Below are positions 1-64,000 of a stretch of 64,000 nt of DNA, piece by piece. How positions within the stretch are numbered: the first letter of the stretch is position 1; each line of letters opens with the position of its first letter. This DNA comes from Selaginella moellendorffii. Taxonomy: Eukaryota > Plantae > Lycopodiophyta. Both the position numbers and the translations under genes were made by a program. Location: positions 324,719 to 388,718 of the forward strand of contig NW_003314373.1 of the NCBI RefSeq assembly GCF_000143415.4, written 5' to 3'. Under the pieces are notes generated by a model, which was not told where the DNA came from, made no database searches, and worked only from the letters and a program-made list of their open reading frames with translations.

Positions 1-599
1 TTTGCCTTCTTGGCCAGCAATCTAAAAACCAAGCACACCCTTGATCCCTTGGTCACCTCAGCGAGTTTGTTCCTACAACCGCGGAAAAAGATGGCATGGT
101 AGCAATCTGTCCTGGAATGGAAGTTGAATTCCTTGGATGAATCCTCATGCGAGATGGTGAGCTTTCCACCTGAGTGGCCAGATTGGGTGGGGAGCTGGAT
201 GATCATGGTCGCTAAGCAAGAACCCTTCATCACAAACATTAGAGGCTCACTACCTGATTCCATGAGAAACATCTCCGAGAGCTCCACTTCCACCTCCATG
301 CCGAGCTGAAGAGCCTGGGCAGCAATGTCGTGGGCGGCCTTTTCCAGGAAATCCGGATTCTCAGGGCACGAGATCTTGGAGGCACTCACTCTCCATATCT
401 GGAACCTATAGCGCTCAGCGGCTGCCTTGATCTTGTCCAGATCTTGCTGTGGCAAAGGAACATCGACCCTCCCGACGCCTTCCACTGAAAGAGAGGCTGG
501 AATCGTTGCTTCATCGATCTGGCCTCCAGTTGCGAACGCGATCGTGGGCTCCCCACCACGCCAAAGCGCCTGAAGAAGATCGTCCTTGAGCATCCCCAT
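1..599 (-). CDS. 2OG-Fe(II) oxygenase-like protein (fungal/bacterial type), probably catalytically degenerate; 3'-partial, runs off the window
   Basis: Not in the ORF track. Manual translation from ATG 599 stays open to base 1: MGMLKDDLLQALWRGGEPTIAFATGGQ...SLSVEGVGRVDVPLP...WRVSASKI...ENPDF...ELSEMFLMESG...ATMIIQLPTQSGHSGGKLTISH...AIFFRGCRNKLAEVTKGSRVCLVFRL. It matches the FATGG / L.VEGVG.I.LPL / TLV+.LPS.H.GG.L.V.H / PVTSGYR..L.Y.L pattern of this family but has no HxD. Confidence 0.65.
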   Translation of the reverse strand, partial: MGMLKDDLLQALWRGGEPTIAFATGGQIDEATIPASLSVEGVGRVDVPLPQQDLDKIKAAAERYRFQIWRVSASKISCPENPDFLEKAAHDIAAQALQLGMEVEVELSEMFLMESGSEPLMFVMKGSCLATMIIQLPTQSGHSGGKLTISHEDSSKEFNFHSRTDCYHAIFFRGCRNKLAEVTKGSRVCLVFRLLAKKA

Positions 600-624
600 A
601 AACAAACCCTTTTTGCCACCTTCG

Positions 625-668
625 TCAGGATATTCTAATATATATTTGTACTTATTAGAATATCCTGA
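625..668. repeat. Perfect 16-bp inverted repeat with 12-nt spacer
   Basis: TCAGGATATTCTAATA (625-640) / TATTAGAATATCCTGA (653-668). Confidence 0.85.
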
Positions 669-688
669 TTGATATTCTAAATCAAGCT

Positions 689-1933
689 TCATCTTGATTT
701 AGGAAAAGAGGGAGCCAAAAGCCGCGTACCTTTGAACATGGACAGGATTTCCCTCCGCTTGGGCTTTTTCAGCGGCGGAGTTGTCACGCCCAAATGCTGC
801 TGCTGCTGCTGATCCCAAGTGCTCCTCCGGCGATGATCCTCACCACCATCATCATCAGCCTCGCGTTTGACAGCACCATTCGCAAAATTCCCATCACCAT
901 CAACTTCAGTCTTCACTTTGGCTTCGATCACCTCCTGCTTCACGCGAGCTCTTGAGCAACGATCTGCGAAAGGCTGGAAACCGAGAGATCCATCGGCCGC
1001 CACCTTGACCTCGAACACACTTCGTTTCGCCCCTGGGCCAGGAACACCACACGGCTGGAAGGCGATAGAACCATTTGCTCCCACCACCACCTCGAAGATA
1101 CCGGAAACTGGCTTTGCCGCATTCTTGGTCCGACCATTTGTAACATTTGGCTTCACGTCGTGATCATCGACTTCTTGCTTGATCACGTCTTCTTGTTCTT
1201 CATCATCACCCATCTCTTCCTCGCCATACTGTTCTCCATATCCACGATGGCCATAGAAGTAGGCGAAGCTTTCATAAAAGCACGGGCGGGAGCGCTTCTC
1301 TCGCAGCCGCTGGAGCGAATCATCAAACAGCTGGTTGTAATCCATCATCTTGGCAGCCTGTGGCGATGATCCATGAGAAAGCACCACATTGTCCACACAT
1401 CCCAGGCGGATCTCCTCGCCCTTGGTCCGCTGATCCGGCAAGAGCTCCCCCACCTCCACATTCCTGTAGCAAGCCCACGATTTGACGCTCATGAGCCTCT
1501 CCATCACCACCACCTTCTCTGGAAATCCCCCTGCGCAGTAGAGCTCGCGCACGATCCAGCTCTGCTCCTCGCGACTGATCCGCGAGACCTTGTCCAGCGG
1601 CAGCCGGAAGTGGACGATGAGCCGCTGCATGGCCTCGAGATTGCAGTCGTTGTAGCGCTCGTACTCCGCGATCGCGGCCCGGCACTGCGACTCCGTGAGG
1701 GATTCGTGGCCCTCGCGATCGATGGCACCCACGATCAGCAGCATCTGCTTGGAGTAGCCCCAGGGCAGCGAGCCAGACGTCCAAGAACCAACACTGCCGC
1801 CCAATCTATCGGAGATTGCGGCATTGAGCTCCGCCCGGGAGGAGAATCCATCCCACCAGAGCTCCGGCATCACGCCATGGAATCCAGCGTACCAGGCCTG
1901 CTTGCGAGTGGGGAAGAATCGCGCGTCCACCAT
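689..1933 (-). CDS. Hypothetical protein (~414 aa) with acidic, low-complexity C-terminus and NLS-like PPLKKPKRR
   Basis: Long GC-rich single ORF, first ATG at 1933; repeated VKQE/VKTE/VKRE and FEV.V.A.GS..FQP units. Confidence 0.6.
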   Translation of the reverse strand: MVDARFFPTRKQAWYAGFHGVMPELWWDGFSSRAELNAAISDRLGGSVGSWTSGSLPWGYSKQMLLIVGAIDREGHESLTESQCRAAIAEYERYNDCNLEAMQRLIVHFRLPLDKVSRISREEQSWIVRELYCAGGFPEKVVVMERLMSVKSWACYRNVEVGELLPDQRTKGEEIRLGCVDNVVLSHGSSPQAAKMMDYNQLFDDSLQRLREKRSRPCFYESFAYFYGHRGYGEQYGEEEMGDDEEQEDVIKQEVDDHDVKPNVTNGRTKNAAKPVSGIFEVVVGANGSIAFQPCGVPGPGAKRSVFEVKVAADGSLGFQPFADRCSRARVKQEVIEAKVKTEVDGDGNFANGAVKREADDDGGEDHRRRSTWDQQQQQHLGVTTPPLKKPKRREILSMFKGTRLLAPSFPKSR

Positions 1934-2643
1934 CGCTGCTTGTATCAAGCCCTAGGCGCGCATTTTGTAACAGCTGTTTTTATATCTTGAACACGTGGAT
2001 TGATGACGTGGCGAATCCAAGGGTCGCGGCTTTAAACTCTTTGACTGTCGATCTCTTTCTCTTTAGGCGCGAAAAGGGAGAGAGCGAGAGAGAGAAGCGA
2101 TGGTGCGACCTGCTAGGCCAGCTTCTACCAATGCTCCATCTCTCATGAGGCGGCGGAGGAGGCGCCGAGGAAGAAAAGTAGGATCATCCACTCCAATTCC
2201 TTGAACTCTTCTCGATTGATTGGATTGAAATCGCCAAACGACCATGACACTCTTGGAACTTGGGAAATTGCAGAGACGCAGAAGAGGACACAAGAAGAGA
2301 TCGGCCTCCACGAGCGCTGGAACGAGGACCCAGCAGGGATAGATCAAGATCGATCGATCAAAAACTCCACCCACACATTGACAGAGCCATGATCTCTCGA
2401 TAAGTCGGTCACACATGAATAAAAAAACGCTCCTCCTTCCTCTTTAAAGACGATCTCCTCGAGTTTTCCAAATGAGATGACTTGAGCGCTTAGCGCTGCA
2501 TTCTAGAAATCTAAAGTTTTGAGACGAGCGAAGAATGGAAAGTGGCGACGTTGTGCTCTCGTGATCTTCCCTGGCAAATCTCTATCTGGTTCTTTAATCT
2601 TTGATTCCAGAAACTCAGAAAAAAGGTTGGAGATGATAGATAG

Positions 2644-4491
2644 ATGCAACAAAGATGGAAACTGGCGGCTCTAATAAGAAGTTGTGGCACTGTTCGTGAG
2701 CTTTTGGACATCAAACAACGCCTTCTGTTAGACGCCACTGACACTTTTCTCTCGAATTTAATCGTTTCGACGTTTGGAAGGCTGGGACACATCCAAGATG
2801 CAAAGAGGTTTTTCGATTCGATGCCCCACAAGAACGCCTTTTCGTGGAACATTCTTCTTCAAGAAAATGCCCGAAATTGGCATTTTGATGAAGCACAGTT
2901 TACTTTCAACAAGATGCCCTTCAAGGACGTCGTTTCGTCCACGATTGTATTGAAAATGCTTTGCCAGATCGCAGGCTTGGGGGAAGGTAAGAAGTTCTTT
3001 GAATCACTTCCACAAAGGAATGCCTTTTGCTGGAACGTTATAGTTGCAGCAAGTGCCCAAATCTCGGATTTCGGTAGCGCTGTCAAGCTTTTGCAAAAGA
3101 TGCCTGCGTTAAGTCTTGAGTCTTGCACTGCTGTTATCCAAGCGTTCCTCACGTCAAACGAGAGTTCTTTGTACGAACAAGCCAAGTCACTGTTTGATGA
3201 AATGCCAGAGAGAGATGTGGTGCTCTGGACCGCCATGGTTCAAGGATATGCCCAAGGCGGGCATATCGCAAGAGCTCAAACACTATTTCACAAAATGCCA
3301 TGCCACGACGTGATGGTCTACTCCGCACTCCTAGAGCTGTGCTCCACCCTGGAAGAACTCAAACGCTTGTTTGATGCAATGCCCGAGAAGAACTTCGTCG
3401 CCTGGACGTGTCTTCTGCAAGCGTCTGCTCATCACAAACACGTAAGAGAAGCAAAGCTTGTGTTTGATCTGTTTCCATGCCACGACGTGGTTTCCTGCAC
3501 TGTTCTTCTCGAGGCCAGCATTCTCTCGGACAGAATCCAAGAAGCAAAATCACTCTTTGATGCAATGCCACGGAGAAACAGCGTGTGCTGGAACGCCCTC
3601 TCGTCAAGCTATGCCCAAGCCGGGCATATGGCAGCCGCCATAGAAGTGCTAAGAAAGATGCCAGAGTCGACAGCGGCCTCCTTCGCAGCCATGATCACTG
3701 GATTCGGAGTCGCTGGTTGCATCGGCGAGGCGAAATCCATCTTCGACATCTCCCCGGAAAGAATGCAATCGTCTTGGAACGCTCTGATGCAGTGCTGCAG
3801 GAGCAAGGGAGTCGAAACTCTCGAGACCATCTTCCACAGGATGCCGTGCTGGGACCTCTTCGGCAAGAACATCTTGCTGCTGGGATTTGCACAGAGTGGG
3901 CATATCAAAGCGGCCTCCGAGCTCTTCCACTCCATTCCCGACAAGGACACCGCCTCCTGGAACTCGATGCTCGCAGCTCACGCTTTGCATGGAGATCTCG
4001 AGTCGGCAGCATCCACTTTCGCAACTCTCGCTCGCCCGGACTTGCTGTCGTGGAACTCAATGCTCGCAGCTTATGCTCGGAGTGGAGACTGCCGAGCAGC
4101 GATCCATCTCCTCCAAAGAATGGTTCTGGAGGGTGACACGCCTGATGAAATCTCCTTCCTCAACGTCCTTTCCGGAGTCACTCACAGAGGCCTTGTCGAC
4201 CAAGGCCTCCTGCATTTCCAGTCGATGAGGAGTGACTTTTGCCTGGAACCGAAAGTGGAGCACTACACCTGCGTCCTCAATCTCCTCTCTTGCTGCGCGA
4301 GTCGAGAAGATCTGGAAGTTTTGATCGACACCATGCCTTGCCTTCCTGGAAGTTTTTCCTGGAGATCTCTCCTGTCCGCTTGCCAGAGCTTCCAGACCGG
4401 CGATCAAGCGGCAGCACGGCTCCTGGAGATGGATTCCAACAATGCCGCAACTCTCGTGATGCTGTCCAACATGCTCAAACTTCCGGCTTGA
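2644..4491 (+). CDS. Pentatricopeptide repeat protein, PLS/E class (no DYW)
   Basis: 615-aa ORF with ~31-aa repeats (FD.MP.+DVVSW..), PDEISFLNVLS, P.VEHYTC and WRSLLSAC E-domain motifs. Confidence 0.93.
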   Translation: MQQRWKLAALIRSCGTVRELLDIKQRLLLDATDTFLSNLIVSTFGRLGHIQDAKRFFDSMPHKNAFSWNILLQENARNWHFDEAQFTFNKMPFKDVVSSTIVLKMLCQIAGLGEGKKFFESLPQRNAFCWNVIVAASAQISDFGSAVKLLQKMPALSLESCTAVIQAFLTSNESSLYEQAKSLFDEMPERDVVLWTAMVQGYAQGGHIARAQTLFHKMPCHDVMVYSALLELCSTLEELKRLFDAMPEKNFVAWTCLLQASAHHKHVREAKLVFDLFPCHDVVSCTVLLEASILSDRIQEAKSLFDAMPRRNSVCWNALSSSYAQAGHMAAAIEVLRKMPESTAASFAAMITGFGVAGCIGEAKSIFDISPERMQSSWNALMQCCRSKGVETLETIFHRMPCWDLFGKNILLLGFAQSGHIKAASELFHSIPDKDTASWNSMLAAHALHGDLESAASTFATLARPDLLSWNSMLAAYARSGDCRAAIHLLQRMVLEGDTPDEISFLNVLSGVTHRGLVDQGLLHFQSMRSDFCLEPKVEHYTCVLNLLSCCASREDLEVLIDTMPCLPGSFSWRSLLSACQSFQTGDQAAARLLEMDSNNAATLVMLSNMLKLPA

Positions 4492-6715
4492 TGATCGTAG
4501 ATCTCTTCCTGAGAGCTCGGGCTTTGGAGGACCTCGAGTACCCGAGCTCAGCATGGATGTTTGACAGCAGCACGTATGAAGAGGTGTCGAATGGAGCCAG
4601 CTGCGTAACTTGCTCAGCGGCCACTCCTCCAAGCTCGGTGTCACAGTGGATCTTGCAAGCGCTCAGCAGAGCTCTCCACACGACGTCGTCCACTTCCAAG
4701 CTCTTGACAAGGATAAGCTCCTCGGCCTCCTTGAGCCACCCCGCTCGACCGAGAAGATCGACCACACACGCGTAGTGTTCTGCTGTTGGAGTGAGCCCGT
4801 AGTCCAGTTTCATCGACCAGAGGTGCCTTTGTCCGACTTCCATCCGTCCCGCATGGCTGCAAGCAGCCAGGACGCACGTAAACGTCACCAGGCTCGGCTT
4901 CGTCCCGTCCAAAACCATCTCCGTGTAGAGGTCGAGAGCTTCCAGCGGACGAGCGTTTCTCGCATAAGCAGCAACCATCGTTGTCCAAGTTATCACGTTC
5001 CTCGTCTTCATCTTGTCAAAGATGGCCTTTGCAGCGTCCACGCTTCCACACTTCCCATACATGTTCATCAGCGAGTTCTCGACGAGGAACGCCGAACCGA
5101 GTCCCTTGTCGACAATCCGCTCGTGGAACTTCCTGGCATCCTGGAGCGATTTCACCTCGCCATAGGCCCCGGCAACCATAGCCAGAGTTATCGGAACCGG
5201 AGCCACACCCTGCCTCTCCATCTCCTCGTAAGTTCCAATCACCTCGAGAGGACACCCGTGCTGTGCACAGGCCGAGATCATTGCTGTCCAAGTGATGAAG
5301 TTCTTCTCTGGCATGGTATCGAACATCTCCTTTGCATCCTCGAGACGGCCACAGTTGGAGTACATGGTGACAAGCGCATTGTCCGTAGCCAGTGTGTGAG
5401 AGCCTGTTGTTGTGATATGAGCGTGGATCTCTCTGGCCTCCTTGAGACTGCAACAAGCTGTGACGATCGTCGGAAACAGCATAAAGTCGGGATCCACACC
5501 CTGTCTCTTCATCTCTCGATACAAATCCATAGCTTGCCGGTCGAAGCCTCTCCGAGCGTAGGCTGTGAGCATGGTCGTCCAAGAGCTCATGTTCTTGTGC
5601 TCAGTTCCATCAAAAACCCGCCTCGCAACCTCCAAGTTTTCACAGTTGGCGTACATTGCCACCAGTCCGTTCCTCACCCCGACGTGATTGCCAAAACCAG
5701 TTGCTATGGCGCGAAAGTTAAACCATCGGCACTCCTCCTGGCTCTCACAGGCCCCGAAAACGCTGGTAAAAGTCACCCAGTCCTGGACGATTCCATTCAA
5801 GTCCATCGTCCAGAAAAGCCTCATAGCCTGCCTCGTATACCCGTTCTGGACATAAGCTCCGATCATCGTGTTCCACGAAACGACGTCCCTCTCCAGACTC
5901 TTCTCGAAACAGTCCTCCGCAAGCTCTACACTTCCACACTTGGCGTACATGTAAACCAGGGCGTTCTGGACCTTCATGTCCGAGTCCCATCCACCGTCAA
6001 CTATCCTCCTGTGGATCTTCTTCCCAGTCTCCAAATCGCAGCAAGCACCGAGAACGCAGGCAAACGTTGTCGTCGTTGGTTCAACGTCCATTGCTTCGTA
6101 TAGCTCAACAGCCTCTCCGAGATGCCCACTCTGGGTATAAGCCGAGATGATAGAGTTCCAGGAAACCACGTCCTTCTGGGCCATACTATCAAACACTTTC
6201 CTTGCATCCTCGAGACTCTGGCACTTGGAGTACATGTTCACCAGCGCGTTCTGGACGACCCGGCTCATCTGTGAATCAGTTGCCAGGATCTTCTGGTGAA
6301 TGGCTTTTCCTTCTGGCAAAGCTCCCGGACCACAGCAAGCTCCGAGAATCCGAGAGTAGGTATGTGAGTCGGGATCTTCCATCGAGTGAAACAAACTCAA
6401 GGCCTTGCTGTGATAACCGTGCTGGATGAACGCACTGATCATGAAGTTGAATGTGATGGGCCGTTTGCACGGCATCCTCTCGAAGATCTGACGAGCGTCT
6501 TCCAGGCTGCCGCAGCTGCTATACATCTTGATAAGCTGGTCACCCAAAAGAGCGTTGCTGCCAAACCCAGCCTCTACAAGATGAGCGTGGACGAGCTTTC
6601 CATGGGCCAAACTCTTGGAGCTGACACACTGCTGCAGTAGAGAGACGTAGCCGCTGACTCGGTTGATGCGTTGCTTTAAGGCGTCTTCGATTTCTCTCAA
6701 CGCTGGCTTGATCAT
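4475..6715 (-). CDS. Pentatricopeptide repeat protein, PLS/E class
   Basis: 746-aa ORF with NALVNMYSKC, DVVSWN, EHYACVVDLLGRAG, WRALLSAC, YVLLSNI. Confidence 0.95.
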   Translation of the reverse strand: MIKPALREIEDALKQRINRVSGYVSLLQQCVSSKSLAHGKLVHAHLVEAGFGSNALLGDQLIKMYSSCGSLEDARQIFERMPCKRPITFNFMISAFIQHGYHSKALSLFHSMEDPDSHTYSRILGACCGPGALPEGKAIHQKILATDSQMSRVVQNALVNMYSKCQSLEDARKVFDSMAQKDVVSWNSIISAYTQSGHLGEAVELYEAMDVEPTTTTFACVLGACCDLETGKKIHRRIVDGGWDSDMKVQNALVYMYAKCGSVELAEDCFEKSLERDVVSWNTMIGAYVQNGYTRQAMRLFWTMDLNGIVQDWVTFTSVFGACESQEECRWFNFRAIATGFGNHVGVRNGLVAMYANCENLEVARRVFDGTEHKNMSSWTTMLTAYARRGFDRQAMDLYREMKRQGVDPDFMLFPTIVTACCSLKEAREIHAHITTTGSHTLATDNALVTMYSNCGRLEDAKEMFDTMPEKNFITWTAMISACAQHGCPLEVIGTYEEMERQGVAPVPITLAMVAGAYGEVKSLQDARKFHERIVDKGLGSAFLVENSLMNMYGKCGSVDAAKAIFDKMKTRNVITWTTMVAAYARNARPLEALDLYTEMVLDGTKPSLVTFTCVLAACSHAGRMEVGQRHLWSMKLDYGLTPTAEHYACVVDLLGRAGWLKEAEELILVKSLEVDDVVWRALLSACKIHCDTELGGVAAEQVTQLAPFDTSSYVLLSNIHAELGYSRSSKARALRKRSTIIKPEV

Positions 6716-6798
6716 ATCATCCTGATAAAAGATGCCATCAACTCAGTCATGGTATAGTACCTTTGTGAAAAAACCTGTGTTGTCTTCCTGTCTGTTTC

Positions 6799-7918
6799 TC
6801 AAAACAGGTTGATGCCAAAAATCTCTCCAGCCAAAATCGAGAGCCCAACTGCGATAGCTATCAGCGACGAGCCCAGTGACAGTCTCTGAGTTATCCACGG
6901 GACCCTCTTCTGCAAGGCCTCGCTACACGAACCAACGAAAGCGGTGTAGCTAGCCATCGCCACCACCGTCCCCAGCAAGAACATGAAAAGAAAAGCCACA
7001 CCTGCTAGTCGAGAAGGCAATGCCAGCGCTGGAAGAATGACGAGCAAAGCGTCCGGCTGGAGGCCATGGACTACTCCCGTCCCAAAAGTTGCAAATCCAA
7101 AAGGCTTTTTCCGCTCCTGAACTCCGCCACTGTCTTCGTAGTCTGCTTCACAGCCCTCCCCTGCGAGGCAAGGGATCGGAACTTCCTGTGCCTCTTTAAT
7201 TCCCACCGCGCCGATTACGAGAAGAGTGACACCGACAACTCGAGCGCTCCATGTTCTCAAGAGGTCAATCTGTAGCTTCTCTTTGAGCACCAGGAACAGC
7301 AACCCGAAGAGGATCTGGCCAGCGTCATGACCGCAACCCCACAGCGCTCCCACAAAAGCACCTTCCATCTTCGTGCGACCGATTGAGAGAGGTGCCAAAG
7401 CAGCAAGGTGGTCGGGTCCTGTGAGAGTGTGTAGACATCCGGCCATGAGTCCCGTCCATGCGCTCGTAAGAAGCTCGGGAACACGAAGTCCTTTGGCTGT
7501 AGAGCTAGCAGCGGAGAGTGTGATGGTGGAAGCTAGCGCAGGGGCAGCTCTCAAAAGGATGACTGGCAAAACAACCGGAAGAACCTTCGTGATCTACCAA
7601 GGCAAAGAGAACGAAATCAAAACAAAATATATCCATCGTACTACATGATCTTACCAGCTTTAAGACGCAAAATTTCTGGTCGATGTGCTCGTTCTTACAG
7701 TGATTGTTGCTGACTTGTCCAGGAAGAACAGCTCTTGCAGCATGCCGACTCACCGACCATGGCGAAAGTTTTGGCCGTAGCCTCAGTGCCTCCAAAGATC
7801 GAGGAAAACGCCTTTGAGTTCTAGAAATTCGCTGAGACAAGACTGGAAAAGCCCTGATGTGTTCTCCAGGGAGAAAAGTACGAGGATCGCTGAGACAAGG
7901 CCGACAAATCTGTGCCAT
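6799..7918 (-). CDS. Plastid NiCoT/UreH-like membrane protein (CGF-like), 2 exons
   Basis: AGCLHTLTGPDHLAALAPL, GALWGCGHDAGQ and GVVHGLQPDAL motifs; transit-peptide-like exon 1 (7918-7655); GT-AG intron 7654-7594 keeps the frame. Confidence 0.88.
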
Positions 7919-8393
7919 ACTTGAGAGAAATCTGGCGCTGAGGAAGCAGCTGGTAGCGAACCTAGGAAATCCTCACCTGGGGACCTCAAAAAGCTCAGAT
8001 TCAGATCGAAATTCCCTGGAACGAAGCAATGTGAGCATGAAATCCGAGCGCGATGCGCAAAAAAAGGAGAAAAAATACCTTGACGCTACGGGGAGCATTC
8101 CAAGCTAGCGATGAACCCTAAAAACAACCACTACTAACACACGCGTGAAGGAGAGAAGAGGAGGTCAAATTGTTCCTCCTCTCGCAAAAAGCGCATCAAA
8201 ACCGTTCTTCAGAAAAACGTGGCAGCACATCGTGCCGTCCACGTGGGATGCACTTTACGATAGGGGTCATGGATCGCGCAACCGTCGATCCAGATACGTT
8301 ACGGTGCCAACGGTGTGGATAAATTAGTATAAGTATATGTACATCAATCGGAGCCGTCCGATTTCATAGTGCTAACTGGACGGCTCAGATGCG

Positions 8394-9405
8394 TCAGCCT
8401 TGATCTTTGCTTGAGCTCTCGACTTCTTCGCCGACGAGAACGTCGGCGTACGCTAGCTGTGTCAATAGAAGTGTGAGGATGATTCCATACGAGGCGAGTT
8501 TCCATGGACGCATTAAGGTTCCTGTTAGGAGGCCTGGAAGTTCCACCAAAGTTCTTGTCAATTGGATCGATTGAGAGAAGGAAAGAAAACTCACCAGAGC
8601 CAGAACTGTAAACAAACGAGGCCAGGACCAGGGAGATTCCTCCGGACAAAAACTGCTTGTAACTTGCGCTAAAGTTTCCCGATGGTGAGCTAACTACCAA
8701 ATCCTGGAGAACAAAAGCAGTCAAGAACTGTGAAGTTCACGAAGAGAATCTTGCGAACCTTTCTAGATGCCTTGGATCTATCCGGAGCAGTGTACAAATT
8801 CTTGAAGAACAGCCCCTCGTTTCGGAGATGAGCAGACCAGCGCTGATACTCGTCAATGGATTTGGATTGAGCCTATGTCGAAAGAAAAAAGACATAAGAA
8901 CAGTGAAAACTTCTACAGTTCTTTACGTACCTCAAGATCGGCACGAGCCATTCGAAGTTCCTCTTCGATTGCACCAGCACCAGCATCAAGCTCCCTAAGC
9001 ACCTGACGCAAGAAGAAAAAACGAAGAAATCTTGATGAGAACCAAAAAACCCAAGGACAAAAAAAAACGAAGAATACATACCCGGCTTCCAGCGGCATCG
9101 AGCTCTTTCATCGCACGAAACGCAATTCGAGCATGGTCGTGACGATAGTCTTGCGCAATAGTTTTCATGTACTGCGACCTTTCCTCCACAAATTCCGACA
9201 TCTTCACCTTGCTTACTTGCATCTGGATCATCTCCACCAGCGCTCTTTGGACCTGGACATCGCCTCCCATTCCATTCCCATCTGAATCGCCATCCCTGGC
9301 GCTACATTGGACCATCAGCCTGCTCGTCCTGGATCGGCCGCGGCCAGGGTTGATCACAAACAAATCTAGCGCCGGCGCCCTGTATCCCTCTACCTTGAGC
9401 AACAT
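8394..9405 (-). CDS. Conserved uncharacterized plant (probably plastid) protein with C-terminal TM helices, multi-exon
   Basis: Spliced frames MLLKVEG...ALVEMIQMQVSK...LRELD...RNEGLFFKNLY...WKLASYGIILTLLLTQLAY; short GT-AG introns. Confidence 0.7.
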
Positions 9406-9558
9406 CTCGCCACTAGAATCAAACTGAAAAGCGCTAGAATCGCAATGGATCTGTACCACGTCGCGCTCCCGAGCTCCAGGAACCCTAGGCGAGAAGCACG
9501 CTTGACACGCAATGCCTCTCTCTTGCGTGTAACAACGACGCTCACAAGCCAAGAAAAG

Positions 9559-9630
9559 AGGTCCCACCGAGATTCGAACTCGGGCTCTTGGATTCAAAGT
9601 CCAATGTCGTAACCACTAGACTATGGGACC
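9559..9630 (-). tRNA. tRNA-Gln (anticodon UUG)
   Basis: Reverse complement GGTCCCATAGTCTAGTGGTTACGACATTGGACTTTGAATCCAAGAGCCCGAGTTCGAATCTCGGTGGGACCT: 72 nt, paired acceptor stem, A/B boxes, TTG anticodon. Confidence 0.95.
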
Positions 9631-9755
9631 ATTATTTACTAAAAATCACTTCGTATTAGTCCAAACCAAATTCTCTCAAACAAAATACACTCAATCCCAG
9701 TATTGGGTTGCCGCAGTAAAACCATATCAAGGAGAAGAAAAAATAAGTAAAGAAG

Positions 9756-11061
9756 CTATGCTGGGAAACTGGAAGACGAGGATCCCATTTGCACCTTACC
9801 ACCGTTTGCAAACGTTTCTTTCTCGGCATTTTTCTTCCTCTTGAAGTAGATGATCCAAGTGAGGATTTCCAGAATGAAGCTCACGATGGCCGCCAGCACC
9901 ACGAAGCCAGTGTAGGCGTTGTGCCACCGTCGCTTGGGCTGGAGGATCTCCAAACCTTTGTAGATGTTTGTGAAGATGAGGATGAGCATGAGGTAGCCGA
10001 TGGAGTGATGGTAAGCGTTCCAGTAGAGCCTGAGCTTGTGCTCCTTGTTTGGACGAAACGCTACTCCAAAAACCTGGGAAGGAAGTCGCAAGCTCGTAGA
10101 CTCGTAGTATATCAGCAAAGTTCTTACCTGTAGACAGGCGAAACTAAAGATTGCAATGCCAATGTTTCGATGAACATCATGGACGATCCCTTTGGAGTAA
10201 CTTCCAAGCCTCAATCCAATGAGCCAGCCAATGGATCCCAGCAGCAAGCCAAGGCTTTGCAGAGATATGTGGACGTAGAACCAAACTTTCTCGGAGAAGG
10301 GCCTGGCATAGCGAGCAGTCATCATTCCAAGCGGGAGAAAAATCCCCCATCCAACTGCATTGAGAGCTCCATGGCTCTGGAAGAACAAAGGAAGAACACC
10401 AAGCGTAAGAAGAAAGCGAGAGAGCAAAAGAGCTAACCTGCTTGAGACTTTGATGAGGAGGCTCGGTGTCTATCACGGATCTGGTGCTCAGATCGATGAC
10501 ACCAACACCACTGCGATCTTCCGGAGAGAGTCCATGCTGGAGCGGCGAAACTCCAATCGTCTTGGAGCCTCGGTTCCACACATGGTTGATCTTAGTCTGG
10601 TTTGGCCGGAGCTGGATGGTGGCAAAGATGGTCACAGTGGTGCCAGTGATCTCCACAGCCTTGTCGAGCACCGAGACATCCAGAGTTCCTGGAGTGAGCT
10701 GAGCTCCGGCTTGAATATCAGTGGTGAGCTTGTAAGTGTCGACATAGCTCCTGTCTTGGGTCCTAAAGCCGATCAAGGCATTGGTCCCAACCATCACTGG
10801 CCTGCTGCCCAGATTGATCCCCCAGCCCACCCATCCCATGGGGCTCGCGGCTTGTCCCAAGAACGCGACCTTGAGCGTGCTATCGGCTGGATCGTAAGTC
10901 CAGGCCAGCGCCGCCGGGCCTGTGAGAGTGTTGCAAGCACCGAAATACCTGGTCTGGCCCTTGTATGTGAACGGCGACGTGCAATCCAGCGCCGCCTCCG
11001 CCGCGCGCGCGACGAGGATGGAGAGGGCGAGCAGCAGCAGCGCGCGCCTGGGGATCCACAT
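9756..11061 (-). CDS. DOMON domain + cytochrome b561 protein (AIR12/CYBDOM family), 3 exons
   Basis: Signal peptide, GWVGWGIN...MVGTNAL DOMON, HGALNAVGWG, WFYVH, HRNIG and YWNAYHH heme ligands. Confidence 0.92.
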
Positions 11062-11466
11062 TGCTTCTTGGGAGATCCCGGAAGCTCCAATCCGGCGGGA
11101 AGGAGAGAATCCTTGGCAGGACTCGATAAACCCTAGCCTGGCGAGAGCTGCGCCAAACCCTCTGTGGCTCCACGTCTGATGTGCAGGACCACTGCCGCGA
11201 TCGCCACCGTCCGTCCAGGAGCGTGTAGGATCAAAGTAACTATTTCGCGCCATTGCGTTTTTTGCTGACTAAACAGTGTTGACTAACTCACTTGTAAGAA
11301 TTCTAGGGCCACCCTGTCCTGACTATATGACTTATTCCAAAGTTTTGTGATGAAAATTATGGTCAATTCAAGCATGCAAGAACTTAGATATATAAGTATA
11401 ACGCGAGCTCTTGATCCAAACAACACGGTGAAGACACACAATTCAGAGCTTCTAGATTTCTACTTG

Positions 11467-13017
11467 ATGGAGTTAGCACTCTCTAGTTTCGCGCTTCCTT
11501 TTCTTTTGCTAGTGCTCACCGGAGCTCTTAGCATTCTGGTCACTTTGTGGGATAAGAAGAAGAATTTGCCCCCATCTCCAGGATGGGCACTTCCATTGAT
11601 CGGCCACCTTCATCTCATTACGAAGCAGCCACATCGATCTTTGCAAGCACTCTCCAAAAAGTATGGGCCAATTATGTTCTTGAAGCTTGGGATGATCCCA
11701 AGCATCATTGTCTCCAGCCCAGAGATGGCGAAAGAAGCTCTCATGAACAATGGCTTGGCATTTGCTTCGAGGCCATATCTCTTGATCTCCGAGATTATTG
11801 GGTATGATTTCCAAAGCATTGGGATACACTACAGCGAGCATTCAAGGAGGCTGCGTAAGATGTGTGTGACTGAACTTATTGCTCCCCAGAAACTGGAATC
11901 CTCCTTGTGGGTGAGGTTCCAAGAACTCTCGAGAGCGTTTCGTATCTTGCGAAAGTCTAACGAGGAAAAAGTAGCTGTTGACATGAGATATCTCTTCTCA
12001 ACTTTCACATTCAACGCCTTCACAATGATCCTGATGAGCAAGAGATACTTTGGGGACACCACTGATGACAATGATCAACACAGGGAGATTAAACATGTTA
12101 TTAATGAAATCTTCAGCCTGGCAATCAAGTTCCACATCACCGAATTTGTTCCATCGTACCTCAGGTGCTTTTTAGAATGGCTCGATCCGACCATCCCTCA
12201 GTTCAAGAGATTGCACGAGAGGCAAGACAAGTTCATGAAGAAGATCATCAAAGAACACAAAGAGCCAACCGCTCGTCCCAAAGACTTCATGGACGCACTG
12301 CTCGAGAGTTTCAGCGCAGAAGACACAGTAAAAGCGTTTATAACAGTAAGTTCACTCCACATATAAACTTATTCCTTATACCATCGTGGTTGACAGGAAT
12401 TGTTGCTAGCATCTGATTCAACGGCCGTGGCTGCTGAATGGGTGATGGCACAACTTCTTCACAATCCTCATGTTTTGGAGAAAGCTCAACTCGAGCTCAA
12501 CCTTGTCGTGGGTCCAAATCGCCTGGTTCAAGAGTCTGATTTCTCAAAGCTGGAGTACCTTCAAGCAATCATCAAGGAAACCTTGAGGCTTTGTCCTCCA
12601 GGTCCACTCCTCATTCCTCGCAGCTCTGACGAAGCTTGCACGATTGGTGGCTACTACGTTCCCAAAGGCTCAACACTCTTTGTCAATGCTTTCGCCATTG
12701 GACGCGATCCAAGTATCTGGGAAAGCCCCACAGAGTTCATGCCCGAGAGATTCCTTGGGAGATCAGTGGATTTCAAGGGCCAGCACTTTGATCTCATACC
12801 ATTTGGATCGGGGCGGCGGATGTGTCCTGGAATGCCACTCGCATTAAAAGCGCTTGAGCTGCTCTTGGCTAACCTTGTCCATGGATTTGATTGGAGCTTC
12901 CCTCCCGGAGAGATCCAAACTCTTGAGGATTGCTTTGAGACGACGCTGCTGCTCAAGTCTCCTCTAAAACTCCTGGCAGTTCCAAGACATTCAGCGTCTG
13001 TGTATGCTGAAATCTGA
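11467..13017 (+). CDS. Cytochrome P450, CYP71 clan (A-type); intron 12346-12396
   Basis: N-terminal TM, PPSPGWALPLIGHLH, ETLR, PERF, PFGSGRRMCPG; phase-0 intron just before the I-helix. Confidence 0.93.
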
Positions 13018-13479
13018 AATCTGAACTGATACTGTTAAATAACGTGGACGTTCTTAGCTCTGTTTAGCTCCTTCATCTCTCAAAGGCTCCGTCAGGACTC
13101 TTTGCGCAAGCAAGCTTCCACATCTAGTGTGCTGTTCGCCACTATTACCACGGAAAGCCTTCAGCAGCAGCTTGCTTTCAAGGCTTCCAAAGGTATTCAG
13201 AAGTGCAAGTTTACTTGCTGTCTGGAAAGAGATGAGGTCGCGAATAGCGCATTGCATCATGCTGTTGACCACGCCAATCGACTCCACAAACAAAATTCAT
13301 ATAATCTGGGCGACGGATTCATCTGAAATACAAGCGGCCATTTGAAATTTCTACATAGTTCTCGCATTCTTTATGCTTTTTTCTTTACACAGCGCCAAGG
13401 AAGCTTGCAAAGAGAAAAAATGCCACCGTTTAGAATTTTTTGTGGAAACTTACTCGAAACTTGAATTTTTCTCTAGAGG

Positions 13480-14075
13480 ATAATGCTCTTGACTGACTTG
13501 GCAGAGTCTTGTTCAAGAACTTCTGGGTAAGCATGACTTTGGCATTCCCTGAGAAGATAGAGAAGTCAATTTGCATTTTTCATGAGATCGAGCAAGTGCA
13601 TGTATTCGTCGCCCAGTTGCCTTGCGATTGCGACTCTCCCATGCCAGTTGAAGCGCGAGGTTGACAGGTTTAAGCTCTGTTCCGTCCACGATACCCCAAC
13701 AATCCTTGGCAAGTAGGATCAGTTACACCACCATATTGCATCTTTCAAAGGTTGTTCCCATGAATTCTGATTCTGGATGCGCAGGAGGTGGGGGAGGAGG
13801 AGGAGGGTAGAAGAAGATGTGGCCATTGTTTAGAGACTAGAGTGGAATCTAGTAAGGAGGTGGAGAAGGGGATGAGTCATTCCTAGGGATAGATTGGCTC
13901 CATCCTGCGCAGATGTTAGAGTAGCGAGGGCATCACTGCGTTCGTTCCCTCCTTTTGCACTCCTGGGTTCCGTGTTCCACTCTCGCAAGTGTTGCGAGTG
14001 CTTGCGCCCTCTCACCTTCATCGGTCCGTATTCTCTGATGCTAGTGGGGATTGGCCATTGGAACCAGATACCATG
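13480..14075 (-). mobile_element. Ty1/Copia remnant (gag N-terminus, possible PBS)
   Basis: Minus-strand LILLAKDCWGIVDGTELKP...AWESRNRKA resembles Copia gag; CA|TGGTATC PBS-like site near 14075. Confidence 0.55.
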
Positions 14076-14169
14076 TAGAATTTAACTCATAGCATGTCAG
14101 TTATATATTTATATATCTCTCGCTATGTCTCTTGACGTTTGGCTGAAGTGGCATTCGTGTTTTTCCACA

Positions 14170-14700
14170 GCTTCCATCCCTCAGCTTTGATCTCTATCTT
14201 TGCAACCTCCTTATTCTCAATATGTATGGAAGGTGTGGCAGCATTTTAGGTGCCCAGGCGATATTAAGTCCATCACAAATTCCAATAATTTCTCCTGGAA
14301 CATCATCTTTGGTGTACATGCCCAGAATGGGCATTTGTAGCAAGCCAAGAACACCTTCGAATCTTAGAATGCCAGATTCAAATGTGGTGCATGGCAACAG
14401 CATAGGCGAGCCAATGAGATGTCGCCTCAAAAGGACATTGCCTGTTGGAATGGAATGATGCATGCCTATCTCTTAGGCTGGTGAAGTTGATGTTGACACC
14501 ATTCCAAATATGATAACTTTCAATGTGATAATTGTCATGTATTTAAAATGGGATTTCTTGATCTTGCTAAGATTTTGCTTTATTCGTTGTCATAGCATTA
14601 TTTGGCAAGCAACATTACTTTCCACCTCCTAACATCTTGAATTATATTGAAATATTTTTGGAAGCATGAGAGATCGAGTGACATGGGCTAAAGTTCTCAA
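14170..14700 (+). pseudogene. Decayed fragment of the PPR gene at 16992
   Basis: Clear nucleotide similarity to 17139 onward (GATCTCTA.CTTTGCAACCTCCT...TATGGAAGGTGTGGCAGCATT) with frameshifts and deletions. Confidence 0.85.
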
Positions 14701-16567
14701 TGGAGTTCACTCCAAGTAGCTTCATAGCTGCACAATCTTGGTTGCCAAAGACCAGCTTTATTTTTGACTCAAAGCTGATAAGTTACCTAAACTCTTTAGA
14801 GGATGAATCCTTGCAAGAGGTATTCAAGAATATTCTGATTAGTACACAAAAATAAGTTTTCTAGAATATTTTGAAAAAGTGTTATAATCATGAATAAAAT
14901 TATTTTGTATTTGTTGTTTGTTATTAAGATTTTTAATGAGATAAGATATTTTACAAGTGAAATTTTATGTATTATATTTATTTCCTAGAAAGTTGAGATT
15001 TTTTTAAAAACTTTTTTCTATCTAAAGTCAATAGCACATTGCAATTGAAAAAGAAAATTATTTTATTATGTATGAAATGACCTAAATTTATAATCTTTTT
15101 CCCATTAATACATACATTGAATATCTCAAGAGAGTCATACAACTTTTACATTAGTACCTGAATAAATATAAAATTTTGCTATAAAAACTGAGTTAATTGA
15201 TTGTTAGAGATAAAATTCATTGTATTTTTGTTAGTGATAATTTGAATTGTTAATGCAAGCGCCTCATGTAGTTAAATTGATTGATGAAGATTCATATGAG
15301 TACAAAGCTTTTACATATTTCCCATACCATCTCATTGTCATGCCAGACCAGCATTATCTTATAGATATTCTCAGTCATAGTATAGAGCTCTCACTATACT
15401 TTTAAGGTGTTATATGATAATTGTAACCTAAAACTTTATTCTTAAGGTTTCAACTATGGTTATGTGGGAAATAGTTTACTAGAACTTTTTGGACTTTTAG
15501 ACTTTTATTGAAAGTGCTTGAGTTGCTCTTGACTTTGTCCATGGAAATTCTAGCTCATCATACTCATGCTTTTGAGTTAATCATGGATTTCTATCTGTGA
15601 TTAAGTTTAGCTAACTTTGGCCAAGGATACTTTAACTTATCTTACTCATGCTTTTGAGTTAGTTGTGGATTTCAATCCATGATTAAGTTAGGCCTTACAC
15701 CACTTTAGTTTAGGGGGAATGATGTCATATGTATTTACTAAGGATTATATTTACTATTGTTATAGTAGAAATTGAACCCTAAACCTCTAAAACATGACAT
15801 ATTAAGTTTTTGAATTAACTTGGATTGGACCAAATTAATTTTCAAAACCCTTATTTATTATTGTTATTGTTATTATTGTTTTAGTAATTTATTAATATGT
15901 CTTCCCTCCTCTTGAATATTAACTCTTGATAAACATACCATTGTGGAGCTTGTTGTCAATGATATCAAAGCCCCCTCCACTACCACCCTCAGTTGCTAAC
16001 CACCTTCTTTCATTTAAAATTTTTTGGTGATACAAACTCTGAATTTTCCTCCAAATTTGGTATATGAATCAGTGGTTAAAAATACTTTTTGGTACATTTT
16101 TTTATCCAGAAGGGTAGGAGATTTTATATTTCATGTGTACCACCAAAAGCCTCTAGTAGCAGCTTGCCACAAGTAAATTTCTACTCAAACGCTTTGCAAA
16201 GAAGTTTGCAAGGAGAACAAATGCCACTGGAGCTTGCCATCAGTGACATCAAGCCATGCCACTGCCACCGTCACATTCTTTCACTTTGAATTTATTTAGT
16301 GGAAACTTCTCTACTCCAAACTTGAATTTTCCTCCAGACTTGGCATATGGACCGATGCTGCTACTAAAGTCATGGCAATTACGTATGATTATACTATTAA
16401 TCATCTGAAATCAACGTTGGTAGTCTGCATGCATACATGGGTACTAATCAGATCAAGTTTGAATTATTCAGGTCTCAAAGTTTAGTCTGAAATGCTAAGA
16501 TAGAATCTTCAAATCTAAAGATGAAAATTATGCCACAGTACTTTGCATCGGGACTTCGCATATAATA

Positions 16568-16860
16568 GAACCTTGTCGTGGGGGCCAAACCGCCTGGTCG
16601 AAGAGTCCGATTTCTAAAAGCCCGAGTATTTTCAAGCTATTATCAAGGAAACGATGAGACTTTGCCCTCCAGCACTCCTCCTCCCTCGCAGCTCTGGCAA
16701 GATCGGTGGCTATGACATCCCCAAAGGTTTATCAATGCTTTCCATGGGACGCGACCCAAGAACACCCCACGAAGTTTATGCCCGACAGATTCTTTAGAAG
16801 CTCGACGGACATCAAGGGCCAGCATTTCGAGCTCATGCCATTTGGGATGCCACAGTTAAT
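16568..16860 (+). pseudogene. Fragment of P450 exon 2 (copy of ~12500-12830)
   Basis: AACCTTGTCGTGGG...ATCAAGGAAAC...TTTATGCCCGACAGATTC...AAGGGCCAGCATTTCGAG, with indels. Confidence 0.85.
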
Positions 16861-16991
16861 ACTCTTTGCGAAAGGAGCGAAAGGTTTATACTCTTTGCTA
16901 CTCAAGAGTCGATGGCAATTCCAAGGCACTCCTTGGATGTGTGTAAGACCTTTTAAAACTACTATATATATTTTGATGAGATTTATTTGCC

Positions 16992-18833
16992 ATGGCTACG
17001 ATTCTTCCAAAATCTTTGAAGCCGGGATACTCGGACGATCGCGCAAGGGAGCAAAACTACTTTGCCAGTCTTCTCAAAGATTGCACAGGCTCAAGAAATC
17101 TCCAGCAAGGCAGGCAAATTCACGCTCGAATTCTAGAGCTTCCATCTCTCGGCTCTGATCTCTACCTTTGCAACCTCCTCGTTCTCATGTATGGAAGGTG
17201 TGGCAGCATTGCAGATGCCCAGGCGGTGTTTGAGTCCATCGCTAATCCCAATGATTTCTCCTGGAACATCTTGTTTGGTGTATATGCCCACAATGGGCGT
17301 TTGCAGCAAGCCAAGAACACCTTCGATAGAATGCCAAATCCAAATGTGGTCTCTTTCAACTCCATGGCCGCGGCATACGCCCAAAACGGCGAGCTAGATC
17401 GAGCCAAAGAGATGTTCGATGCAACGCCTCGAAAGGACACTGCCTCTTGGAATGGAATGATGCATGCCTTCTCTCAGGCTGGACAGGTCGACGCTGCGAG
17501 AGAGATTTTTGACACCATGCCTCACAAAGACGTCGTGTCGTGGTCGTGTGTTATTTCAGCATATGCCCAAACCGGGCATCTTGAAGAAGCCGAGTCCTTG
17601 TTTTTGAGAATGCCAAATCCAAATGTGATAACTTTCAACGCAATGATAGTCGCGTATTCACAAGCTGCATTGTTCGATCGTGCGAAAAGTCTGTTTGATT
17701 CAATGCCGGAGCGGGATTTGGTGACATGGGCAACGTTGCTCTCCACATATGCCCAAAAGAAAGACCTCCAAAACGCGGAGTTCTTGTTCAAAAGCATGCC
17801 GAGACACGACATTCTGTCAATGAACGTGATGATCAATGCTTACGTTCTTAATGGTCAACTTGAGAAGTCCATCTCTACTTTTAAATCTATGCGCTACAAA
17901 GATGTTGTTTCATGGACGTCTGCTCTTTCCGCATATGCCCAAGCAGGTCATGTTGGCGACGCAAAGTTGCTCTTTGACAAGATGCCGGAATGGAACGTTG
18001 TCTCATGCACGACCTTGATCTCACTATTTGCGCTCAAACAAAGGCTAGAAGACGCTACAGTCTTGCTTGACTCAATGCCTGAGCACGACGTCATTGTATG
18101 GAACGCAATTTGTGCAGAATATGCCAACAATGGGCATCTTGAGGAATCCAAGAAGGTGTTTGATTCCATGCCATACAAGAACTTGGAATCCCTCCACGCA
18201 CTGATGGCCGCTTACGTGCACAACATGAAACTTAACGAGGCTAGACAGCTCCTCGATTCCATGCAAGTCCGAGATATAGTTTCCTGGAACACTCTCGTCG
18301 CTGCTTATGCCCAAAACGGTCAAATGGATCGAGCAAGCGGGCTCTTTCGAGGTCTCCCTCAAACCGACGTGGGAACCTGGAGTTCTATGATCGCTGGGCA
18401 TGCAAAGGCTGGCCATGGCGAGAAGGCCGTCCAAGTTTTGAGTGAGATGGTCATGGAAGCCGTAGCACCCGACGAGCTAACTTTCGCGAGCGTTTTAGCA
18501 GCTTGCAGCCATGGAGGGCTGCTCGAGCAAGGCACACGCTACTTCCTTTTGATGAGCTCGGACCTCGGGATCAAGCCGCTGGTGGAGCACTTCTCGGCGA
18601 TGGTGGACATTTACAGCCGAGTCGGGCTGCTCAAGTTTGCCGAGGAGCTGATTGAGACGATGCCGTTTGTGCCGCAGCCGGAGACTTATCGAGCTCTGAT
18701 GAGTGCCTGCGAGACCCAGAAGAATTCGTCGCTGGGGTCTCGAGCTGCCGAAAAGGTTGTTGCTTTGGATCCTGCTAAGTCGACATCGTATATAATGCTT
18801 TCGAATATGTACAGGGACAAACTTACTAGTTAG
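16992..18833 (+). CDS. Pentatricopeptide repeat protein, PLS/E class
   Basis: 613-aa ORF with tandem ~31-aa repeats, VLAACSHGG, YIMLSNMY. Confidence 0.95.
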   Translation: MATILPKSLKPGYSDDRAREQNYFASLLKDCTGSRNLQQGRQIHARILELPSLGSDLYLCNLLVLMYGRCGSIADAQAVFESIANPNDFSWNILFGVYAHNGRLQQAKNTFDRMPNPNVVSFNSMAAAYAQNGELDRAKEMFDATPRKDTASWNGMMHAFSQAGQVDAAREIFDTMPHKDVVSWSCVISAYAQTGHLEEAESLFLRMPNPNVITFNAMIVAYSQAALFDRAKSLFDSMPERDLVTWATLLSTYAQKKDLQNAEFLFKSMPRHDILSMNVMINAYVLNGQLEKSISTFKSMRYKDVVSWTSALSAYAQAGHVGDAKLLFDKMPEWNVVSCTTLISLFALKQRLEDATVLLDSMPEHDVIVWNAICAEYANNGHLEESKKVFDSMPYKNLESLHALMAAYVHNMKLNEARQLLDSMQVRDIVSWNTLVAAYAQNGQMDRASGLFRGLPQTDVGTWSSMIAGHAKAGHGEKAVQVLSEMVMEAVAPDELTFASVLAACSHGGLLEQGTRYFLLMSSDLGIKPLVEHFSAMVDIYSRVGLLKFAEELIETMPFVPQPETYRALMSACETQKNSSLGSRAAEKVVALDPAKSTSYIMLSNMYRDKLTS

Positions 18834-18864
18834 TAGACCTGCGCACTGCAAAGGAAGAAAGAAA

Positions 18865-20215
18865 TTAAGGGGAGAAGAAAAGCTTAATACCTTGCTTACC
18901 AGCAATCTCACGAGCATGGCTTTGCCTTTTCACTGCGTGGTTTTTGAGAATTTCTTTCTTGATGTCGGCCGAGAGCTTGTAGCTCACAAGGCGGATAATG
19001 GGAGCCCAGAAAGCCTCGAGCAGTGTCCTGGCGAAGCTCGCGGGAGCAAGCATCCCGCGAGTGAGCACCACCAGCGGGAAAAACGACTTCGGTGCCACGA
19101 GAAACGAGCCTTTCTTGACAGCATCGAGCGTGACCTCCGCGAGCTTATCGGGTGACTGCATCGTCTTGGGATCATATCGATTGAGTATCTTGAGCATTGT
19201 TTCAAACTCGCCATCCTTGTCCACTGCAAAAAGTGTAGACTGTCACGGCTAGAAATCTTTCAAGTGTAAGTACCTTGATCTATAAGAGCAGTGTCGACAA
19301 AGCCAGGACAGACGAGATTGACATTGATGTTATACGGCAAAAGCTCGAGATGGAGACACTCTGCTAATCCTCGTAGAGCATGCTTGGTTGCACTGTACAC
19401 TGAGCTCCCGTACAAAAGGAACTGGAGAAAAGATCAACACAAGATATAAAGAGAGATTCCTATAGAGTGAAGTATACCAGTCCTGCTCCGGAGCTGACGA
19501 TCACAATCGAGTGCTTCTTTTCGCTTGCGAGCGGCTTCATGAGTGGAAGCGCGGTGTGGACTGTATGAATCACTCCCATCAAGTTCGTCTGGACTTGACC
19601 TGCATGAACTTCCACCGGGACTTCGTCAAAGTATCCAGCCTTAGTGTACCCCGCGTTGCAAACCAGGACGTCGATTGGTTTCCACGAGTGAGCCTCGCTC
19701 ACGGCGGAGGATATCGCGTTAAAATCGCCAACGTCGGCCACCTGATAAAAGTAGGATAACTCCAAGTAAGAACTTGGAAAAATTCCAATCAAGTAAGAAC
19801 GAATAAAGAAAGCAATCCAAAGGACGAACAGAAGAAAACAAGACGAAAGAAACAAGAAACAAAGAGCAAAACAGCAAAACAAAAAGCTATCAGAACGATG
19901 GACGATCAAGGCAGAAAGAGATGTATGTATACATACCAAAACTTTGATGCTATGGCTGTCGCAGTGCGCTTCACTCACAAGAGATTGAGCCGCCTTGTCG
20001 AGCTTGAGCTGGTTTCTGGCCGAGATGGTAACAAATGCCCCTTGGAGGAGGGCCTGCTTGGCAATGGCGAGCCCAATGCCGCTGGAAGCTCCTGTGATAA
20101 AGACGTGCTTGCCCGCCAGCGATGGGATAGCCAGTTTCTTCCTCCTGCCAAATGTAAGAAATGCAAACGCCACCGCCGCTGCCGCTGCCGCTCCCGCCGC
20201 CACTAGCCCCGCCAT
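18865..20215 (-). CDS. Short-chain dehydrogenase, 3-ketodihydrosphingosine reductase (TSC10/KDSR)-like, multi-exon
   Basis: N-terminal TM, HVFITGASSGIG, DVLVCNAG, YSATK catalytic motif (19380-19400), CPGFVDT. Confidence 0.85.
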
Positions 20216-20510
20216 TGCTCCCGCGCTAGGGCTCACATCAATTCGATTTGGGGTTTATCTTTACTTTACTGCTACACTCTTTTGATTTTGATAAAATTGA
20301 TAATTCTTGATCTTTTCGTTAAATAAAAGAATACTAATTGCTATGGAAGTTGGCCCCTATTGTGTCTTGTTCTAGAACCCAGAATTATTGGGTTTGTCTT
20401 TTTTTTACTATAGCATTATTTTTAAAAGTTGTAATAACTAAGCATATCCTATTTTAATGCTATTTAAAAAGCCTTTATAAAGCAGATATAAACCATTTCA
20501 TACTTAAAGA

Positions 20511-20963
20511 ATGACAGAGTTTGTTGTAGTTGTTTTCCTTTATTCATTTTTACTATATTTTCTTTTAGTTGGTGGGTATTTGCCAAGTGAAGCAACTCAA
20601 GATTGTATATCAATTGGTACACAAGATCCACCTTCTCCCCAAGCATATTGTCATGTAACAAATCTGTGTAAAGTTAGGTACTTTAATAATTTTTGGGAAA
20701 ATGGAGAATATACTGCCTCGGGAGGAGGAATTTATGTCACAATTACTGTTAATAGAATGTATAGTAGGGCATCAATTCAACAAGATATAGAACAAGCTTT
20801 TAATTTTATATGGATTAGATGTATATCAGTGCTACGTCAAATGGGTGGTTTTGTTTATTTGAATGATGGAAGTTTATCAGTTAATGTTCAGATTGCACGA
20901 AGAAGAGAGTTATTAAAAGATCTTGATAGAATTAAAATAACAAAAGAATGTTCATCTTTATAA
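20511..20963 (+). CDS. Small secreted protein, putative LDL/Y3-lectin or DUF26-like fold (copy 1)
   Basis: Intact 150-aa ORF in AT-rich DNA with hydrophobic signal peptide; frame conserved in copy 2 and homologous to the N-terminal domain at 58263-58670. Confidence 0.75.
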   Translation: MTEFVVVVFLYSFLLYFLLVGGYLPSEATQDCISIGTQDPPSPQAYCHVTNLCKVRYFNNFWENGEYTASGGGIYVTITVNRMYSRASIQQDIEQAFNFIWIRCISVLRQMGGFVYLNDGSLSVNVQIARRRELLKDLDRIKITKECSSL

Positions 20964-22742
20964 ATACCATTAATATTATAAAAAAATTATTATTTATAAA
21001 TTTAAAATAAAAATTAATAAAAGAATATAATCCAGAGTGTAGTATTTAAAACATATAATATAACAGATATTAAAACTATGATTATGATACATGACTTATG
21101 ACATAAAATGAAACAAACACAATATTAAGTGGTAGTATAGTTTGAAAAACAAAATATTTCCAAAATATTTTTTGAAATAAGATAGTTAGAGATATTATAA
21201 TTAAATTCATTAGTTTCAAAATAATTTACTATAGTTTCCTAGCAGCAATATCTGGTCTTCTTGGGGTTAGTTTCCAAGAAAAATAGTTAGAGAGGAGGAA
21301 TTTAAAAAACTACTCTTAAATCTTATAAGTTTTGATATGATAGTTTGATGATGATTAAACTTATACATATAAGGTAATAATTTGTTGCACATTACATGCT
21401 TTTAAGAATGTCATTGAAGTTATAATTAAAACTTGAAAACACTTTTTTCACATCATCCTCAATTTCCCATATAACCTCGTCCATAGAATAACCATTCCAC
21501 CAAACCAACAACTCCCAAATTGTCTTGCAATTTGTTTCACCAACCTTTAAAAAAAAAATTTGGTTAGATAAACTTTATTAGTATTAATCTTTGGGACCTA
21601 AAATTCACAACATCACTAGAGTACAAACATGTTTTAAACTTGCTTACATAAAATGTTGCATATGCAACAAAATTGTAGATAATACAATATAATATTGTAG
21701 AGACAATTTAGCACTACCCTTTTAGATATTGTTATGCATTTAATAGTTTAAGGAAAATTTTGTCACCAACTTTATATTTCTCATAATTATGATGTGCATT
21801 AGCCAATTTCTTGTTTCATTCTTGAACTTGTCTTATGTTCAACTTTGCCACTTTCATATCCTCAAAAAAATCACAAGTATGAGGCACTTAAACTAAAGAT
21901 AAAATTAAACTCATGAGAGACTTGGGCTTATAGCTATACATGACCATGAATAGAAACACGTAAATATCCAATTGATGAGTGTTATTATGAGCAATCTAAA
22001 GTCAAGGCAAATGATTCTCCCATACTCTTAATATCGAGTCAAGTTTTCCATAAAAGATTTTAGCATATATTCCAATAGCTAGTTTATAATTTTTATTTGT
22101 CCATTTGATTATGGATGTTTGCCACTAATTATACTCAGCTTATCTCTAACTTCTCAAAAATCATTTGCCAAAACTTATCCTCTCCCTTTAACCTATTTGG
22201 AAAGGGGGCAATTATTTAATGTGAGATATTTTAATGGCTATTTAATCCTTATATATCTTCTATACTTCCAAGAATTCACAACAACAATATATCTAAACTT
22301 CATCCCATGATCACATGTGTTACATTTAGTCAAAATGTTATGATGATATATTAAGGGCAGCTTTTAGGGGTCTGAATGTGGTTGTTATACTAAACCATAC
22401 GTTGGTCTTATTCATAAAATTCTTATATAAATTTATAAAAAAATTATTATATGTCAAGAATTAATACTGATAAAATTAAAATTAAAAAAACAAAAAAAAA
22501 GTACAAATACATGTTTAGTTTTCAATATATATCTTTATATATCTTTGTCTCATTCAATATTGGATGTTTTCTATAATTTATTGCTTCTTAACTATGAATT
22601 TATCAAAACTAAATACAAGTTTTAACTGTTTCAATTGTCCATACCATTGTTTTTGTAGAACTTTAAATGCTTTTATTTATAGCATCACTACAACATTTTT
22701 TAATTAATTTAAAATCTCATAATGCTTATATTACCTTCTTCT

Positions 22743-23147
22743 CTACTGAAATACTACATCATCATAACCATCATGTGAATAATCACCATCAAATGCCCAA
22801 TTTTCCCATCCATACCAACCTTTAGTTTTAAAATGACCATTACCAATAAATGATACACCATCAAATGGTACATTATTTATTATTTTAGAGCACTTTTCTG
22901 CTGATAGTGTATCATAATCAAAGTAAGCAAATTCATTACCTTTTCTCCATAAAATAACATTTGCTTTATAAACATTACAATTTGCAAGAGCAAATTTCAT
23001 ATCTGGAGCCCAATTAAAATTATCTTTTCCTTCAATGATTGTTACTGTATAAAGAAGTTATTAATTAAGGATTAAGTTCAAAATATTATACTTACACTGA
23101 TATATATTAAATAAAAATAAAAGATAGAACCAGGTATTAAAACCCAT
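22743..23147 (-). CDS. Small secreted protein, 117 aa, with G.F...G..GW.NWAF.G motif (copy 1); exons 23147-23096 and 23044-22743
   Basis: Exon 1 encodes the signal peptide MGFNTWFYLLFLFNIYQ; a 51-nt GT-AG phase-1 intron joins it in frame to LTIIEGKDNFNWAPDMKFAL...; structure conserved in three copies. Confidence 0.8.
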
Positions 23148-23999
23148 GAATAAAAAATATAGTAATAATATATAACTAGCTTAGTAATTTCAAGATATTT
23201 AATGTAATTTTAGGTATAAATTTATCTTTAAATAATATAAAGCTGACAATAATTACTAATACTTCCAAAAAGAATTATTTTGTTCAATAATTATAAATTT
23301 CGTCTATACTTGACATGTCAAATTTGTATTTTTTGTCACTCTAAAACAATAGTAGGCATACTACATGCCTAAAATTGTGTTAACATTTGTAATATGTTAG
23401 CAAAATACAAATGAATGATGTTTTTTGGTTTGCTTAAGCAACGCTATAGAGGAAGTGGGGTGGTACTGGATATACCTAGAATATTAAACACTTTCTAAAC
23501 ACTTTCTAGTATATTCTAGTATTCTACCATCTTGATATTAGATTAATCTTGTGTTTATAAATTATAAACATGTTTATAATTATAAAATTCTGATCAATTG
23601 GATTAATAAATAGGAATAACACTACTATTAAGCAAACCAAGCATTACTGCATGCAACACATAAAAAATTATTATAATTTATTACAATTCTGAGCTTATGT
23701 ATTTTAAGATGTCTCAATAATTATTATATTATATAATTATAGTTTCGAATGGATTATCTGTGAGAAATAATATGTTACTCTTTTTTAATTTAAATTCCGC
23801 TCTAATATATGTTTACTAATAACTCTCACTCCCAAAATTAAAGTAATACATGATTTCTATACTACAATTCTCATTAGATGGCAAATAAACTTCATAATAA
23901 TCAATGATGCTCACTTTGATGTTTTGTGTAGAGTCATATGGATATACCATAGTATATCCATATCTTCCCAAAGCAAAAACTCCTATCACTTAAGACTAA

Positions 24000-26292
24000 T
24001 CTAGTACTATAAGCCGAACTTTGTGGGCTGCCGGATCTGGCCAATCGGTGCCATCAGATGCAGGGTAAACTGGTAAATATCGGTTTCTTACTGCACATCC
24101 TTTTGAAATATTTTTGTGAGGTTTTGGGCCGGCCAGTGGGCATGCGGCACGGCCCCGGCTGGGGGAGGAGGTGTGAGCGACACCCGTCTGCTTGCCTGGT
24201 AAAGCTCTCTTTTTTTCACCACGGCTCCTCCCAGCCACGGGGTTTCCAGGGGAAGCGGGAGAGGGGGCACTGCTGCCCAGCAGCGACAAGGACAGGGGAT
24301 CACTCAGCGATACTGCATTCCCTTTTCCAATGGAAGGAGCCCAAATCGTCAGAGCAGGATTTTGGCGACGAGCAGCTGCAAAGGCGTGGCCGGAGGCATC
24401 GACAGGGAAGCAGTGGCTAGGGATTTTGCTGGAATGGATGGCGAGCAAGGGCGTGGCAGAGCCTGGGGGTGTGGATGTGAGGCACGGGAATTCCTATTTT
24501 TGATCCAGCAGAGGATTCGCTTTCATCACGTACAAAAGTGTTGACGACCCGAGGAAAGCCATAGATGATCCCAACAAGACAACAGTGGTAAGCTTACCCA
24601 AACATACCATGGTTTTTGCTGACGAGTCTATTCTTCCAGGGAATGCACATAATTGTAAAGTGAGCGGCAGATGGTTGGCTCCAGAGCGCGTGACGAGCAA
24701 GTGCTACATCATTGGAGTGGCTTTCTCCGGTGGTGATCGTGAAGACTGAGGAGAGCTTTCTCCACGGCGCACTCAGCAGCGATGGACTGGTGGATATGGC
24801 TGCCAAACTCGCCGAGGGAGTGAGCAGGATGGACAGACGCTTCATGGTGATGGAGTTTCATTGGCAATCCTCACAACTTCATTACGTCTTGGGGTCCATG
24901 AAGCTGGAAAAGAAGAAGAGTGGAAATTCGCTACTCCATGCATACGATGTTAACAAGAGCTTGGAAGACTTCCAATGCTTGGAGATGATCACAAGAGAGT
25001 TTGGAAGTTTTCAGAAGATCACAAGAGCTTCGAAGTTTTCTTTTTGCTACTGGATGATTTGATCAACCAAGAACTCTCTATTTTTACAGTTCATGCAGAA
25101 AAGTTTTTGATCTTTGGGAAAGATTCCACTCGCTGAAAACGCACTGAAAAAGTCCTCATTATAATGTAACGTGGGAGGAATGATGAGCTGGATCCAACAG
25201 CCAGTGAGGCTCCACGTTCCCGGCATTCATACCGGGGCTAGGGTTTTCTCCTCCTGGGCCTCCACGAAAAGGTTGCATCGAAAAGGTTAGTTTTTATGCC
25301 TGTCCATACCCTTTCTATCTGCCCTAATAATTGATCTCCATTTCCAAAAGAAGCTGTTGAAAATAATGTCGCACCTTCAACATGTATTGAATGCTATTCG
25401 ACACAGACATACACATTCCACATACAATGATAACGTTGAAAACACTAACCAGCACCAGCATACATATAGCTTTTACAACAGTAATATTCAAGAGGCTACA
25501 CAGTATTGACATCAAACAAATCTTAATAATCAAACTGAACAGCAGTCAATTTCCAATTCCTATTTGCCCCCTTCACCTCAGATTCACAGCACACTTGCTA
25601 GGAATTACTTATATATTGATACATCTGTTTTGACAATGAATATAGGTCCCTTATCATATATTTGTAAGTATTGTCATGCCTCACACTTTGCTGATGCGAA
25701 CAAGTCTATTTGTTGCCAGAGTGGACAAGTCTACCTGCCTCCAATACTTCTATTACCACCTTTTCTGTATTCTATGTATAACTCACACAAACACTCTAAT
25801 TTCAAGAGTAATATAAGACAATATAATAGTGCACTTGCTTTCACATCTATGGGAGCTAGCATTGATATTTTTACGGGTCATGGTCCATACTGCTATAGAA
25901 TTCATGGACAAATCTATCACAAAATTATGCCACAACATCCTTCAATACATCAAAATCCAAGTTACAGTCAATTGTACATGCTAGACTCCAATGAGGCTAC
26001 TGATATCAGAAAACAAAACCCTTTTAACATTATTTGTGATTATAATTTACTACTTCAACTAGATAAGATACTCCAACATATTAATCCATATGCACAAGCT
26101 TTTAGAATGATGTATGAATTGGAATGAGAAAATATTTCAAGAACTATTACTTCTGGTAGCAATTTACGTGGAGTATATATGCTCATTAAAAATGAAGGCA
26201 CAGACCATCGTTGATATAATACTCCACAAACTAATGATGTTGCATTAGTTTTCCAAAGTGAAGGTGGTGTGCCACCTTTTGACCGTGAAATA
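24000..26292 (+). mobile_element. Truncated, shorter Helitron copy (5' terminus, cargo, start of Rep ORF)
   Basis: A|TCTAGTACTATAAG start as at 30556; colinear with 34685-37400; Rep N-terminal motifs CKYC, CCQSG, NIRQYNSALAFTS. Confidence 0.8.
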
Positions 26293-26299
26293 TGGAGAA

Positions 26300-26719
26300 T
26301 ATAGAAGAATGAATAGTAAAGTAAGAACAAATAAAGAAAGCAATCCAACGGATGAACAGAAGAAAACAAGATGAAAGAAATAAGAAACAAACAGCAAAAT
26401 AGCAAAACAAAAAGCTATTAGAACGATGGACTATCAAGATAGAAAGAGATATGTATACATGCCAAAACTTTGATGCTATGGCTGTCGCAGTGCGCTTCAC
26501 TCACAAGAGATTGAGCCGCCTTGTCGAGCTTGAGCTGATTCCTGGCTGAGATGGTAACAAATGCCCCTTGGAGGGCCCAATGCTGCTGGAAGCTCCTGTG
26601 ATAAAGATGTGCTTACCCGCCAGCGATGGGATAGCCAGTTTCTTCCTCCTGCCAAATGTAAGAAATGCAAATGCCACCGCCGCTACCGCTGCCGCTCCTG
26701 CTGCCACTAGCCCCGCCAT
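26300..26719 (-). pseudogene. 5' fragment of the TSC10-like gene
   Basis: MAGLVAAG...HIFITGASSSIG followed by a frameshifting deletion; ends inside intron 1. Confidence 0.88.
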
Positions 26720-27018
26720 TGCTACACCAATTCACTCTTTTCGATTTGGGGTCTATCTTTACTTTACTGCTACACTCTTTTGATTTTGATAAAATTGATA
26801 ATTCTTGATCTTTTCGTTAAATAAAAGAATACTGATTGCTATGGAAGTTGGCCCCAAGCATGCTCTATTGTGTCTTGTTCTAGAACCCAGAATTATTGGG
26901 TTTGTCTTTTTTTTACTATAGCATTATTTTTAAAAGTTGTAATAACTAAGCATATCCTATTTTAATGCTATTTCAAAAGCCTTTATAAAGCAGATATAAA
27001 CCATTTCATACTTAGAGA

Positions 27019-27471
27019 ATGACAGAGTTTGTTGTAGTTGTTTTCCTTTGTTCATTTTTACTATATTTTTTTTTAGTTGGTGGGTATTTGCTAAGTGAAG
27101 CAACTCAAGATTGTATATCAATTGGTACACAAGATCCACCTTCTCCCCAAGCATATTGTCATGTAACAAATCTGTGTAAAGCTAGGTACTTTAATAATTT
27201 TTGGGAAAATGGAGAATATACTGCCTCAGGAGGAGGAATACATGTCACAATTACTGTTAATTCTATGTATAGTAGGGCATCAATTCAACAAGATATAGAA
27301 CAAGCTTTTAATTTCATATGGACTAGATGTATAGCAGTGCTACATCAGATGGGTGGTTTTGTTTATTTGAATGATGGAAGTTTATCAGTTAATGTTCAGA
27401 TTGAACGAAGAAGAGAGTTATTAAAAGATTTTGATAAAATTAAAATAACAAAAGAATGTTCATCTTTATAA
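27019..27471 (+). CDS. Small secreted protein, putative LDL/Y3-lectin or DUF26-like fold (copy 2)
   Basis: Intact 150-aa ORF with 12 aa differences from copy 1. Confidence 0.75.
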   Translation: MTEFVVVVFLCSFLLYFFLVGGYLLSEATQDCISIGTQDPPSPQAYCHVTNLCKARYFNNFWENGEYTASGGGIHVTITVNSMYSRASIQQDIEQAFNFIWTRCIAVLHQMGGFVYLNDGSLSVNVQIERRRELLKDFDKIKITKECSSL

Positions 27472-29493
27472 ATACCATTAATACTATGAGAATATATCAT
27501 TAGCTAGAAATTTAAAATAAAAATTAATAAAATCATATAATCCAGAGTGTAGTGTTTAAAATAAATAATAAAACATATATTAAAACTATGATAATGAAAC
27601 ATGACTTATGACATAAAATGAAAAAAATAAATATTAAGTGGTAGTATAGTTTTAAAAAAACATATTTCCAAAATATTTTTTAATATAAGATAGTTAGAGA
27701 TATTATAATTAAATTCATTAGTTTCATTGTGAGAGAAATAATTTACTATACTTTCCTAGCAGCAATATCTGGTCTTCTTTGGGTTAGTTTCCAACAAAAA
27801 AAGTTAGAGAGGAGGAATTTAAAAAACTACCCCTAAATCTCATAAGTTTTGATACGATAGTTTGATGATGATTAAACTTGTACATATAAGATAATAATTT
27901 GTTGCACATTACATGCTTTTGAGAATGTCATTGAAGTCATACCTAAAACTTGAAAACGCTCTTTTTACATCATCCTCAATTTCCCATATAACTTCGTCCA
28001 TAGAATAACCATTCCACCAAACTAACAACTCCCAAATTATCTTGCAATTTGTTTCACCAACCTTTAAACAAGAATATTAGTTAGATCAACTTTATTAACA
28101 TCAATCTTTGGGACCTAAAATTCACATCACTAGAGTATAAATATGTTTCAAACTTCTTTACATAAAATGTTGCATATGCAATAAAATTGAAGATAATACA
28201 ATACAATATTGTGGACCTTTTAGATATTGTTATGCATTTAATAGTTTAAGGAAAATTTTGTCAAACCAACTTTATATTTCTGATAATGATGATGTGCATT
28301 AGCCAATTTCTTGTTTCGTTCTTGAACTTGTCTTATGTTCAACTTTGCCACTTTCATATCCTCAAAAAAATCACCAGTATAAGGCACTCAAACTAAAGCT
28401 AAATTTAAACTCATGAGAGACTTAGGCTTATAGCTATATATGACCATGAATAGAAACATGTAAATATCCAATTGATGAGTGTTATTATGAGCAATCTAGA
28501 GTAAAGGCAAGTGATTCTCCCATACTCTTAATATCAAGTCAAGTTTTTTATAAAAGTCTTTAGCATATATTCCAATAGCTAGTGTATAATTTTTATTTGT
28601 TTATTTGATTATGGATGTTTGCCACTAGTTATACTCAATTTATCTCTAACTTTTCAAAAATCATTTGCCAAAACTTATCCTCTCCCTTTAACCTATCTGG
28701 AAAAGGGGTAATTATTTAATGTGAGAGTTTTTAATGGCTACTTAATCCCTATATATCTTCTAAACTTCCAAAAATCCACAATGACAATATATCTAAATTT
28801 CATCCCATGATCACATGTGCTACATTTAGTCAAAATGTTTGTGATGATATATTAATATCTCACAAATATGGTCCACATGTCAAAGTTCAATAGAAGTGAG
28901 ATATATATGATAATTAATGTTTTTTTCAAATTTTAAAAATTGTAAAATTTTAGTATTTTTTCCAATACAAATCAATCACTGCACTATTGTGGTAAATTCC
29001 AAATGTCTACATTTTAAAAAAACTGGAAAAAACATCAATTGCCTGATGAGTCTAAGAAAGAGAAAAGGATTGATTGATTCAGCCAGACTTAAGAAAAAAC
29101 AAATTGAGGGCAGCTTTTAGGGGTTTGAATGTGGTTGTTATACTAAACAATATGTTGGTAATATTCATAAAATTCTTATATAAATTTATAAACAAAATCA
29201 TTATATGTCAAGAATTAATACTGATAAAATTACAAAAAAAAACCAAAAAAGTACAAATACATGTTTAGTTTTTAATATATATCTTTATATATCTTTGTCT
29301 TATTCAATATTGGATGTTTTCTATAATTTATTGCTTCTTAACTATGAATTTATCAAAATTAAATACAAGTTTTAACTGTTTCAATTGTCCATACCATTGT
29401 TTTTTTAGAACTTTAAATGCTTTTATTTATAACATCACTACAACATTTTTAATTAATATAAAATCTCATATAATACTTATATTATCTTCTTCT

Positions 29494-29898
29494 CTATTGA
29501 AATATTACATCATCATAAACATCATGTGAATAATGACCATCAAATGCCCAATTTTGCCATCCATACCAACCTGTAGTTTTAAAATGACCATTACCAATAA
29601 AAGATACACCATCAAATGGTACATTATTTATTATTTTAGAGCACTTTTCTGCTGATAGTGTATCATAATCAAAGTAAGCAAATTCATTACCTTTTCTCCA
29701 TAAAATAACATTTGCTTGATAAACATTACAATTTGCAAGAGCAAATTTCATATCTGGAGCCCAATTAAAATTATCTTTTCCTTCAATGATTGTTACTGTA
29801 TAAAGAAGTTATTAATTAAGGATTAAGTTCAAAATGTTATACTTACACTGATATATATTAAATAAAACTAAAAGATAGAACCAGGTATTAAAACCCAT
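29494..29898 (-). CDS. Small secreted protein with GW.NWAF motif (copy 2), 2 exons
   Basis: Same ATG, intron and frame as 22743-23147. Confidence 0.8.
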
Positions 29899-30994
29899 GA
29901 ATAAAAAATATAGTAATAATATATAGCTAGCTTAGTAATTTCAAGATATTTAATGTAATTTTAAGTATAAATTTATCTTTAAATAATATAAAGCTGACAA
30001 TAATTACTAATACTTCCAAAAAGAATTATTTTGTTCAATAATTATAAATTTCCTCTATACTTGACACGTCAAATTTATATTTTTTGTCACTCTAAAACAA
30101 TAGTAGGCATACTACATACCTAAAATTGTGTTAACATTTGTAATATGTTAGCAAAATGCAAATGAATGATGTTTTTTGGTTTGCTTAAGCAATGCTAAAG
30201 TGGGGTGGTAGTGGATATACCTAGAATATTCCTGGATATTTTAGGATATTCTACCACTTAAGTGTTATTCATTTAGATTAATCTTGTATTTATAATTTAA
30301 ATAATTGTATTTAGAAATAATATGTTACTCTTTTTTAATTTAAATTCTGCTCTGATATATGTTTACTAATAACTCTCACTCCCAAAATTAAAGTAATACA
30401 TGATTTCTATACTACAATTCTCATTAGATGGCAAATAAACTTAATAATAATCAATGATGCTCACTTTGAGGTTTTGTGTAGAGTCATATGGATATACCAT
30501 AGTCTATCCATATCCTCCCAAAGCAAAAACTATCATACTTATCACTTAAGACTAATCTAGTACTATAAGGAGCAAACGCCAAACTTTGTGGGCTGCCGGA
30601 TCCAGCCAATCGGGGCCGTCCAATGGGGGGGTAACTGTTAAGGGGTTATTTCTTTAACCACGTGTTAGCAAATAATCACGCTGATGTTTGCTCCTGGCCA
30701 ATGGGAGGCAGCCAAGCCATGTGTGGCGGGAGAGGAAGGCCCGACGACGCATGTCACATGCAATATGTTGACTGTTGTTGTCTGTCAAGCGAATTAGTTT
30801 TGTTTTGTATGTTTTTCTAGGGTTTATGAGACAGCGAAAGAGCCCCTGCCGCTGCTGCCAATTCACGATCCAAATCGGAGGCGCTGTGTCAACGCTGGTG
30901 TCTTTGCTCCTGAGAACCATCGCAAGTTGCTATTTGTCATTCTTCTTTCATAACTTTGGTATTCTCATACACGATGTGTCTCTGCTTTTGGCTC

Positions 30995-31205
30995 TTCATC
31001 GCGTTACCGTGAGGAGTTCCATCAAATCAAGGTATTTGTGGTGCGTAGAATTTGTATGATCTTCATTCTTACTCCACTGTCAGGAAATGGGACGAGGCAA
31101 TTTAAGCTCTTAAACGCTTTGAAGCACATTCACTCGGCACAGCCTTGCTCACCTGGACGTGAAGCCTGACAACATCTACATCTGCAATTGCATCTACAAG
31201 ATTCG
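30995..31205 (+). pseudogene. WEE1: Captured WEE1 kinase fragments
   Basis: SRYREEFHQIK|intron|EMGRGN fused to LKHIHS/LAHLDVKPDNIYICNCIYKI. Confidence 0.75.
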
Positions 31206-33007
31206 CTCTGAGACCGTGCTGCCGAGGTAGAGGCTGCGGAGGCTATGACAACTGCAAAGTTATTACTACTGCTCGATGAGCAAGACAGGAAGCTAAACAG
31301 CACCGCTTCCACGACCAACCTCAATGGAGTTCATGTTAGCTTGGACTCCCCCGAGGTTCCTGGAACTCCACGAATCATGGAGCATAACAACAGTAGCGGC
31401 AGCCATGGGAATGGGATGAATGAAGACGTGCTAACACTGGAAGGTTGGATTTTTTTTGTTTGGATCTTCTCTGGTACTAAGCTTTCGAAATGATCGAGTA
31501 GATATGCAGCAGTTCCAGTCGAGCAATCCCTTTGGATTCATCATGGACGTGCTGGAGGGCGAAGGTGGTGATGAGAGTGAAGCTCTTCATCCACTTCCCA
31601 ATGATGCTTACGTCACAGTCATATGATAGAACTTGATTACTCACTTTGGAAACTTCTAGCAGCACCAATGGGAATGGACACAACCTTCCCGAGAGTCCAT
31701 TCGCCAGCCTGCATCACAGCGAGAGCTCTTCCAACTTGCACATACCGAAAGAACACCACGATCAACCTCCATCTCTGTCAATCGAATTTTTCAACCTTGC
31801 ACCGCCACACAACAACATCATTTGCTGCATTTGTCTCAGTAAGTCCCACTCTCGCAAATTGTTGTAACAATCTAAGCTTACTTCGTTTCTTCCTGTTCTT
31901 TGTCCAGAGCACTGCGTAGAGCCATCCAAACTGGACCGCAGCCATACCTTTTGCGTGCAGTGTATCCTGAAGGTAAAAATCTCTCTTTTCTCTCTTGACT
32001 TTAAACTTTGCTCATTGTTCTCTTCATTTTCTCCAGGTTATCAAAGGATGAATGTCCAATCTGTTGACAACACATAGACAGCCAAGTATACAAAATCTTA
32101 CAAAACAGGGATTTACAGTCCTAGCTCTCCCCGACAGCACTAAGTCACAGAATCCCGCAACACATATGGTAGGAAGAACAGCAACAAAACAGCGAAAAGA
32201 AGAAAATTTACCAACACCACAACACAACAAAACAATGGGAGGCGGCCAAACCGGAGAGGAAGGAGCAGCAATGCATGTCGCATGCAAAGTGTTGATGGTG
32301 ACTACACCTGCTGTCTCTCCTGTCGAGTGAAAATGCCCAATGACATGGCAAAAATTAAGCAAGGCTTTGGACCAACGGCTGTGATTAACCCAAACTTAAT
32401 CAATTGCTTCATTCAGGATCTCTCTCTCCGATAGCAGCGGCAGCTAGCAATTCTAATAAGGGGTCTCAAAACCATGTAGATTAAAATTACCAGCCATCGC
32501 CAGATGATGTTTCTTTGCAGCAGCAACCAGTTCTAAGTGATTTAGAGATGGGTGGAGAGAGCAGTGAACTAGGTTTGTGTTTATCTTGATAAGGCAAAAT
32601 TTAATCACTTTTCTTTCCAGGATCTAAGCGCCTTACACATCTTAGTGCTTCAAGTACTTTGTCTATTCCAATACAATGCTTTACAGCTTGAGGAATAGGT
32701 GTACAAGAAAATTTCAAACAACCGTTACATTTTCAAAGTCCCTTTGCTAGTTTAGCAGGTATTGGCACTTGGCTTTTTTGCTTTTTAAACCTTATTTATG
32801 GCCAGATCCAGGCGTTCAGACACAGACTTCCAGCCAAGTGCCCCGTGCGATTGTAGGAGGTACTGCTCAATTTTAGAATGCTTTTTTTTAGTTATGGGTT
32901 AATAATGGGATTTTTTAGCTAAACGCAAGTTATATAGCATTCTAGACCCTGACATATGGAATCTAATTGCTTCCTCTGAGGAAACACAATATACATGTGT
33001 TCATATT

Positions 33008-34250
33008 GTGGATCTACAACTTCATTTAGGCGGTGAGCTGCTTCTTATATATGTATTATCTCGATACGGTAGTTATGATTTCCAACATGAGGTCCACTCA
33101 ACAAGAATGGCATCAACATCAAGGTTCCTTAACATCGATTTCACTGACAGCTACGGCATGCACCTTGCGACAGCTTTGATGGCAACCAATGCTACTAATA
33201 AATATAGCCACCTTTTCAAGTTAGGTCACTGGTTGTGTATTCAACACTACAAGGTTAGAGCTAAGAATCCGAAATATCATTTGGGGCTCCATTGTTTCTT
33301 AGTAGATATTTCTACGGCCACACATGTTTGAGCATGGCCAGAGAAGGCTCCTCTAGTGCTTGACTTTGTTAGGCCATCAAACATTGTTCCACTGAATCAG
33401 TTTGCAAGGGATGCTTCTGCTTATACTTCTGCAACGGTTGCTGCGGCAATCATTAGTGTGGACCAAATGCCTAACACTATAAACATCATATTCATTGCTA
33501 ATGATCTTGAAGCTGAAAACACTTATAAGGTATTTGTAATATTATGATTGAATTTTTTGGGTGAACTTCAAAAACAAGTGCATGTGCTAGGTGATATGGA
33601 CCATGTCTATCATGAGCTCAAATCGTCATGGTTTGCTAGGGACATGCCAAGTCATATTTTCTACAATCTCCGAGGAACTAAAGATAAAAATGTGTTCAGG
33701 ATTGCACCCTCGACTATTGTCTTGAAAATTCCTGATGATATGCTTTGGGACCACATATAGAAACAACTGCACTTTATTTCATTCATATATGGAAAAAACT
33801 TCTTTGGGGTATGTCTTTCTTGATCTTTACCAGTGGTTCATGATGCATATTTTGTCAATAGGTGCATGGCCACTTTATCCCTGAAAATCCTCGAGTGATC
33901 TCTATTTGTTGCGGCTGCCATGTTTGCAAAAAGTTCAAGGTCAAGAAACAAACACGAGATATTGGTTGGTGTCACCATTGCAAGAATGAACAACTGTTTT
34001 TTTAAATTTTGCAGGTCCATGGCAAATTCTATCCAGATAATGGCCACCCCCAAGACGTTTGCATGGAGGACACTTATATAGACCAAACATATGGTCTTAC
34101 TCCTGGCCAGTTTTTAAGAATGTTCACTTTTGCTTGGATGTCTGGGGCAATCAAGCTTTTGGAGACAAAGAAGCCACCAACAGGCCACTTCTTATTCTAG
34201 ACTAGTGCCGATGAGAGCTTGCCAAAAGTTATTGCATTCAAGGCTGATTA
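33008..34250 (+). pseudogene. RPA70-like OB-fold gene remnant of the Helitron
   Basis: FLNIDFTDSYG...KYSHLFKLGHWLCIQHYKV...H...VDISTATHV OB-fold pattern; later CHVC zinc-ribbon-like motif; internal stops. Confidence 0.55.
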
Positions 34251-34510
34251 AAGTACTATACACTTTCATTTCATGTTCCATAGTGTGTTTTTCTTTTTTG
34301 TTTGTATAATATACTGTCTATAAGCTTGCTACATAGTTGTATTTGAGATCAATTGTATTATTACAACTTCAAAGTCTCTTGCAAGAATCTCAGCCAAAGC
34401 AGGTATGCCAATCATCTTAGCGACTTCTTTAAAATGTAACAACACTGCCTCCACCACATATTTAACACTATTTCATATTTCTCTTGCAGAAAAGAAAAAT
34501 GTGATAAGAA

Positions 34511-34684
34511 CCTTCCTGTTTGTTTGAGCATGTCCATCATCTTGGTCTGGAAAACTGGATCCACAACCTCCACGCTGACACCAGTGCCACTCTGCGGCAT
34601 CGCAAAAACATCGATGACTCGGACAGTGTACTCATCCATAAAATCACCTAGCATGAGACCCATAACTTCCATTGGCACACCAGC
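34511..34684 (-). pseudogene. RPN11: Captured exon of 26S proteasome subunit RPN11
   Basis: [56 protein letters not shown] followed by a GT donor-like site. Confidence 0.92.
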
Positions 34685-36277
34685 TTAGATGCGGGGTAAA
34701 CCGGTAAATATCGGTTTCTTACCACACGTCCTTTTGAAATATTTTTGCGAGGTTTTGGGCCGGCCAGTGGGCACGTGGCACGGCCCCGGCTGGGGGAGGA
34801 GGGTGTGAGTGACACCCGTTTGCTTGCCTGGTAAAGCTCTCTTTTTTTCACCACAGCTCCTCCCAGCCACGGGGTTTCCAGGGGAAGCGGGAGAGGGGGC
34901 ACTGCTGCCCAGCAGCGACAAGGACAGGGGATCGCTCGGTGATGCTGCATTCCCTTTTCCAGCAGAAGGAGCCCAAATCGCCTGAGTAGGATTTTGGCGA
35001 CGAGCAGCTGCAATGGTGTGGCCGGAGGCATCGACAGGGAAGTAGCGGCCAGGGATTTTGCTGGAATGGATGGCGAGCAAGGGCGTGGCAGAGCCTGGAG
35101 GTGTGGAGGTGAGGCACGGGAATTCCTATTTTTGATCCAGCAGGGGATTCGCTTTGATCCATCACTCACCCACACAATAGACACAACAGTGGTGCGATGG
35201 GACAGGGAGCACAAACTCACACAGTAAGCAAAGCATTATCGCTCTGCTTGATAACACGTGCTTTGTTTTATTCGCTGAACAGGTCCCCGGAAAGCTTGGC
35301 AGCCGCTTTGCTCAATTTTTGGATGAGAGCCGAGCGAGCAAGCCATGTTCAAGACGATGGAGAGCCAATCATGCCCTGCAAGCTTTGACTGCTTACTTCC
35401 GTCTTGCAACCATCTTCGTTCCATACAAGGAAAGGAGAAAAAATGAGAAGAAGCATTCTCTCGGTTGGGGGACTGGGAGGAAAATAATTCACACGACCAA
35501 GTAAGCAGTAATGTGAGATAGATCCCTGTGGCCGAATGGAATTGGAGCTTAGTGTTCCTATTCACAACGAATTGGTGGCCACATATTCCCATGGTAGTTT
35601 CTCTCTTCCTCTTCTTTGTTCGTATTTTTAATAGTTTTGTTTCGTTTCAGGTTTTGGAGTGACTCTTCCAAGCAAGCAAGCAAGTGATGGACTGGTGGAT
35701 ATGGCTGCCAAACTCGCCGAGGGAACGAGCAGGATGGACAGACGCTTCATGGTGATGGAGATTCGTTGGCAATCCTCACGGCTTCGTTACGTCTTGGGGT
35801 CTGTGAGGCTGGAAAAGAAGAAGAGTGGAAATCCGCTACTCCATGCATATGATGTTGACAAGAGCTTGGAAGATTTCCAATGCTTGGAGATGATCACAAG
35901 AGAGTTTGGAAATTTTCAGAAGATCACAAGAGCTTCGAAGTTTTATTTTTGCTACTGGATGATTTTATCAACCAAGAACTCTCTGTTTTTACAGTTTGAG
36001 CAGCAAAGTTTTTGATCTTTGGGAAAGATTCCACTCACTGAAAACACACTGAAAAAGTCCTCATTATAATGTAACGTGGGAAGAATGATGAGCTGGATCC
36101 AACGGCCAGTGAGGCTCCACGTTCCCCCGGGGCTATGGTTTTCTCCTCCTGGGCCGCCACACGACGGGATGATCCTCCATTCGAGCTCGCAGATCTGAGG
36201 TGCCGTGCTGCTGCACGAATTCCCGGGCTGATCAATTGGAGCATGCACCTCGCAGATCCCAATTTGGTGGAGGAAAC

Positions 36278-36335
36278 ATGGCACTCGCAGTGAGGTAGCA
36301 AAAATGTAAGTCTTGCGAGAAGACACTGTATCAGG
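36278..36335 (+). pseudogene. Captured N-terminal fragment of a plant two-LIM-domain protein
   Basis: MALAVR*QKCKSCEKTLYQ versus the typical MAFAGT.QKCKACEKTVY. Confidence 0.55.
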
Positions 36336-36476
36336 TAACACACATCAATCTGCTCCTTTTTGGCATGCATCGAAAAGGTTAGTTTTTATGTCTGTCCATA
36401 CCCCTCAGTAAATATCTTTTGCTTTCTATCTGCCCTAATAATTGATCTCCATTTCCAAAAGAAGCTGTTGAAAACA

Positions 36477-39400
36477 ATGTCGCACCTTCGACATGTACTG
36501 AATGCTATTCGACACAAACATACACATTCCACATACAATAATAACGTTGAAAACACTAACCAGCACCAGCAGACATATAACTTTTACAACAGTAATATTC
36601 AAGAGGCTACACAGTATTGACATCAAACAAATCTTAATAATCAAACTGAACAGCAGTCAATTTCCAATTCCTATTTGCCCCCTTCACCTCAGATTTGCAG
36701 CACACTTGCTAGCAATTACCTATATAATGATACATCTGTTTTGACAATGAATATAGGTCCTTTATCATATATTTGTAAATATTGTCATGCCTCACACTTT
36801 GCCGATGAGAACAAGTCTATTTGTTGCCAGAGTGGACAGGTCTACCTGCCTCCAATACTTCCATTACCACCTTTTCTGTATTTTGTATATAACTCACACA
36901 AACACTTTAATTTCAAGAGTAATATAAGACAATATAATAGTGCACTTGCTTTCGCGTCTATGGGAGCTAGTATTGATACTTTTACAGGTCATGGTCCATA
37001 CTGCTATAGAATTTATGGACAAATCTATCATAAAATTATGCCACAACATCCTTCAATACATCAAAATCCAAGTTACAGTCAATTGTACATGCTAGACTCC
37101 AATGAGGCTACTGATATCAGAAAACAAAACCCTTTTAACATTAACTGTGATTATAATTTACTGCTTCAACTAGATAAGATACTCCAACATATTAATCCAT
37201 ATGCACAAGCTTTTAGAATGATGTATGAATTGGAACGAGAAAATATTTCAAGAACTATTACTTCTGGTAGCAATTTACGTGGAGTATATATGCTCATTAA
37301 AAATGAAGGCACAGACCATCGTTGATATAATACTCCACAAACTAATGATGTTGCAATAGTTTTCCAAAATGAAGATGGTGTGCCACCTTTTGACCGTGAA
37401 ATATGCATTCATCCAAAATCTTCAGAACCACAACATATATTTATTTTAAGTGTTAATTGTGATCCTATGGTTTATCCATTGCTTTTTCCATATGGAGATA
37501 GAGCCTGGCATGACAAGCTTTCTTCTAACAAGCATGTAACACTCCTTCAATATTATGCCTATCGTTTGTCCAAAAGATATTCAACATTATCAACCTCTAC
37601 AGTTACATATGACCAAATTTTACATGCTGGAAAACTCACTCAACAATATATTGTGGATGCCTATGTTAAAAGTGAAAGCAACAATTTACAATACTATAGA
37701 TCTAATCAAAAAAGTATGAGAGTTGATTTTTATATAGATTTGATGGATTATGTTGCTGGCAAAGCTGCTGATGCAAATGCTCGACCAGGAAAAATATTTT
37801 ACCTTCTACTTTTACAGGAAGCCCAAGAGTTATGCAACAAAATTACCAAGATGCTATGGCAATTGTAACAAAATATGCAAAACCTGATATTTTCATAACT
37901 TTCACTTGCAACCCTAAATGGCCTGAGATATTACAGAATCTGCACCCGAAGGACCTGCTAGGGTTTTTAACATGAAGTTAAAATATTTTCTTCATGATAT
38001 TACACAAAATAATATCTTTGGAAGATGTATTGCATTTATATATGTCATTGAATTCCAAAAAAGAGGTTTGCCACATTGTCATTTCCTAAGTATATTAGAC
38101 AATGAAAGTAAAATTAAAGACCTTGTCACTATTAACCAATATGTATCTGCTCAATTATCTGACCCTTTATCAGAGAATAAACTATTTGAAATAATCACAT
38201 CACATATGATACATGGTCCATATGGATTACTAAATCCTCAAAGTCTATGTATGGAAAACAAAAAATGCTCCAAAAACTATCCCAAAAACTTCAATGACAG
38301 GACTATATATTGTGTGCATGGGTACCCAGAATATTTTAGGCTAAACAAGCCACACCTTTCTTAAAAATGATGTTCCAATTGATAATAGATGGATTGTCCC
38401 ATATAATAAATAGTTATGTAAAAAATACAAAGCCCATATAAATGTAGAAATATGTGCATCAATTAAAAGTATTAAGTATCTTTTTCAATATGTTTATAAA
38501 GGATATGATTGTGCAACCATTGAAATCCAAACAGCTACTCAGTCTGAAAACGTATTAAATTGGGATGAAATCACGAATTTTATAAATACCCGATACATTT
38601 CAGTACTAGAAGCTATTTGGAGGATATTTAAATTTAAAATGCATGGACGCTCACACCCTATAATATGTTTACCCGTACATCTTCCTGACTTCCAAAATGT
38701 GTATTTTACAGAAGGCTTGGAGCACAATGCCTTGCAAAGAGCAGCACGTAATGGAACAATGCTAACAAAATAGTTTAAACTCAATATTCATGATCTAAAT
38801 GCAAGACAATATACCTACATTGAAATATCTTTACATTATGTTTTCAATAAATCTACTAATGTATGGCAATGTCGAAAAAAGAAAAAGGTTATTCCTCGAC
38901 TATACTCAATATCTCCTCTAAATACTGAGTTGTACCACTTACGTATTATTCTTCTTCATAAAAGAGGTGTGACATCCTTCGACAATATTAAAATAGTTAA
39001 TAATGTAACTTATCAAAACTTTTAACAATTTGCTATTGCTATGGGTCTTCTTGATGATGATAACAAGTGGTATAACTGTTTACAAAAAGCATACAATTTT
39101 CAAATGCTTACACAATTGTGTCAACTCTTTACTTTCATATATATTTTTTACAATCCACAAGACCCATCATATCTTTGGGATGTTTTTAAGGGTTAGCTCT
39201 CTGAAGATTTTGGTAGAACAAATATTGTATGCCAATATAAACTTGCTTTAATAGACATTAACTCAAGAATGAAAATACATGGTAAAACAAACCAATTATA
39301 CAACTTACCTATCCCAATCCGAAATATCTCTATTCAATCAATACCAAATTGCAACCATTCATGTACCAAAATTTACCATCATATTAGAAACTGGAATGCT

Positions 39401-40692
39401 GAACAATTAATTATATTCAATGAAATTATTAACATTATCAAGTGCCCAACCTATACCAACCATTTTATTTTTATTGATAGCCCTGGCGGTACTAGTAAAA
39501 TATATTTATTAAATACAATGGTAAAATATTTTGAGTTTTACAATAAAAAAAGTGGTTTTTATGGCATGGACAAGCATTGCAAGCACACTACTACACAATG
39601 GACAAACGTCCCATACAACCTTTATGTTACCAGTTCCAATTAATAATACATCCATTTCTAATTTAACACCTAATAACAGTGCCGGTAGATCTATGAAAGC
39701 AATACAAGTGTTTATTTGGGATGAAATTAGTATAGTTCATACACTTGCCTTTTCAGTTGTCGACTGCTGCCTACGAGACTTGAAACAGAACAATTCTCCA
39801 TTTGGTGGCATTATTATTGTTATAAGTGGTGACTTCTGTCAAACATTATCAATTGTCCCACACAGTTATTAAACACAAATTGTTTCCACATCTGTAAGAA
39901 TGAATAGTCTATAGAATTTATTTAGAAAGTTCCAATTGCAAATAAATATGCGGCTTGGCCCCAAGTTCCCAGACTGGGCAGAATAGCTATTGAAAGTCGG
40001 TGATGGAAATAATTACACACAAAACCCTATTTTACCACTTGATTCTATCCTTTTTCCTTCAGAACTAATTAAAAGTACCTCTATTACTGATTTTGTATTC
40101 CCATGTATCGAAGACATTTCAAATGTTCAAATTGCAGCAAATAAAGCCATTTTAACACCTCTCAATGATGATATATTTCCAATTAACAACAACATTATCT
40201 CTCAATTACTAAGTCCACCTCAAATTTATACTAGCATTGACTCTGTTGATGTTGAACACCCGAGAAATATGCCTCCAACAATTGGATTATGCAATGGAAC
40301 TCAACTAATGGTCAAAAGAACTTCACCTAAAGTTTTGGACTGTGAAATAATTATAAGTGAATTTAAAGGTACTAGAACTTTTATCCCACGCATTAACTTA
40401 ACACCTTCTAATTCAGATGTTCCATTCCATATGTTTCGAAAACAATTTCCTCTTCATCTTGGATACTGCTTAACAATTTCAAAATGCAAAGGTTAAACAT
40501 TTGATCGTATAGGCATCTACTTACCTCAGTCAGTCTTTACTCATGGGCAGCTCTATATTGCACTCTCAAGATGCATATCACCACAACAACTTGCAATTCG
40601 AGTTGACACAACTCATATACAAGGCCACTTAATTCCATTCAATTCATCAACATTCATCATCAATACTGTATACAAAAAAACTTTATATTAAC
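36477..40692 (+). pseudogene. Helitron Rep/PIF1-helicase ORF with many stops and frameshifts
   Basis: DPMVYPLLFPYG, QQYIVDAYVK, PDIFITFTCNPKWPE, EFQKRGLPHCH, HINVEIC, DSPGGTSK (Walker A), WDEIS, GDFCQTL, GLCNGT, QFPL, VFTHGQLY. Confidence 0.95.
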
Positions 40693-42814
40693 TAACTCCT
40701 ATCCTACTACACCTTAAAACATAAAAACAAACTACAATAAACTTTGTTTATTTTTTAACTTTCCCTATGGCCCAATGGATAGCAATGGACTGGTGCTAGA
40801 GATGGAAGAATCATCTCACAAGGAAATTGTGAGATGTGAGCAAGTTCTGTCACAAAGATATGTTAGTGAGTTTGAGAAGCTTTGCCAACTACCTAGCATT
40901 GGCTGGGCAAATACTAGTGTAATCTATAAATCTCAATTACAAACAATGTATAAAGAGTTTAGAGCAAATTCAAAAGTTTTGTGTTTGATTGGTGATGTTG
41001 GAAGTTTAGCCAAAGGATTACTTCACTATTACAGTGTTAGTGACTAACATGTTTATGCTGTTTGAGTAAATAGCTAAAGTATTAAATGCAATTATATATT
41101 AAAGAGCTAAAATTTTTAAGTGTAACGATACAGTAGAAAGTGGACTTGGCAAATGGGACATACTAAATGCTAAGAATAAGAAAAGATTATGCTTATAAGT
41201 TTAAAATAAAGTTTTTGATACATTACTCAAAAAATCATAGGTTAACCTGTAGTGAGAGCCTTTGACTGTTAATAACGTGGCAAGCTGGGTGCAGACGTTA
41301 TTGATAGTCAACAGGCAAGCATATGCATGGTCACTGGCCCTCACAGGCAGGCCCAGATGTGGTTATGACACGTGGCAACATTTGAGAAGTGTATAGCAAC
41401 TGTATATGTTCTCAGAACAAGCAAGGGACCTATGAAAGTTCATTATAACTTCATAGAAAATGGCTTTCAAATGATAAATTATTTTAACAATAGTATCTAT
41501 TATTAATAATATTTATTTTTTATATTTATTTCATCTAAAGGGATCACTTCTCTTACTTTGTCTATGCCAGCTATGATAGAGATCTCTCTGCCATGACGTT
41601 ATATCAGGAGGGAATGATTGAAAAGGAATTAAAAGTGTCAATGACCATGGCTCAATAAATGGTTTCATAGCAAGGACATGGGCAAGATCGGATAATGAAG
41701 ATGTTAAAATGATGATAATGACATTTTCTGTATATTCACTGAGCTGCTTGATTTGGTTGAACCAACATATAAAATGTCTAACAGGTTTAGTTTGGTATGC
41801 AGTATTTTATTATGTTTTTTTAATCTAATATTATTCTACTAAAGTTACTAAAGTTATAACCACTAAACTTTGTATACTCCTCACAAGAATATTGCACATA
41901 ATGCAACCATAGTCCATTGGAGTCATTGTCATAGCCTGATGGTCCCAAGTGCATACACAGTGGATTTATCTCAAAACTTGGTTCTTCTTGATCATCATCG
42001 ATGGAATCTGATCAACAGAAGGGTGTCATTGGAAAGAAATCAAAGCTTGCTTGTTTACCTTGTGCCTGTTGCTAGTCACTCCTTGCTGCTGAGTCTGCTG
42101 TTCCACCCCTTTTGGAGAATTTTCATGAAGGTAAATTTTGTTGTTGGCAATGGGGGCTGCATATCTAGAATGTGAGAGAAAAAAGCTTAGCAATCGAATC
42201 GAGAGACTAAGGCTTAATTTGCTTGCCTGGTGAGTTCTTCCTGCATTCAACGATTTGGACACTCCATCCATGCTTAGATGCACAAACCTTGTATAAGCTT
42301 CTTTTCCTTTGTTATCCTGTTCTTCACAAACTTGGAAAACTTGAGAGTGCTGTAAGAAACTCCTTACAAACATGATGTTTACCTCCACAATGCTGCTCCC
42401 TTCTCATGCATCATAATAAATGGCAACATTCTTGAGAAAAATCTTATGTACAAGCCAATAACATGAATTTTTTATCACCATATCAAATGTGTTTGACTTA
42501 ATGATAATTTAGGATTTCCTTTTATAATGCCTTTTTGGTCTATGTGCACACTTGCTGATAAGTGGAGACCAATAAAAAGAATTAAAAGTATCAACCTCTT
42601 GCCATTATAACAGTAAGGAGAGAAAGAGAGTGAGAAAGAGTGGTTTTTTACCTCTTCTTCTGGAAACATACTTAGCGATGTATACTTTGCAAAGTCTACC
42701 ATTCTTGATCTTCAAGCATCACATAGAGACATAGCAAAATTTAAAAAGCGAAGGAAAGCTTGAACAGCTGATAGAAAATAAAAGAGTTGAAAGAAAAATT
42801 GCATGAAAAGAGCT

Positions 42815-43535
42815 AGTTTACGGAATAAAGGTCCAGTGTTGTGCTCTGCTTGCAGGATGCCAAGCACAGTGTTCTTGCAGTACTGCCCAAGTATGGGCCT
42901 AAAGAACAATTGCTCAAAGTTTTCTTCCTTGCAAGCAGTAGAATTTTTCGGCACTCACTGGTATAGATGCTGGTCCCTCGTGGAGATTTAAAATACTCTC
43001 TGCCAGAACTGGTGGCTCATGCCTGGCTATCAATAAGACTAGAGACCAATGAAAGGACTTCAGAAGTGATGTGAAGCACCTGTGAACGAAGTGGATCAGT
43101 TTTTTTGTTGTTCGAATTCTAAATTCGTTATCACATTTTCTATCCTCTACCAAAATCCGGCCTGATCGAACAGCATCAACCTGCAAGTAAAACGCCAGGT
43201 TTGAAAAACTCATATAATACTCATACGGCCTTTGCCTGAATTCGTCGGCAAACATGTCCACGACTGTCTTTCCAGACCATCGCTGTTTCATCTGAGCAAC
43301 AAGAAAAAAGAGAAAATCAAGTTTTTCTTTCGAAATCGGCGAAACAAAAAAAAGAGAGAGAGCTAATTTCTTTCAAAACCACGTACATGAGCAAGAACTC
43401 GAAATACTACGGTAGCACGAATCGCATTTCATTGTGACACAATGAAATGCAGGCAGTAGCTCACGGGCAGAGCATTCCATCGTATCTTACCTCCCACGAT
43501 GATGTAATGCGAGGGGGTTCTCCCACGTCTCCATT
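42815..43535 (-). pseudogene. 5' fragment of an RluA-family RNA pseudouridine synthase
   Basis: P*YFEF, KQRWSGKTVVDMFADEFRQRPYEYY, HFVHR/HEPPV, GQYCKNTVLGILQAEH; truncated before the catalytic HRLD. Confidence 0.75.
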
Positions 43536-43687
43536 GCTGTCTAGACCCTAAACATTGTTTAAAAAGTTAGTATATTTTTTATTTCAAGCTAAAGGTATTT
43601 TTAATATTAATAATCAATGGGAGGTTAGCCATAATTTAGTTAAGATTGTGCATTTTCCATTAATTTGATTATTACCAAGTCACTCTT

Positions 43688-46600
43688 TTAAGAAGGTGTT
43701 ACTTCGAAGTACACAGCGTATTTTTCATCACTGTAGGAAGAGAGTGGAAACATCAGGTAAGTGTCGTTGTCACCATAAGCCTCAAAACTCATGGGATGAT
43801 ACGAGGCTCTTCCCGCGGTCACACCGAAACTGGCTGCCATCTTGTTGAATCTTTCGCACTCAAGAGTGATATCCCTTCCTTGAGCAACCAAGAAGCAACC
43901 TTGGATGCCGCTGGCCTCGAAAGAAATTTCTCCCGGATGACCAGAGAGCGCTGAACGTAGCTTAAACACCGAAGAACTCGAGGGGAAACCCGAGCTCTTG
44001 CCGTTAGTAAGCCTGACACCATCTTCAATCCCAAAATGAGTGACAAACCTCCCCGGCCGATTCAAGAGCTCGAGAGATACCTCCCGATCGAGCAGCAAGC
44101 TTGTAACATCCTTGACTTGAAACTTCTCTATCGTCTTCAGAGATGGTAGTAACTTAAGTCTGAAAGTTGCGAGAGGAGCTTCTTCGGAGCCGTGTTGAGG
44201 CTTGCTGATCATGGACAACGCTCCATCGCTGCTTGCTGCTAGATACTGGAGCTTTCCTTGTTGGAGTTGCGTGAAGCTAAACAGATTACTGTCACGCACC
44301 GGTTTTATCCATCTCGAAGGAGTCGATACGTTGACGGATCCAAGTTTATAATTGCCATCGCTCATCCCAGCCAGGAGGTAAGGACCGTAGTATATCGCGT
44401 AGAGCGATGAGTACTTTGAGCGCTCATCTAGATCATTTTCAAAAGCGAGTGTAAAACTTATATCGAGAGCTTCCATTCGTTACCTTGGATCTTTTCGAGC
44501 CTTAGCATGGCCGAGAAGGTAAAGGATAATTTATCTCCGGTCTTCCATTCTCGTGACACATCGAAGAACGTTCCTGTGAGAATCGAGCTTTAGAGAATCC
44601 AATCCATGCTATATGCCAGGAAACGAAAGAACCCGTACCTGGTGTTAAGTTTTGAAGCTCAAGTCCGTTGAGAAGGCACCTGGAGGATTGAGCCCAGTAA
44701 GGCACCCGAACGGACAACTTTGCTTCGCTAGTTTTTCCAAGCACAAGCTTCTGCAAGTTTCGCTTCAACAAAACTGGCCAGAGGAGAAAATTTTAGCCTC
44801 ACCTGTGTGAAATTGAATGTGACCGTCATCACAGGATCAGTCGAGGTCATATGATAAACCCGTTGATCTACGCTGAGACCAGCGGCAGTCCACAAAACTT
44901 TAGACGACAAATATTGGATCACGTATAGCTGTGGAGTGTCTTGTACTTCATCTGTGAAGTAAATGGAGTCTCCAAGCTTGGAAAAAGACTCGATTGCTAC
45001 AAACATGTGCAAGTTTTGGACATAAGAAGGAGAAGAGAAGAACATACCGGTTCCATAGCAGCACCAGAAAGACGAAAATGGTGTTCCCCAGCCATGATAG
45101 GACGTCGCTTTGGAGCTTCCAGGGGCAAGAGGAAGCATGTAGATCATAACTCCAGGCTCTTTTCCTCGTTGAATTGTGAGAACCCCGTTGATTAACGCTC
45201 TCTCGTAGAAATCAGCGTAATGCATTTGCTTTGTCCAGCGGAAGAGATTTCGTGCCACCTAAAGCAGTCAAACAGCATGTAACGATAAAACTAAAAAAGA
45301 GAAAAGACTTCCTAATAGAAACCTTGAGCATGTTGTAAGTTGTACAAGATTCCTCGTTTTCGGTTCCCAGAGTATCTCCAAGTCTACTCGGATCGGACCT
45401 GAATTATAAACAGGCCCAGATCTCAGATTGAGCTTACTTGATAAATCCTTACCAGAATTCGCCGGCAGACGTCCCCCCTGTAGCATATGTATGGGAGGAG
45501 CTCACGATTTTCATGAAATATTCGCTTAAATCCTGAAAAAAAACTCGCTAACTCTCATGCTTACAACTGGATTAAAAGCTGGACCTTATAAAGCTTATCA
45601 CCCACAACTTCGTACCGCAATTGAGCACCAATCACAATGGGTATGTGAGTGTTGGCATGAAAGCCCGATATGCTATCAGCCTGGAAAAATTACCAGAAAA
45701 AAAAGAAGGCAAGCAAAAATGTAAGAAAGAAAACAGAAGAAAACAGAAGAATTACCCGAACAGCCAACAATCCTAGGAAACATGGTTTATCAAACAAGTG
45801 TGCCAACTTTAAGTGTTTCGCATCTCCCTGAGAATGGTTTTTTCGTCAGGATCAACCAAGCCAAGCTGTGAAGAGCTTACCGTAATTTGATAGACACGAT
45901 ACAAGACATCGTTCATCCCGCCAGTCTCCTCGTTTAGTGATTGCCAGTGTCTCTCGATGCTATACTTCTCAATGACCCTCTCAACGCGGCTCCCAAAGTA
46001 ATCAGTCATGCCTAACAGCATCTCGAATGCAAGACTGTTCGCGGCGTACGTATACTGATCCAAAAGTCCTGCCATAATCTTTCAAGGGAACAAAAAAAAC
46101 ACAGGACTACGTTGGAAGTTCAAGGAAAAAAAAAACAAGAAAGCTCTATACCTTGTGAATCGTGTAGTATGGTGCCCAAACAGACTCCAGAGCTTCGAAA
46201 CGATCAAACAAGCTGGTTGGAAAAGCAGACAAGTATCCAGTTCCAATCTTTGCCTGGCACTCGGCCAAAGCTGCTACAACAGCATTCATGTTTTCGTAGA
46301 TGGTGAGGTTGTGAGTGGAGGCCCAAGTCATTGCACTCGCACTGAGATAATGCCCTGCAAATGGAAACTTAAGATCACCGAGGAAAGAATCGTTTCACAC
46401 ATACCCACGAAATGGCCCCGGAGCTCTGAGGTCGGAAGCTCCCATCCTCCATAGGCCGATCCCGAGGCGTTCAACCCAGCAGTGGTTCTAAAACTATACA
46501 CCAAGTTGTCCACATCGAGCATCAGCAAGTAGTCGAGATTGGTTTGCTGCGCAATTGCCTGCCACGAATCCGGCAAAAGCCTCACGTCGTGCAGTGAAAC

Positions 46601-46846
46601 AGCCTCAAGAAAGGAATTGTTTCGCTGCTGCTGGAGGACTCTCCTCCTGGAGAATTCTAGCGAACCTGTGGCGGTGGTGGTGTTCCAGCTGCTGGCGGTG
46701 GACGTGAGCTCCAGGCCGGAATCGAATGCCGCGAGGAGCTGAGACCGCAAGGTGTGTGAAACCCCAGTGTTGGTGCACATCTTTCCATGGCCAAGCGGGC
46801 AGAGGAGTGGCAGCAGAGTGAGTACCAGGAGCGAGAAAGGGATCAT
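43688..46846 (-). CDS. Secreted GH127 (beta-L-arabinofuranosidase-like) protein with C-terminal AbfB-like region, multi-exon
   Basis: YGGWE...ELRGHFVGHYLSA, WAPYYTIHK, ETGGMND, HANTHIP, ESCTTYNMLK, FWCCYGT; signal peptide; short introns. Confidence 0.92.
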
Positions 46847-47107
46847 CGTTCGCCTTCTAGACTTCCTGGAAAAGAAACAAGAAGATCATGGAAAGATCAA
46901 GCTTAAGAACAAGCAAGGATGTAAATAAAAGATCCTAAAAAGAGAAAAATAAGGAGAGAAACCCCTTGTCTGGTTTCGATGATGCTGCATTATCCTCTAG
47001 CGCAATGATCCTCCATTCCTTGGAATGCAAGGAAAGCTACCATCACAAACCATCTCCACTCTCGATGCAATCATAAACTTTGCTTCTTTAGATAGCTTCT
47101 CAAGAAA

Positions 47108-47770
47108 TTGCATGATCATTCGAGTCCAAGACCTCCTTTTTGCATGGATGATTGCCTCAGGCTTATTGATTCTTGCAATACACTTTCTTTTGCTCGGCAG
47201 ATTCGAGCTCGTCTTGACTGTGCCGGCACTGTGTTTATCTCCAACAAGCTCATTGAGATGTTTGGCAGGTGTGGTGGAGTGCAAGATGCCGAGAGTGTCC
47301 TCTATGCGATGGACAAGAGGGATCCCTTCTCGTGGGATGCAATGCTCCTGGCGTATACGAATAACTCTTGGCTGACCCAGGCAAGGGTTTTCTTTTTTGA
47401 TCTAATGCCGGAACAGAGCCTCATTGCCTGGACTGCAATACTCGTGGCACATACCCACACAGGTCACCACTGGTTTTTGTCGATGCAAGCTGACTTTAAC
47501 GTCAAACCCAACCAGCGGCACTTTTGTTGTATGGTTGATCTTTTGGGACGTGCTAGCTATTTGGTTGATGCAGAGGATTTAATTGCTAATATGCCCTTTG
47601 AGCCGGATATTTTAGAGTGGACGTGTTTTCTTGGAGCTTGCAAGAGTCACAGCCATGTTGCATTTGGAACTAATGCAGTAAAGAATGTGCTCGACCTTTG
47701 TCCTAGGGGTGAAGCTCCTCAAGCGTATCCTTTGCTTGCAAATTTAATTGGTCAAAATCTGGCTTTTTAG
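47108..47770 (+). pseudogene. PPR gene with a large in-frame internal deletion
   Basis: Matches 56011-57780 but lacks 1128 bp between two ACCCA microhomologies. Confidence 0.85.
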
Positions 47771-47820
47771 TAACTCTTTTGCTTTAAAGAGATGTTATAT
47801 GATAATTTATTTTAGACATG

Positions 47821-48650
47821 TCAATGAGAACATAACTTATCACTACCTAATGCCCACCAAACATTGTTAGGACGTTTTTCAGAGTATATAACTACATTAC
47901 AATCATTTTGAATAGTAAAAAATAAAGTGCAACAAAGGAATTTACAAAATTGATTAATTTCCCATACTGTTTTCTCTATTAGATTTAAAATAAGATTACC
48001 ATTGTTTTGAAATTTCAACATACAATTATAACCATATTGTGTAGTACTTGATTCCCAAATTTTATTTCTTTCAAAGTACAAAACAAGGTTGCAATGTGAT
48101 TCAAGAATAAAAACAACTTTACCATTTGGAGAAATTAAAAAGTGATCTGTATAAAGTGTTGAAGGATTACTTATAGAATTGACTTCTAAATAACAATTAG
48201 AATTATAATAATATTTTCTTTCTAATAGAGATATATTTTCTTTTTTAGATATATGTAAATCTGTAATTTGAACCATAATCTCAAGACTTCCATCATATAA
48301 TATAACATAGCCAACTTTGTTTTCCTTTTTATAAAACAGTTACTGAAAATAAATTTTAGAGCTTGCTCAAAATCATGTTGTATTTCTTCAAAGCTTACAA
48401 TTTTTAAGCTTAATGTAAATGTAAAATTTATGTTATTTCAGGAAAATTTATATATTTTATTTTCTATATTATTTCTTAACAGTATATAGCTAATGTTTAA
48501 GAAGTTAGAGTAGTCTTGAGGTGAAGGCATATTATGATGAGTAGAATTAATAACACATTCTTGAATAGATCTATTAGATACATATGCTTGACATTCATAA
48601 AAGCTTAGAATAATAATAAATAATATCAATATTGCCATTTTTATCTCCAT
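47821..48650 (-). pseudogene. Secreted LDL-like domain + bulb-type (GNA) lectin fusion, disrupted copy
   Basis: Signal peptide; TGA stop at 48438 and a 1-bp deletion near 48320; lectin motifs ESHCNLVLY, QNNGNLILN, QNDCNVVIY. Confidence 0.8.
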
Positions 48651-50399
48651 AATATAAATATAATTGTATCATATATAAAAGTATATCCATTTTAAAAGTA
48701 ATATTTCACTTTTGGTTTAATGCACCAAACAAAATTTTATTGTCTCCAATATAATGATATGTATAATAGCACATATCCTAAGAATATAATCATCTGACTG
48801 ATGTAGAGAAAAATGTTCACTCCCACTCTTCTGGGAAATTGTATGGATATAAACAGTGATTAAATAGTATATATATATATATATATAAAGAGAGAGAGGT
48901 TAATTTAAAGTGTTGCATATTATTTAGAAACTTTTAAGTTTTTTTTTTCTATACATTATCCTTAGTTTTTATCCTTTTATGCCAACATGCTGTACCATGC
49001 CATTGATCAAATTCCATGTTGCTTGAGACTGCCTTTTATTTTATTATCCTCACCTAAAACATTGCTCTTACTATCATATCACTAGATATTAGATATGTCA
49101 TGAGGTGTAATTTATTAGTGTTATTTTGTATATATGCTTAAGATGGATAAAATCTTGGAGCGTTGCTATATCCATCTTTTGTGGGATGTGATTATGAAAT
49201 TTCTCTTACTTTTAAAATTGTATTACTATTTGAAATTAATATGAGTGTGATCAGTTATTTCTTAAATTCAAAGGATCAAGTTTGTGAGAAGATGATGTCT
49301 GAGCTCAATTTAATTAATGAGTTCAATAACATTAGAAACAAGTTAAAGATTTCCTAAGATAATTAATATCACTCCTTAATTTTGTCTTTTGATTCTTTTA
49401 TCTCTATCTTCTTAATTTTTTCCATTTGTTCTCCTTTCTTGATTTTTTATATTTATCCTTAAATCTATAGTCTTTTCTTCCCATATTTTTTCTAGTGTAT
49501 GTGTTGATTCACAGTTTAAAGTTTTTTATTTAAATATGTCATCACTAGTAATGAGTAATCAAGTAAACTGTTGCAAATCAAAATAGAAAATGAAGAGGAA
49601 TTTAAGTATAACTTAGATTTAGAGAAATTAAATATGCATTTAAGTGAATTCTCTCTAAATTTATATAATTTATATGTTATTTTTTTTACTCACAATTAAA
49701 ATATAAATAAGTTATTATTCTACCAATCGAATAGGCTCTTTGGCACACAGCCAAGAATGCGGTGGACATGGAGATGATAAAGCCATAGTACCAACATGAT
49801 TTATTAGACACTTCTTTATTAGACCCATGTTGCACTTACAAAGGGAATTGGGATGAGGTGTTAACTATCCACAAGGTGATGACAAAAAAAAGATTGAGGA
49901 AAAAAATTAAGAGGACCTTAATCATGGTGAAGAATAGGTTACATGAGTTCATAGTGAGCAATTGCAATCATTTATGGTGGGACTCAAATGGTTAAAAAGG
50001 CTTATCCAGCCATAATGATAGAGGATATAGGGAATGGTGACCCATAATTTGGGCAAGAAGGATTTAGTGTGTTGTAATAACAAGAAATTTATAATGGCAT
50101 TTGGATGTTGAGCACACTACCCAAAAACTTTGCTGTGCCCAAGGAAAGAATTGCCCAAGCTTCAACAAGTGCCTAGCCATGCTATTCATGTTAAAGAGGG
50201 TACTATCAATTTTGGTAATGAAATATTTAATCTTTCTAGTGTGTATGATGACAAAATAGTAGTGCTTAGGTGTTTTTAACATTATATAATAACAATACAA
50301 TTATAAAAACATCTTCTTGAAAACAATTGGAACATGTATACTATCTATCATACCCCATAACTTATTCAAACCATCATGTAAATGGTTAAGTAATAAAAA

Positions 50400-52500
50400 T
50401 CATGTATAACCCTAAAGTAATAAAAACTTTTATATAACGTTTATGTGATATGTAAGACAAGAAAAAAAATTCATGACTTATAAGCATAAAACCCATCAAT
50501 AGAAGCAAAAAGGATAAGAAATAAAGACATGGCTTGAATCATAAGGGAAAATTTGTTATAAATGAATAATAAAGATCAATGCAATTAATAATAAAAATAA
50601 ATAATTTTTTTAAACTTATAGTATAATAAAATTGTGGATGAAATGAACCACCAAAGAAATAACTTTAGAAAAAATTTATAGTGTTCACACTTTATGAGAA
50701 ATACACCAATTTAAATGAGTTATAGGGCAGCCTCTTTATCTAACATAAATGCGCTACAACTTAGACACCTTTCGACTATCACAAACAAGGAAATAATTAA
50801 TGGAATCAGCCACCTTTATTACTTTAAGTGTCATCCACTTTATAAAAAATGATATACCCTTACCTATAGGTGAAATAGAGAAAGAAGTAAAAGCCCCAAC
50901 CCTCATCAGCAAACAAACCAAGCCCATTAGTAAGGTTTATATAAACTACTATAAATAGATAGTTAGAGAGCCATAGCCTTTTAAACAAAATTAAGAATAT
51001 TGAGAGAAAGGCAAATGATATGATTAATAGACAGTAGCTACCATATGACTAGAGATTTCATCATGCATATAATGTGCTAAAACAAATTTACTTATATTAG
51101 CCCAAACCCAAAGATCACTAAATGGATAAAGTTAAATTGGAAAATGAATAGCTGCTTGATGAGAAAGTCTTTAGTGATTATTTATCCCCATTTATCCCCT
51201 AAAGTTCCAAGGATTCATGATGATAGTATATCCAAATTTCATCTTATAATCACATGTGTTACAGTCATAGGAAAAAATTAGTTAGTCTAAATAAATCTTA
51301 ATTAACAATACAAAAGAATCAGAGTTGCTCAAGAAAGCATTAATAATATCTTACCGATAACTCAAACTCAAGAGACCAAACCAAAATAAACTACAAACAA
51401 AAAATACATAGTAATGTAAAAAGCCAAAAACCCTCAAAATAACAACTAACCATCACAAAAATTGTCAATCACCCTATTAAGAAAGGTGCATAATCATTAT
51501 CAAAGAATGGCAAAGCATCCAACATCAATAATAATTAACAATATTTTAACAAAGATAATTAATTGTTATAAATGATATTACTAATAATTGCTAAATGTGG
51601 AAGCTAATTTGAACGTCAAAGCTAATGAGCCAAAATATTTTCTTTAACAACTTTTAATAAATAGAATAATGAATATGAAAACTCAAAGAACAAAAGTTTG
51701 AAGAAGCTTATAGCCAAGGCTCGTATAACAATAATTATAAGTCTTGCATGAACTAACTTTAATGCAAAAAAAAAAATCATAGTACAACCCATAATATCCT
51801 CATCAACACATCCATAAGCTAAATTTTATAATGCAAAGCTAATGAAAATCATATTTATATCAATTCAAAAACTAAACACAATGAAGTTATGCTTAACAAC
51901 TAACTAGCGTACCAACACTAGCTTAGCATAATGGATCATCTTTAAGACCTTGTCAAAGCTACTACAATGCTACTACTTGCAAGTAGATTAATTTCACCAT
52001 CAACCATTTTGGGGTTAATTATAGTTTGACCAAGCAACTTTATAAATACAGTCCTTACGATCATGATATAATAGTCACAATTATTTGATCATCAATTGAG
52101 CAATACCACAAACAAAATATATATCACTATTACAAATATTTATATGAGTATTAAGTGTTAACTCTATTTGACAAAATGCAACATAAATACCATCCCAACC
52201 AATAGAGATCTATGACACTTAACACCAACAACAATACCACAAATTCATACCCTTCTCTTTCCAGCGGAACTCAAAATTAATCCAACATAAAACTACTTAA
52301 GGAGAAATACTAAGGATCCTTGGAAAGAATTAAGCATTATAATTCAAGATTTCCAATAACAAGCTTAGACAAAATGATTTAATGCTTCACCACTATTTAT
52401 TTTATGACTCACCACTTGTAAAGCTATCATAACCAATATGTATTGAAATAAGAAGTCTCAATATCATGATATGAGTATAAGTAATGAGATCATATCTTGT
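50400..52500 (-). mobile_element. Heavily decayed retroelement, possibly a LINE
   Basis: Strand-skewed AT-rich DNA with only faint LFADE- and DYAPF-like remnants and no ORF. Confidence 0.25.
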
Positions 52501-53680
52501 TGCAAACCTGTGTCTAAATATGCAATTTAGTGCAATTTCATATTTTATAAATTTTTGTGATTATCCCAGAAACTTCCTAAAAAGAAAAGATGATTTACAT
52601 GTTTAATCCTTTGTCTTTAATGACTCTCTCTTCAGACTCAACTTTGACTAAACTTCTAGCTTGTATTCATACTACGTTTAGTTCAATTCAAAAAAATTTA
52701 TTAGAGAGCACGACATTGATTACTTGAACCAATAGATTAATCCCTATAGTCTTGATTGATGTACTTATAATCATGCTTAGGTAAGATCCATTAGTGCCAG
52801 CCTATTTACCACTTATAACAGATCTAGAGAAGTTTATTTTTACCCATAGTAATATGGAACAACTCATGATAACCACCGATAGGTTAACATTAATTCTGCC
52901 AATTCAAAATGTAACTTTAAGTTACTAATGCATCTCACTTATGAGCCCAAGCACAAACTCATGCAAATGGTGCATAAAAAATCCATTTTATAAGCCCAAG
53001 TGAAAACTCATTTAATATAGTATGACAAAGTAACCAAAATCCATACCTAAAAGATATATATAAAGATATAGCAACTAAACATGTAACCCACTCAAATTTT
53101 TGTTTTCATTTTTGCATATGCAATAAGATTAGTTGCCCACATATTGCCTTGGACTCCCTTCATGTGAGGCTCGTTTAGCTTCTCGAGGCTGCCGTATGTG
53201 GCTGGGTCATGAGGGAGGCGAGAATGACACAGACCATGGGAATATTTCAAGAATATTCCATGGCTTATGGGATTTAAGGCCGTAACGCCTTAAGGGTTGA
53301 GAGGTTGGCCTAGGGTTCACTCTTCTGTTTGTTTCATTAGTGTTAGAGCAATCTTATTGGATAATACTTGTTAGGACATATTATTTGATATTAAATAGTT
53401 TTCACCTTTTACCTTATAATGATTTAACATAAGATAACCATGAAATGGAACTTAAACCCTTGAACACATAGGTCAAAGGTAGCAAAGTGGAATTCAAGTT
53501 TCAGGATCTTGGGCCATTGAACAAAAGGATAGAACCAAACTCATGAGTATGTAACTAAAGAGTAAAAGAATTGAAGCATAAAATGACTTTTAAGCATACA
53601 ACACAAGGAATAAAAGGATATGAGCATAAAGTGACATTATAATAATGTTAGAGCATCCAACATTTTAATGCCAAGACTAA

Positions 53681-53975
53681 TATAATGCTTTATTTTGTTA
53701 AAGTGGAACTTATTCAGTAAAGTGGGACATTAATTAGCATGTGTCCACATGCCATTTCCTAGTACTTAATTAGTATTTATTAATATTTCTATCGGTTTTT
53801 TAATTTATTTTTTATATTTCACAATATTATAACACAAAATCATATGAAAAGTTTTTAATTTATAAATTATAAAGCTAAAACTTCAATTTTTTATTGTTGT
53901 TATAAAAATGGCATGTGGCCATACACCATAAGTGGGATAATGAAAAGTTCCACTTTAACAAAATAAAGCATTATA
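53681..53975. mobile_element. MITE-like element, 295 bp
   Basis: Perfect 30-bp terminal inverted repeat TATAATGCTTTATTTTGTTAAAGTGGAACT plus inner inverted CCACATGCCATTT. Confidence 0.8.
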
Positions 53976-54752
53976 CAAAATAACATTAAACAAAGTTTAG
54001 CATACCATCTCCAAATCCCTATCTTCCCTCATGCCTATCATGTTTAGCACCCATTGCTTACTAAAATACCAATTTATTTTTCTCCAAAAGCATGTCTACC
54101 AACCCTGGTTTAGATTTGAGATTGGAGGTAACAATATGGCCATAAAAACTATTCAGTAAAAGTTAAATAAAAGTGAGTTATATATAAAATTATACAAATA
54201 CAATATTGGCATTTCACACAACATAAATCAATTGCTGCAGTATTATGGTAAATTCCAAAAGTCTATATTTTTCTAGATTGGAAACAACACCAATTGCCTG
54301 ATGAGCTCCTTTAAGAAAGAGAAAAGGATTGATTGATCCAGCCATACTAAAATTGAGGGCAAGTTTTAAGAGTTTGAATGTGGTTATTATACTAAACAAG
54401 ATATTACTATTATTCATATAAGTCTTATATAAATTTATTTTAAAATTATTATATGTAAAATTTTATTACTGATAAAATTACAAATAGAAAAGAAAAACAA
54501 AAATGCACAAAAACATATTTAGTTTCTAATGTATATCTTTATATATCTTTTGGTCTCATTCAGTATTGGATGTTTTCTATAGTTTCCTGATGTTCTTAAC
54601 TATGACTTTATCAAACTTGAATACAAGTTTTAACTGTTTCAAATTTTTTATACCATTGTTTTTTAAAACTTTAAAATGTTTTATTCATAACATTCCTACA
54701 ACATTTTAATTAATAAAATAAATCTCATATAATGCTTATATTAGCTTTTTAT

Positions 54753-55158
54753 CTATTGAAATATTACTTCATCATGATTATCATGTGAATAATGACCACT
54801 AAATGCCCAGTTTTGCCATCCATACCAACCTTTAGTTTTAAAATGACCATTACCAATAAATGATACACCATCAAATTGTACATTATTTATAATTTTAGAG
54901 CACGTTTCTGCTGCTAGGGTATCATAATCAAAATAAACAAATTCATTACCTTTTCTCCATAAAATAACATTTTCTTGATAAACATTACAATTTGCAAGAG
55001 CATCTTTCATATCTGGAGCCCAATTAAATTTATCTTTTCCTTCAATGATTTTTGCTGTATAAAGAAAGCCATGAATTAAGGATTAAGTTCAAACTATTAT
55101 ACTTACACTGATATAGATCAAATAACAATAAAAGATAGAACCAGGTATTAAAACCCAT
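54753..55158 (-). CDS. Small secreted protein with GW.NWAF motif (copy 3, most diverged), 2 exons
   Basis: ATG, GT-AG intron and frame intact; flanks 54200-55425 are homologous to 28960-30170. Confidence 0.8.
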
Positions 55159-55429
55159 GAATAATAAATATAGTAACAATATATAACTAGCTTAGTAATC
55201 TCAATATAATTAATGTAATGTTAAGTACAATTCTATCTTTAAATACTATAAATCTGACAATAATTACTAATACTTCCAAAAAGAATTATTTTGCTCAATA
55301 ATTATAGATTTCCTCTATACTTGACACGTCAATTTTGTAGTTTGTCACTCTAAAACAAGAGTAGGCATACTGCATATCTAAAATTGTTACATTTGTAATA
55401 AGTTAGCAAAATACAAATGAATGATATAA

Positions 55430-55746
55430 TCGAGCATGAGCAAGTAGTCGAGATTGGTTTACTGCGCAGTTGCCTGCCACGAGTCCGGCAAAAGCCTCAC
55501 GTCGTGCAGTGAAACAGCCCCAAGAAAGGAATTGTTTCGCTGGACTCTCCTCCTGGAGAATTCTAGCGAACCTGTGGCGGTGGTGGTGTTCCAGCTGCTG
55601 GCGGTGGACGTGAGCTCCAGGCCGGAATCGAATGCGGCGAGGAGCTCGCAAGGTGTGTGAAACCCCAGTGTTGGTGCACATCTTTCCATGCCCAAGCGGG
55701 CAGAGGAGTGGCAGCAAAGTGAGTACCAGAGCGAGAAAGGGATCAT
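55430..55746 (-). pseudogene. Duplicated, frameshifted exon 1 of the GH127 gene
   Basis: Copy of ~46515-46846 with small deletions. Confidence 0.9.
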
Positions 55747-56010
55747 CGTTCGCCTTCTAGACTTCCTGGAAAAGAACCAACAAGAAGATCATGGAAAGAT
55801 CAAGCTTAAGAACAGGCAAGGATGTAAACAAAACATTCTAAAAAGAGAAAAATAAGGAGAGAAACCCCTTGTCTGGTTTCGATGATGCTGCATTATCCTC
55901 TAGCGCAATGATCCTCCATTCCTTGGAATGCAAGGAAAGCTACCATCACAAACCATCTCCACTCTTGATGCAATCTTAAACTTTGCTGCTTTAGAAAGCT
56001 TCTCAAGAAA

Positions 56011-57782
56011 TTGCATGATCATTCGAGCCCAAGACCTCCTTTTTGCATGGATGATTGCCTCAGGCTTATCGATTCTTGCAAGACACTTTCTATTGCTCGG
56101 CAGATTCGAGCTCGTCTTGACTGTGCCGGCACTGTGTTTATCTCCAACAAGCTCATTGAGATGTTTGGCAGGTGTGGTGGAGTGCAAGATGCCGAGGGTG
56201 TCTTCTATGCGATGGACAAGAGGGATCCCTTCTCGTGGGATGCAATGCTCCTGGCGTATACGAAAAACTCTTGCCTGACCCAGGCAAGGGTTTTCTTTTT
56301 TGATCTAATGCCGGAACAGAGCCTCATTGCCTGGACTGCAATACTCGTGGCACATACCCAAAAAGGGCATCTTGTTGAAGCCAAATGGCTGTTTGAAAGT
56401 ATGCCTTTTAAAGACATAGTAGCATGGAATGCCATGATAAGCGGGCTTGCTCAGCACGGTCACTTAAGCAGCGCTGAGATACTCTTTGACCAAATGCCGC
56501 AAGTTAATCTGGTCACATGGAATGCCATGCTTACGGCATATGCCGCAAACGGGCATCTTGAAAACGCATACCACCTTTTTAATCAAATGCCGGAAAAGAA
56601 TTTGGTGACTTGGAATGCTTTGCTTTCGGCTTTGGCACAAGCTCGACACATTACTGGCCTACAAATTGTGTTCAATCAAATGCCACTGTGGAATCTAGTT
56701 TCTTGGACTTCGGTGCTGACCGCATATTCAATTGACCGACATTTTGAAAAGGCTGAGCTGACTTTTAAGGCCATGCCCGTATGGGATTTGGTTGCCTTCA
56801 ATGCCCGGCTGACAGCCTCTTCTCAAAACGACTCTTATGAGAAAACAAAGAGAATGTTTGAGAAGATGCCAGAGCGTAACTTTGTCTCTTGGAATGCAAT
56901 GCTTTCAACGGCTATTGCAAGCCGCAATCTTGATTCCGTAAATTCATTGTATAATAACACGCCTCAGCATAGCTTTTATACTTGGAATATTGTTTTGGCT
57001 GCATACACACACTATGGCCTTATGGAAAAAGCAAAGGATATGTTTGAGACGATGCCGGAGGAGGATCTTATTTCTTGCAACACTATGCTTTCTGGATATG
57101 CCCAAAACCGGAATCTAGAGCTTGCCAAATTCATGTTTGATAGAATGCCACAAAGGGACCTATTTTCCTGGACTGCTCTTCTCTCTGTTTTTTCACAAAA
57201 TGGCTTTATTCAGGAGGCTACTAGTGTGTTCTACCAAATGCCAAAGAAGGACTTTGTTGCATGGAGCGCCTTTCTTTCAGCACATGCCCGAAACGGGCAC
57301 CTTTTATACTGTAAGTTGCTATTTGAAGAGCAAGATTTAGTGTGGAGTGCAATGTTGTCTGCATATGCCCATAATGGTCACTCTAAAGAGGCCATTGATC
57401 TTTTTGATGCCATGAAACTCATGTCTATACCCAATGACATATGTTTTTTATCTGCTCTTCTCGCTTGTAGCCATGTTGGAAAAACCCACACAGGTCACCA
57501 CTGGTTTTTGTCGATGCAAGCTGACTTTAACGTCAAACCCAACCAGCGGCACTTTTGTTGTATGGTTGATCTTTTGGGACGTGCTAGCTATTTGGTTGAT
57601 GCAGAGGATTTAATTGCTAATATGCCCTTCGAGCCAGATATTTAAGAGTGGACGTGTTTTCTTGGAGCTTGCAAGAGTCACAGCCATGTTACATTTGGAA
57701 CTAATGCAGCAAAGAATGTGTTCGACCTTTGTCCTAGGGGTGAAGCTCCTCAAGCGTATCCTTTGCTTGCAAATTTAATAAA
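56011..57782 (+). pseudogene. PLS/E-class PPR gene with a premature stop at the start of the E domain (544-aa ORF)
   Basis: TAA at 57643-57645 where the paralog has TTA; the E-domain frame continues afterwards. Confidence 0.8.
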
Positions 57783-57845
57783 TCTGGCTTTTTAGTAACT
57801 CTTTTGCTTTAAAGAGATGTTATATGATAATTTATTTTAGACATG

Positions 57846-58670
57846 TCAATGAGAACATAACTTATCACTACCTAATGCCCACCAAACGTTGTTAGGACGT
57901 TTTTCAGAGTATATTACTACATTACAATCATTTTGAATAGTAAAAAATAAAGTACAACCAAGGAATTTACAAAATTGATTACTTCCCCATACTGTTTTCT
58001 CTATTAAGTTTAAAATAAGATTGCCATTGTTTTGAAATTTAAACATACAATTATAACCATATTGTGTAGTACTTGATTCCCAAATTTTATTTCTTTCAAA
58101 GTACAAAACAAGGTTGCAATGTGATTCAAGAATAAAAACAACTTTACCATTTGGAGAGATTAAAAATTGATCTGTATAAAGTGTTGAAGGATTACTTATA
58201 GAATTGACTTCTAAATAACAATTAGAATTATAATAATATTTTCTTTCTAATAGAGATATACTTTATTTTTTAGATATATGTAAATCTGTAATTTGAACCA
58301 TAATCGCAAGACTTCCATCATATAATATGACATAGCCAACTTTGTTTTTCCCTTTTATAAAACAGTTACTGAAAATAAAATTTAATGCTTGCTCAAAATC
58401 ATGTTGTATTTCTTCAAAGATTACAATTTTTAAGCTTAATGTAAATGTAAAATTTATGTTATTATAGGAAAATTTATATATTTTATTTTCTATATTATTT
58501 CTTAACAGTGTATAGCTATAGGTAATGTTTAAGAAGTTAGAGTAGTCTTGAGGTGAAGGCATATTATGATGACCAGAATTAATAACACATTCTTGAATAG
58601 ATCTATTAGATACATATGCTTGACATTCATAAAAACTTAGAAGTATAATAAATAATATCAATATTGCCAT
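57846..58670 (-). pseudogene. Secreted LDL-like domain + bulb-type (GNA) lectin fusion, one in-frame stop
   Basis: 135-aa ORF, then TAA at 58263-58265 (GAA in the paralog), then an in-frame lectin domain to 57846. Confidence 0.8.
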
Positions 58671-58719
58671 TTTTATCTCTATGATATAAAAATAATTGTA
58701 TTATATATAAAATTATATT

Positions 58720-61700
58720 TGTGAGGGCCAAGTGTACAGCTATGATGCCGTATACTAATATTAGCATAGTGGGATTTTAGTAGCCATCGGATTGGTTTTA
58801 ATCCGGACCGCTTGCTCCTGTATATAAACTAGGGTTTTTGGGCTAATTGATATGCACATTTCTGTATTCTCTTTCCATATTCCATGCACTCACATTGGTG
58901 GAGATGAAGGACATCTTTGATTGTCCCTGGGGAGTGCTTAGATTTGGGATTTCAATTTAGATCTAGCTTTTGTATCGTTTAGATCTAATTTTTTCCATTT
59001 CCTTTCTTTTGTTCTTTTTTTTCAGGATTTTGGTTTAAATCTAGCTTTTTACATTGTCTAGATCTACTATTTCCTTCCAGCTTTTTGTCATTTCTCTTCT
59101 TTTGCTCTTTCTTTTTCGTTCATCTTTATGGTAGATCAACAATCTCCTCCTTTGACTCTAGAGTAGCAGTTGGTTCAATTGCTTAATGCTATACGCTTGC
59201 AATTGAACAACCAAACTCAATTGATGGCGGCATTCATGGCACATGGTCCAACTCCTCCTGCTCTTGGTGCTAATCCTCGCATTCAGCTGGAGTTCTTTCG
59301 TGGGAATCCTGGGGATGATGTGTATCATTGGTTCGATCACTTCACGGTGATTGCTACATATCATTCTTGGGATGATACTCGACATTTGCGTGAGTTCCCC
59401 ACGTGTTTCCAAGGGACGGCATTGCAGTGGTACAATGGATTAAGCACAGCCACTCGTGGGGTTTGGAGTGTTCTTCCGGACATCTTCAAACGCGCCTTCG
59501 GATATGCTGACGATTGTGATGATGCCTTCCAACAATTACATCGTCTTCGCCAAGGGCCATCTGAGTCAGTGATGCAATTTGGTGTTCGTTTCCAAAGTCT
59601 TTTGCTTCGTGTAGAGCCCAATATGTCAGAGTGGATCAAGCTAGGAATGTTGTGGCTAGCACTTCGTCAAGATCTTGTTGGATTTGTGCATGCACTTACT
59701 CCTACCACCCTTGACGATGCTCTTCACTTGGCATAACGTTATGAGACATCGCCTCTTCCACTTCTCATTGCATGTCCTTCAACTCCACTTCCTATGAGTG
59801 ATGGTCTTGTTCCAATGAGGTTGATGCTACTGCTACTCGAATCCAAGGACAAGGGCGAGGACGTGGTCGTGGCTGTGATGTTCGTTGCTGGGCGTGTGAT
59901 GAAGTTGGTCATACTTATCGGCATTGTCGGCGCTTTCCGGATTGGTGACCTCCATTTCCTAGGTGGAGACCTTGGCATCAGCAATGTCTCATTGGTGCTG
60001 CTGCGGTGGAAGATTTGGACACCGAGGTGCATCCAGGAAACGAGGAGTCGCGCGAGTAACGGAGGGACCTTGCATGAATAAGTTAGTGACCCCTCCATCT
60101 TTCTTTTGGGAGTATCATTAAGGGGTTCACTCGGCACCAGTTCATCCCGTGTTTACTTTCCAAGCTCGTTTTTATAACAAGAGGTCTCCTATTATTCTCT
60201 CCGTGTTAGTTGATACAGGTTCGAGTTTATCTTTTATTGCTCAATCTGTTGCCACATGTTGTCGTCTACACTTGTGTCATGTGGTGGATCTAGTTTTCAT
60301 TCTTTACCGCAACGGCCGTACACATGCATGTGCACGAGATGAGGCAGACCTGGTTGTGCATGTAGGCGATCTCAAGCTTGAGTTGCAGTCATTGCGGGTG
60401 GTGCCGAGTCAAGCTTTTGACTTCATTCTTGGTATAGATTGGTTGTAGTGCAATCATGCCAAGTGTGACTTTGAGGCTTCTCCCCCTTCTCTTATACTTC
60501 CTTATGTTTCATCCATTCCTCTCACTTCCATACCTCTTCGTCCCTTTACTATTACCTCTGCTTCCATCACTTTTGTTCCGCCACTATTTCCATCTTGTTC
60601 TGCTCTTCCTTTTTTTGATCCCTCCGATGATCTTTGTGTTGCCACTATTGACCGGCTCATAAAGGAGTATTTTGATTTCTTTGAATTTGACCTATCGTCT
60701 GGGGCTAAGATTGCCACATATCATCCAATTCTAACCGGGGATGCTCGTCCAATCAAGGTTCCTGTTCGTCATCGGTCACCCAAGGAGATCAAGATTTTAC
60801 GTGCAAACGTCAAGGAGATGTTGGAGAAGGGTGTTATTCGGAAGTCACGGAGTCCTTGGGCATGTGAACCTCATCTTATGACGAAGCCTGATAAGAGTAT
60901 TCATTTTTGCATCGACTATCGTCCGTTAAATGAAGTGACAATCTTGGATGTGTACCCTCTTCCTCACACTGCTGATTTCTTGGATCGTCTAGGGCGAAGT
61001 CGTTGGTTCACCAAGCTAGATCTTGCTTTTAGGTACTGACAAGTACCGATGGCCAAAGAAGATATTCCTAAAACTGCTTTTCGTACACCGTTTGGTTTGT
61101 ACGGGTTCTTGGTGATGTCGTTTGGTTTGAACAATGCTCCAACAACTTTCCAGCGGATGATGGACGAGGTTCTTTGTAATATGCCAGAGGTGACTGCTGA
61201 CTTCATTGATGATGTCTTGATTCACTCGGAGGGGACGTGGGAGGAGCATATTCGTTATGTGTGTAAAGTGTTGGATCGGCTACGGGACGTTGATTTAAAG
61301 TTGAAGCGGTCGAAATGCGTGTTTGGGTCCAAGGACACAACTTATCTTGGATACCGTATTTCTCGTGAAGGTTTGCAAGTTGATCCTGACAAACTTGTAG
61401 CCATTCTAAAGTTCCCTACTCCGAAGTGTGTGAATGATGTGCAACTCTTCCTAGGCAAGGTGCAATATCTTAGTCGTTTTGTGGATCATCTTTCTGATCA
61501 CACTGCACCATTGTGAGCATTGTTGAAGTCATCAACGTCATCTTTCATCTAGTCTTCAGATTGTGAGCAGGCATTTGTGGATCTCAAAGAACTATTGATG
61601 ACTCCTCCGGTTTTGGCATATCCTGACTACACTCGACCTTTTATTTTGCGTGTAGATACTTCTGATATTGGTCTTGGAGGTGTGTTGATGCAAGAAAGCC

Positions 61701-63708
61701 CTAGTGTGCCTAGTCAGCATCATCCCATTGCATATATAAGCCGTATGTTACAACCAGCAGAGGTGAACTACTCCACGACAGAGAAGGAGTGTTTAGCGGC
61801 AATTTGGGGTTTCAAGAAACTTCATACATATCTACATGGTTCTCAGACGTTACTTGAAGGTGACCATGCTGCCGTTACTTCATTATTGAAGCGAAAGAAC
61901 TTGGTTGGTCGTATTGCTCGGTGGGCTTTGAAGCTTCAGATATATAATTTTGATGTTGTTCATCGCCCAAGGAGTTCTATGGTTGATGCTGATGCCCTTT
62001 GTCGAGCTCCTCTTCCTTCTCCACTCTTTTCTCATGTTTCTGATGAGCCTGTTATTCCAGCATTTGTGGATTTTCTAGACGAGGATTCTATGCCGTCAGC
62101 GGTTGCTGTACTTGACGTTTAGTGTCCACAAGGCGTAGAGCAAGATCTACCTTCTCTTGATGAGGTTCGCGAGGCTCAAAAGATTGAGCCGTGGATTCGA
62201 AAGCTTCGAGATGCATTTGAGAATCTTGCATCACTTGCTGATGACTTGCCTTTTCAACATTTACATTCTCAATATCGTCTTGAAGATGGCCTTCTTTATT
62301 TTGTGGGGACGGATCCTGATGATCATTTACGGCTGGTGGTGTCTTCTATCTTTATTCCACAGTTTCTTCATACCTACCATGATTCTCCTATTCTAGGTGG
62401 GCATATGGGACATCGTCGTGTGACCGAGAAGCTACACAGGTCTTTTTATTGGCTAGAGATGTGACGTGATATTATCCGGTATGTGCGTAGTTGCGTTTGG
62501 TGCCAAGCTTGTAATACTCCCCCTTGTGCTACGGAAGGACGGTTGGAGTCAATTGCAGTTTCCCGTCCGTTTGAGTTGGTGGCATTTGATTATATGGGAC
62601 CTTTTCCACGGTCAACTGCTGGCAATGAGTATGTTATTATTGCTTCTGACTACTTGACTCATTGGGTGCTTTTACTAGCGCCTCAGCAACTGCTGTTGGA
62701 TACTTCCTCCTCAATTGAGTGGTGTTTCAGCATTTTTGTCCAAAGTAGATTCTTTCGGATAATGGTCTTGCATTTATGGCTGAGGCATTTCATGTTTTGA
62801 CGTCTTGGTTGGGGATACACCACACTTTCACGAGTGCTTATCATCCACAATTAGACGGTCTGGTGGAATGGCTCATTCAGACATTCAAAGGGATGATTAT
62901 GAAATATGTGAACTTTCAGCATTCGGATTGGGATGGTTATTTGCCATCTCTTCGGTATGCCTATGTCACAGGAGTGCAGAATTCTGTTAGTGCTTCACCA
63001 TATAAACTCCTATATGGTCATGATCCAATATTACCACCAGAGTTGGGTTTACCTTCGCGATTGCCACAAGCTCCCGATGCTAGGTTGTGGGATTAATATT
63101 TGACGAGCATTCTTCCACTTGTCTGAGTAGAGTTTGCTGAACACTTAGGCCACGTACAAGTGGGACAACAACGGCGCTACAACTCCCATCATCGTCCACC
63201 TGCGGAGTACAAAGTGGATGATTTGGTGTTAGTCCATTTTCCCCATCTTACGGTATGTGGTTTATCTAAGGGGCTCCTTGCGTAGTGGAAAGGACCGTAT
63301 CGGGTGTTGTGGCAAGTTATACCACAAATCTATAAGGTTCGGCATGACGTTTAGCAGGCCAATCCTCTGGAGATTGTGCATGTGCAACGGTTGAAATGCT
63401 TCATACAAAGGGATCAGGAGCAGTTAATACCATCTACAGATCTGCCGATGCCTCCTCCTGACGTTCCTCCAGATCCCGGCCCGTCTACAAGAGAACCCAG
63501 ACAGCCTCCCATTATTCCGAGAGGAGGGGATGATATGAGGGTCAAGTGTATGGCTATGATGCAATATACTAATATTAGCGTAGTGGGATTTTGGTAGCCG
63601 TCAGATTGGTTTCAATCCGGACCACTCGCTCCTATATATAAGCTAGGGTTTTTGGGCTAATTGATATGCACATTTCTATATTCCCTTTCCATATTCCATG
63701 CACTCAAA
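58720..63708 (+). mobile_element. Full-length but decayed Ty3/Gypsy LTR retrotransposon (gag-PR-RT-RH-INT)
   Basis: ~175-bp LTRs 58720-58894 and 63534-63708; PBS TGGTGGAGATG; PPT GAGAGGAGGGGA; DTGS, CIDYRPLN, FIDD, YSTTEKECLA, GHMG...C..C; flanks rejoin to match the empty site near 48685. Confidence 0.95.
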
Positions 63709-63901
63709 TATCCATTTTAAAAGTAATATTACACTTTTGGTTTAATGTACCAAACAAAATTTTATTGTCTCCAATATAATGATATGTATAATAGCACATA
63801 TCCTAAGAATATAATCATTTGACTGATGTAGAGAAAAATGTTCACTCCCACTCTTCTGGGAAATTGTATGGATATAAACAGTGATTAAATAGTCTTAAAT
63901 A

Positions 63902-63904
<3 letters not shown>

Positions 63905-63986
<82 letters not shown>

Positions 63987-64000
63987 TATATATATATGTA
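63905..64000. repeat. (TA)n/(TATG)n microsatellite
   Basis: Read directly; a shorter (TA)n lies at the paralogous site 48867-48886. Confidence 0.95.

Follow-up and report, generated by a model that had tools for sequence, protein, structure and literature searches.

Genomic context of ORF A and its paralogs

The window analysed here, i.e. the whole 64-kb stretch of DNA in which all positions are given, contains an open reading frame (ORF A) at a place where there is no called gene. A search of the window in all six frames, by tblastn plus a profile search, found four copies of its family, designated A, B, C and D. The features considered below are the following:

20511-20963 (+): ORF A, ATG to TAA, single exon, 150 aa, 31% GC, no called gene there
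20589-20900 (+): predicted mature domain of A, from the AF2 model plus the fold matches
27019-27471 (+): ORF B, intact, 150 aa, 92% amino acid identity to A, tandem-segment duplicate
19791-23485 = 26319-30230: duplicated segment of ~3.7 kb, 91-96% nucleotide identity
58263-58670 (-): ORF C, distant paralog, 135 aa, 35% identity to A, 23.5% GC, with a TAA that cuts off the lectin part
57846-58262 (-): lectin part downstream of C, bulb-type (GNA-like), PF01453 B_lectin at E 2.6e-5, below Pfam's cut-off
47821-48638 (-): copy D unit (domain plus lectin), ~96% nucleotide identity to the C unit, pseudogene
~48241-48638 (-): domain part of D, ~89% amino acid identity to C, with an in-frame TGA plus a 1-bp deletion

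ORF A is intact along its 150 codons, and its residues are identical to those quoted from the letters in the sequence-only reading that preceded this analysis. It is found within an AT-rich island of ~3.7 kb (19-34% GC) that begins 275 bp upstream of the neighbouring short-chain dehydrogenase gene, which is divergently oriented and has ~50-60% GC; the GC content of ORF A itself is slightly above that of its flanks. No terminal inverted repeats bounding the island were found, so that there is no sign of a mobile cassette. An exact-sequence look-up showed that the protein is absent from the record of called genes. When the 3.76-kb AT-rich island was simulated 2000 times with a first-order Markov model, an ATG ORF of at least 150 aa appeared in 0.05% of the cases, which gives a chance of p ~0.0005 per island for an ORF as long as A in DNA at 31% GC.

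The predicted protein consists of a signal-like N-terminus (residues ~1-26), a domain with the DUF26/KP4 fold (~27-130) and a charged 20-residue tail with one more Cys. The N-terminus forms a hydrophobic helix (residues 2-21, pLDDT ~89 in the single-sequence AF2 model) followed by the small-residue site S-E-A|T, consistent with a candidate signal peptide and with secretion of the product. The sequence-only reading had described a small secreted protein, which is supported as small and, given the 150-aa ORF with this signal-like N-terminus, probably secreted. The tail (20895-20960, +) is unique to A and B; it starts with R-R-R-E-L, which looks like an RxxL-type processing site, and includes a fifth, unpaired cysteine. 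That this tail might serve in proteolytic maturation or in the formation of disulfide-linked dimers would be pure speculation.

The segment 19791-23485 spans ORF A, a small ORF at 22743-23000 (-) and a portion of the dehydrogenase gene's exon 1. At the B locus there is a duplicated fragment of the same exon 1 (26501-26719, -), with the same N-terminal peptide and then truncated, indicating that the duplication that separated A and B took along part of the host gene with the AT-rich island. Copies C and D share a segment of 1.2 kb that is ~96% identical at the nucleotide level. A and C are related by 35% identity (tblastn E ~1e-13), and 46 columns are invariant across A, B and C, among them C32, PSPQ.Y, the E-Q-A-x-N-F-I helix, C104 and G.V.L.DGSL..VQI. 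The conservation of 46 columns at 35% identity indicates that the protein has been under long-term constraint. We conclude that ORF A is a real, unannotated protein-coding gene of this family, with a present activity that is putative.

Fusion to a bulb-type lectin

The lectin part of C is in the same frame as C, with no intron between, and the two are parted only by the TAA. In D there is a GAA where C ends in TAA, and the domain and the lectin share one intronless frame. The N-domain of D contains an in-frame TGA and a 1-bp deletion, which make it a pseudogene. The C and D units are thus broken differently, and together they reconstruct an intronless fusion layout. The lectin parts of C and D match PF01453 at E 2.6e-5 and 5.5e-5, respectively, both below Pfam's cut-off. 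C and D show that the domain and a bulb-type lectin once formed a single in-frame fusion. No B_lectin domain (PF01453) or remnant of it was found downstream of A or B. Compared with the GNA/bulb-type lectin chimerolectins (PF01453), C and D are similar in carrying a B_lectin-like domain straight after the domain, whereas A and B differ in being without lectin domain or remnant. In its older layout the family combined the domain, in one frame, with a bulb-type mannose lectin, and A and B would be single-domain derivatives in which the short charged tail took the place of the linker and the lectin. To our knowledge, the combination of a DUF26-like domain with a B-lectin after it has not been described.

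Expression and selection

In three RNA-seq runs there were zero reads over 20240-23300, and the neighbouring dehydrogenase gene was covered in the same runs at a depth of 6-57 with its introns cleanly spliced. No words of ORF A were found in ~18 additional runs of the species. A 405-nt contig over 20713-21117, probably DNA, was present in one small run of unknown type. It is possible that expression of A is confined to certain conditions, or else that A is a young relic.

According to the latter explanation, A and B would be recently duplicated and silenced copies, the frames of which are open only for want of time. The lack of RNA in the runs examined speaks for it, as does the A versus B comparison, in which dN/dS is ~0.8 (13.5 non-synonymous and 4.5 synonymous changes) and the substitution identity of the ORF (96.0%) equals that of the upstream flank. 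Since 6.2% of the possible substitutions create stops, a frame would survive 18 neutral changes without any stop 31% of the time. The sister copies, C truncated and D broken, and the AT-rich, repeat-rich DNA beside transposon remains point in the same direction. However, the two ORFs are separated by 0 indels when ~2.8 would be expected at the rate of the flanks (13 indel events in ~2.1 kb), all 46 columns in common with paralog C are untouched in both A and B, and the ORF is slightly richer in GC than its surroundings. Besides, the RNA libraries examined in depth are few. Taking all this together, we consider silenced relics possible, but less likely than a real gene of the family that may still be active.

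Cysteine pattern and sequence searches

The C-X8-C-X2-C motif characteristic of DUF26 is absent from A, B and C and from any DUF26-like frame of the window, in which no canonical DUF26 was found either. The six cysteines (three disulfides) of DUF26 are not found in A, B or C. Only two cysteines are invariant in the three proteins: C32, which the AF2 model places in strand 1, and C104, which it places at the C-terminal end of helix 2; A and B have three further, non-conserved cysteines. The expectation from the letters alone, namely that the DUF26 motif is missing and that the cysteines of strand 1 and of the end of helix 2 are kept, was thus confirmed by the A/B/C alignment and by the model.

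By comparison with the 108-residue sequence of Gnk2 (ginkbilobin-2), C32 and C104 would be the first and fifth DUF26 cysteines; the Gnk2 chain listed by Foldseek likewise has 108 residues. On the same alignment the four missing DUF26 cysteines have presumably been replaced as whole pairs, as the sequence-only reading had supposed, and the three mannose-binding residues of Gnk2 are apparently not kept in A. The domain would be held by at most one conserved disulfide, C32-C104, versus three in DUF26.

The Pfam scan gave no family for A at E<=10, and none for B or C at E<=1; in particular, A had no match to PF01657 even at E<=10, nor any to PF09044. The NCBIfam scan of the family gave no match. 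When all PDB sequences were searched with phmmer and with the family profile at E<=10, no LDL, Y3, Gnk2 or KP4 chain was retrieved and there were chance matches only (E >=0.8). The likeness of the C-terminal sequence to LDL, noted in the sequence-only reading, could therefore not be reproduced, and the profile matches to DUF26 or to fungal lectin/KP4 families that it had proposed as a check did not appear in the Pfam scan or in these PDB searches.

An exhaustive phmmer search against 1.84 billion representative proteins found no genuine homolog. Its lone match (E 1.8e-4) was spurious, a low-complexity repeat protein. Word-index searches with A, with the A/B/C profile and with a 172-aa stretch of D that comprises the tail and the lectin (taken so that longer fusions could be reached) retrieved no relative, and the ESM Atlas searched by language-model features gave no usable match. 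B, being 92% identical to A, would surface in such searches were either of them annotated, indicating that the family is missing from public protein sets.

Predicted structure

The single-sequence AF2 model of A was too poor for use (pLDDT 41), and it still shows a C-terminal strand-strand-helix-strand-strand pattern. A second set of models was obtained from an alignment in which A, B and C were combined with the three readable pieces of D, amounting to ~three effective sequences. The best of these five models reached pLDDT 79 and pTM 0.77; the remaining four had pLDDT 45-57. In the best model the order of elements is beta-alpha-beta-beta-alpha-beta-beta with a disordered tail; in the numbering of mature A there is a strand at 2-7, a helix at 17-33, strands at 39-45 and 48-54, a second helix at 60-81 and strands at 86-91 and 96-102. 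This is the same topology as the "beta-(alpha-beta2)2 sandwich of KP4 and ginkbilobin-2" described in PMC10462633.

Foldseek against the PDB returned at ranks 1-15 only DUF26 domains of PDLP5/PDLP8, Gnk2, Zt-KP4, Y3 and LDL. The best E-value was that of PDLP5 (2.4e-4), followed by Gnk2 (1.5e-3), Zt-KP4 (3e-3), Y3 (0.05) and LDL (0.055). The LDL match had a TM by target of 0.60 and the Zt-KP4 match an rmsd of ~7 Å. The probability was 0.85-1.0 for these top families and dropped to <=0.1 directly below them.

VIA-align, which is independent of Foldseek and was run against 48,161 representative chains, gave similar results. In this method scores less than 1 Z unit apart count as a tie. The best matches were Y3 (Z 9.2, rmsd 4.1 Å over 97 residues), PDLP8 (Z 9.0, 2.4 Å over 94), LDL (Z 8.6, 2.6 Å over 87 of 94 residues), PDLP5 (Z 8.5) and Gnk2 (Z 8.4, 2.9 Å over 95). 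Zt-KP4 was a weaker match (Z 6.4-6.7), with unrelated chains at Z <=6.0. The six top matches among the 48,161 chains belong to one superfamily. Sequence identity of A to the structural matches of both programs is 6-16%. In the ESM Atlas searched by shape, the nearest models were all plant PF01657 clusters (TM 0.60-0.62), and a search of a viral structure library gave no match.

From the model, the domain of ORF A is predicted to share the sandwich fold of DUF26/Gnk2, LDL, Y3 and KP4. The two-helix/five-strand sandwich anticipated from the sequence is borne out by the AF2 model, by Foldseek ranks 1-15 and by the VIA-align scores of Z 8.4-9.2, and in the comparison with Gnk2, LDL, Y3 and KP4 suggested at the same time all four were recovered among the top matches by both programs, KP4 more weakly than the others.

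Relationship to DUF26, fungal lectins and KP4

The DUF26 domains (PF01657; Gnk2, 3A2E/4XRE; PDLP5/PDLP8, 6GRE/6GRF) have the same predicted sandwich and a similar size (Z 8.4-9.0, rmsd 2.4-3.0 Å over 94-95 residues); they provide the best Foldseek match of A and are the sole family among its ESM Atlas neighbours. They are plant-encoded and secreted and exist in a single-domain form, as in the sdCRRSPs, and A is likewise plant-encoded and single-domain, with predicted secretion. Like A in its model, they also have one cysteine in strand 1 and another where helix 2 ends. A differs from them in having no C-X8-C-X2-C motif, two conserved cysteines versus six and no PF01657 match, and also in being very AT-rich and unannotated. 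Furthermore, the relatives of A are fused to a bulb-type lectin and not to a second DUF26 or to a kinase.

The fungal lectins LDL (Lyophyllum decastes, 4NDS) and Y3 (Coprinus comatus, 5V6I) have the same predicted fold as A and are, like it, small single-domain proteins with few disulfides, secreted (in A by prediction). However, their sequence similarity to A is undetectable (7-16% identity in the structural alignments), A is encoded by a plant and not by a fungus, and their Foldseek E-values (~0.05) are weaker than those of DUF26. The KP4 killer toxins and KP4-like effectors (Zt-KP4, 8ACX; PF09044) have in common with A a small secreted product (in A by prediction) and, according to the model, the overall sandwich topology, but the match is weaker (Z 6.4-6.7; Foldseek rmsd ~7 Å), there is no PF09044 match and KP4 is disulfide-rich. 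KP4-type genes occur in non-seed plants.

The sequence-only reading had placed the protein as an intermediate between plant DUF26 and the fungal lectins, closer to the fungal type. This placement is not supported, because the structural scores of DUF26, LDL and Y3 are a tie (within 1 Z unit in VIA-align), the Foldseek E-values and the ESM Atlas neighbours favour, if anything, plant DUF26, and there is a sequence link to neither side. Nor is there support for a bearing of the family on the origin of DUF26 of the kind that had been expected, since canonical six-cysteine single-DUF26 proteins are already present in the liverwort Marchantia, the moss Physcomitrella and Selaginella (PMC6368629). 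The six-cysteine form must then predate the lycophytes, and the cysteine-poor form is more simply read as a fast-evolving offshoot. A derived offshoot is at least as likely as an ancestral link for such a cysteine-poor, lineage-restricted form. The family could be an offshoot from DUF26 or, less probably, a transferred fungal-type gene, and either would be simpler than a surviving link.

Under the transfer explanation, the domain would be a fungal-type LDL/Y3/KP4 gene, horizontally acquired and expanded in the lycophyte, and no DUF26 derivative at all. Y3 and LDL are among the best structural matches, the low cysteine count resembles that of the fungal lectins, with their one disulfide in common with DUF26 (PMC6368629), the family genes are intronless, and their composition (24-31% GC) is far from that of the host genes at ~50%. 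There is also a precedent in the known transfer of KP4 genes from fungi into mosses (cited in PMC12513842 and PMC10462633). On the other hand, no fungal or other sequence homolog appeared at any threshold searched, the composition matches that of the surrounding plant intergenic DNA, the ESM Atlas neighbours are plant DUF26 only and Foldseek puts DUF26 first. The viral structure library was also without a match. We find a transfer unlikely on this balance.

The origin of DUF26 has been left as either common origin or convergence with the fungal lectins (PMC6368629), and the present evidence does not settle it. It is improbable, in our opinion, that the family represents an ancient sister lineage of DUF26, poor in cysteines, which has retained only the disulfide shared by the whole superfamily and links DUF26 with LDL/Y3. 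If true, such a lineage would help to decide whether a fungal-type lectin gave rise to DUF26, and a DUF26-like domain with a bulb-type lectin behind it would be a domain combination not described before.

AlphaFold might have drifted on a shallow alignment to a known small alpha/beta sandwich, the true fold being a different or a new one. The low confidence of four of the five models, the identity of only 6-16% to all structural matches and the fact that Z 8-9 is within the range that VIA-align warns of for common arrangements would fit with such an artefact. We nevertheless think it quite improbable, given that the six best of 48,161 chains belong to one superfamily, covering the whole domain with an rmsd of 2.4-3.0 Å, and that the Foldseek probability falls so sharply (0.85-1.0 to <=0.1) right below those families. 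Furthermore, the order of the elements and the sites of both conserved cysteines suit the fold, and the family had been predicted from the sequence before any model was built. Finally, that ORF A is a chance ORF in intergenic DNA, as its being unannotated, AT-rich and without RNA might suggest, can practically be discarded given p ~0.0005 within the island, the confident fold model and a 35%-identical paralog that holds the same frame and motifs, the conservation of which effectively refutes this explanation.

Putative function

The explanation that we prefer, with moderate confidence, is that ORF A is a real gene of a lineage-restricted family with the sandwich fold, formerly fused to a lectin and with an extracellular role in defence. 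As part of the same reading, and with the same reservation, the family appears as a set of AT-rich and intronless genes in the lycophyte genome, which resembles that of a Selaginella in its introns of 50-57 nt and its many PPR genes. The product would be a small protein with a signal-peptide-like N-terminus and a single beta-(alpha-beta2)2 sandwich domain. It would act outside the cell on microbes or grazers, by binding to a glycan or to some other molecule on their surface, and its role would be that of a defence lectin or a toxin-like protein.

This proposal is made by analogy with every characterised member of the fold and from the lectin fusion in the sister copies. Gnk2, LDL and Y3 are glycan binders, toxic to fungi or animal cells (PMC6368629, PMC12637454). 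Mannose is the ligand of the antifungal Gnk2 and alpha-galactosyl glycans are those of LDL, whereas Y3 is a cytotoxic glycan binder and KP4 hinders calcium uptake (PMC6368629, PMC12637454, PMC12513842). A secreted defence lectin or toxin-like protein is the most likely product. The ORF, its paralogs, the fusion, the predicted fold and the lack of RNA in the sampled libraries are results of the analysis; secretion, the disulfide, ligand binding and the role in defence are all inferred.

DUF26 is among the largest extracellular domain families of land plants. If the model is correct, this family shows that a plant protein can have the fold with no more than one conserved disulfide pair, and it adds sequences for testing the link between DUF26 and the fungal lectins. 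A whole family of probable secreted lectin-like genes is absent from the annotation because they are AT-rich, intronless and silent in standard RNA-seq.

Neighbouring genes and repeats

The dehydrogenase gene next to ORF A (adh_short, 18700-20239, -) is expressed and has introns of 50-57 nt plus one of 195 nt. About ten of its positions read as two alleles (~20-70%) in each of the three RNA runs, which would fit two haplotypes or another accession.

A second family of small AT-rich ORFs is found in the window at 22743-23000 (-), 29494-29751 (-) and 54756-55010 (-). They code for 85 aa with 84-93% identity and have a C-terminal GW.GW.NWAF motif and no Pfam match. They travel in ~1.1-kb blocks beside the A-type and C-type genes. 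The comparison of copies 1 and 2 gave a dN/dS of ~0.7, and no RNA reads were seen over copy 1.

Transposon-like repeats are located between the gene copies (24056-26294 = 34687-37405), and the repeated ORF at 25564-26127 had no Pfam match. An ORF at 59170-59736 (+) matches a retrotransposon gag (PF03732, E 1.5e-10). Two long PPR genes, at 16992-18833 (+) and 56011-57645 (+), flank the islands of small genes. The region 46514-47457 is equivalent to 55429-56360, and 46.5-48.7k is a copy of 55.4-58.7k minus ~1.1 kb of the body of the PPR gene.

Follow-up and report, generated by a model that had tools for sequence, protein, structure and literature searches.

The window analyzed here, 64,000 nucleotides of Selaginella moellendorffii scaffold GL377677.1 (allelic scaffold, GL377589.1), contains seven loci for small secreted proteins, which fall into two families, A and B, and apparently lack annotation. 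The explanation that we favor, with slightly better than even confidence, is that these are long-resident Selaginella genes of two unrelated secreted, antimicrobial-type families that undergo local birth and death within methylated, repeat-rich islands.

Gene content of the AT-rich islands

All seven loci of the initial annotation were found, five of them intact and two broken. Its description of small secreted, microbe-like proteins also held, in that both families are of secreted type, the guessed likeness to LDL holds at the level of fold and family B has a bacterial relative with reported antifungal activity. The genes and adjoining features are listed below.

18865-20215, minus strand: short-chain dehydrogenase gene (Pfam adh_short; the name TSC10-like is that of the initial annotation), expressed and spliced
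20511-20963, plus strand: A1, intact single-exon gene, 150 aa, signal peptide and Gnk2/LDL/Y3/KP4-fold domain (low-confidence model)
22743-23147, minus strand: B1, gene for a secreted YvgO-like protein, in two exons (exon 1, 23096-23147; intron, 23045-23095; exon 2, 22743-23044)
23419-23657: small repeat of very high copy number, bounded by TG...CA and containing sub-terminal inverted repeats, at about 270 nt upstream of B1
27019-27471, plus strand: A2, copy of A1 from the tandem duplication (92% aa identity, no indels), intact 150-aa ORF
29494-29898, minus strand: B2, copy of B1 (exon 2, 94% aa identity; exon 1, 29847-29898; exon 2, 29494-29795)
47821-48638, minus strand: F1, signal, family A domain and GNA/bulb lectin, frameshift near 48323
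54753-55158, minus strand: B3, older copy (exon 2, 84% aa identity; exon 1, 55107-55158; exon 2, 54753-55054)
57846-58670, minus strand: F2, same fusion as F1, in-frame stop at 58263-58265
58722-63709, plus strand: LTR retrotransposon with gag and RT and 90% identity between its LTRs; the insertion lies about 50 nt upstream of the F2 start codon

Contig depth of the repeat near B1 was about 1e5 as compared with about 200. The loci occur, as first described, in AT-rich DNA, with segments of 26-28% GC versus 45-51% in gene-rich DNA.

20254-24012: AT-rich, CpG-depleted island, GC 0.26, CpG o/e 0.19
26754-30568: AT-rich island, GC 0.26, CpG o/e 0.11
47740-55430: AT-rich island with F1, a PPR-DYW relic and B3, GC 0.26-0.28 and CpG o/e 0.08-0.15 except for a 193-nt GC-richer blip
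49789-49992, plus strand: decayed native PPR E/DYW-type tail in this island, GC 0.35, no CpG, E 0.001 to a synthetic PPR-DYW
57771-59143: AT-rich island with F2 and the left LTR

Assembly contamination was ruled out because the genes also occurred in contigs of a DNA run from 2024 with the same species label, contained a plant intron and were co-duplicated with host gene fragments.

Base composition and origin

The AT bias of the island genes was located in third codon positions and was accompanied by CpG loss. Thus, GC3 was 0.61 in a GC-normal Selaginella paralogue of B versus 0.11 in island B, with similar GC1 and GC2. The difference between GC1 and GC3 was about 0.3 in both A and B as opposed to a maximum of 0.19 in intergenic windows, and this strong asymmetry between codon positions indicates that the AT drift took place in lineages that were coding at the time. 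The native PPR relic, which is as CpG-depleted as the island, provided an internal control for CpG loss and AT drift in place. These findings, together with the intron shared by the GC-normal paralogue, speak against the use of AT-richness as a sign of transfer; it is local drift and carries no foreign signature. The marks of a recent, horizontally acquired island (i.e., greater closeness to microbial than to plant sequences, lack of host-type introns and foreign composition) were all absent from family B, while a microbial transfer may still have predated the lycophyte-fern split.

Duplication history

The island genes were copied in blocks of different content, as follows.

19791-24076: tandem unit 1, 5' part of TSC10, A1 and B1; either the source of unit 2 or its sister
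26319-30641: tandem unit 2, dead TSC10 fragment, A2 and B2
46514-48887: duplicated block, GH127 5' part, PPR and F1 (sister at 55429-58718 plus 63708-63920, 95-96% identity)
54187-55425: 1.2-kb block with B3 alone; its identity to the B1/B2 blocks is 86-87%, and it ends where the GH127 duplication has its breakpoint
55429-58718: sister block, dead GH127 fragment, PPR with a stop and F2

Tandem units 1 and 2 were 90-93% identical in blocks. Intact frames beside broken co-duplicates, as reported in the initial annotation, were readily seen, the TSC10 fragment being truncated with a 22-nt deletion, the GH127 fragment carrying 1-, 5- and 9-nt deletions and a stop, and the PPR copies an internal deletion or a stop. 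The statement that the two families recur together was borne out insofar as A and B are adjacent twice; both pairs, however, stem from one tandem duplication and the pairing therefore counts as a single independent event. B3 moved as a separate 1.2-kb block, the fusions came with GH127/PPR DNA and no family A gene was found within 10 kb of the B paralogue elsewhere in Selaginella. Repeated independent linkage was thus not seen in this window and the one other locus from which linkage was judged, and the proposed co-amplified two-family module comes down to one co-duplication. Haplotype mis-assembly is unlikely because the duplicates differed by 4-14%, as compared with 2.5% between allelic scaffolds, and had truncated gene ends.

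Lectin fusions

Positions 47821 and 57846 are the lectin ends of two minus-strand fusion genes, the N-terminal domain of which shares about 36% identity with A1 (tblastn E 5e-12). Neither local copy is intact, F1 having the frameshift and F2 the in-frame stop; in F2, the signal and family A domain stay open over 135 aa (58263-58670), while the lectin part (57846-58259) is cut off. The lectin part matched solved GNA-type lectins with E values down to 7e-15, gastrodianin being among the closest (E 1e-14), and its match to PF01453 (Pfam E 4e-5) was under the cut-off. The fusion lectin is similar to GNA/bulb-type mannose lectins (PF01453) such as gastrodianin in having one complete QxDxNxVxY site in F2, but differs from them in that the other two of the three sites are degenerate and in its position C-terminal to a Gnk2/KP4-fold domain, as well as in the broken state of both local copies. 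The lectin domain can probably bind mannose. The fusion had been taken as support for a carbohydrate-binding role; it does not, however, demonstrate sugar binding by the LDL-like domain, and neither copy in this window is intact.

Predicted structure and relatives of family A

The 150-aa ORFs of A1 and A2 are 92% identical, and their hydrophobic N-termini point to a secretion signal, as judged without a dedicated predictor. Stop-free stretches of 150 codons were noted in 0 of 300 island shuffles. The predicted fold, two helices packed on an antiparallel sheet, could be superimposed on solved members of the Gnk2/LDL/Y3/KP4 superfamily (rmsd 2.8-4.3 A over 79-95 residues), and every top full-length structural match belonged to this one superfamily. 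The five best of 48,161 chains were Y3 (Z 7.0), LDL (6.8), the DUF26 domains of PDLP8 and PDLP5 (6.5 and 6.4) and Gnk2 (6.0), followed by Zt-KP4 at Z 5.2-5.3; these values come from a low-confidence model (pLDDT 52), and Z below 8 can reflect a common arrangement. Foldseek ranked Gnk2, PDLP and Zt-KP4 first, and a language-model search gave an Hce2 cluster (0.84) as a lead. The model thus weakly suggests the Ginkbilobin-2/DUF26, LDL, Y3 and KP4 superfamily fold (Z 5-7).

No sequence-level counterpart was seen. PDB sequence, Pfam and NCBIfam searches were blank for family A, including the profiles PF01657 (DUF26/Gnk2), PF18647 (LDL/Y3), PF09044 (KP4) and PF14856 (Hce2). A word-indexed protein search with A1 alone gave no match and no outside homologue was found by this method, hence family A has no tree placement. 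The only Cys conserved across A1, A2 and F2 were one near the start and one at the end of helix 2; the C-X8-C-X2-C motif of DUF26 was absent and the KP4/Hce2 cysteine pattern was not seen. Family A therefore resembles secreted CRRSPs of the Ginkbilobin-2/DUF26 type (PF01657) in being a plant, secreted protein with a single small alpha/beta domain (Z 6.0-6.6), but lacks their motif and Pfam match, is only 12-15% identical and also occurs fused to a GNA lectin. The fungal lectins LDL (PF18647) and Y3 are secreted and closest in structure (Z 6.8 and 7.0), whereas family A has fewer cysteines, no sequence-level match and a glycan site that is only putative. Within KP4/Ecp2 (Hce2, PF14856), family A matches Zt-KP4 in fold but is not of the moss KP4 type. 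Gnk2-domain proteins have been placed in the KP4/Ecp2 structural superfamily, and growth of fungi is inhibited by Zt-KP4-1 (PMC12382754); Gnk2 is an antifungal mannose lectin, while PDLP5 has the DUF26 fold yet does not bind mannose (PMC6368629).

Predicted structure and relatives of family B

In B1, B2 and B3, a signal exon of 52 nt is followed by a phase-1 intron (51-52 nt; donor GTAAGT, acceptor TACAG) and then by exon 2, which has 99 codons, and the same phase-1 intron occurs in the Selaginella paralogue of 49% GC. Searches were performed with exon 2 alone, broken fusions being queried in separate pieces. The model (pLDDT 89) gave a YvgO/DUF7888 cluster as its best atlas match (TM 0.74 over 87 residues), HHalign matched the family to bacterial sequences annotated as 'stress protein' or hypothetical (96.3%, E 1.6e-9), and a C-terminal GWxNWAFxG motif was common to both. 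The identification of the bacterial set with YvgO is based on the atlas fold match and on this motif. The fold thus confidently assigns family B, as modeled, to a plant branch of bacterial YvgO/DUF7888. Neither family B nor a bacterial member matched the PF25411 profile, and the local Pfam copy probably lacks this model.

B1 alone gave no match in the word-indexed search and no direct plasmid match, PDB sequence, Pfam and NCBIfam searches were blank, and among solved folds no match was found (best Z 4.0). An exhaustive HMMER search of 1.84 billion proteins with family B identified no close relative outside plants; long repetitive matches (P0005, P0007-P0010) were discarded as low-complexity. 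No phage matches were found for a cyanobacterial relative. Homologues were found in ferns, and plant sequences occupied one side of the tree (support 100/99), with island B 33-43% identical to plant versus 19-27% to bacterial sequences; a tree with the island copies beside bacteria, apart from other plants, was not rejected (p-AU 0.19). Fungal DUF7888, known as atlas clusters only, was not in this tree, so that no donor can be named from it, and a truncated B. mycoides row was excluded. Compared with Bacillus YvgO/DUF7888 (PF25411), family B has the same predicted fold, colinear across the plant domain including the G-x-F-x3-G-x2-G-W-x-N-W-A-F-x-G end, but lacks the N-terminal extension and first helix, has a spliceosomal intron and branches with ferns. 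Reviews describe B. thuringiensis YvgO as antifungal (PMC8703302, PMC9755354).

Expression, selection and alternative explanations

Absence of transcription had been named in advance as evidence against the initial reading, and no reads for A1 or B1 were noted in three RNA runs, while the neighboring TSC10, which served as the positive control, was spliced at a depth of 7-56. The three runs were from one study of unspecified tissue, about 12% of each was read, and AT-rich transcripts can be under-sampled. The targets were A1 and B1 rather than F1 or F2; at 90% likeness they should also catch reads from A2, B2 and most from B3.

The absence of reads is consistent with silenced, recently dead or dying duplicates, with working members elsewhere (e.g., LOC112347667) and frames that are open because they are short and young. 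This explanation, to which we give a lesser though appreciable chance, is in keeping with dN/dS values of 0.7-0.85 among A and B copies, indistinguishable from neutral, with a nucleotide divergence between A1 and A2 (4.0%) like that of the dead TSC10 fragment (3.9%), with an absence of indels in A that is borderline (P 0.06), with the breakage of both fusions and with repeats just upstream of B1 and F2. It does not readily account for B exon 2, which is free of indels (P 0.02 and 0.003) where the flanks have 10-13, for the three B copies, each of which retains the start codon, the intron signals and the phase across 8-9% divergence, or for codon-position asymmetry of lineages that were coding during AT drift. 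The lectin part had a pN/pS of 0.16 (P 0.002), which, like the GC1-GC3 difference and the indel-free B exon 2, is in keeping with selection. Against long-resident antimicrobial genes stand the zero reads for A1 and B1, the near-neutral dN/dS, the low-confidence A model and the fact that fold alone shows no function.

Defence genes typically show rapid sequence turnover, changes in copy number and fusion to lectins. These features, like the antifungal activity of the nearest characterized relatives of all three domains, speak against real proteins that are expressed somewhere in a non-defence extracellular role (e.g., in the wall of spores or gametophytes, in abiotic stress or in signalling like that of PDLP/CRK DUF26 or moss KP4). 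Such a role, which we regard as improbable, would accord with narrow cell-type expression missed by three RNA runs, with the 'stress protein' label of bacterial relatives of B, with the use of the same fold by PDLPs in signalling (PMC6368629) and with the effect of moss KP4 on calcium gradients of moss cells (PMC12382754). Least probable, and by our estimate very much so, is the original proposal of a two-family module that arrived by horizontal transfer of foreign, AT-rich DNA and was amplified as a whole. Its attractions are the A and B genes about 1.8 kb apart twice, B3 between F1 and F2, microbial relatives for both domains and the p-AU above. Opposed to it are the single co-duplication with separate movement of B3 and the fusions, the other Selaginella B locus without family A, the spliceosomal intron of the GC-normal paralogue, the closer identity of island B to plant sequences, the CpG loss of the native PPR relic and the lack of a close non-plant relative of family B among 1.84 billion proteins.

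Proposed mechanism and significance

Under the favored explanation of long-resident antimicrobial genes, A and B genes would arise and die as small duplications occur locally within islands of methylated, repeat-rich DNA, in which C-to-T loss would have driven their third codon positions to A/T. The two families would share islands because both tolerate and get copied in such DNA, not as a working pair. An antifungal function of both is suggested by fold. Family A may act in the cell wall against fungi in the manner of Ginkbilobin-2/KP4-fold proteins, which bind a target on the fungal surface and thus slow growth, and the GNA lectin of the fusion, through its one intact mannose site, could anchor the family A domain on mannose-rich microbial glycans. 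Family B would be a secreted antifungal protein like Bacillus YvgO. In ordinary tissue the genes would not be expressed; either infection or a special cell type would switch them on, or the copies would be silenced individually.

A bolder version, which we think rather unlikely, is an unannotated, infection-inducible antifungal arsenal kept in AT-rich, methylated islands that would resemble the effector compartments of fungal pathogens. One member would be a YvgO-type protein obtained from microbes prior to the lycophyte-fern split; another, a KP4/Gnk2-fold domain poor in cysteines, would also have a lectin-targeted form and could link fungal LDL/Y3 to plant DUF26.

Whether DUF26 and the fungal lectins share an origin or converged is an open question (PMC6368629), to which a plant protein with the predicted Gnk2/LDL/KP4 fold but without the motif is relevant. 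The fern-lycophyte YvgO branch appears to be undescribed, since DUF7888 went unmentioned in a literature search and titles and abstracts of 'YvgO' papers held no plant gene of this kind. The locus illustrates that extremely AT-rich, CpG-depleted DNA can conceal real genes, which may escape annotation and pass for foreign islands. If active, the products, about 100 residues long and easily tested, would represent new natural antifungal proteins.

Loci and gene structures

All seven secreted-type loci claimed by the initial annotation were found in the window. These comprise two intact single-exon genes of family A (A1 and A2), three two-exon, YvgO-like genes of family B (B1, B2 and B3) and two broken fusion genes (F1 and F2) that combine a signal, a family A domain and a GNA/bulb lectin.

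20511-20963, plus strand: A1, 150-codon ORF with a hydrophobic leader
27019-27471, plus strand: A2, 150-codon ORF with a hydrophobic leader
47821-48638: F1, fusion gene, lectin end at 47821, frameshift near 48323
57846-58670: F2, fusion gene, lectin end at 57846, in-frame stop at 58263-58265

Stop-free runs as long as the A1 and A2 ORFs were absent from shuffled island DNA. Each family B gene consisted of a 52-nt signal exon, a phase-1 intron of 51-52 nt and a 99-codon second exon. In F1 and F2, the N-terminal domain was homologous to family A (36%, E 5e-12), and the C-terminal domain was related to lectins of the GNA type (gastrodianin, E 1e-14); the stop in F2 leaves open a 135-aa signal-plus-domain product similar to A. 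By eye, the A C-terminal tail (20940-20963) weakly resembled the F domain-lectin linker (58240-58285), within which the F2 stop falls, and single-domain A genes may derive from fusions through truncation.

Exact-sequence look-up in the public protein collection returned no entry for A1, A2, the F2 N-terminal ORF or the B1 exon-2 ORF, and protein relative searches returned no close relatives of A1 and B1; thus, the genes appear to be unannotated. The initially described cluster of microbe-like secreted genes is real, and the accompanying interpretation was supported in part; a module, a recent transfer and expression of the genes are putative.

Elsewhere in the window, two convergent intronless PPR genes, 2644-4491 (plus strand) and 4475-6715 (minus strand), overlapped by 17 nt at their 3' ends (4475-4491). 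One PPR protein encoded in the window is listed publicly under Selaginella moellendorffii, and window 1-16715 is 100% identical to scaffold GL377677.1 (assembly GCA_000143415.2). An allelic scaffold was 97.5% identical to the window across its gene-rich start and structurally different around 14506-16134, a further AT-rich island (GC 0.29, CpG observed/expected 0.09) between P450 and PPR fragments that held no long ORF.

Base composition of the islands

As initially noted, all seven loci lie in AT-rich DNA unlike that of neighboring genes, in segments of 26-28% GC with CpG observed/expected ratios of 0.08-0.35, compared with 45-51% GC and ratios of 0.6-0.9 in gene-rich DNA. Families A and B contained almost no CpG and had GC1 of 0.42-0.44, GC2 of 0.30-0.37 and GC3 of 0.10-0.15. 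This asymmetry was never seen in intergenic windows, which indicates that A and B have been coding for a long time while subject to mutation biased towards AT. LOC112347667, a distant Selaginella paralogue in a housekeeping neighborhood, had the signal exon and phase-1 intron of family B with GC1 of 0.44, GC2 of 0.40 and GC3 of 0.61, and a decayed PPR-DYW-type tail, from a native plant gene class, retained zero CpG inside the island that holds F1 and B3. Repeats are methylated in Selaginella moellendorffii (PMC2442089), and the simplest cause of the AT-richness is deamination of methyl-cytosine in repeat-rich islands, where we infer methylation at the loci. Since AT drift in place is the simplest account of the composition, with the bias in GC3, a GC-normal paralogue sharing the intron and a native PPR tail equally depleted of CpG, composition provides no argument for recent transfer.

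Predicted fold of family A

An AlphaFold model of family A, built from three sequences, was weak (pLDDT 52, core approximately 60) and predicted a topology of helix, two strands, helix, two strands. Compared with 48,161 chains, the five best matches of this model were Y3 (Z 7.0), LDL (6.8), PDLP8 (6.5), PDLP5 (6.4) and Gnk2 (6.0), and Zt-KP4 matched at Z 5.2; the sole unrelated chain with Z above 5 had an rmsd of 6.5 A across half of the domain. Foldseek also ranked Gnk2, PDLPs and Zt-KP4 first, none reaching E 0.001, and a language-model search gave an Hce2 cluster as lead. All of these belong to an established structural group, in which DUF26 is structurally similar to LDL and Y3 (PMC6368629) and proteins with a Gnk2 domain fall together with those of KP4/Ecp2 type (PMC12382754). 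Because family A, unlike DUF26, lacks the DUF26 motif and had no Pfam match, it was assigned to the fold rather than to DUF26, LDL or KP4; the suggested LDL-like domain thus holds as a fold match of LDL/Y3/Gnk2/KP4 type in a weak model, without a Pfam match. A protein relative search with A1 found no homologue outside Selaginella. With structure scores tied, family A may be a degenerate DUF26 or may derive from a fungal gene.

Relatives of family B

Exhaustive HMMER searching with family B found LOC112347667 and a Ceratopteris protein; with a profile, two species of Adiantum and metagenome fragments resembling plant sequences were recovered as well. Among outside loci, L004, L005 and L007, on short contigs from several metagenomes, were plant-like family B genes near the fern type and are probably DNA of a host plant. 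L003 (GL377588.1, 3745-4030) was a decayed second copy of LOC112347667, approximately 6 kb from the intact gene and without the GWYG-NW end. Fern family B proteins P0013, P0015 and P0016 had a pro-region ending RR(L/I)LQ ahead of the mature domain; the C-terminal tails of A1 and A2 contained a similar RRRELL motif, possibly a processing site.

The family B model was confident (pLDDT 89), and structure comparison found no related solved structure. A Bacillus YvgO/DUF7888 cluster matched this model at TM 0.74, and two further clusters, mostly of basidiomycetes, did so at TM 0.68. The plant profile found a cyanobacterial ORF, leading to 53 plasmid records of "stress proteins" from Bacillus, Priestia and Streptomyces, and plant and bacterial profiles aligned at 96.3% (E 1.6e-9). 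A YvgO-like ORF (L006, 2689-3159), without an obvious signal peptide, adjoined an integrase gene on a plasmid-like Nostocales contig, and its end, YGYENWGF, resembled the plant motif more closely than the Bacillus end does. According to reviews, YvgO from B. thuringiensis has antifungal activity towards Byssochlamys fulva (PMC8703302, PMC9755354).

A branch with 100/99 support separated the plant sequences from the rest of the tree, and island B copies paired with the Selaginella paralogue (support 87/88). Grouping of these copies with the cyanobacterial sequence was rejected (p 0.002); grouping with all bacteria was not (p 0.19), in a tree with long branches from which fungi were absent.

Duplication history

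Self-alignment of the window indicated three separate events. A tandem duplication (19791-24076 to 26319-30641) carried the 5' end of a TSC10-like gene together with A and B. A second event duplicated a GH127 5' end, PPR and F (46514-48887 to 55429-58718 plus 63708-63920), and this copy was later split by an LTR retrotransposon approximately 50 nt upstream of F2. The third involved a 1.2-kb block (86-87% identity) with B3 as its sole family gene. The A+B units were separated by a piece derived from a Helitron (24056-26294), which resembles 34687-37405; the decayed Helitron itself (Rep and Pif1 pieces) occupied 36366-41245, its left part and adjoining sequence from 34687 being copied at 24056-26294, and a JAB/RPN11-like exon fragment lay at 34412-34678. 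Homology of B3 to B1 stopped exactly at the edge of a repeat (23419-23657) that resembles a MITE or solo LTR, having TG...CA termini and sub-terminal inverted repeats. Contig depth in run X1 was 5e4-1e5 for this repeat and for 22163-22339, compared with approximately 200 for single-copy DNA.

As A and F are only approximately 36% identical and B3 and B1 84%, the F-B3 neighborhood was not copied from the A-B pair. Since the duplications were three separate events and the 10 kb around another Selaginella B locus held no gene of family A, the proposed co-amplified module comes down to one independent A+B pairing, and recent transfer of a two-gene module appears very improbable.

Expression, selection and proposed function

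In three 2026 RNA runs, the neighboring TSC10-like gene (a short-chain dehydrogenase, 18865-20215, minus strand) gave spliced reads at depths of 7-56 up to approximately 20215, whereas no reads fell between 20393 and 24100, which covers A1 and B1; their expected transcription was thus not borne out in these runs. Values of dN/dS among A and B copies were 0.7-0.85, based on few changes and not different from neutral, and A1 and A2 diverged by 4.0%, compared with 3.9% for a dead TSC10 fragment. That the copies are silenced or dying is a reading of some weight, at perhaps one chance in four. Family B exon 2, however, contained zero indels compared with 4-6 expected (P 0.02, 0.003), and the deficit in A was borderline (P 0.06). 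Comparison of F1 with F2 showed purifying selection in the lectin part (pN/pS 0.16, P 0.002) and in the N-domain (0.32, P 0.05), which indicates that breakage of the fusions was recent. Overall, the copies appear to undergo birth and death, with present activity of individual copies putative.

An extracellular role outside defence seems unlikely. We lean somewhat towards both families being secreted antimicrobial-type proteins, a reading in which we infer every functional step beyond structure and homology. In the manner of Gnk2 and KP4-fold proteins, family A would attach to fungal cells or perturb them, one intact lectin site in the fusion form would anchor the A-type domain on mannose-rich glycans, and family B would act like YvgO. 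The family A/F and B genes are a variant of known folds, and family B is a plant branch of YvgO that appears to be undescribed so far.

Follow-up and report, generated by a model that had tools for sequence, protein, structure and literature searches.

Among YvgO and the plant proteins described here, antifungal activity has been reported only for YvgO of Bacillus. According to reviews and reference lists citing Manns et al. (PMC8703302, PMC9755354, PMC6363656), YvgO of Bacillus thuringiensis SF361 is a secreted antifungal protein that acts against Byssochlamys fulva and Candida albicans, and its mechanism is not known. The yvgO gene of B. subtilis is listed in the SigB general-stress regulon (PMC7824861). 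In YvgO, which is small and secreted, a C-terminal domain of approximately 100 residues comes after a signal peptide. The same layout was found in the predicted products of a gene family of Selaginella moellendorffii and ferns, the secretion of the plant proteins being judged by inspection. In this study a stretch of 64,000 nucleotides of DNA of S. moellendorffii, a lycophyte and not a seed plant (contig NW_003314373.1), hereafter called the window, was analysed at its full length. What is new is a diverged plant branch within a microbial family already known; three copies of it, missing from the annotation, lie in the window. The literature searched contained no mention of "DUF7888" or of the identifiers of the plant proteins, and among the YvgO papers in the matches listed there was no title on ferns or lycophytes.

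The list of open reading frames shows at the locus of the first copy, copy A, only a frame of 85 residues that starts at an internal ATG at position 23000. The original prediction had instead joined an upstream exon to it across a short intron, giving a protein of 117 residues. Its coordinates proved exact (Table 1), and the same build recurs in two further copies in the window, B and C, and in the S. moellendorffii paralogue XP_024534696. When spliced, copy A translates into 117 residues. Exon 1 encodes a hydrophobic, signal-peptide-like N-terminus with the core WFYLLFLF, and exon 2 contains the motif F-K-T-x-G-W-Y-G-W-x-N-W-A-F-x-G. The 85-residue frame is too short, because the alignment with the homologues extends beyond the internal ATG on its upstream side and takes in a conserved tryptophan at exon-2 residue 11. 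The length of the open frame of copy A is weak as evidence: when the 25% GC patch was shuffled 500 times, an open stretch of at least 100 codons turned up in 33 cases. Exon 2 alone served as the query for searches and folding, whereas the joined coding sequence was used for translation, composition and dN/dS; signal peptides of the window copies and their relatives were assessed by inspection. Copy A was confirmed at the sequence level as a genuine, unannotated two-exon gene with a predicted product of 117 residues.

Table 1. Positions of the gene copies and of a neighbouring gene in the window
Feature	Position	Strand	Description
Copy A, exon 1	23096..23147	(-)	52 nt (17 codons plus one base), phase 1, ATG at 23147; copies B and C conserve this exon
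Copy A, intron	23045..23095	(-)	51 nt, GTAAGT...CAG; splice sites identical in copies A, B and C
Copy A, exon 2	22743..23044	(-)	302 nt, 99 full codons and TAG stop; YvgO/DUF7888-like domain
Copy B	29494-29898	(-)	Exon 1 29898-29847, intron 29846-29796, exon 2 29795-29494; found by tblastn with both exons against the window
Copy C	54753-55158	(-)	Exon 1 55158-55107, intron 55106-55055, exon 2 55054-54753; found by tblastn with both exons against the window
PPR protein	4478-6715		746 aa

The exon-2 translations of copies B and C are 94% and 84% identical to that of copy A. The ATG, the GT/AG splice sites, the reading frame and the stop codon are intact in all three copies. The intron of copy C has 52 nt, owing to a 1-nt insertion relative to copy A that is tolerated in the intron; no such indel occurs in the coding sequence. 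Copy B lies within a duplicated block of approximately 4.3 kb, in which positions 19791-24076 match 26319-30641 with 91-93% identity, and copy C shares approximately 1.2 kb with the other copies at 86-87% identity. All three are absent from the protein collections searched and were therefore called by no annotation pipeline. An exact look-up of the 85-residue frames of copies A and B in public assemblies gave no match.

An HMMER search with a profile of the three exon-2 translations against 1.84 billion protein representatives returned seven matches, two of which are real. P0001 is XP_024534696 of S. moellendorffii (111 aa, E 5e-14), for which there is a near-identical second entry, XP_024544383, and P0003 is KAH7404834 of the fern Ceratopteris richardii (E 2e-5). 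The match P0002, a 4133-residue cadherin-repeat protein from Chlorobiaceae (E 4e-12), was rejected as the sum of 27 repeats of at most 4.4 bits each, and P0004-P0007 were discarded as repetitive proteins. A word-index protein search with copy A alone gave no candidate. When the widened alignment was used instead, a word search brought in a JGI contig as well as proteins from the ferns Adiantum nelumboides and A. capillus-veneris. One more fern-like contig came from a metagenome scan with the plant-type motif. Fern-type members were seen on short contigs of 34-40% GC in environmental or run assemblies (JGI 3300047535, SRR35512180 and ERZ1034411), which presumably represent fern DNA in those samples. 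In the fern-like contigs the frame of the domain is closed by an upstream stop and lacks an in-frame start from which a signal peptide could be read. By inspection, all full-length plant members carry an N-terminal signal peptide, which is clear in P0001, P0010, P0012 and P0013.

The S. moellendorffii proteins XP_024534696 and XP_024544383 (LOC112347667 and LOC112351200) belong to the same family as the window copies, to which they are 37-38% identical. XP_024534696 shares with the copies a two-exon structure with a phase-1 intron after the signal peptide (61-nt first exon, 43-nt intron) and a cysteine pair at exon-2 residues 22 and 51. It differs from them in being annotated in RefSeq and in its location amid housekeeping genes, DNA polymerase alpha and others. 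The fern proteins, KAH7404831-34 of C. richardii, L7F22_006840 of A. nelumboides and GOP47_0001366 of A. capillus-veneris, have the same domain with 33-36% identity, an identical GWYGWENWAF core and a signal peptide. They are longer (153-168 aa), with a spacer of 40-60 residues between signal peptide and domain, and lack the Selaginella cysteine pair. The Ceratopteris gene takes 1.9 kb to encode only 168 residues and hence has at least one intron; all plant genes examined have introns. Seed plants, from which the family had not been known to the original prediction, yielded no member in the one HMMER search with the Selaginella profile over the 1.84 billion representatives or in the word searches. 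The plant family is narrow rather than widespread, its plant branch being known so far only from Selaginella and ferns.

The composition of the three copies differs sharply from that of the genes around them. They have 27-28% GC and a GC content at third codon positions (GC3) of 0.14, compared with a GC3 of 0.45-0.66 in neighbouring genes. For CpG, the three genes have an observed-to-expected ratio (o/e) of 0.00-0.13 and the AT-rich patches one of 0.11-0.17, whereas the neighbouring PPR genes reach 0.8-0.9; TpG/CpA is in excess in the copies. For XP_024534696, on the other hand, GC3 and CpG o/e are both 0.59. In 2-kb bins across the whole window, GC content and CpG o/e are correlated with r=0.89. 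GC-rich genes with normal CpG (GC 0.44-0.55, CpG o/e 0.7-1.0) alternate with AT-rich, CpG-depleted patches (GC 0.25-0.33, CpG o/e 0.03-0.26), a mosaic that suggests sharply bounded methylated and unmethylated domains. CpG depletion with an excess of TpG/CpA is what cytosine methylation and deamination usually leave behind over the long term, and such methylation often means silencing. From this pattern we infer that the copies reside in repeat-like, methylated DNA, which would also agree with their not having been annotated. A GC content of 28% does not mark the gene as foreign, because the loss of CpG runs through all AT-rich patches of the window. A giant-virus insert as the source of these patches was considered and is unsupported, as the BFVD viral models gave no match and CpG depletion explains the composition. 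When the changes between copies A and B were polarised with copy C as outgroup, 8 were from S to W and 19 from W to S. Since these changes are not AT-biased, the composition is not in active decay.

Whether the copies in such DNA are maintained genes or young pseudogenes is the question on which the evidence divides, and constraint on the window copies is mixed. A dN/dS of 0.8-1.0 among the three copies cannot be told apart from neutrality and rules out strong purifying selection, so amino-acid constraint since the duplications has been weak. This ratio is what would be expected if the AT-rich copies were silenced and functionless, had so far acquired no stop codon, and had been carried along as segments of methylated repeat-rich DNA were duplicated; the GC-normal paralogue XP_024534696 would then be the family member that works in this genome. 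The CpG depletion with TpG/CpA excess points in the same direction, as do the missing annotation and absence from protein collections, the duplication of whole blocks including non-coding DNA at 86-93% identity, and the Helitron/Pif1-like fragments nearby. The survival of the frames is by itself not compelling either, as the probability of finding no stop in approximately 33 neutral substitutions is 0.14. On the other hand, the distribution of indels argues against silenced duplicates: the 711 aligned non-coding columns contain 14 events, whereas the 354 coding columns, in which 7.0 would be expected, contain none (P about 0.0009). Divergence from copy C is likewise lower in coding sequence than in the flanks, at 7.9% versus 12.6% for copy A (p=0.022) and 7.3% versus 11.5% for copy B (p=0.04). 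Among the columns that are conserved in the other plant relatives, 1 of 24 varies between copies A, B and C, compared with 16 of 75 other columns (p=0.064). The start codon, both splice sites and the stop have been kept in every copy, and the gene shows a coding-type periodicity, with GC at the first, second and third codon positions of 0.39, 0.31 and 0.14 against 0.24-0.26 in the flanks, so that GC3 is well below GC1. On balance, we consider it unlikely that the copies are silenced duplicates. That copy A is a real and maintained gene and is homologous to YvgO/DUF7888 appears likely. For the gene model and the homology taken alone, leaving maintenance aside, our confidence is high.

The homology was approached from a resemblance noted in the original prediction, which had pointed to a family of small proteins from fungi and Gram-positive bacteria with a similar C-terminal motif. 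The motif of this family, GDGG-x2-NWA-x2-G, was back-translated and applied in a scan of bacterial and archaeal genomes. The scan returned at least 120 loci, with Bacillus, Streptomyces, Kitasatospora, other actinomycetes and cyanobacteria prominent among the matches listed. Where the open reading frames among these matches were long enough to test, 119 of 124 belong to one family that includes YvgO of B. subtilis. One locus (L101:4378-4860), flanked by genes for a cation/proton antiporter and an aldo-keto reductase, encodes a protein that shares 96-98% identity with "stress response protein YvgO [Bacillus subtilis]", relatives of which carry PF25411.3. The microbial family named in the original prediction is real and corresponds to Pfam PF25411 (DUF7888). 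Two observations concern its bacterial members. In several actinomycete loci (L056:3766-5435, L019, L053, L063 and L067) the YvgO-like genes are arranged in tandem, three or four diverged paralogues at a time. The motif also occurs, in Streptomyces and Kitasatospora, inside open frames of 400-1300 codons, measured from stop to stop, and the YvgO-like domain may thus also be part of much larger proteins in these genera.

The likeness of the window protein to this family was assessed by profile-profile comparison, which revealed homology. When the plant alignment was compared by hhalign with 27 diverse bacterial domains, a match over 92 columns, i.e. the whole domain, was obtained with 97.9% probability and an E value of 5.8e-13. 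The bacterial set carries an ascertainment bias in that the motif used to gather it overlaps the plant motif, a bias partly offset by a set not chosen by motif and by a motif-free test. Because of this overlap, the comparison was repeated with 120 YvgO homologues that had not been chosen by motif, and it gave 96.5% and E 9e-10. With everything from the motif onward removed, the N-terminal 65 columns aligned in the same register with a score of 25.4 (E 2.4e-4), while the best of 30 column-shuffled controls scored 19.2. A hidden Markov model of the bacterial set gave 15.6-33 bits for all ten plant sequences, with Ceratopteris at 33 bits and the window copies at 15.6-19. In the ESM Atlas, copy A had as its best match by features a 126-residue, mostly ascomycete DUF7888 cluster (0.87, 162 features in common), which is only a lead by the tool's own standard; when the fern protein was compared by structure, this cluster came fifth (TM 0.54/0.44, residues 60-152). 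Neither Pfam nor NCBIfam yielded a match for the three copies or for the plant relatives, and PF25411, with a gathering score of 27 bits, was absent at E values up to 10. The lack of a Pfam match is attributable to the older local model of PF25411 (version.1), with which even the bacterial domain pieces score only 12-18 bits, though PF25411.3 is given in the precomputed table. Taken together, the profile comparisons show that the domain of the window protein belongs, as a divergent member from plants, to the YvgO/DUF7888 family, which is known as a family of small proteins secreted by bacteria and ascomycetes.

The order of elements is common to YvgO and the plant proteins: a helix, an N-V-hydrophobic strand, several further strands, the segment F-x-N/T-x-G-x-x-G-x-x-N-W-A-F-x-G-x-F/Y-x-R/H and a C-terminal end with V-x-F. 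The GDGG motif is present in 113 of the 120 YvgO homologues. Every plant member has W-Y in place of its inner D-G but keeps both outer glycines of this hallmark motif as well as N-W-A-F-x-G. The plant proteins differ from YvgO in an identity of only approximately 24%, in G-W-Y-G for G-D-G-G, in scoring below the Pfam threshold and in having spliceosomal introns, and the Selaginella members additionally in their cysteine pair. A different family was suggested by the name "S-protein homolog" that UniRef gives to P0013 (GOP47_0001366 of A. capillus-veneris). S-protein homologues (SPH, related to self-incompatibility protein S1) are small, secreted, mainly beta-stranded plant proteins, and the plant YvgO-like proteins are likewise small, secreted and mainly beta-stranded. 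If they belonged to that family, their likeness to YvgO would be convergent. We regard this as very unlikely, since no match to PF05938 or any other Pfam family was found at E values up to 10 in the window copies, P0001, P0003, P0010 or P0012-P0014, the precomputed Pfam field of P0013 is empty, and the hhalign match to YvgO homologues is significant across the whole domain. The name given to P0013 looks unsupported.

The structure of the exon-2 product was predicted with AlphaFold2. With an alignment of ten sequences a model with a pLDDT of 80.6 and a pTM of 0.71 was obtained, whereas the three copies alone gave an unusable model with a pLDDT of 45. The former predicts a domain of approximately 90 residues, in which a helix at exon-2 residues 11-22 is followed by about eight beta-strands. 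Foldseek against the Protein Data Bank (PDB) found no credible match (best E 0.3), and VIA-align against 48,161 chains gave a best Z of 4.5, to monooxygenase effector proteins, which is below the noise level of 7-8 of the tool. The BFVD viral models gave no match, and a sequence-profile search of the PDB revealed no related solved structure, which does not imply a new fold. The conserved aromatic cluster of W76, Y77, W79, W82 and F84 in exon 2 may be a candidate binding surface, in line with the ligand-binding face proposed in the original prediction.

A maximum-likelihood tree was calculated from the ten plant and 27 bacterial domains; it is unrooted and contains no fungal sequences. The plant sequences form one clade (100/99) on a long branch of 2.3 changes per site. 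Within it a Selaginella group, consisting of the window copies and XP_024534696 (92/80), is sister to a fern group (91/83). This topology would fit a single origin before the split of lycophytes and ferns, followed by vertical descent. Since the plant clade comprises a lycophyte/fern split and its genes have introns, any transfer is ancient and not recent. A recent transfer from an AT-rich microbe, either a fungus or a Gram-positive bacterium, might be read from the low GC and GC3 of the gene next to those of its neighbours and from the microbial-type motif, but is extremely improbable: the closest relatives are plant proteins in a monophyletic clade, the spliceosomal phase-1 intron is placed as in the GC-normal paralogue, identity to bacterial members is only approximately 24%, the AT-richness is common to the surrounding non-coding DNA and coupled to CpG depletion, and a scan of bacterial genomes, viral contigs and metagenomes with the plant-type motif found no microbial or viral relative. 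Of the horizontal transfer put forward in the original prediction, the recent form is thereby discarded, and an ancient one stays plausible and unproven. Ancient acquisition from a bacterium or a fungus would be the simplest reading of the patchy distribution, and we judge the chances for and against it to be about even.

The reported activity of Bacillus YvgO leads to the question of what the plant proteins might do. Exon 1 supplies the predicted signal peptide, and the product would be exported to the apoplast. There, by analogy with YvgO of B. thuringiensis, the secreted plant protein could target fungi or microbes of other kinds. Its sequence evolves fast and under weak constraint, as defence proteins typically do. 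Function may, on the other hand, not carry over from YvgO across the long branch of the tree, and an antifungal role of the plant proteins, argued by this analogy, is put forward tentatively, as a possibility on the doubtful side. As to its history, the family would have entered plants by one ancient bacterial or fungal transfer before the divergence of lycophytes and ferns, and would since have been lost, or have diverged beyond recognition, in seed plants. The extreme AT-richness of the window copies would stem from their residence in CpG-depleted, presumably long-methylated repeat-rich DNA. Joined into one account, more than 400 million years ago a YvgO-type antifungal gene would have passed from a soil bacterium or fungus to the vascular-plant ancestor, gained a signal-peptide exon and an intron, and been kept only in lycophytes and ferns as an apoplastic defence, with a recent expansion in Selaginella to at least three extra copies, which pipelines would miss because of the methylated, 25% GC DNA around them. 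With all its parts taken at once, this account is somewhat unlikely.

The homology links proteins of lycophytes and ferns that are named "uncharacterized" or "hypothetical" to a microbial family with a reported antifungal member, and thereby gives them a first testable function. It also adds a candidate to the ancient transfers from microbes to plants that have been kept only in seed-free vascular plants. For the S. moellendorffii assembly, the three copies indicate that intact, apparently maintained genes can escape annotation in CpG-depleted patches of 25% GC. If the antifungal reading were true, a small, stable, secreted plant antifungal protein would be of practical interest.

The remaining sequence of the window contains further duplications and small reading frames. 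A block of approximately 2.2 kb, positions 46514-48686 and 55429-58718, is duplicated with 95-96% identity and carries a PPR gene (56011-57645) and an adjacent lectin-like reading frame. Copy C abuts this PPR-bearing block at 55425/55429. A short-chain dehydrogenase gene (Pfam adh_short) is located at 19460-20236 (-), and its 5' part is repeated at 26319-26719, where a truncated reading frame of 72 residues with substitutions in the glycine-rich motif is found; this is probably a pseudogene fragment from segmental duplication. The reading frame 39990-40496 (+) has a weak match to the Pif1 2B domain (E 6e-4), and the frame 25564-26127 (+), for which no Pfam match was found, has a sequence that we take to resemble the N-terminal regions of Helitrons. 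Both look like remnants of Helitron/Pif1 helicases. Other genes of the window include large intron-less PPR reading frames, one of them with an E motif, and genes for a DUF568 protein and a P450. The 746-residue PPR protein of 4478-6715 occurs without a single difference on scaffold GL377677.1 of S. moellendorffii (GCA_000143415.2). A second pair of AT-rich reading frames, 20511-20963 (+) and 27019-27471 (+), shares the duplicated block with the YvgO-like gene, at a distance of approximately 1.8 kb from it. Each encodes 150 residues with a hydrophobic N-terminus, at a GC of 0.31 and a GC3 of 0.14. No Pfam family was found for this pair; both duplicates are intact, and they may represent another unannotated gene for a small secreted protein.
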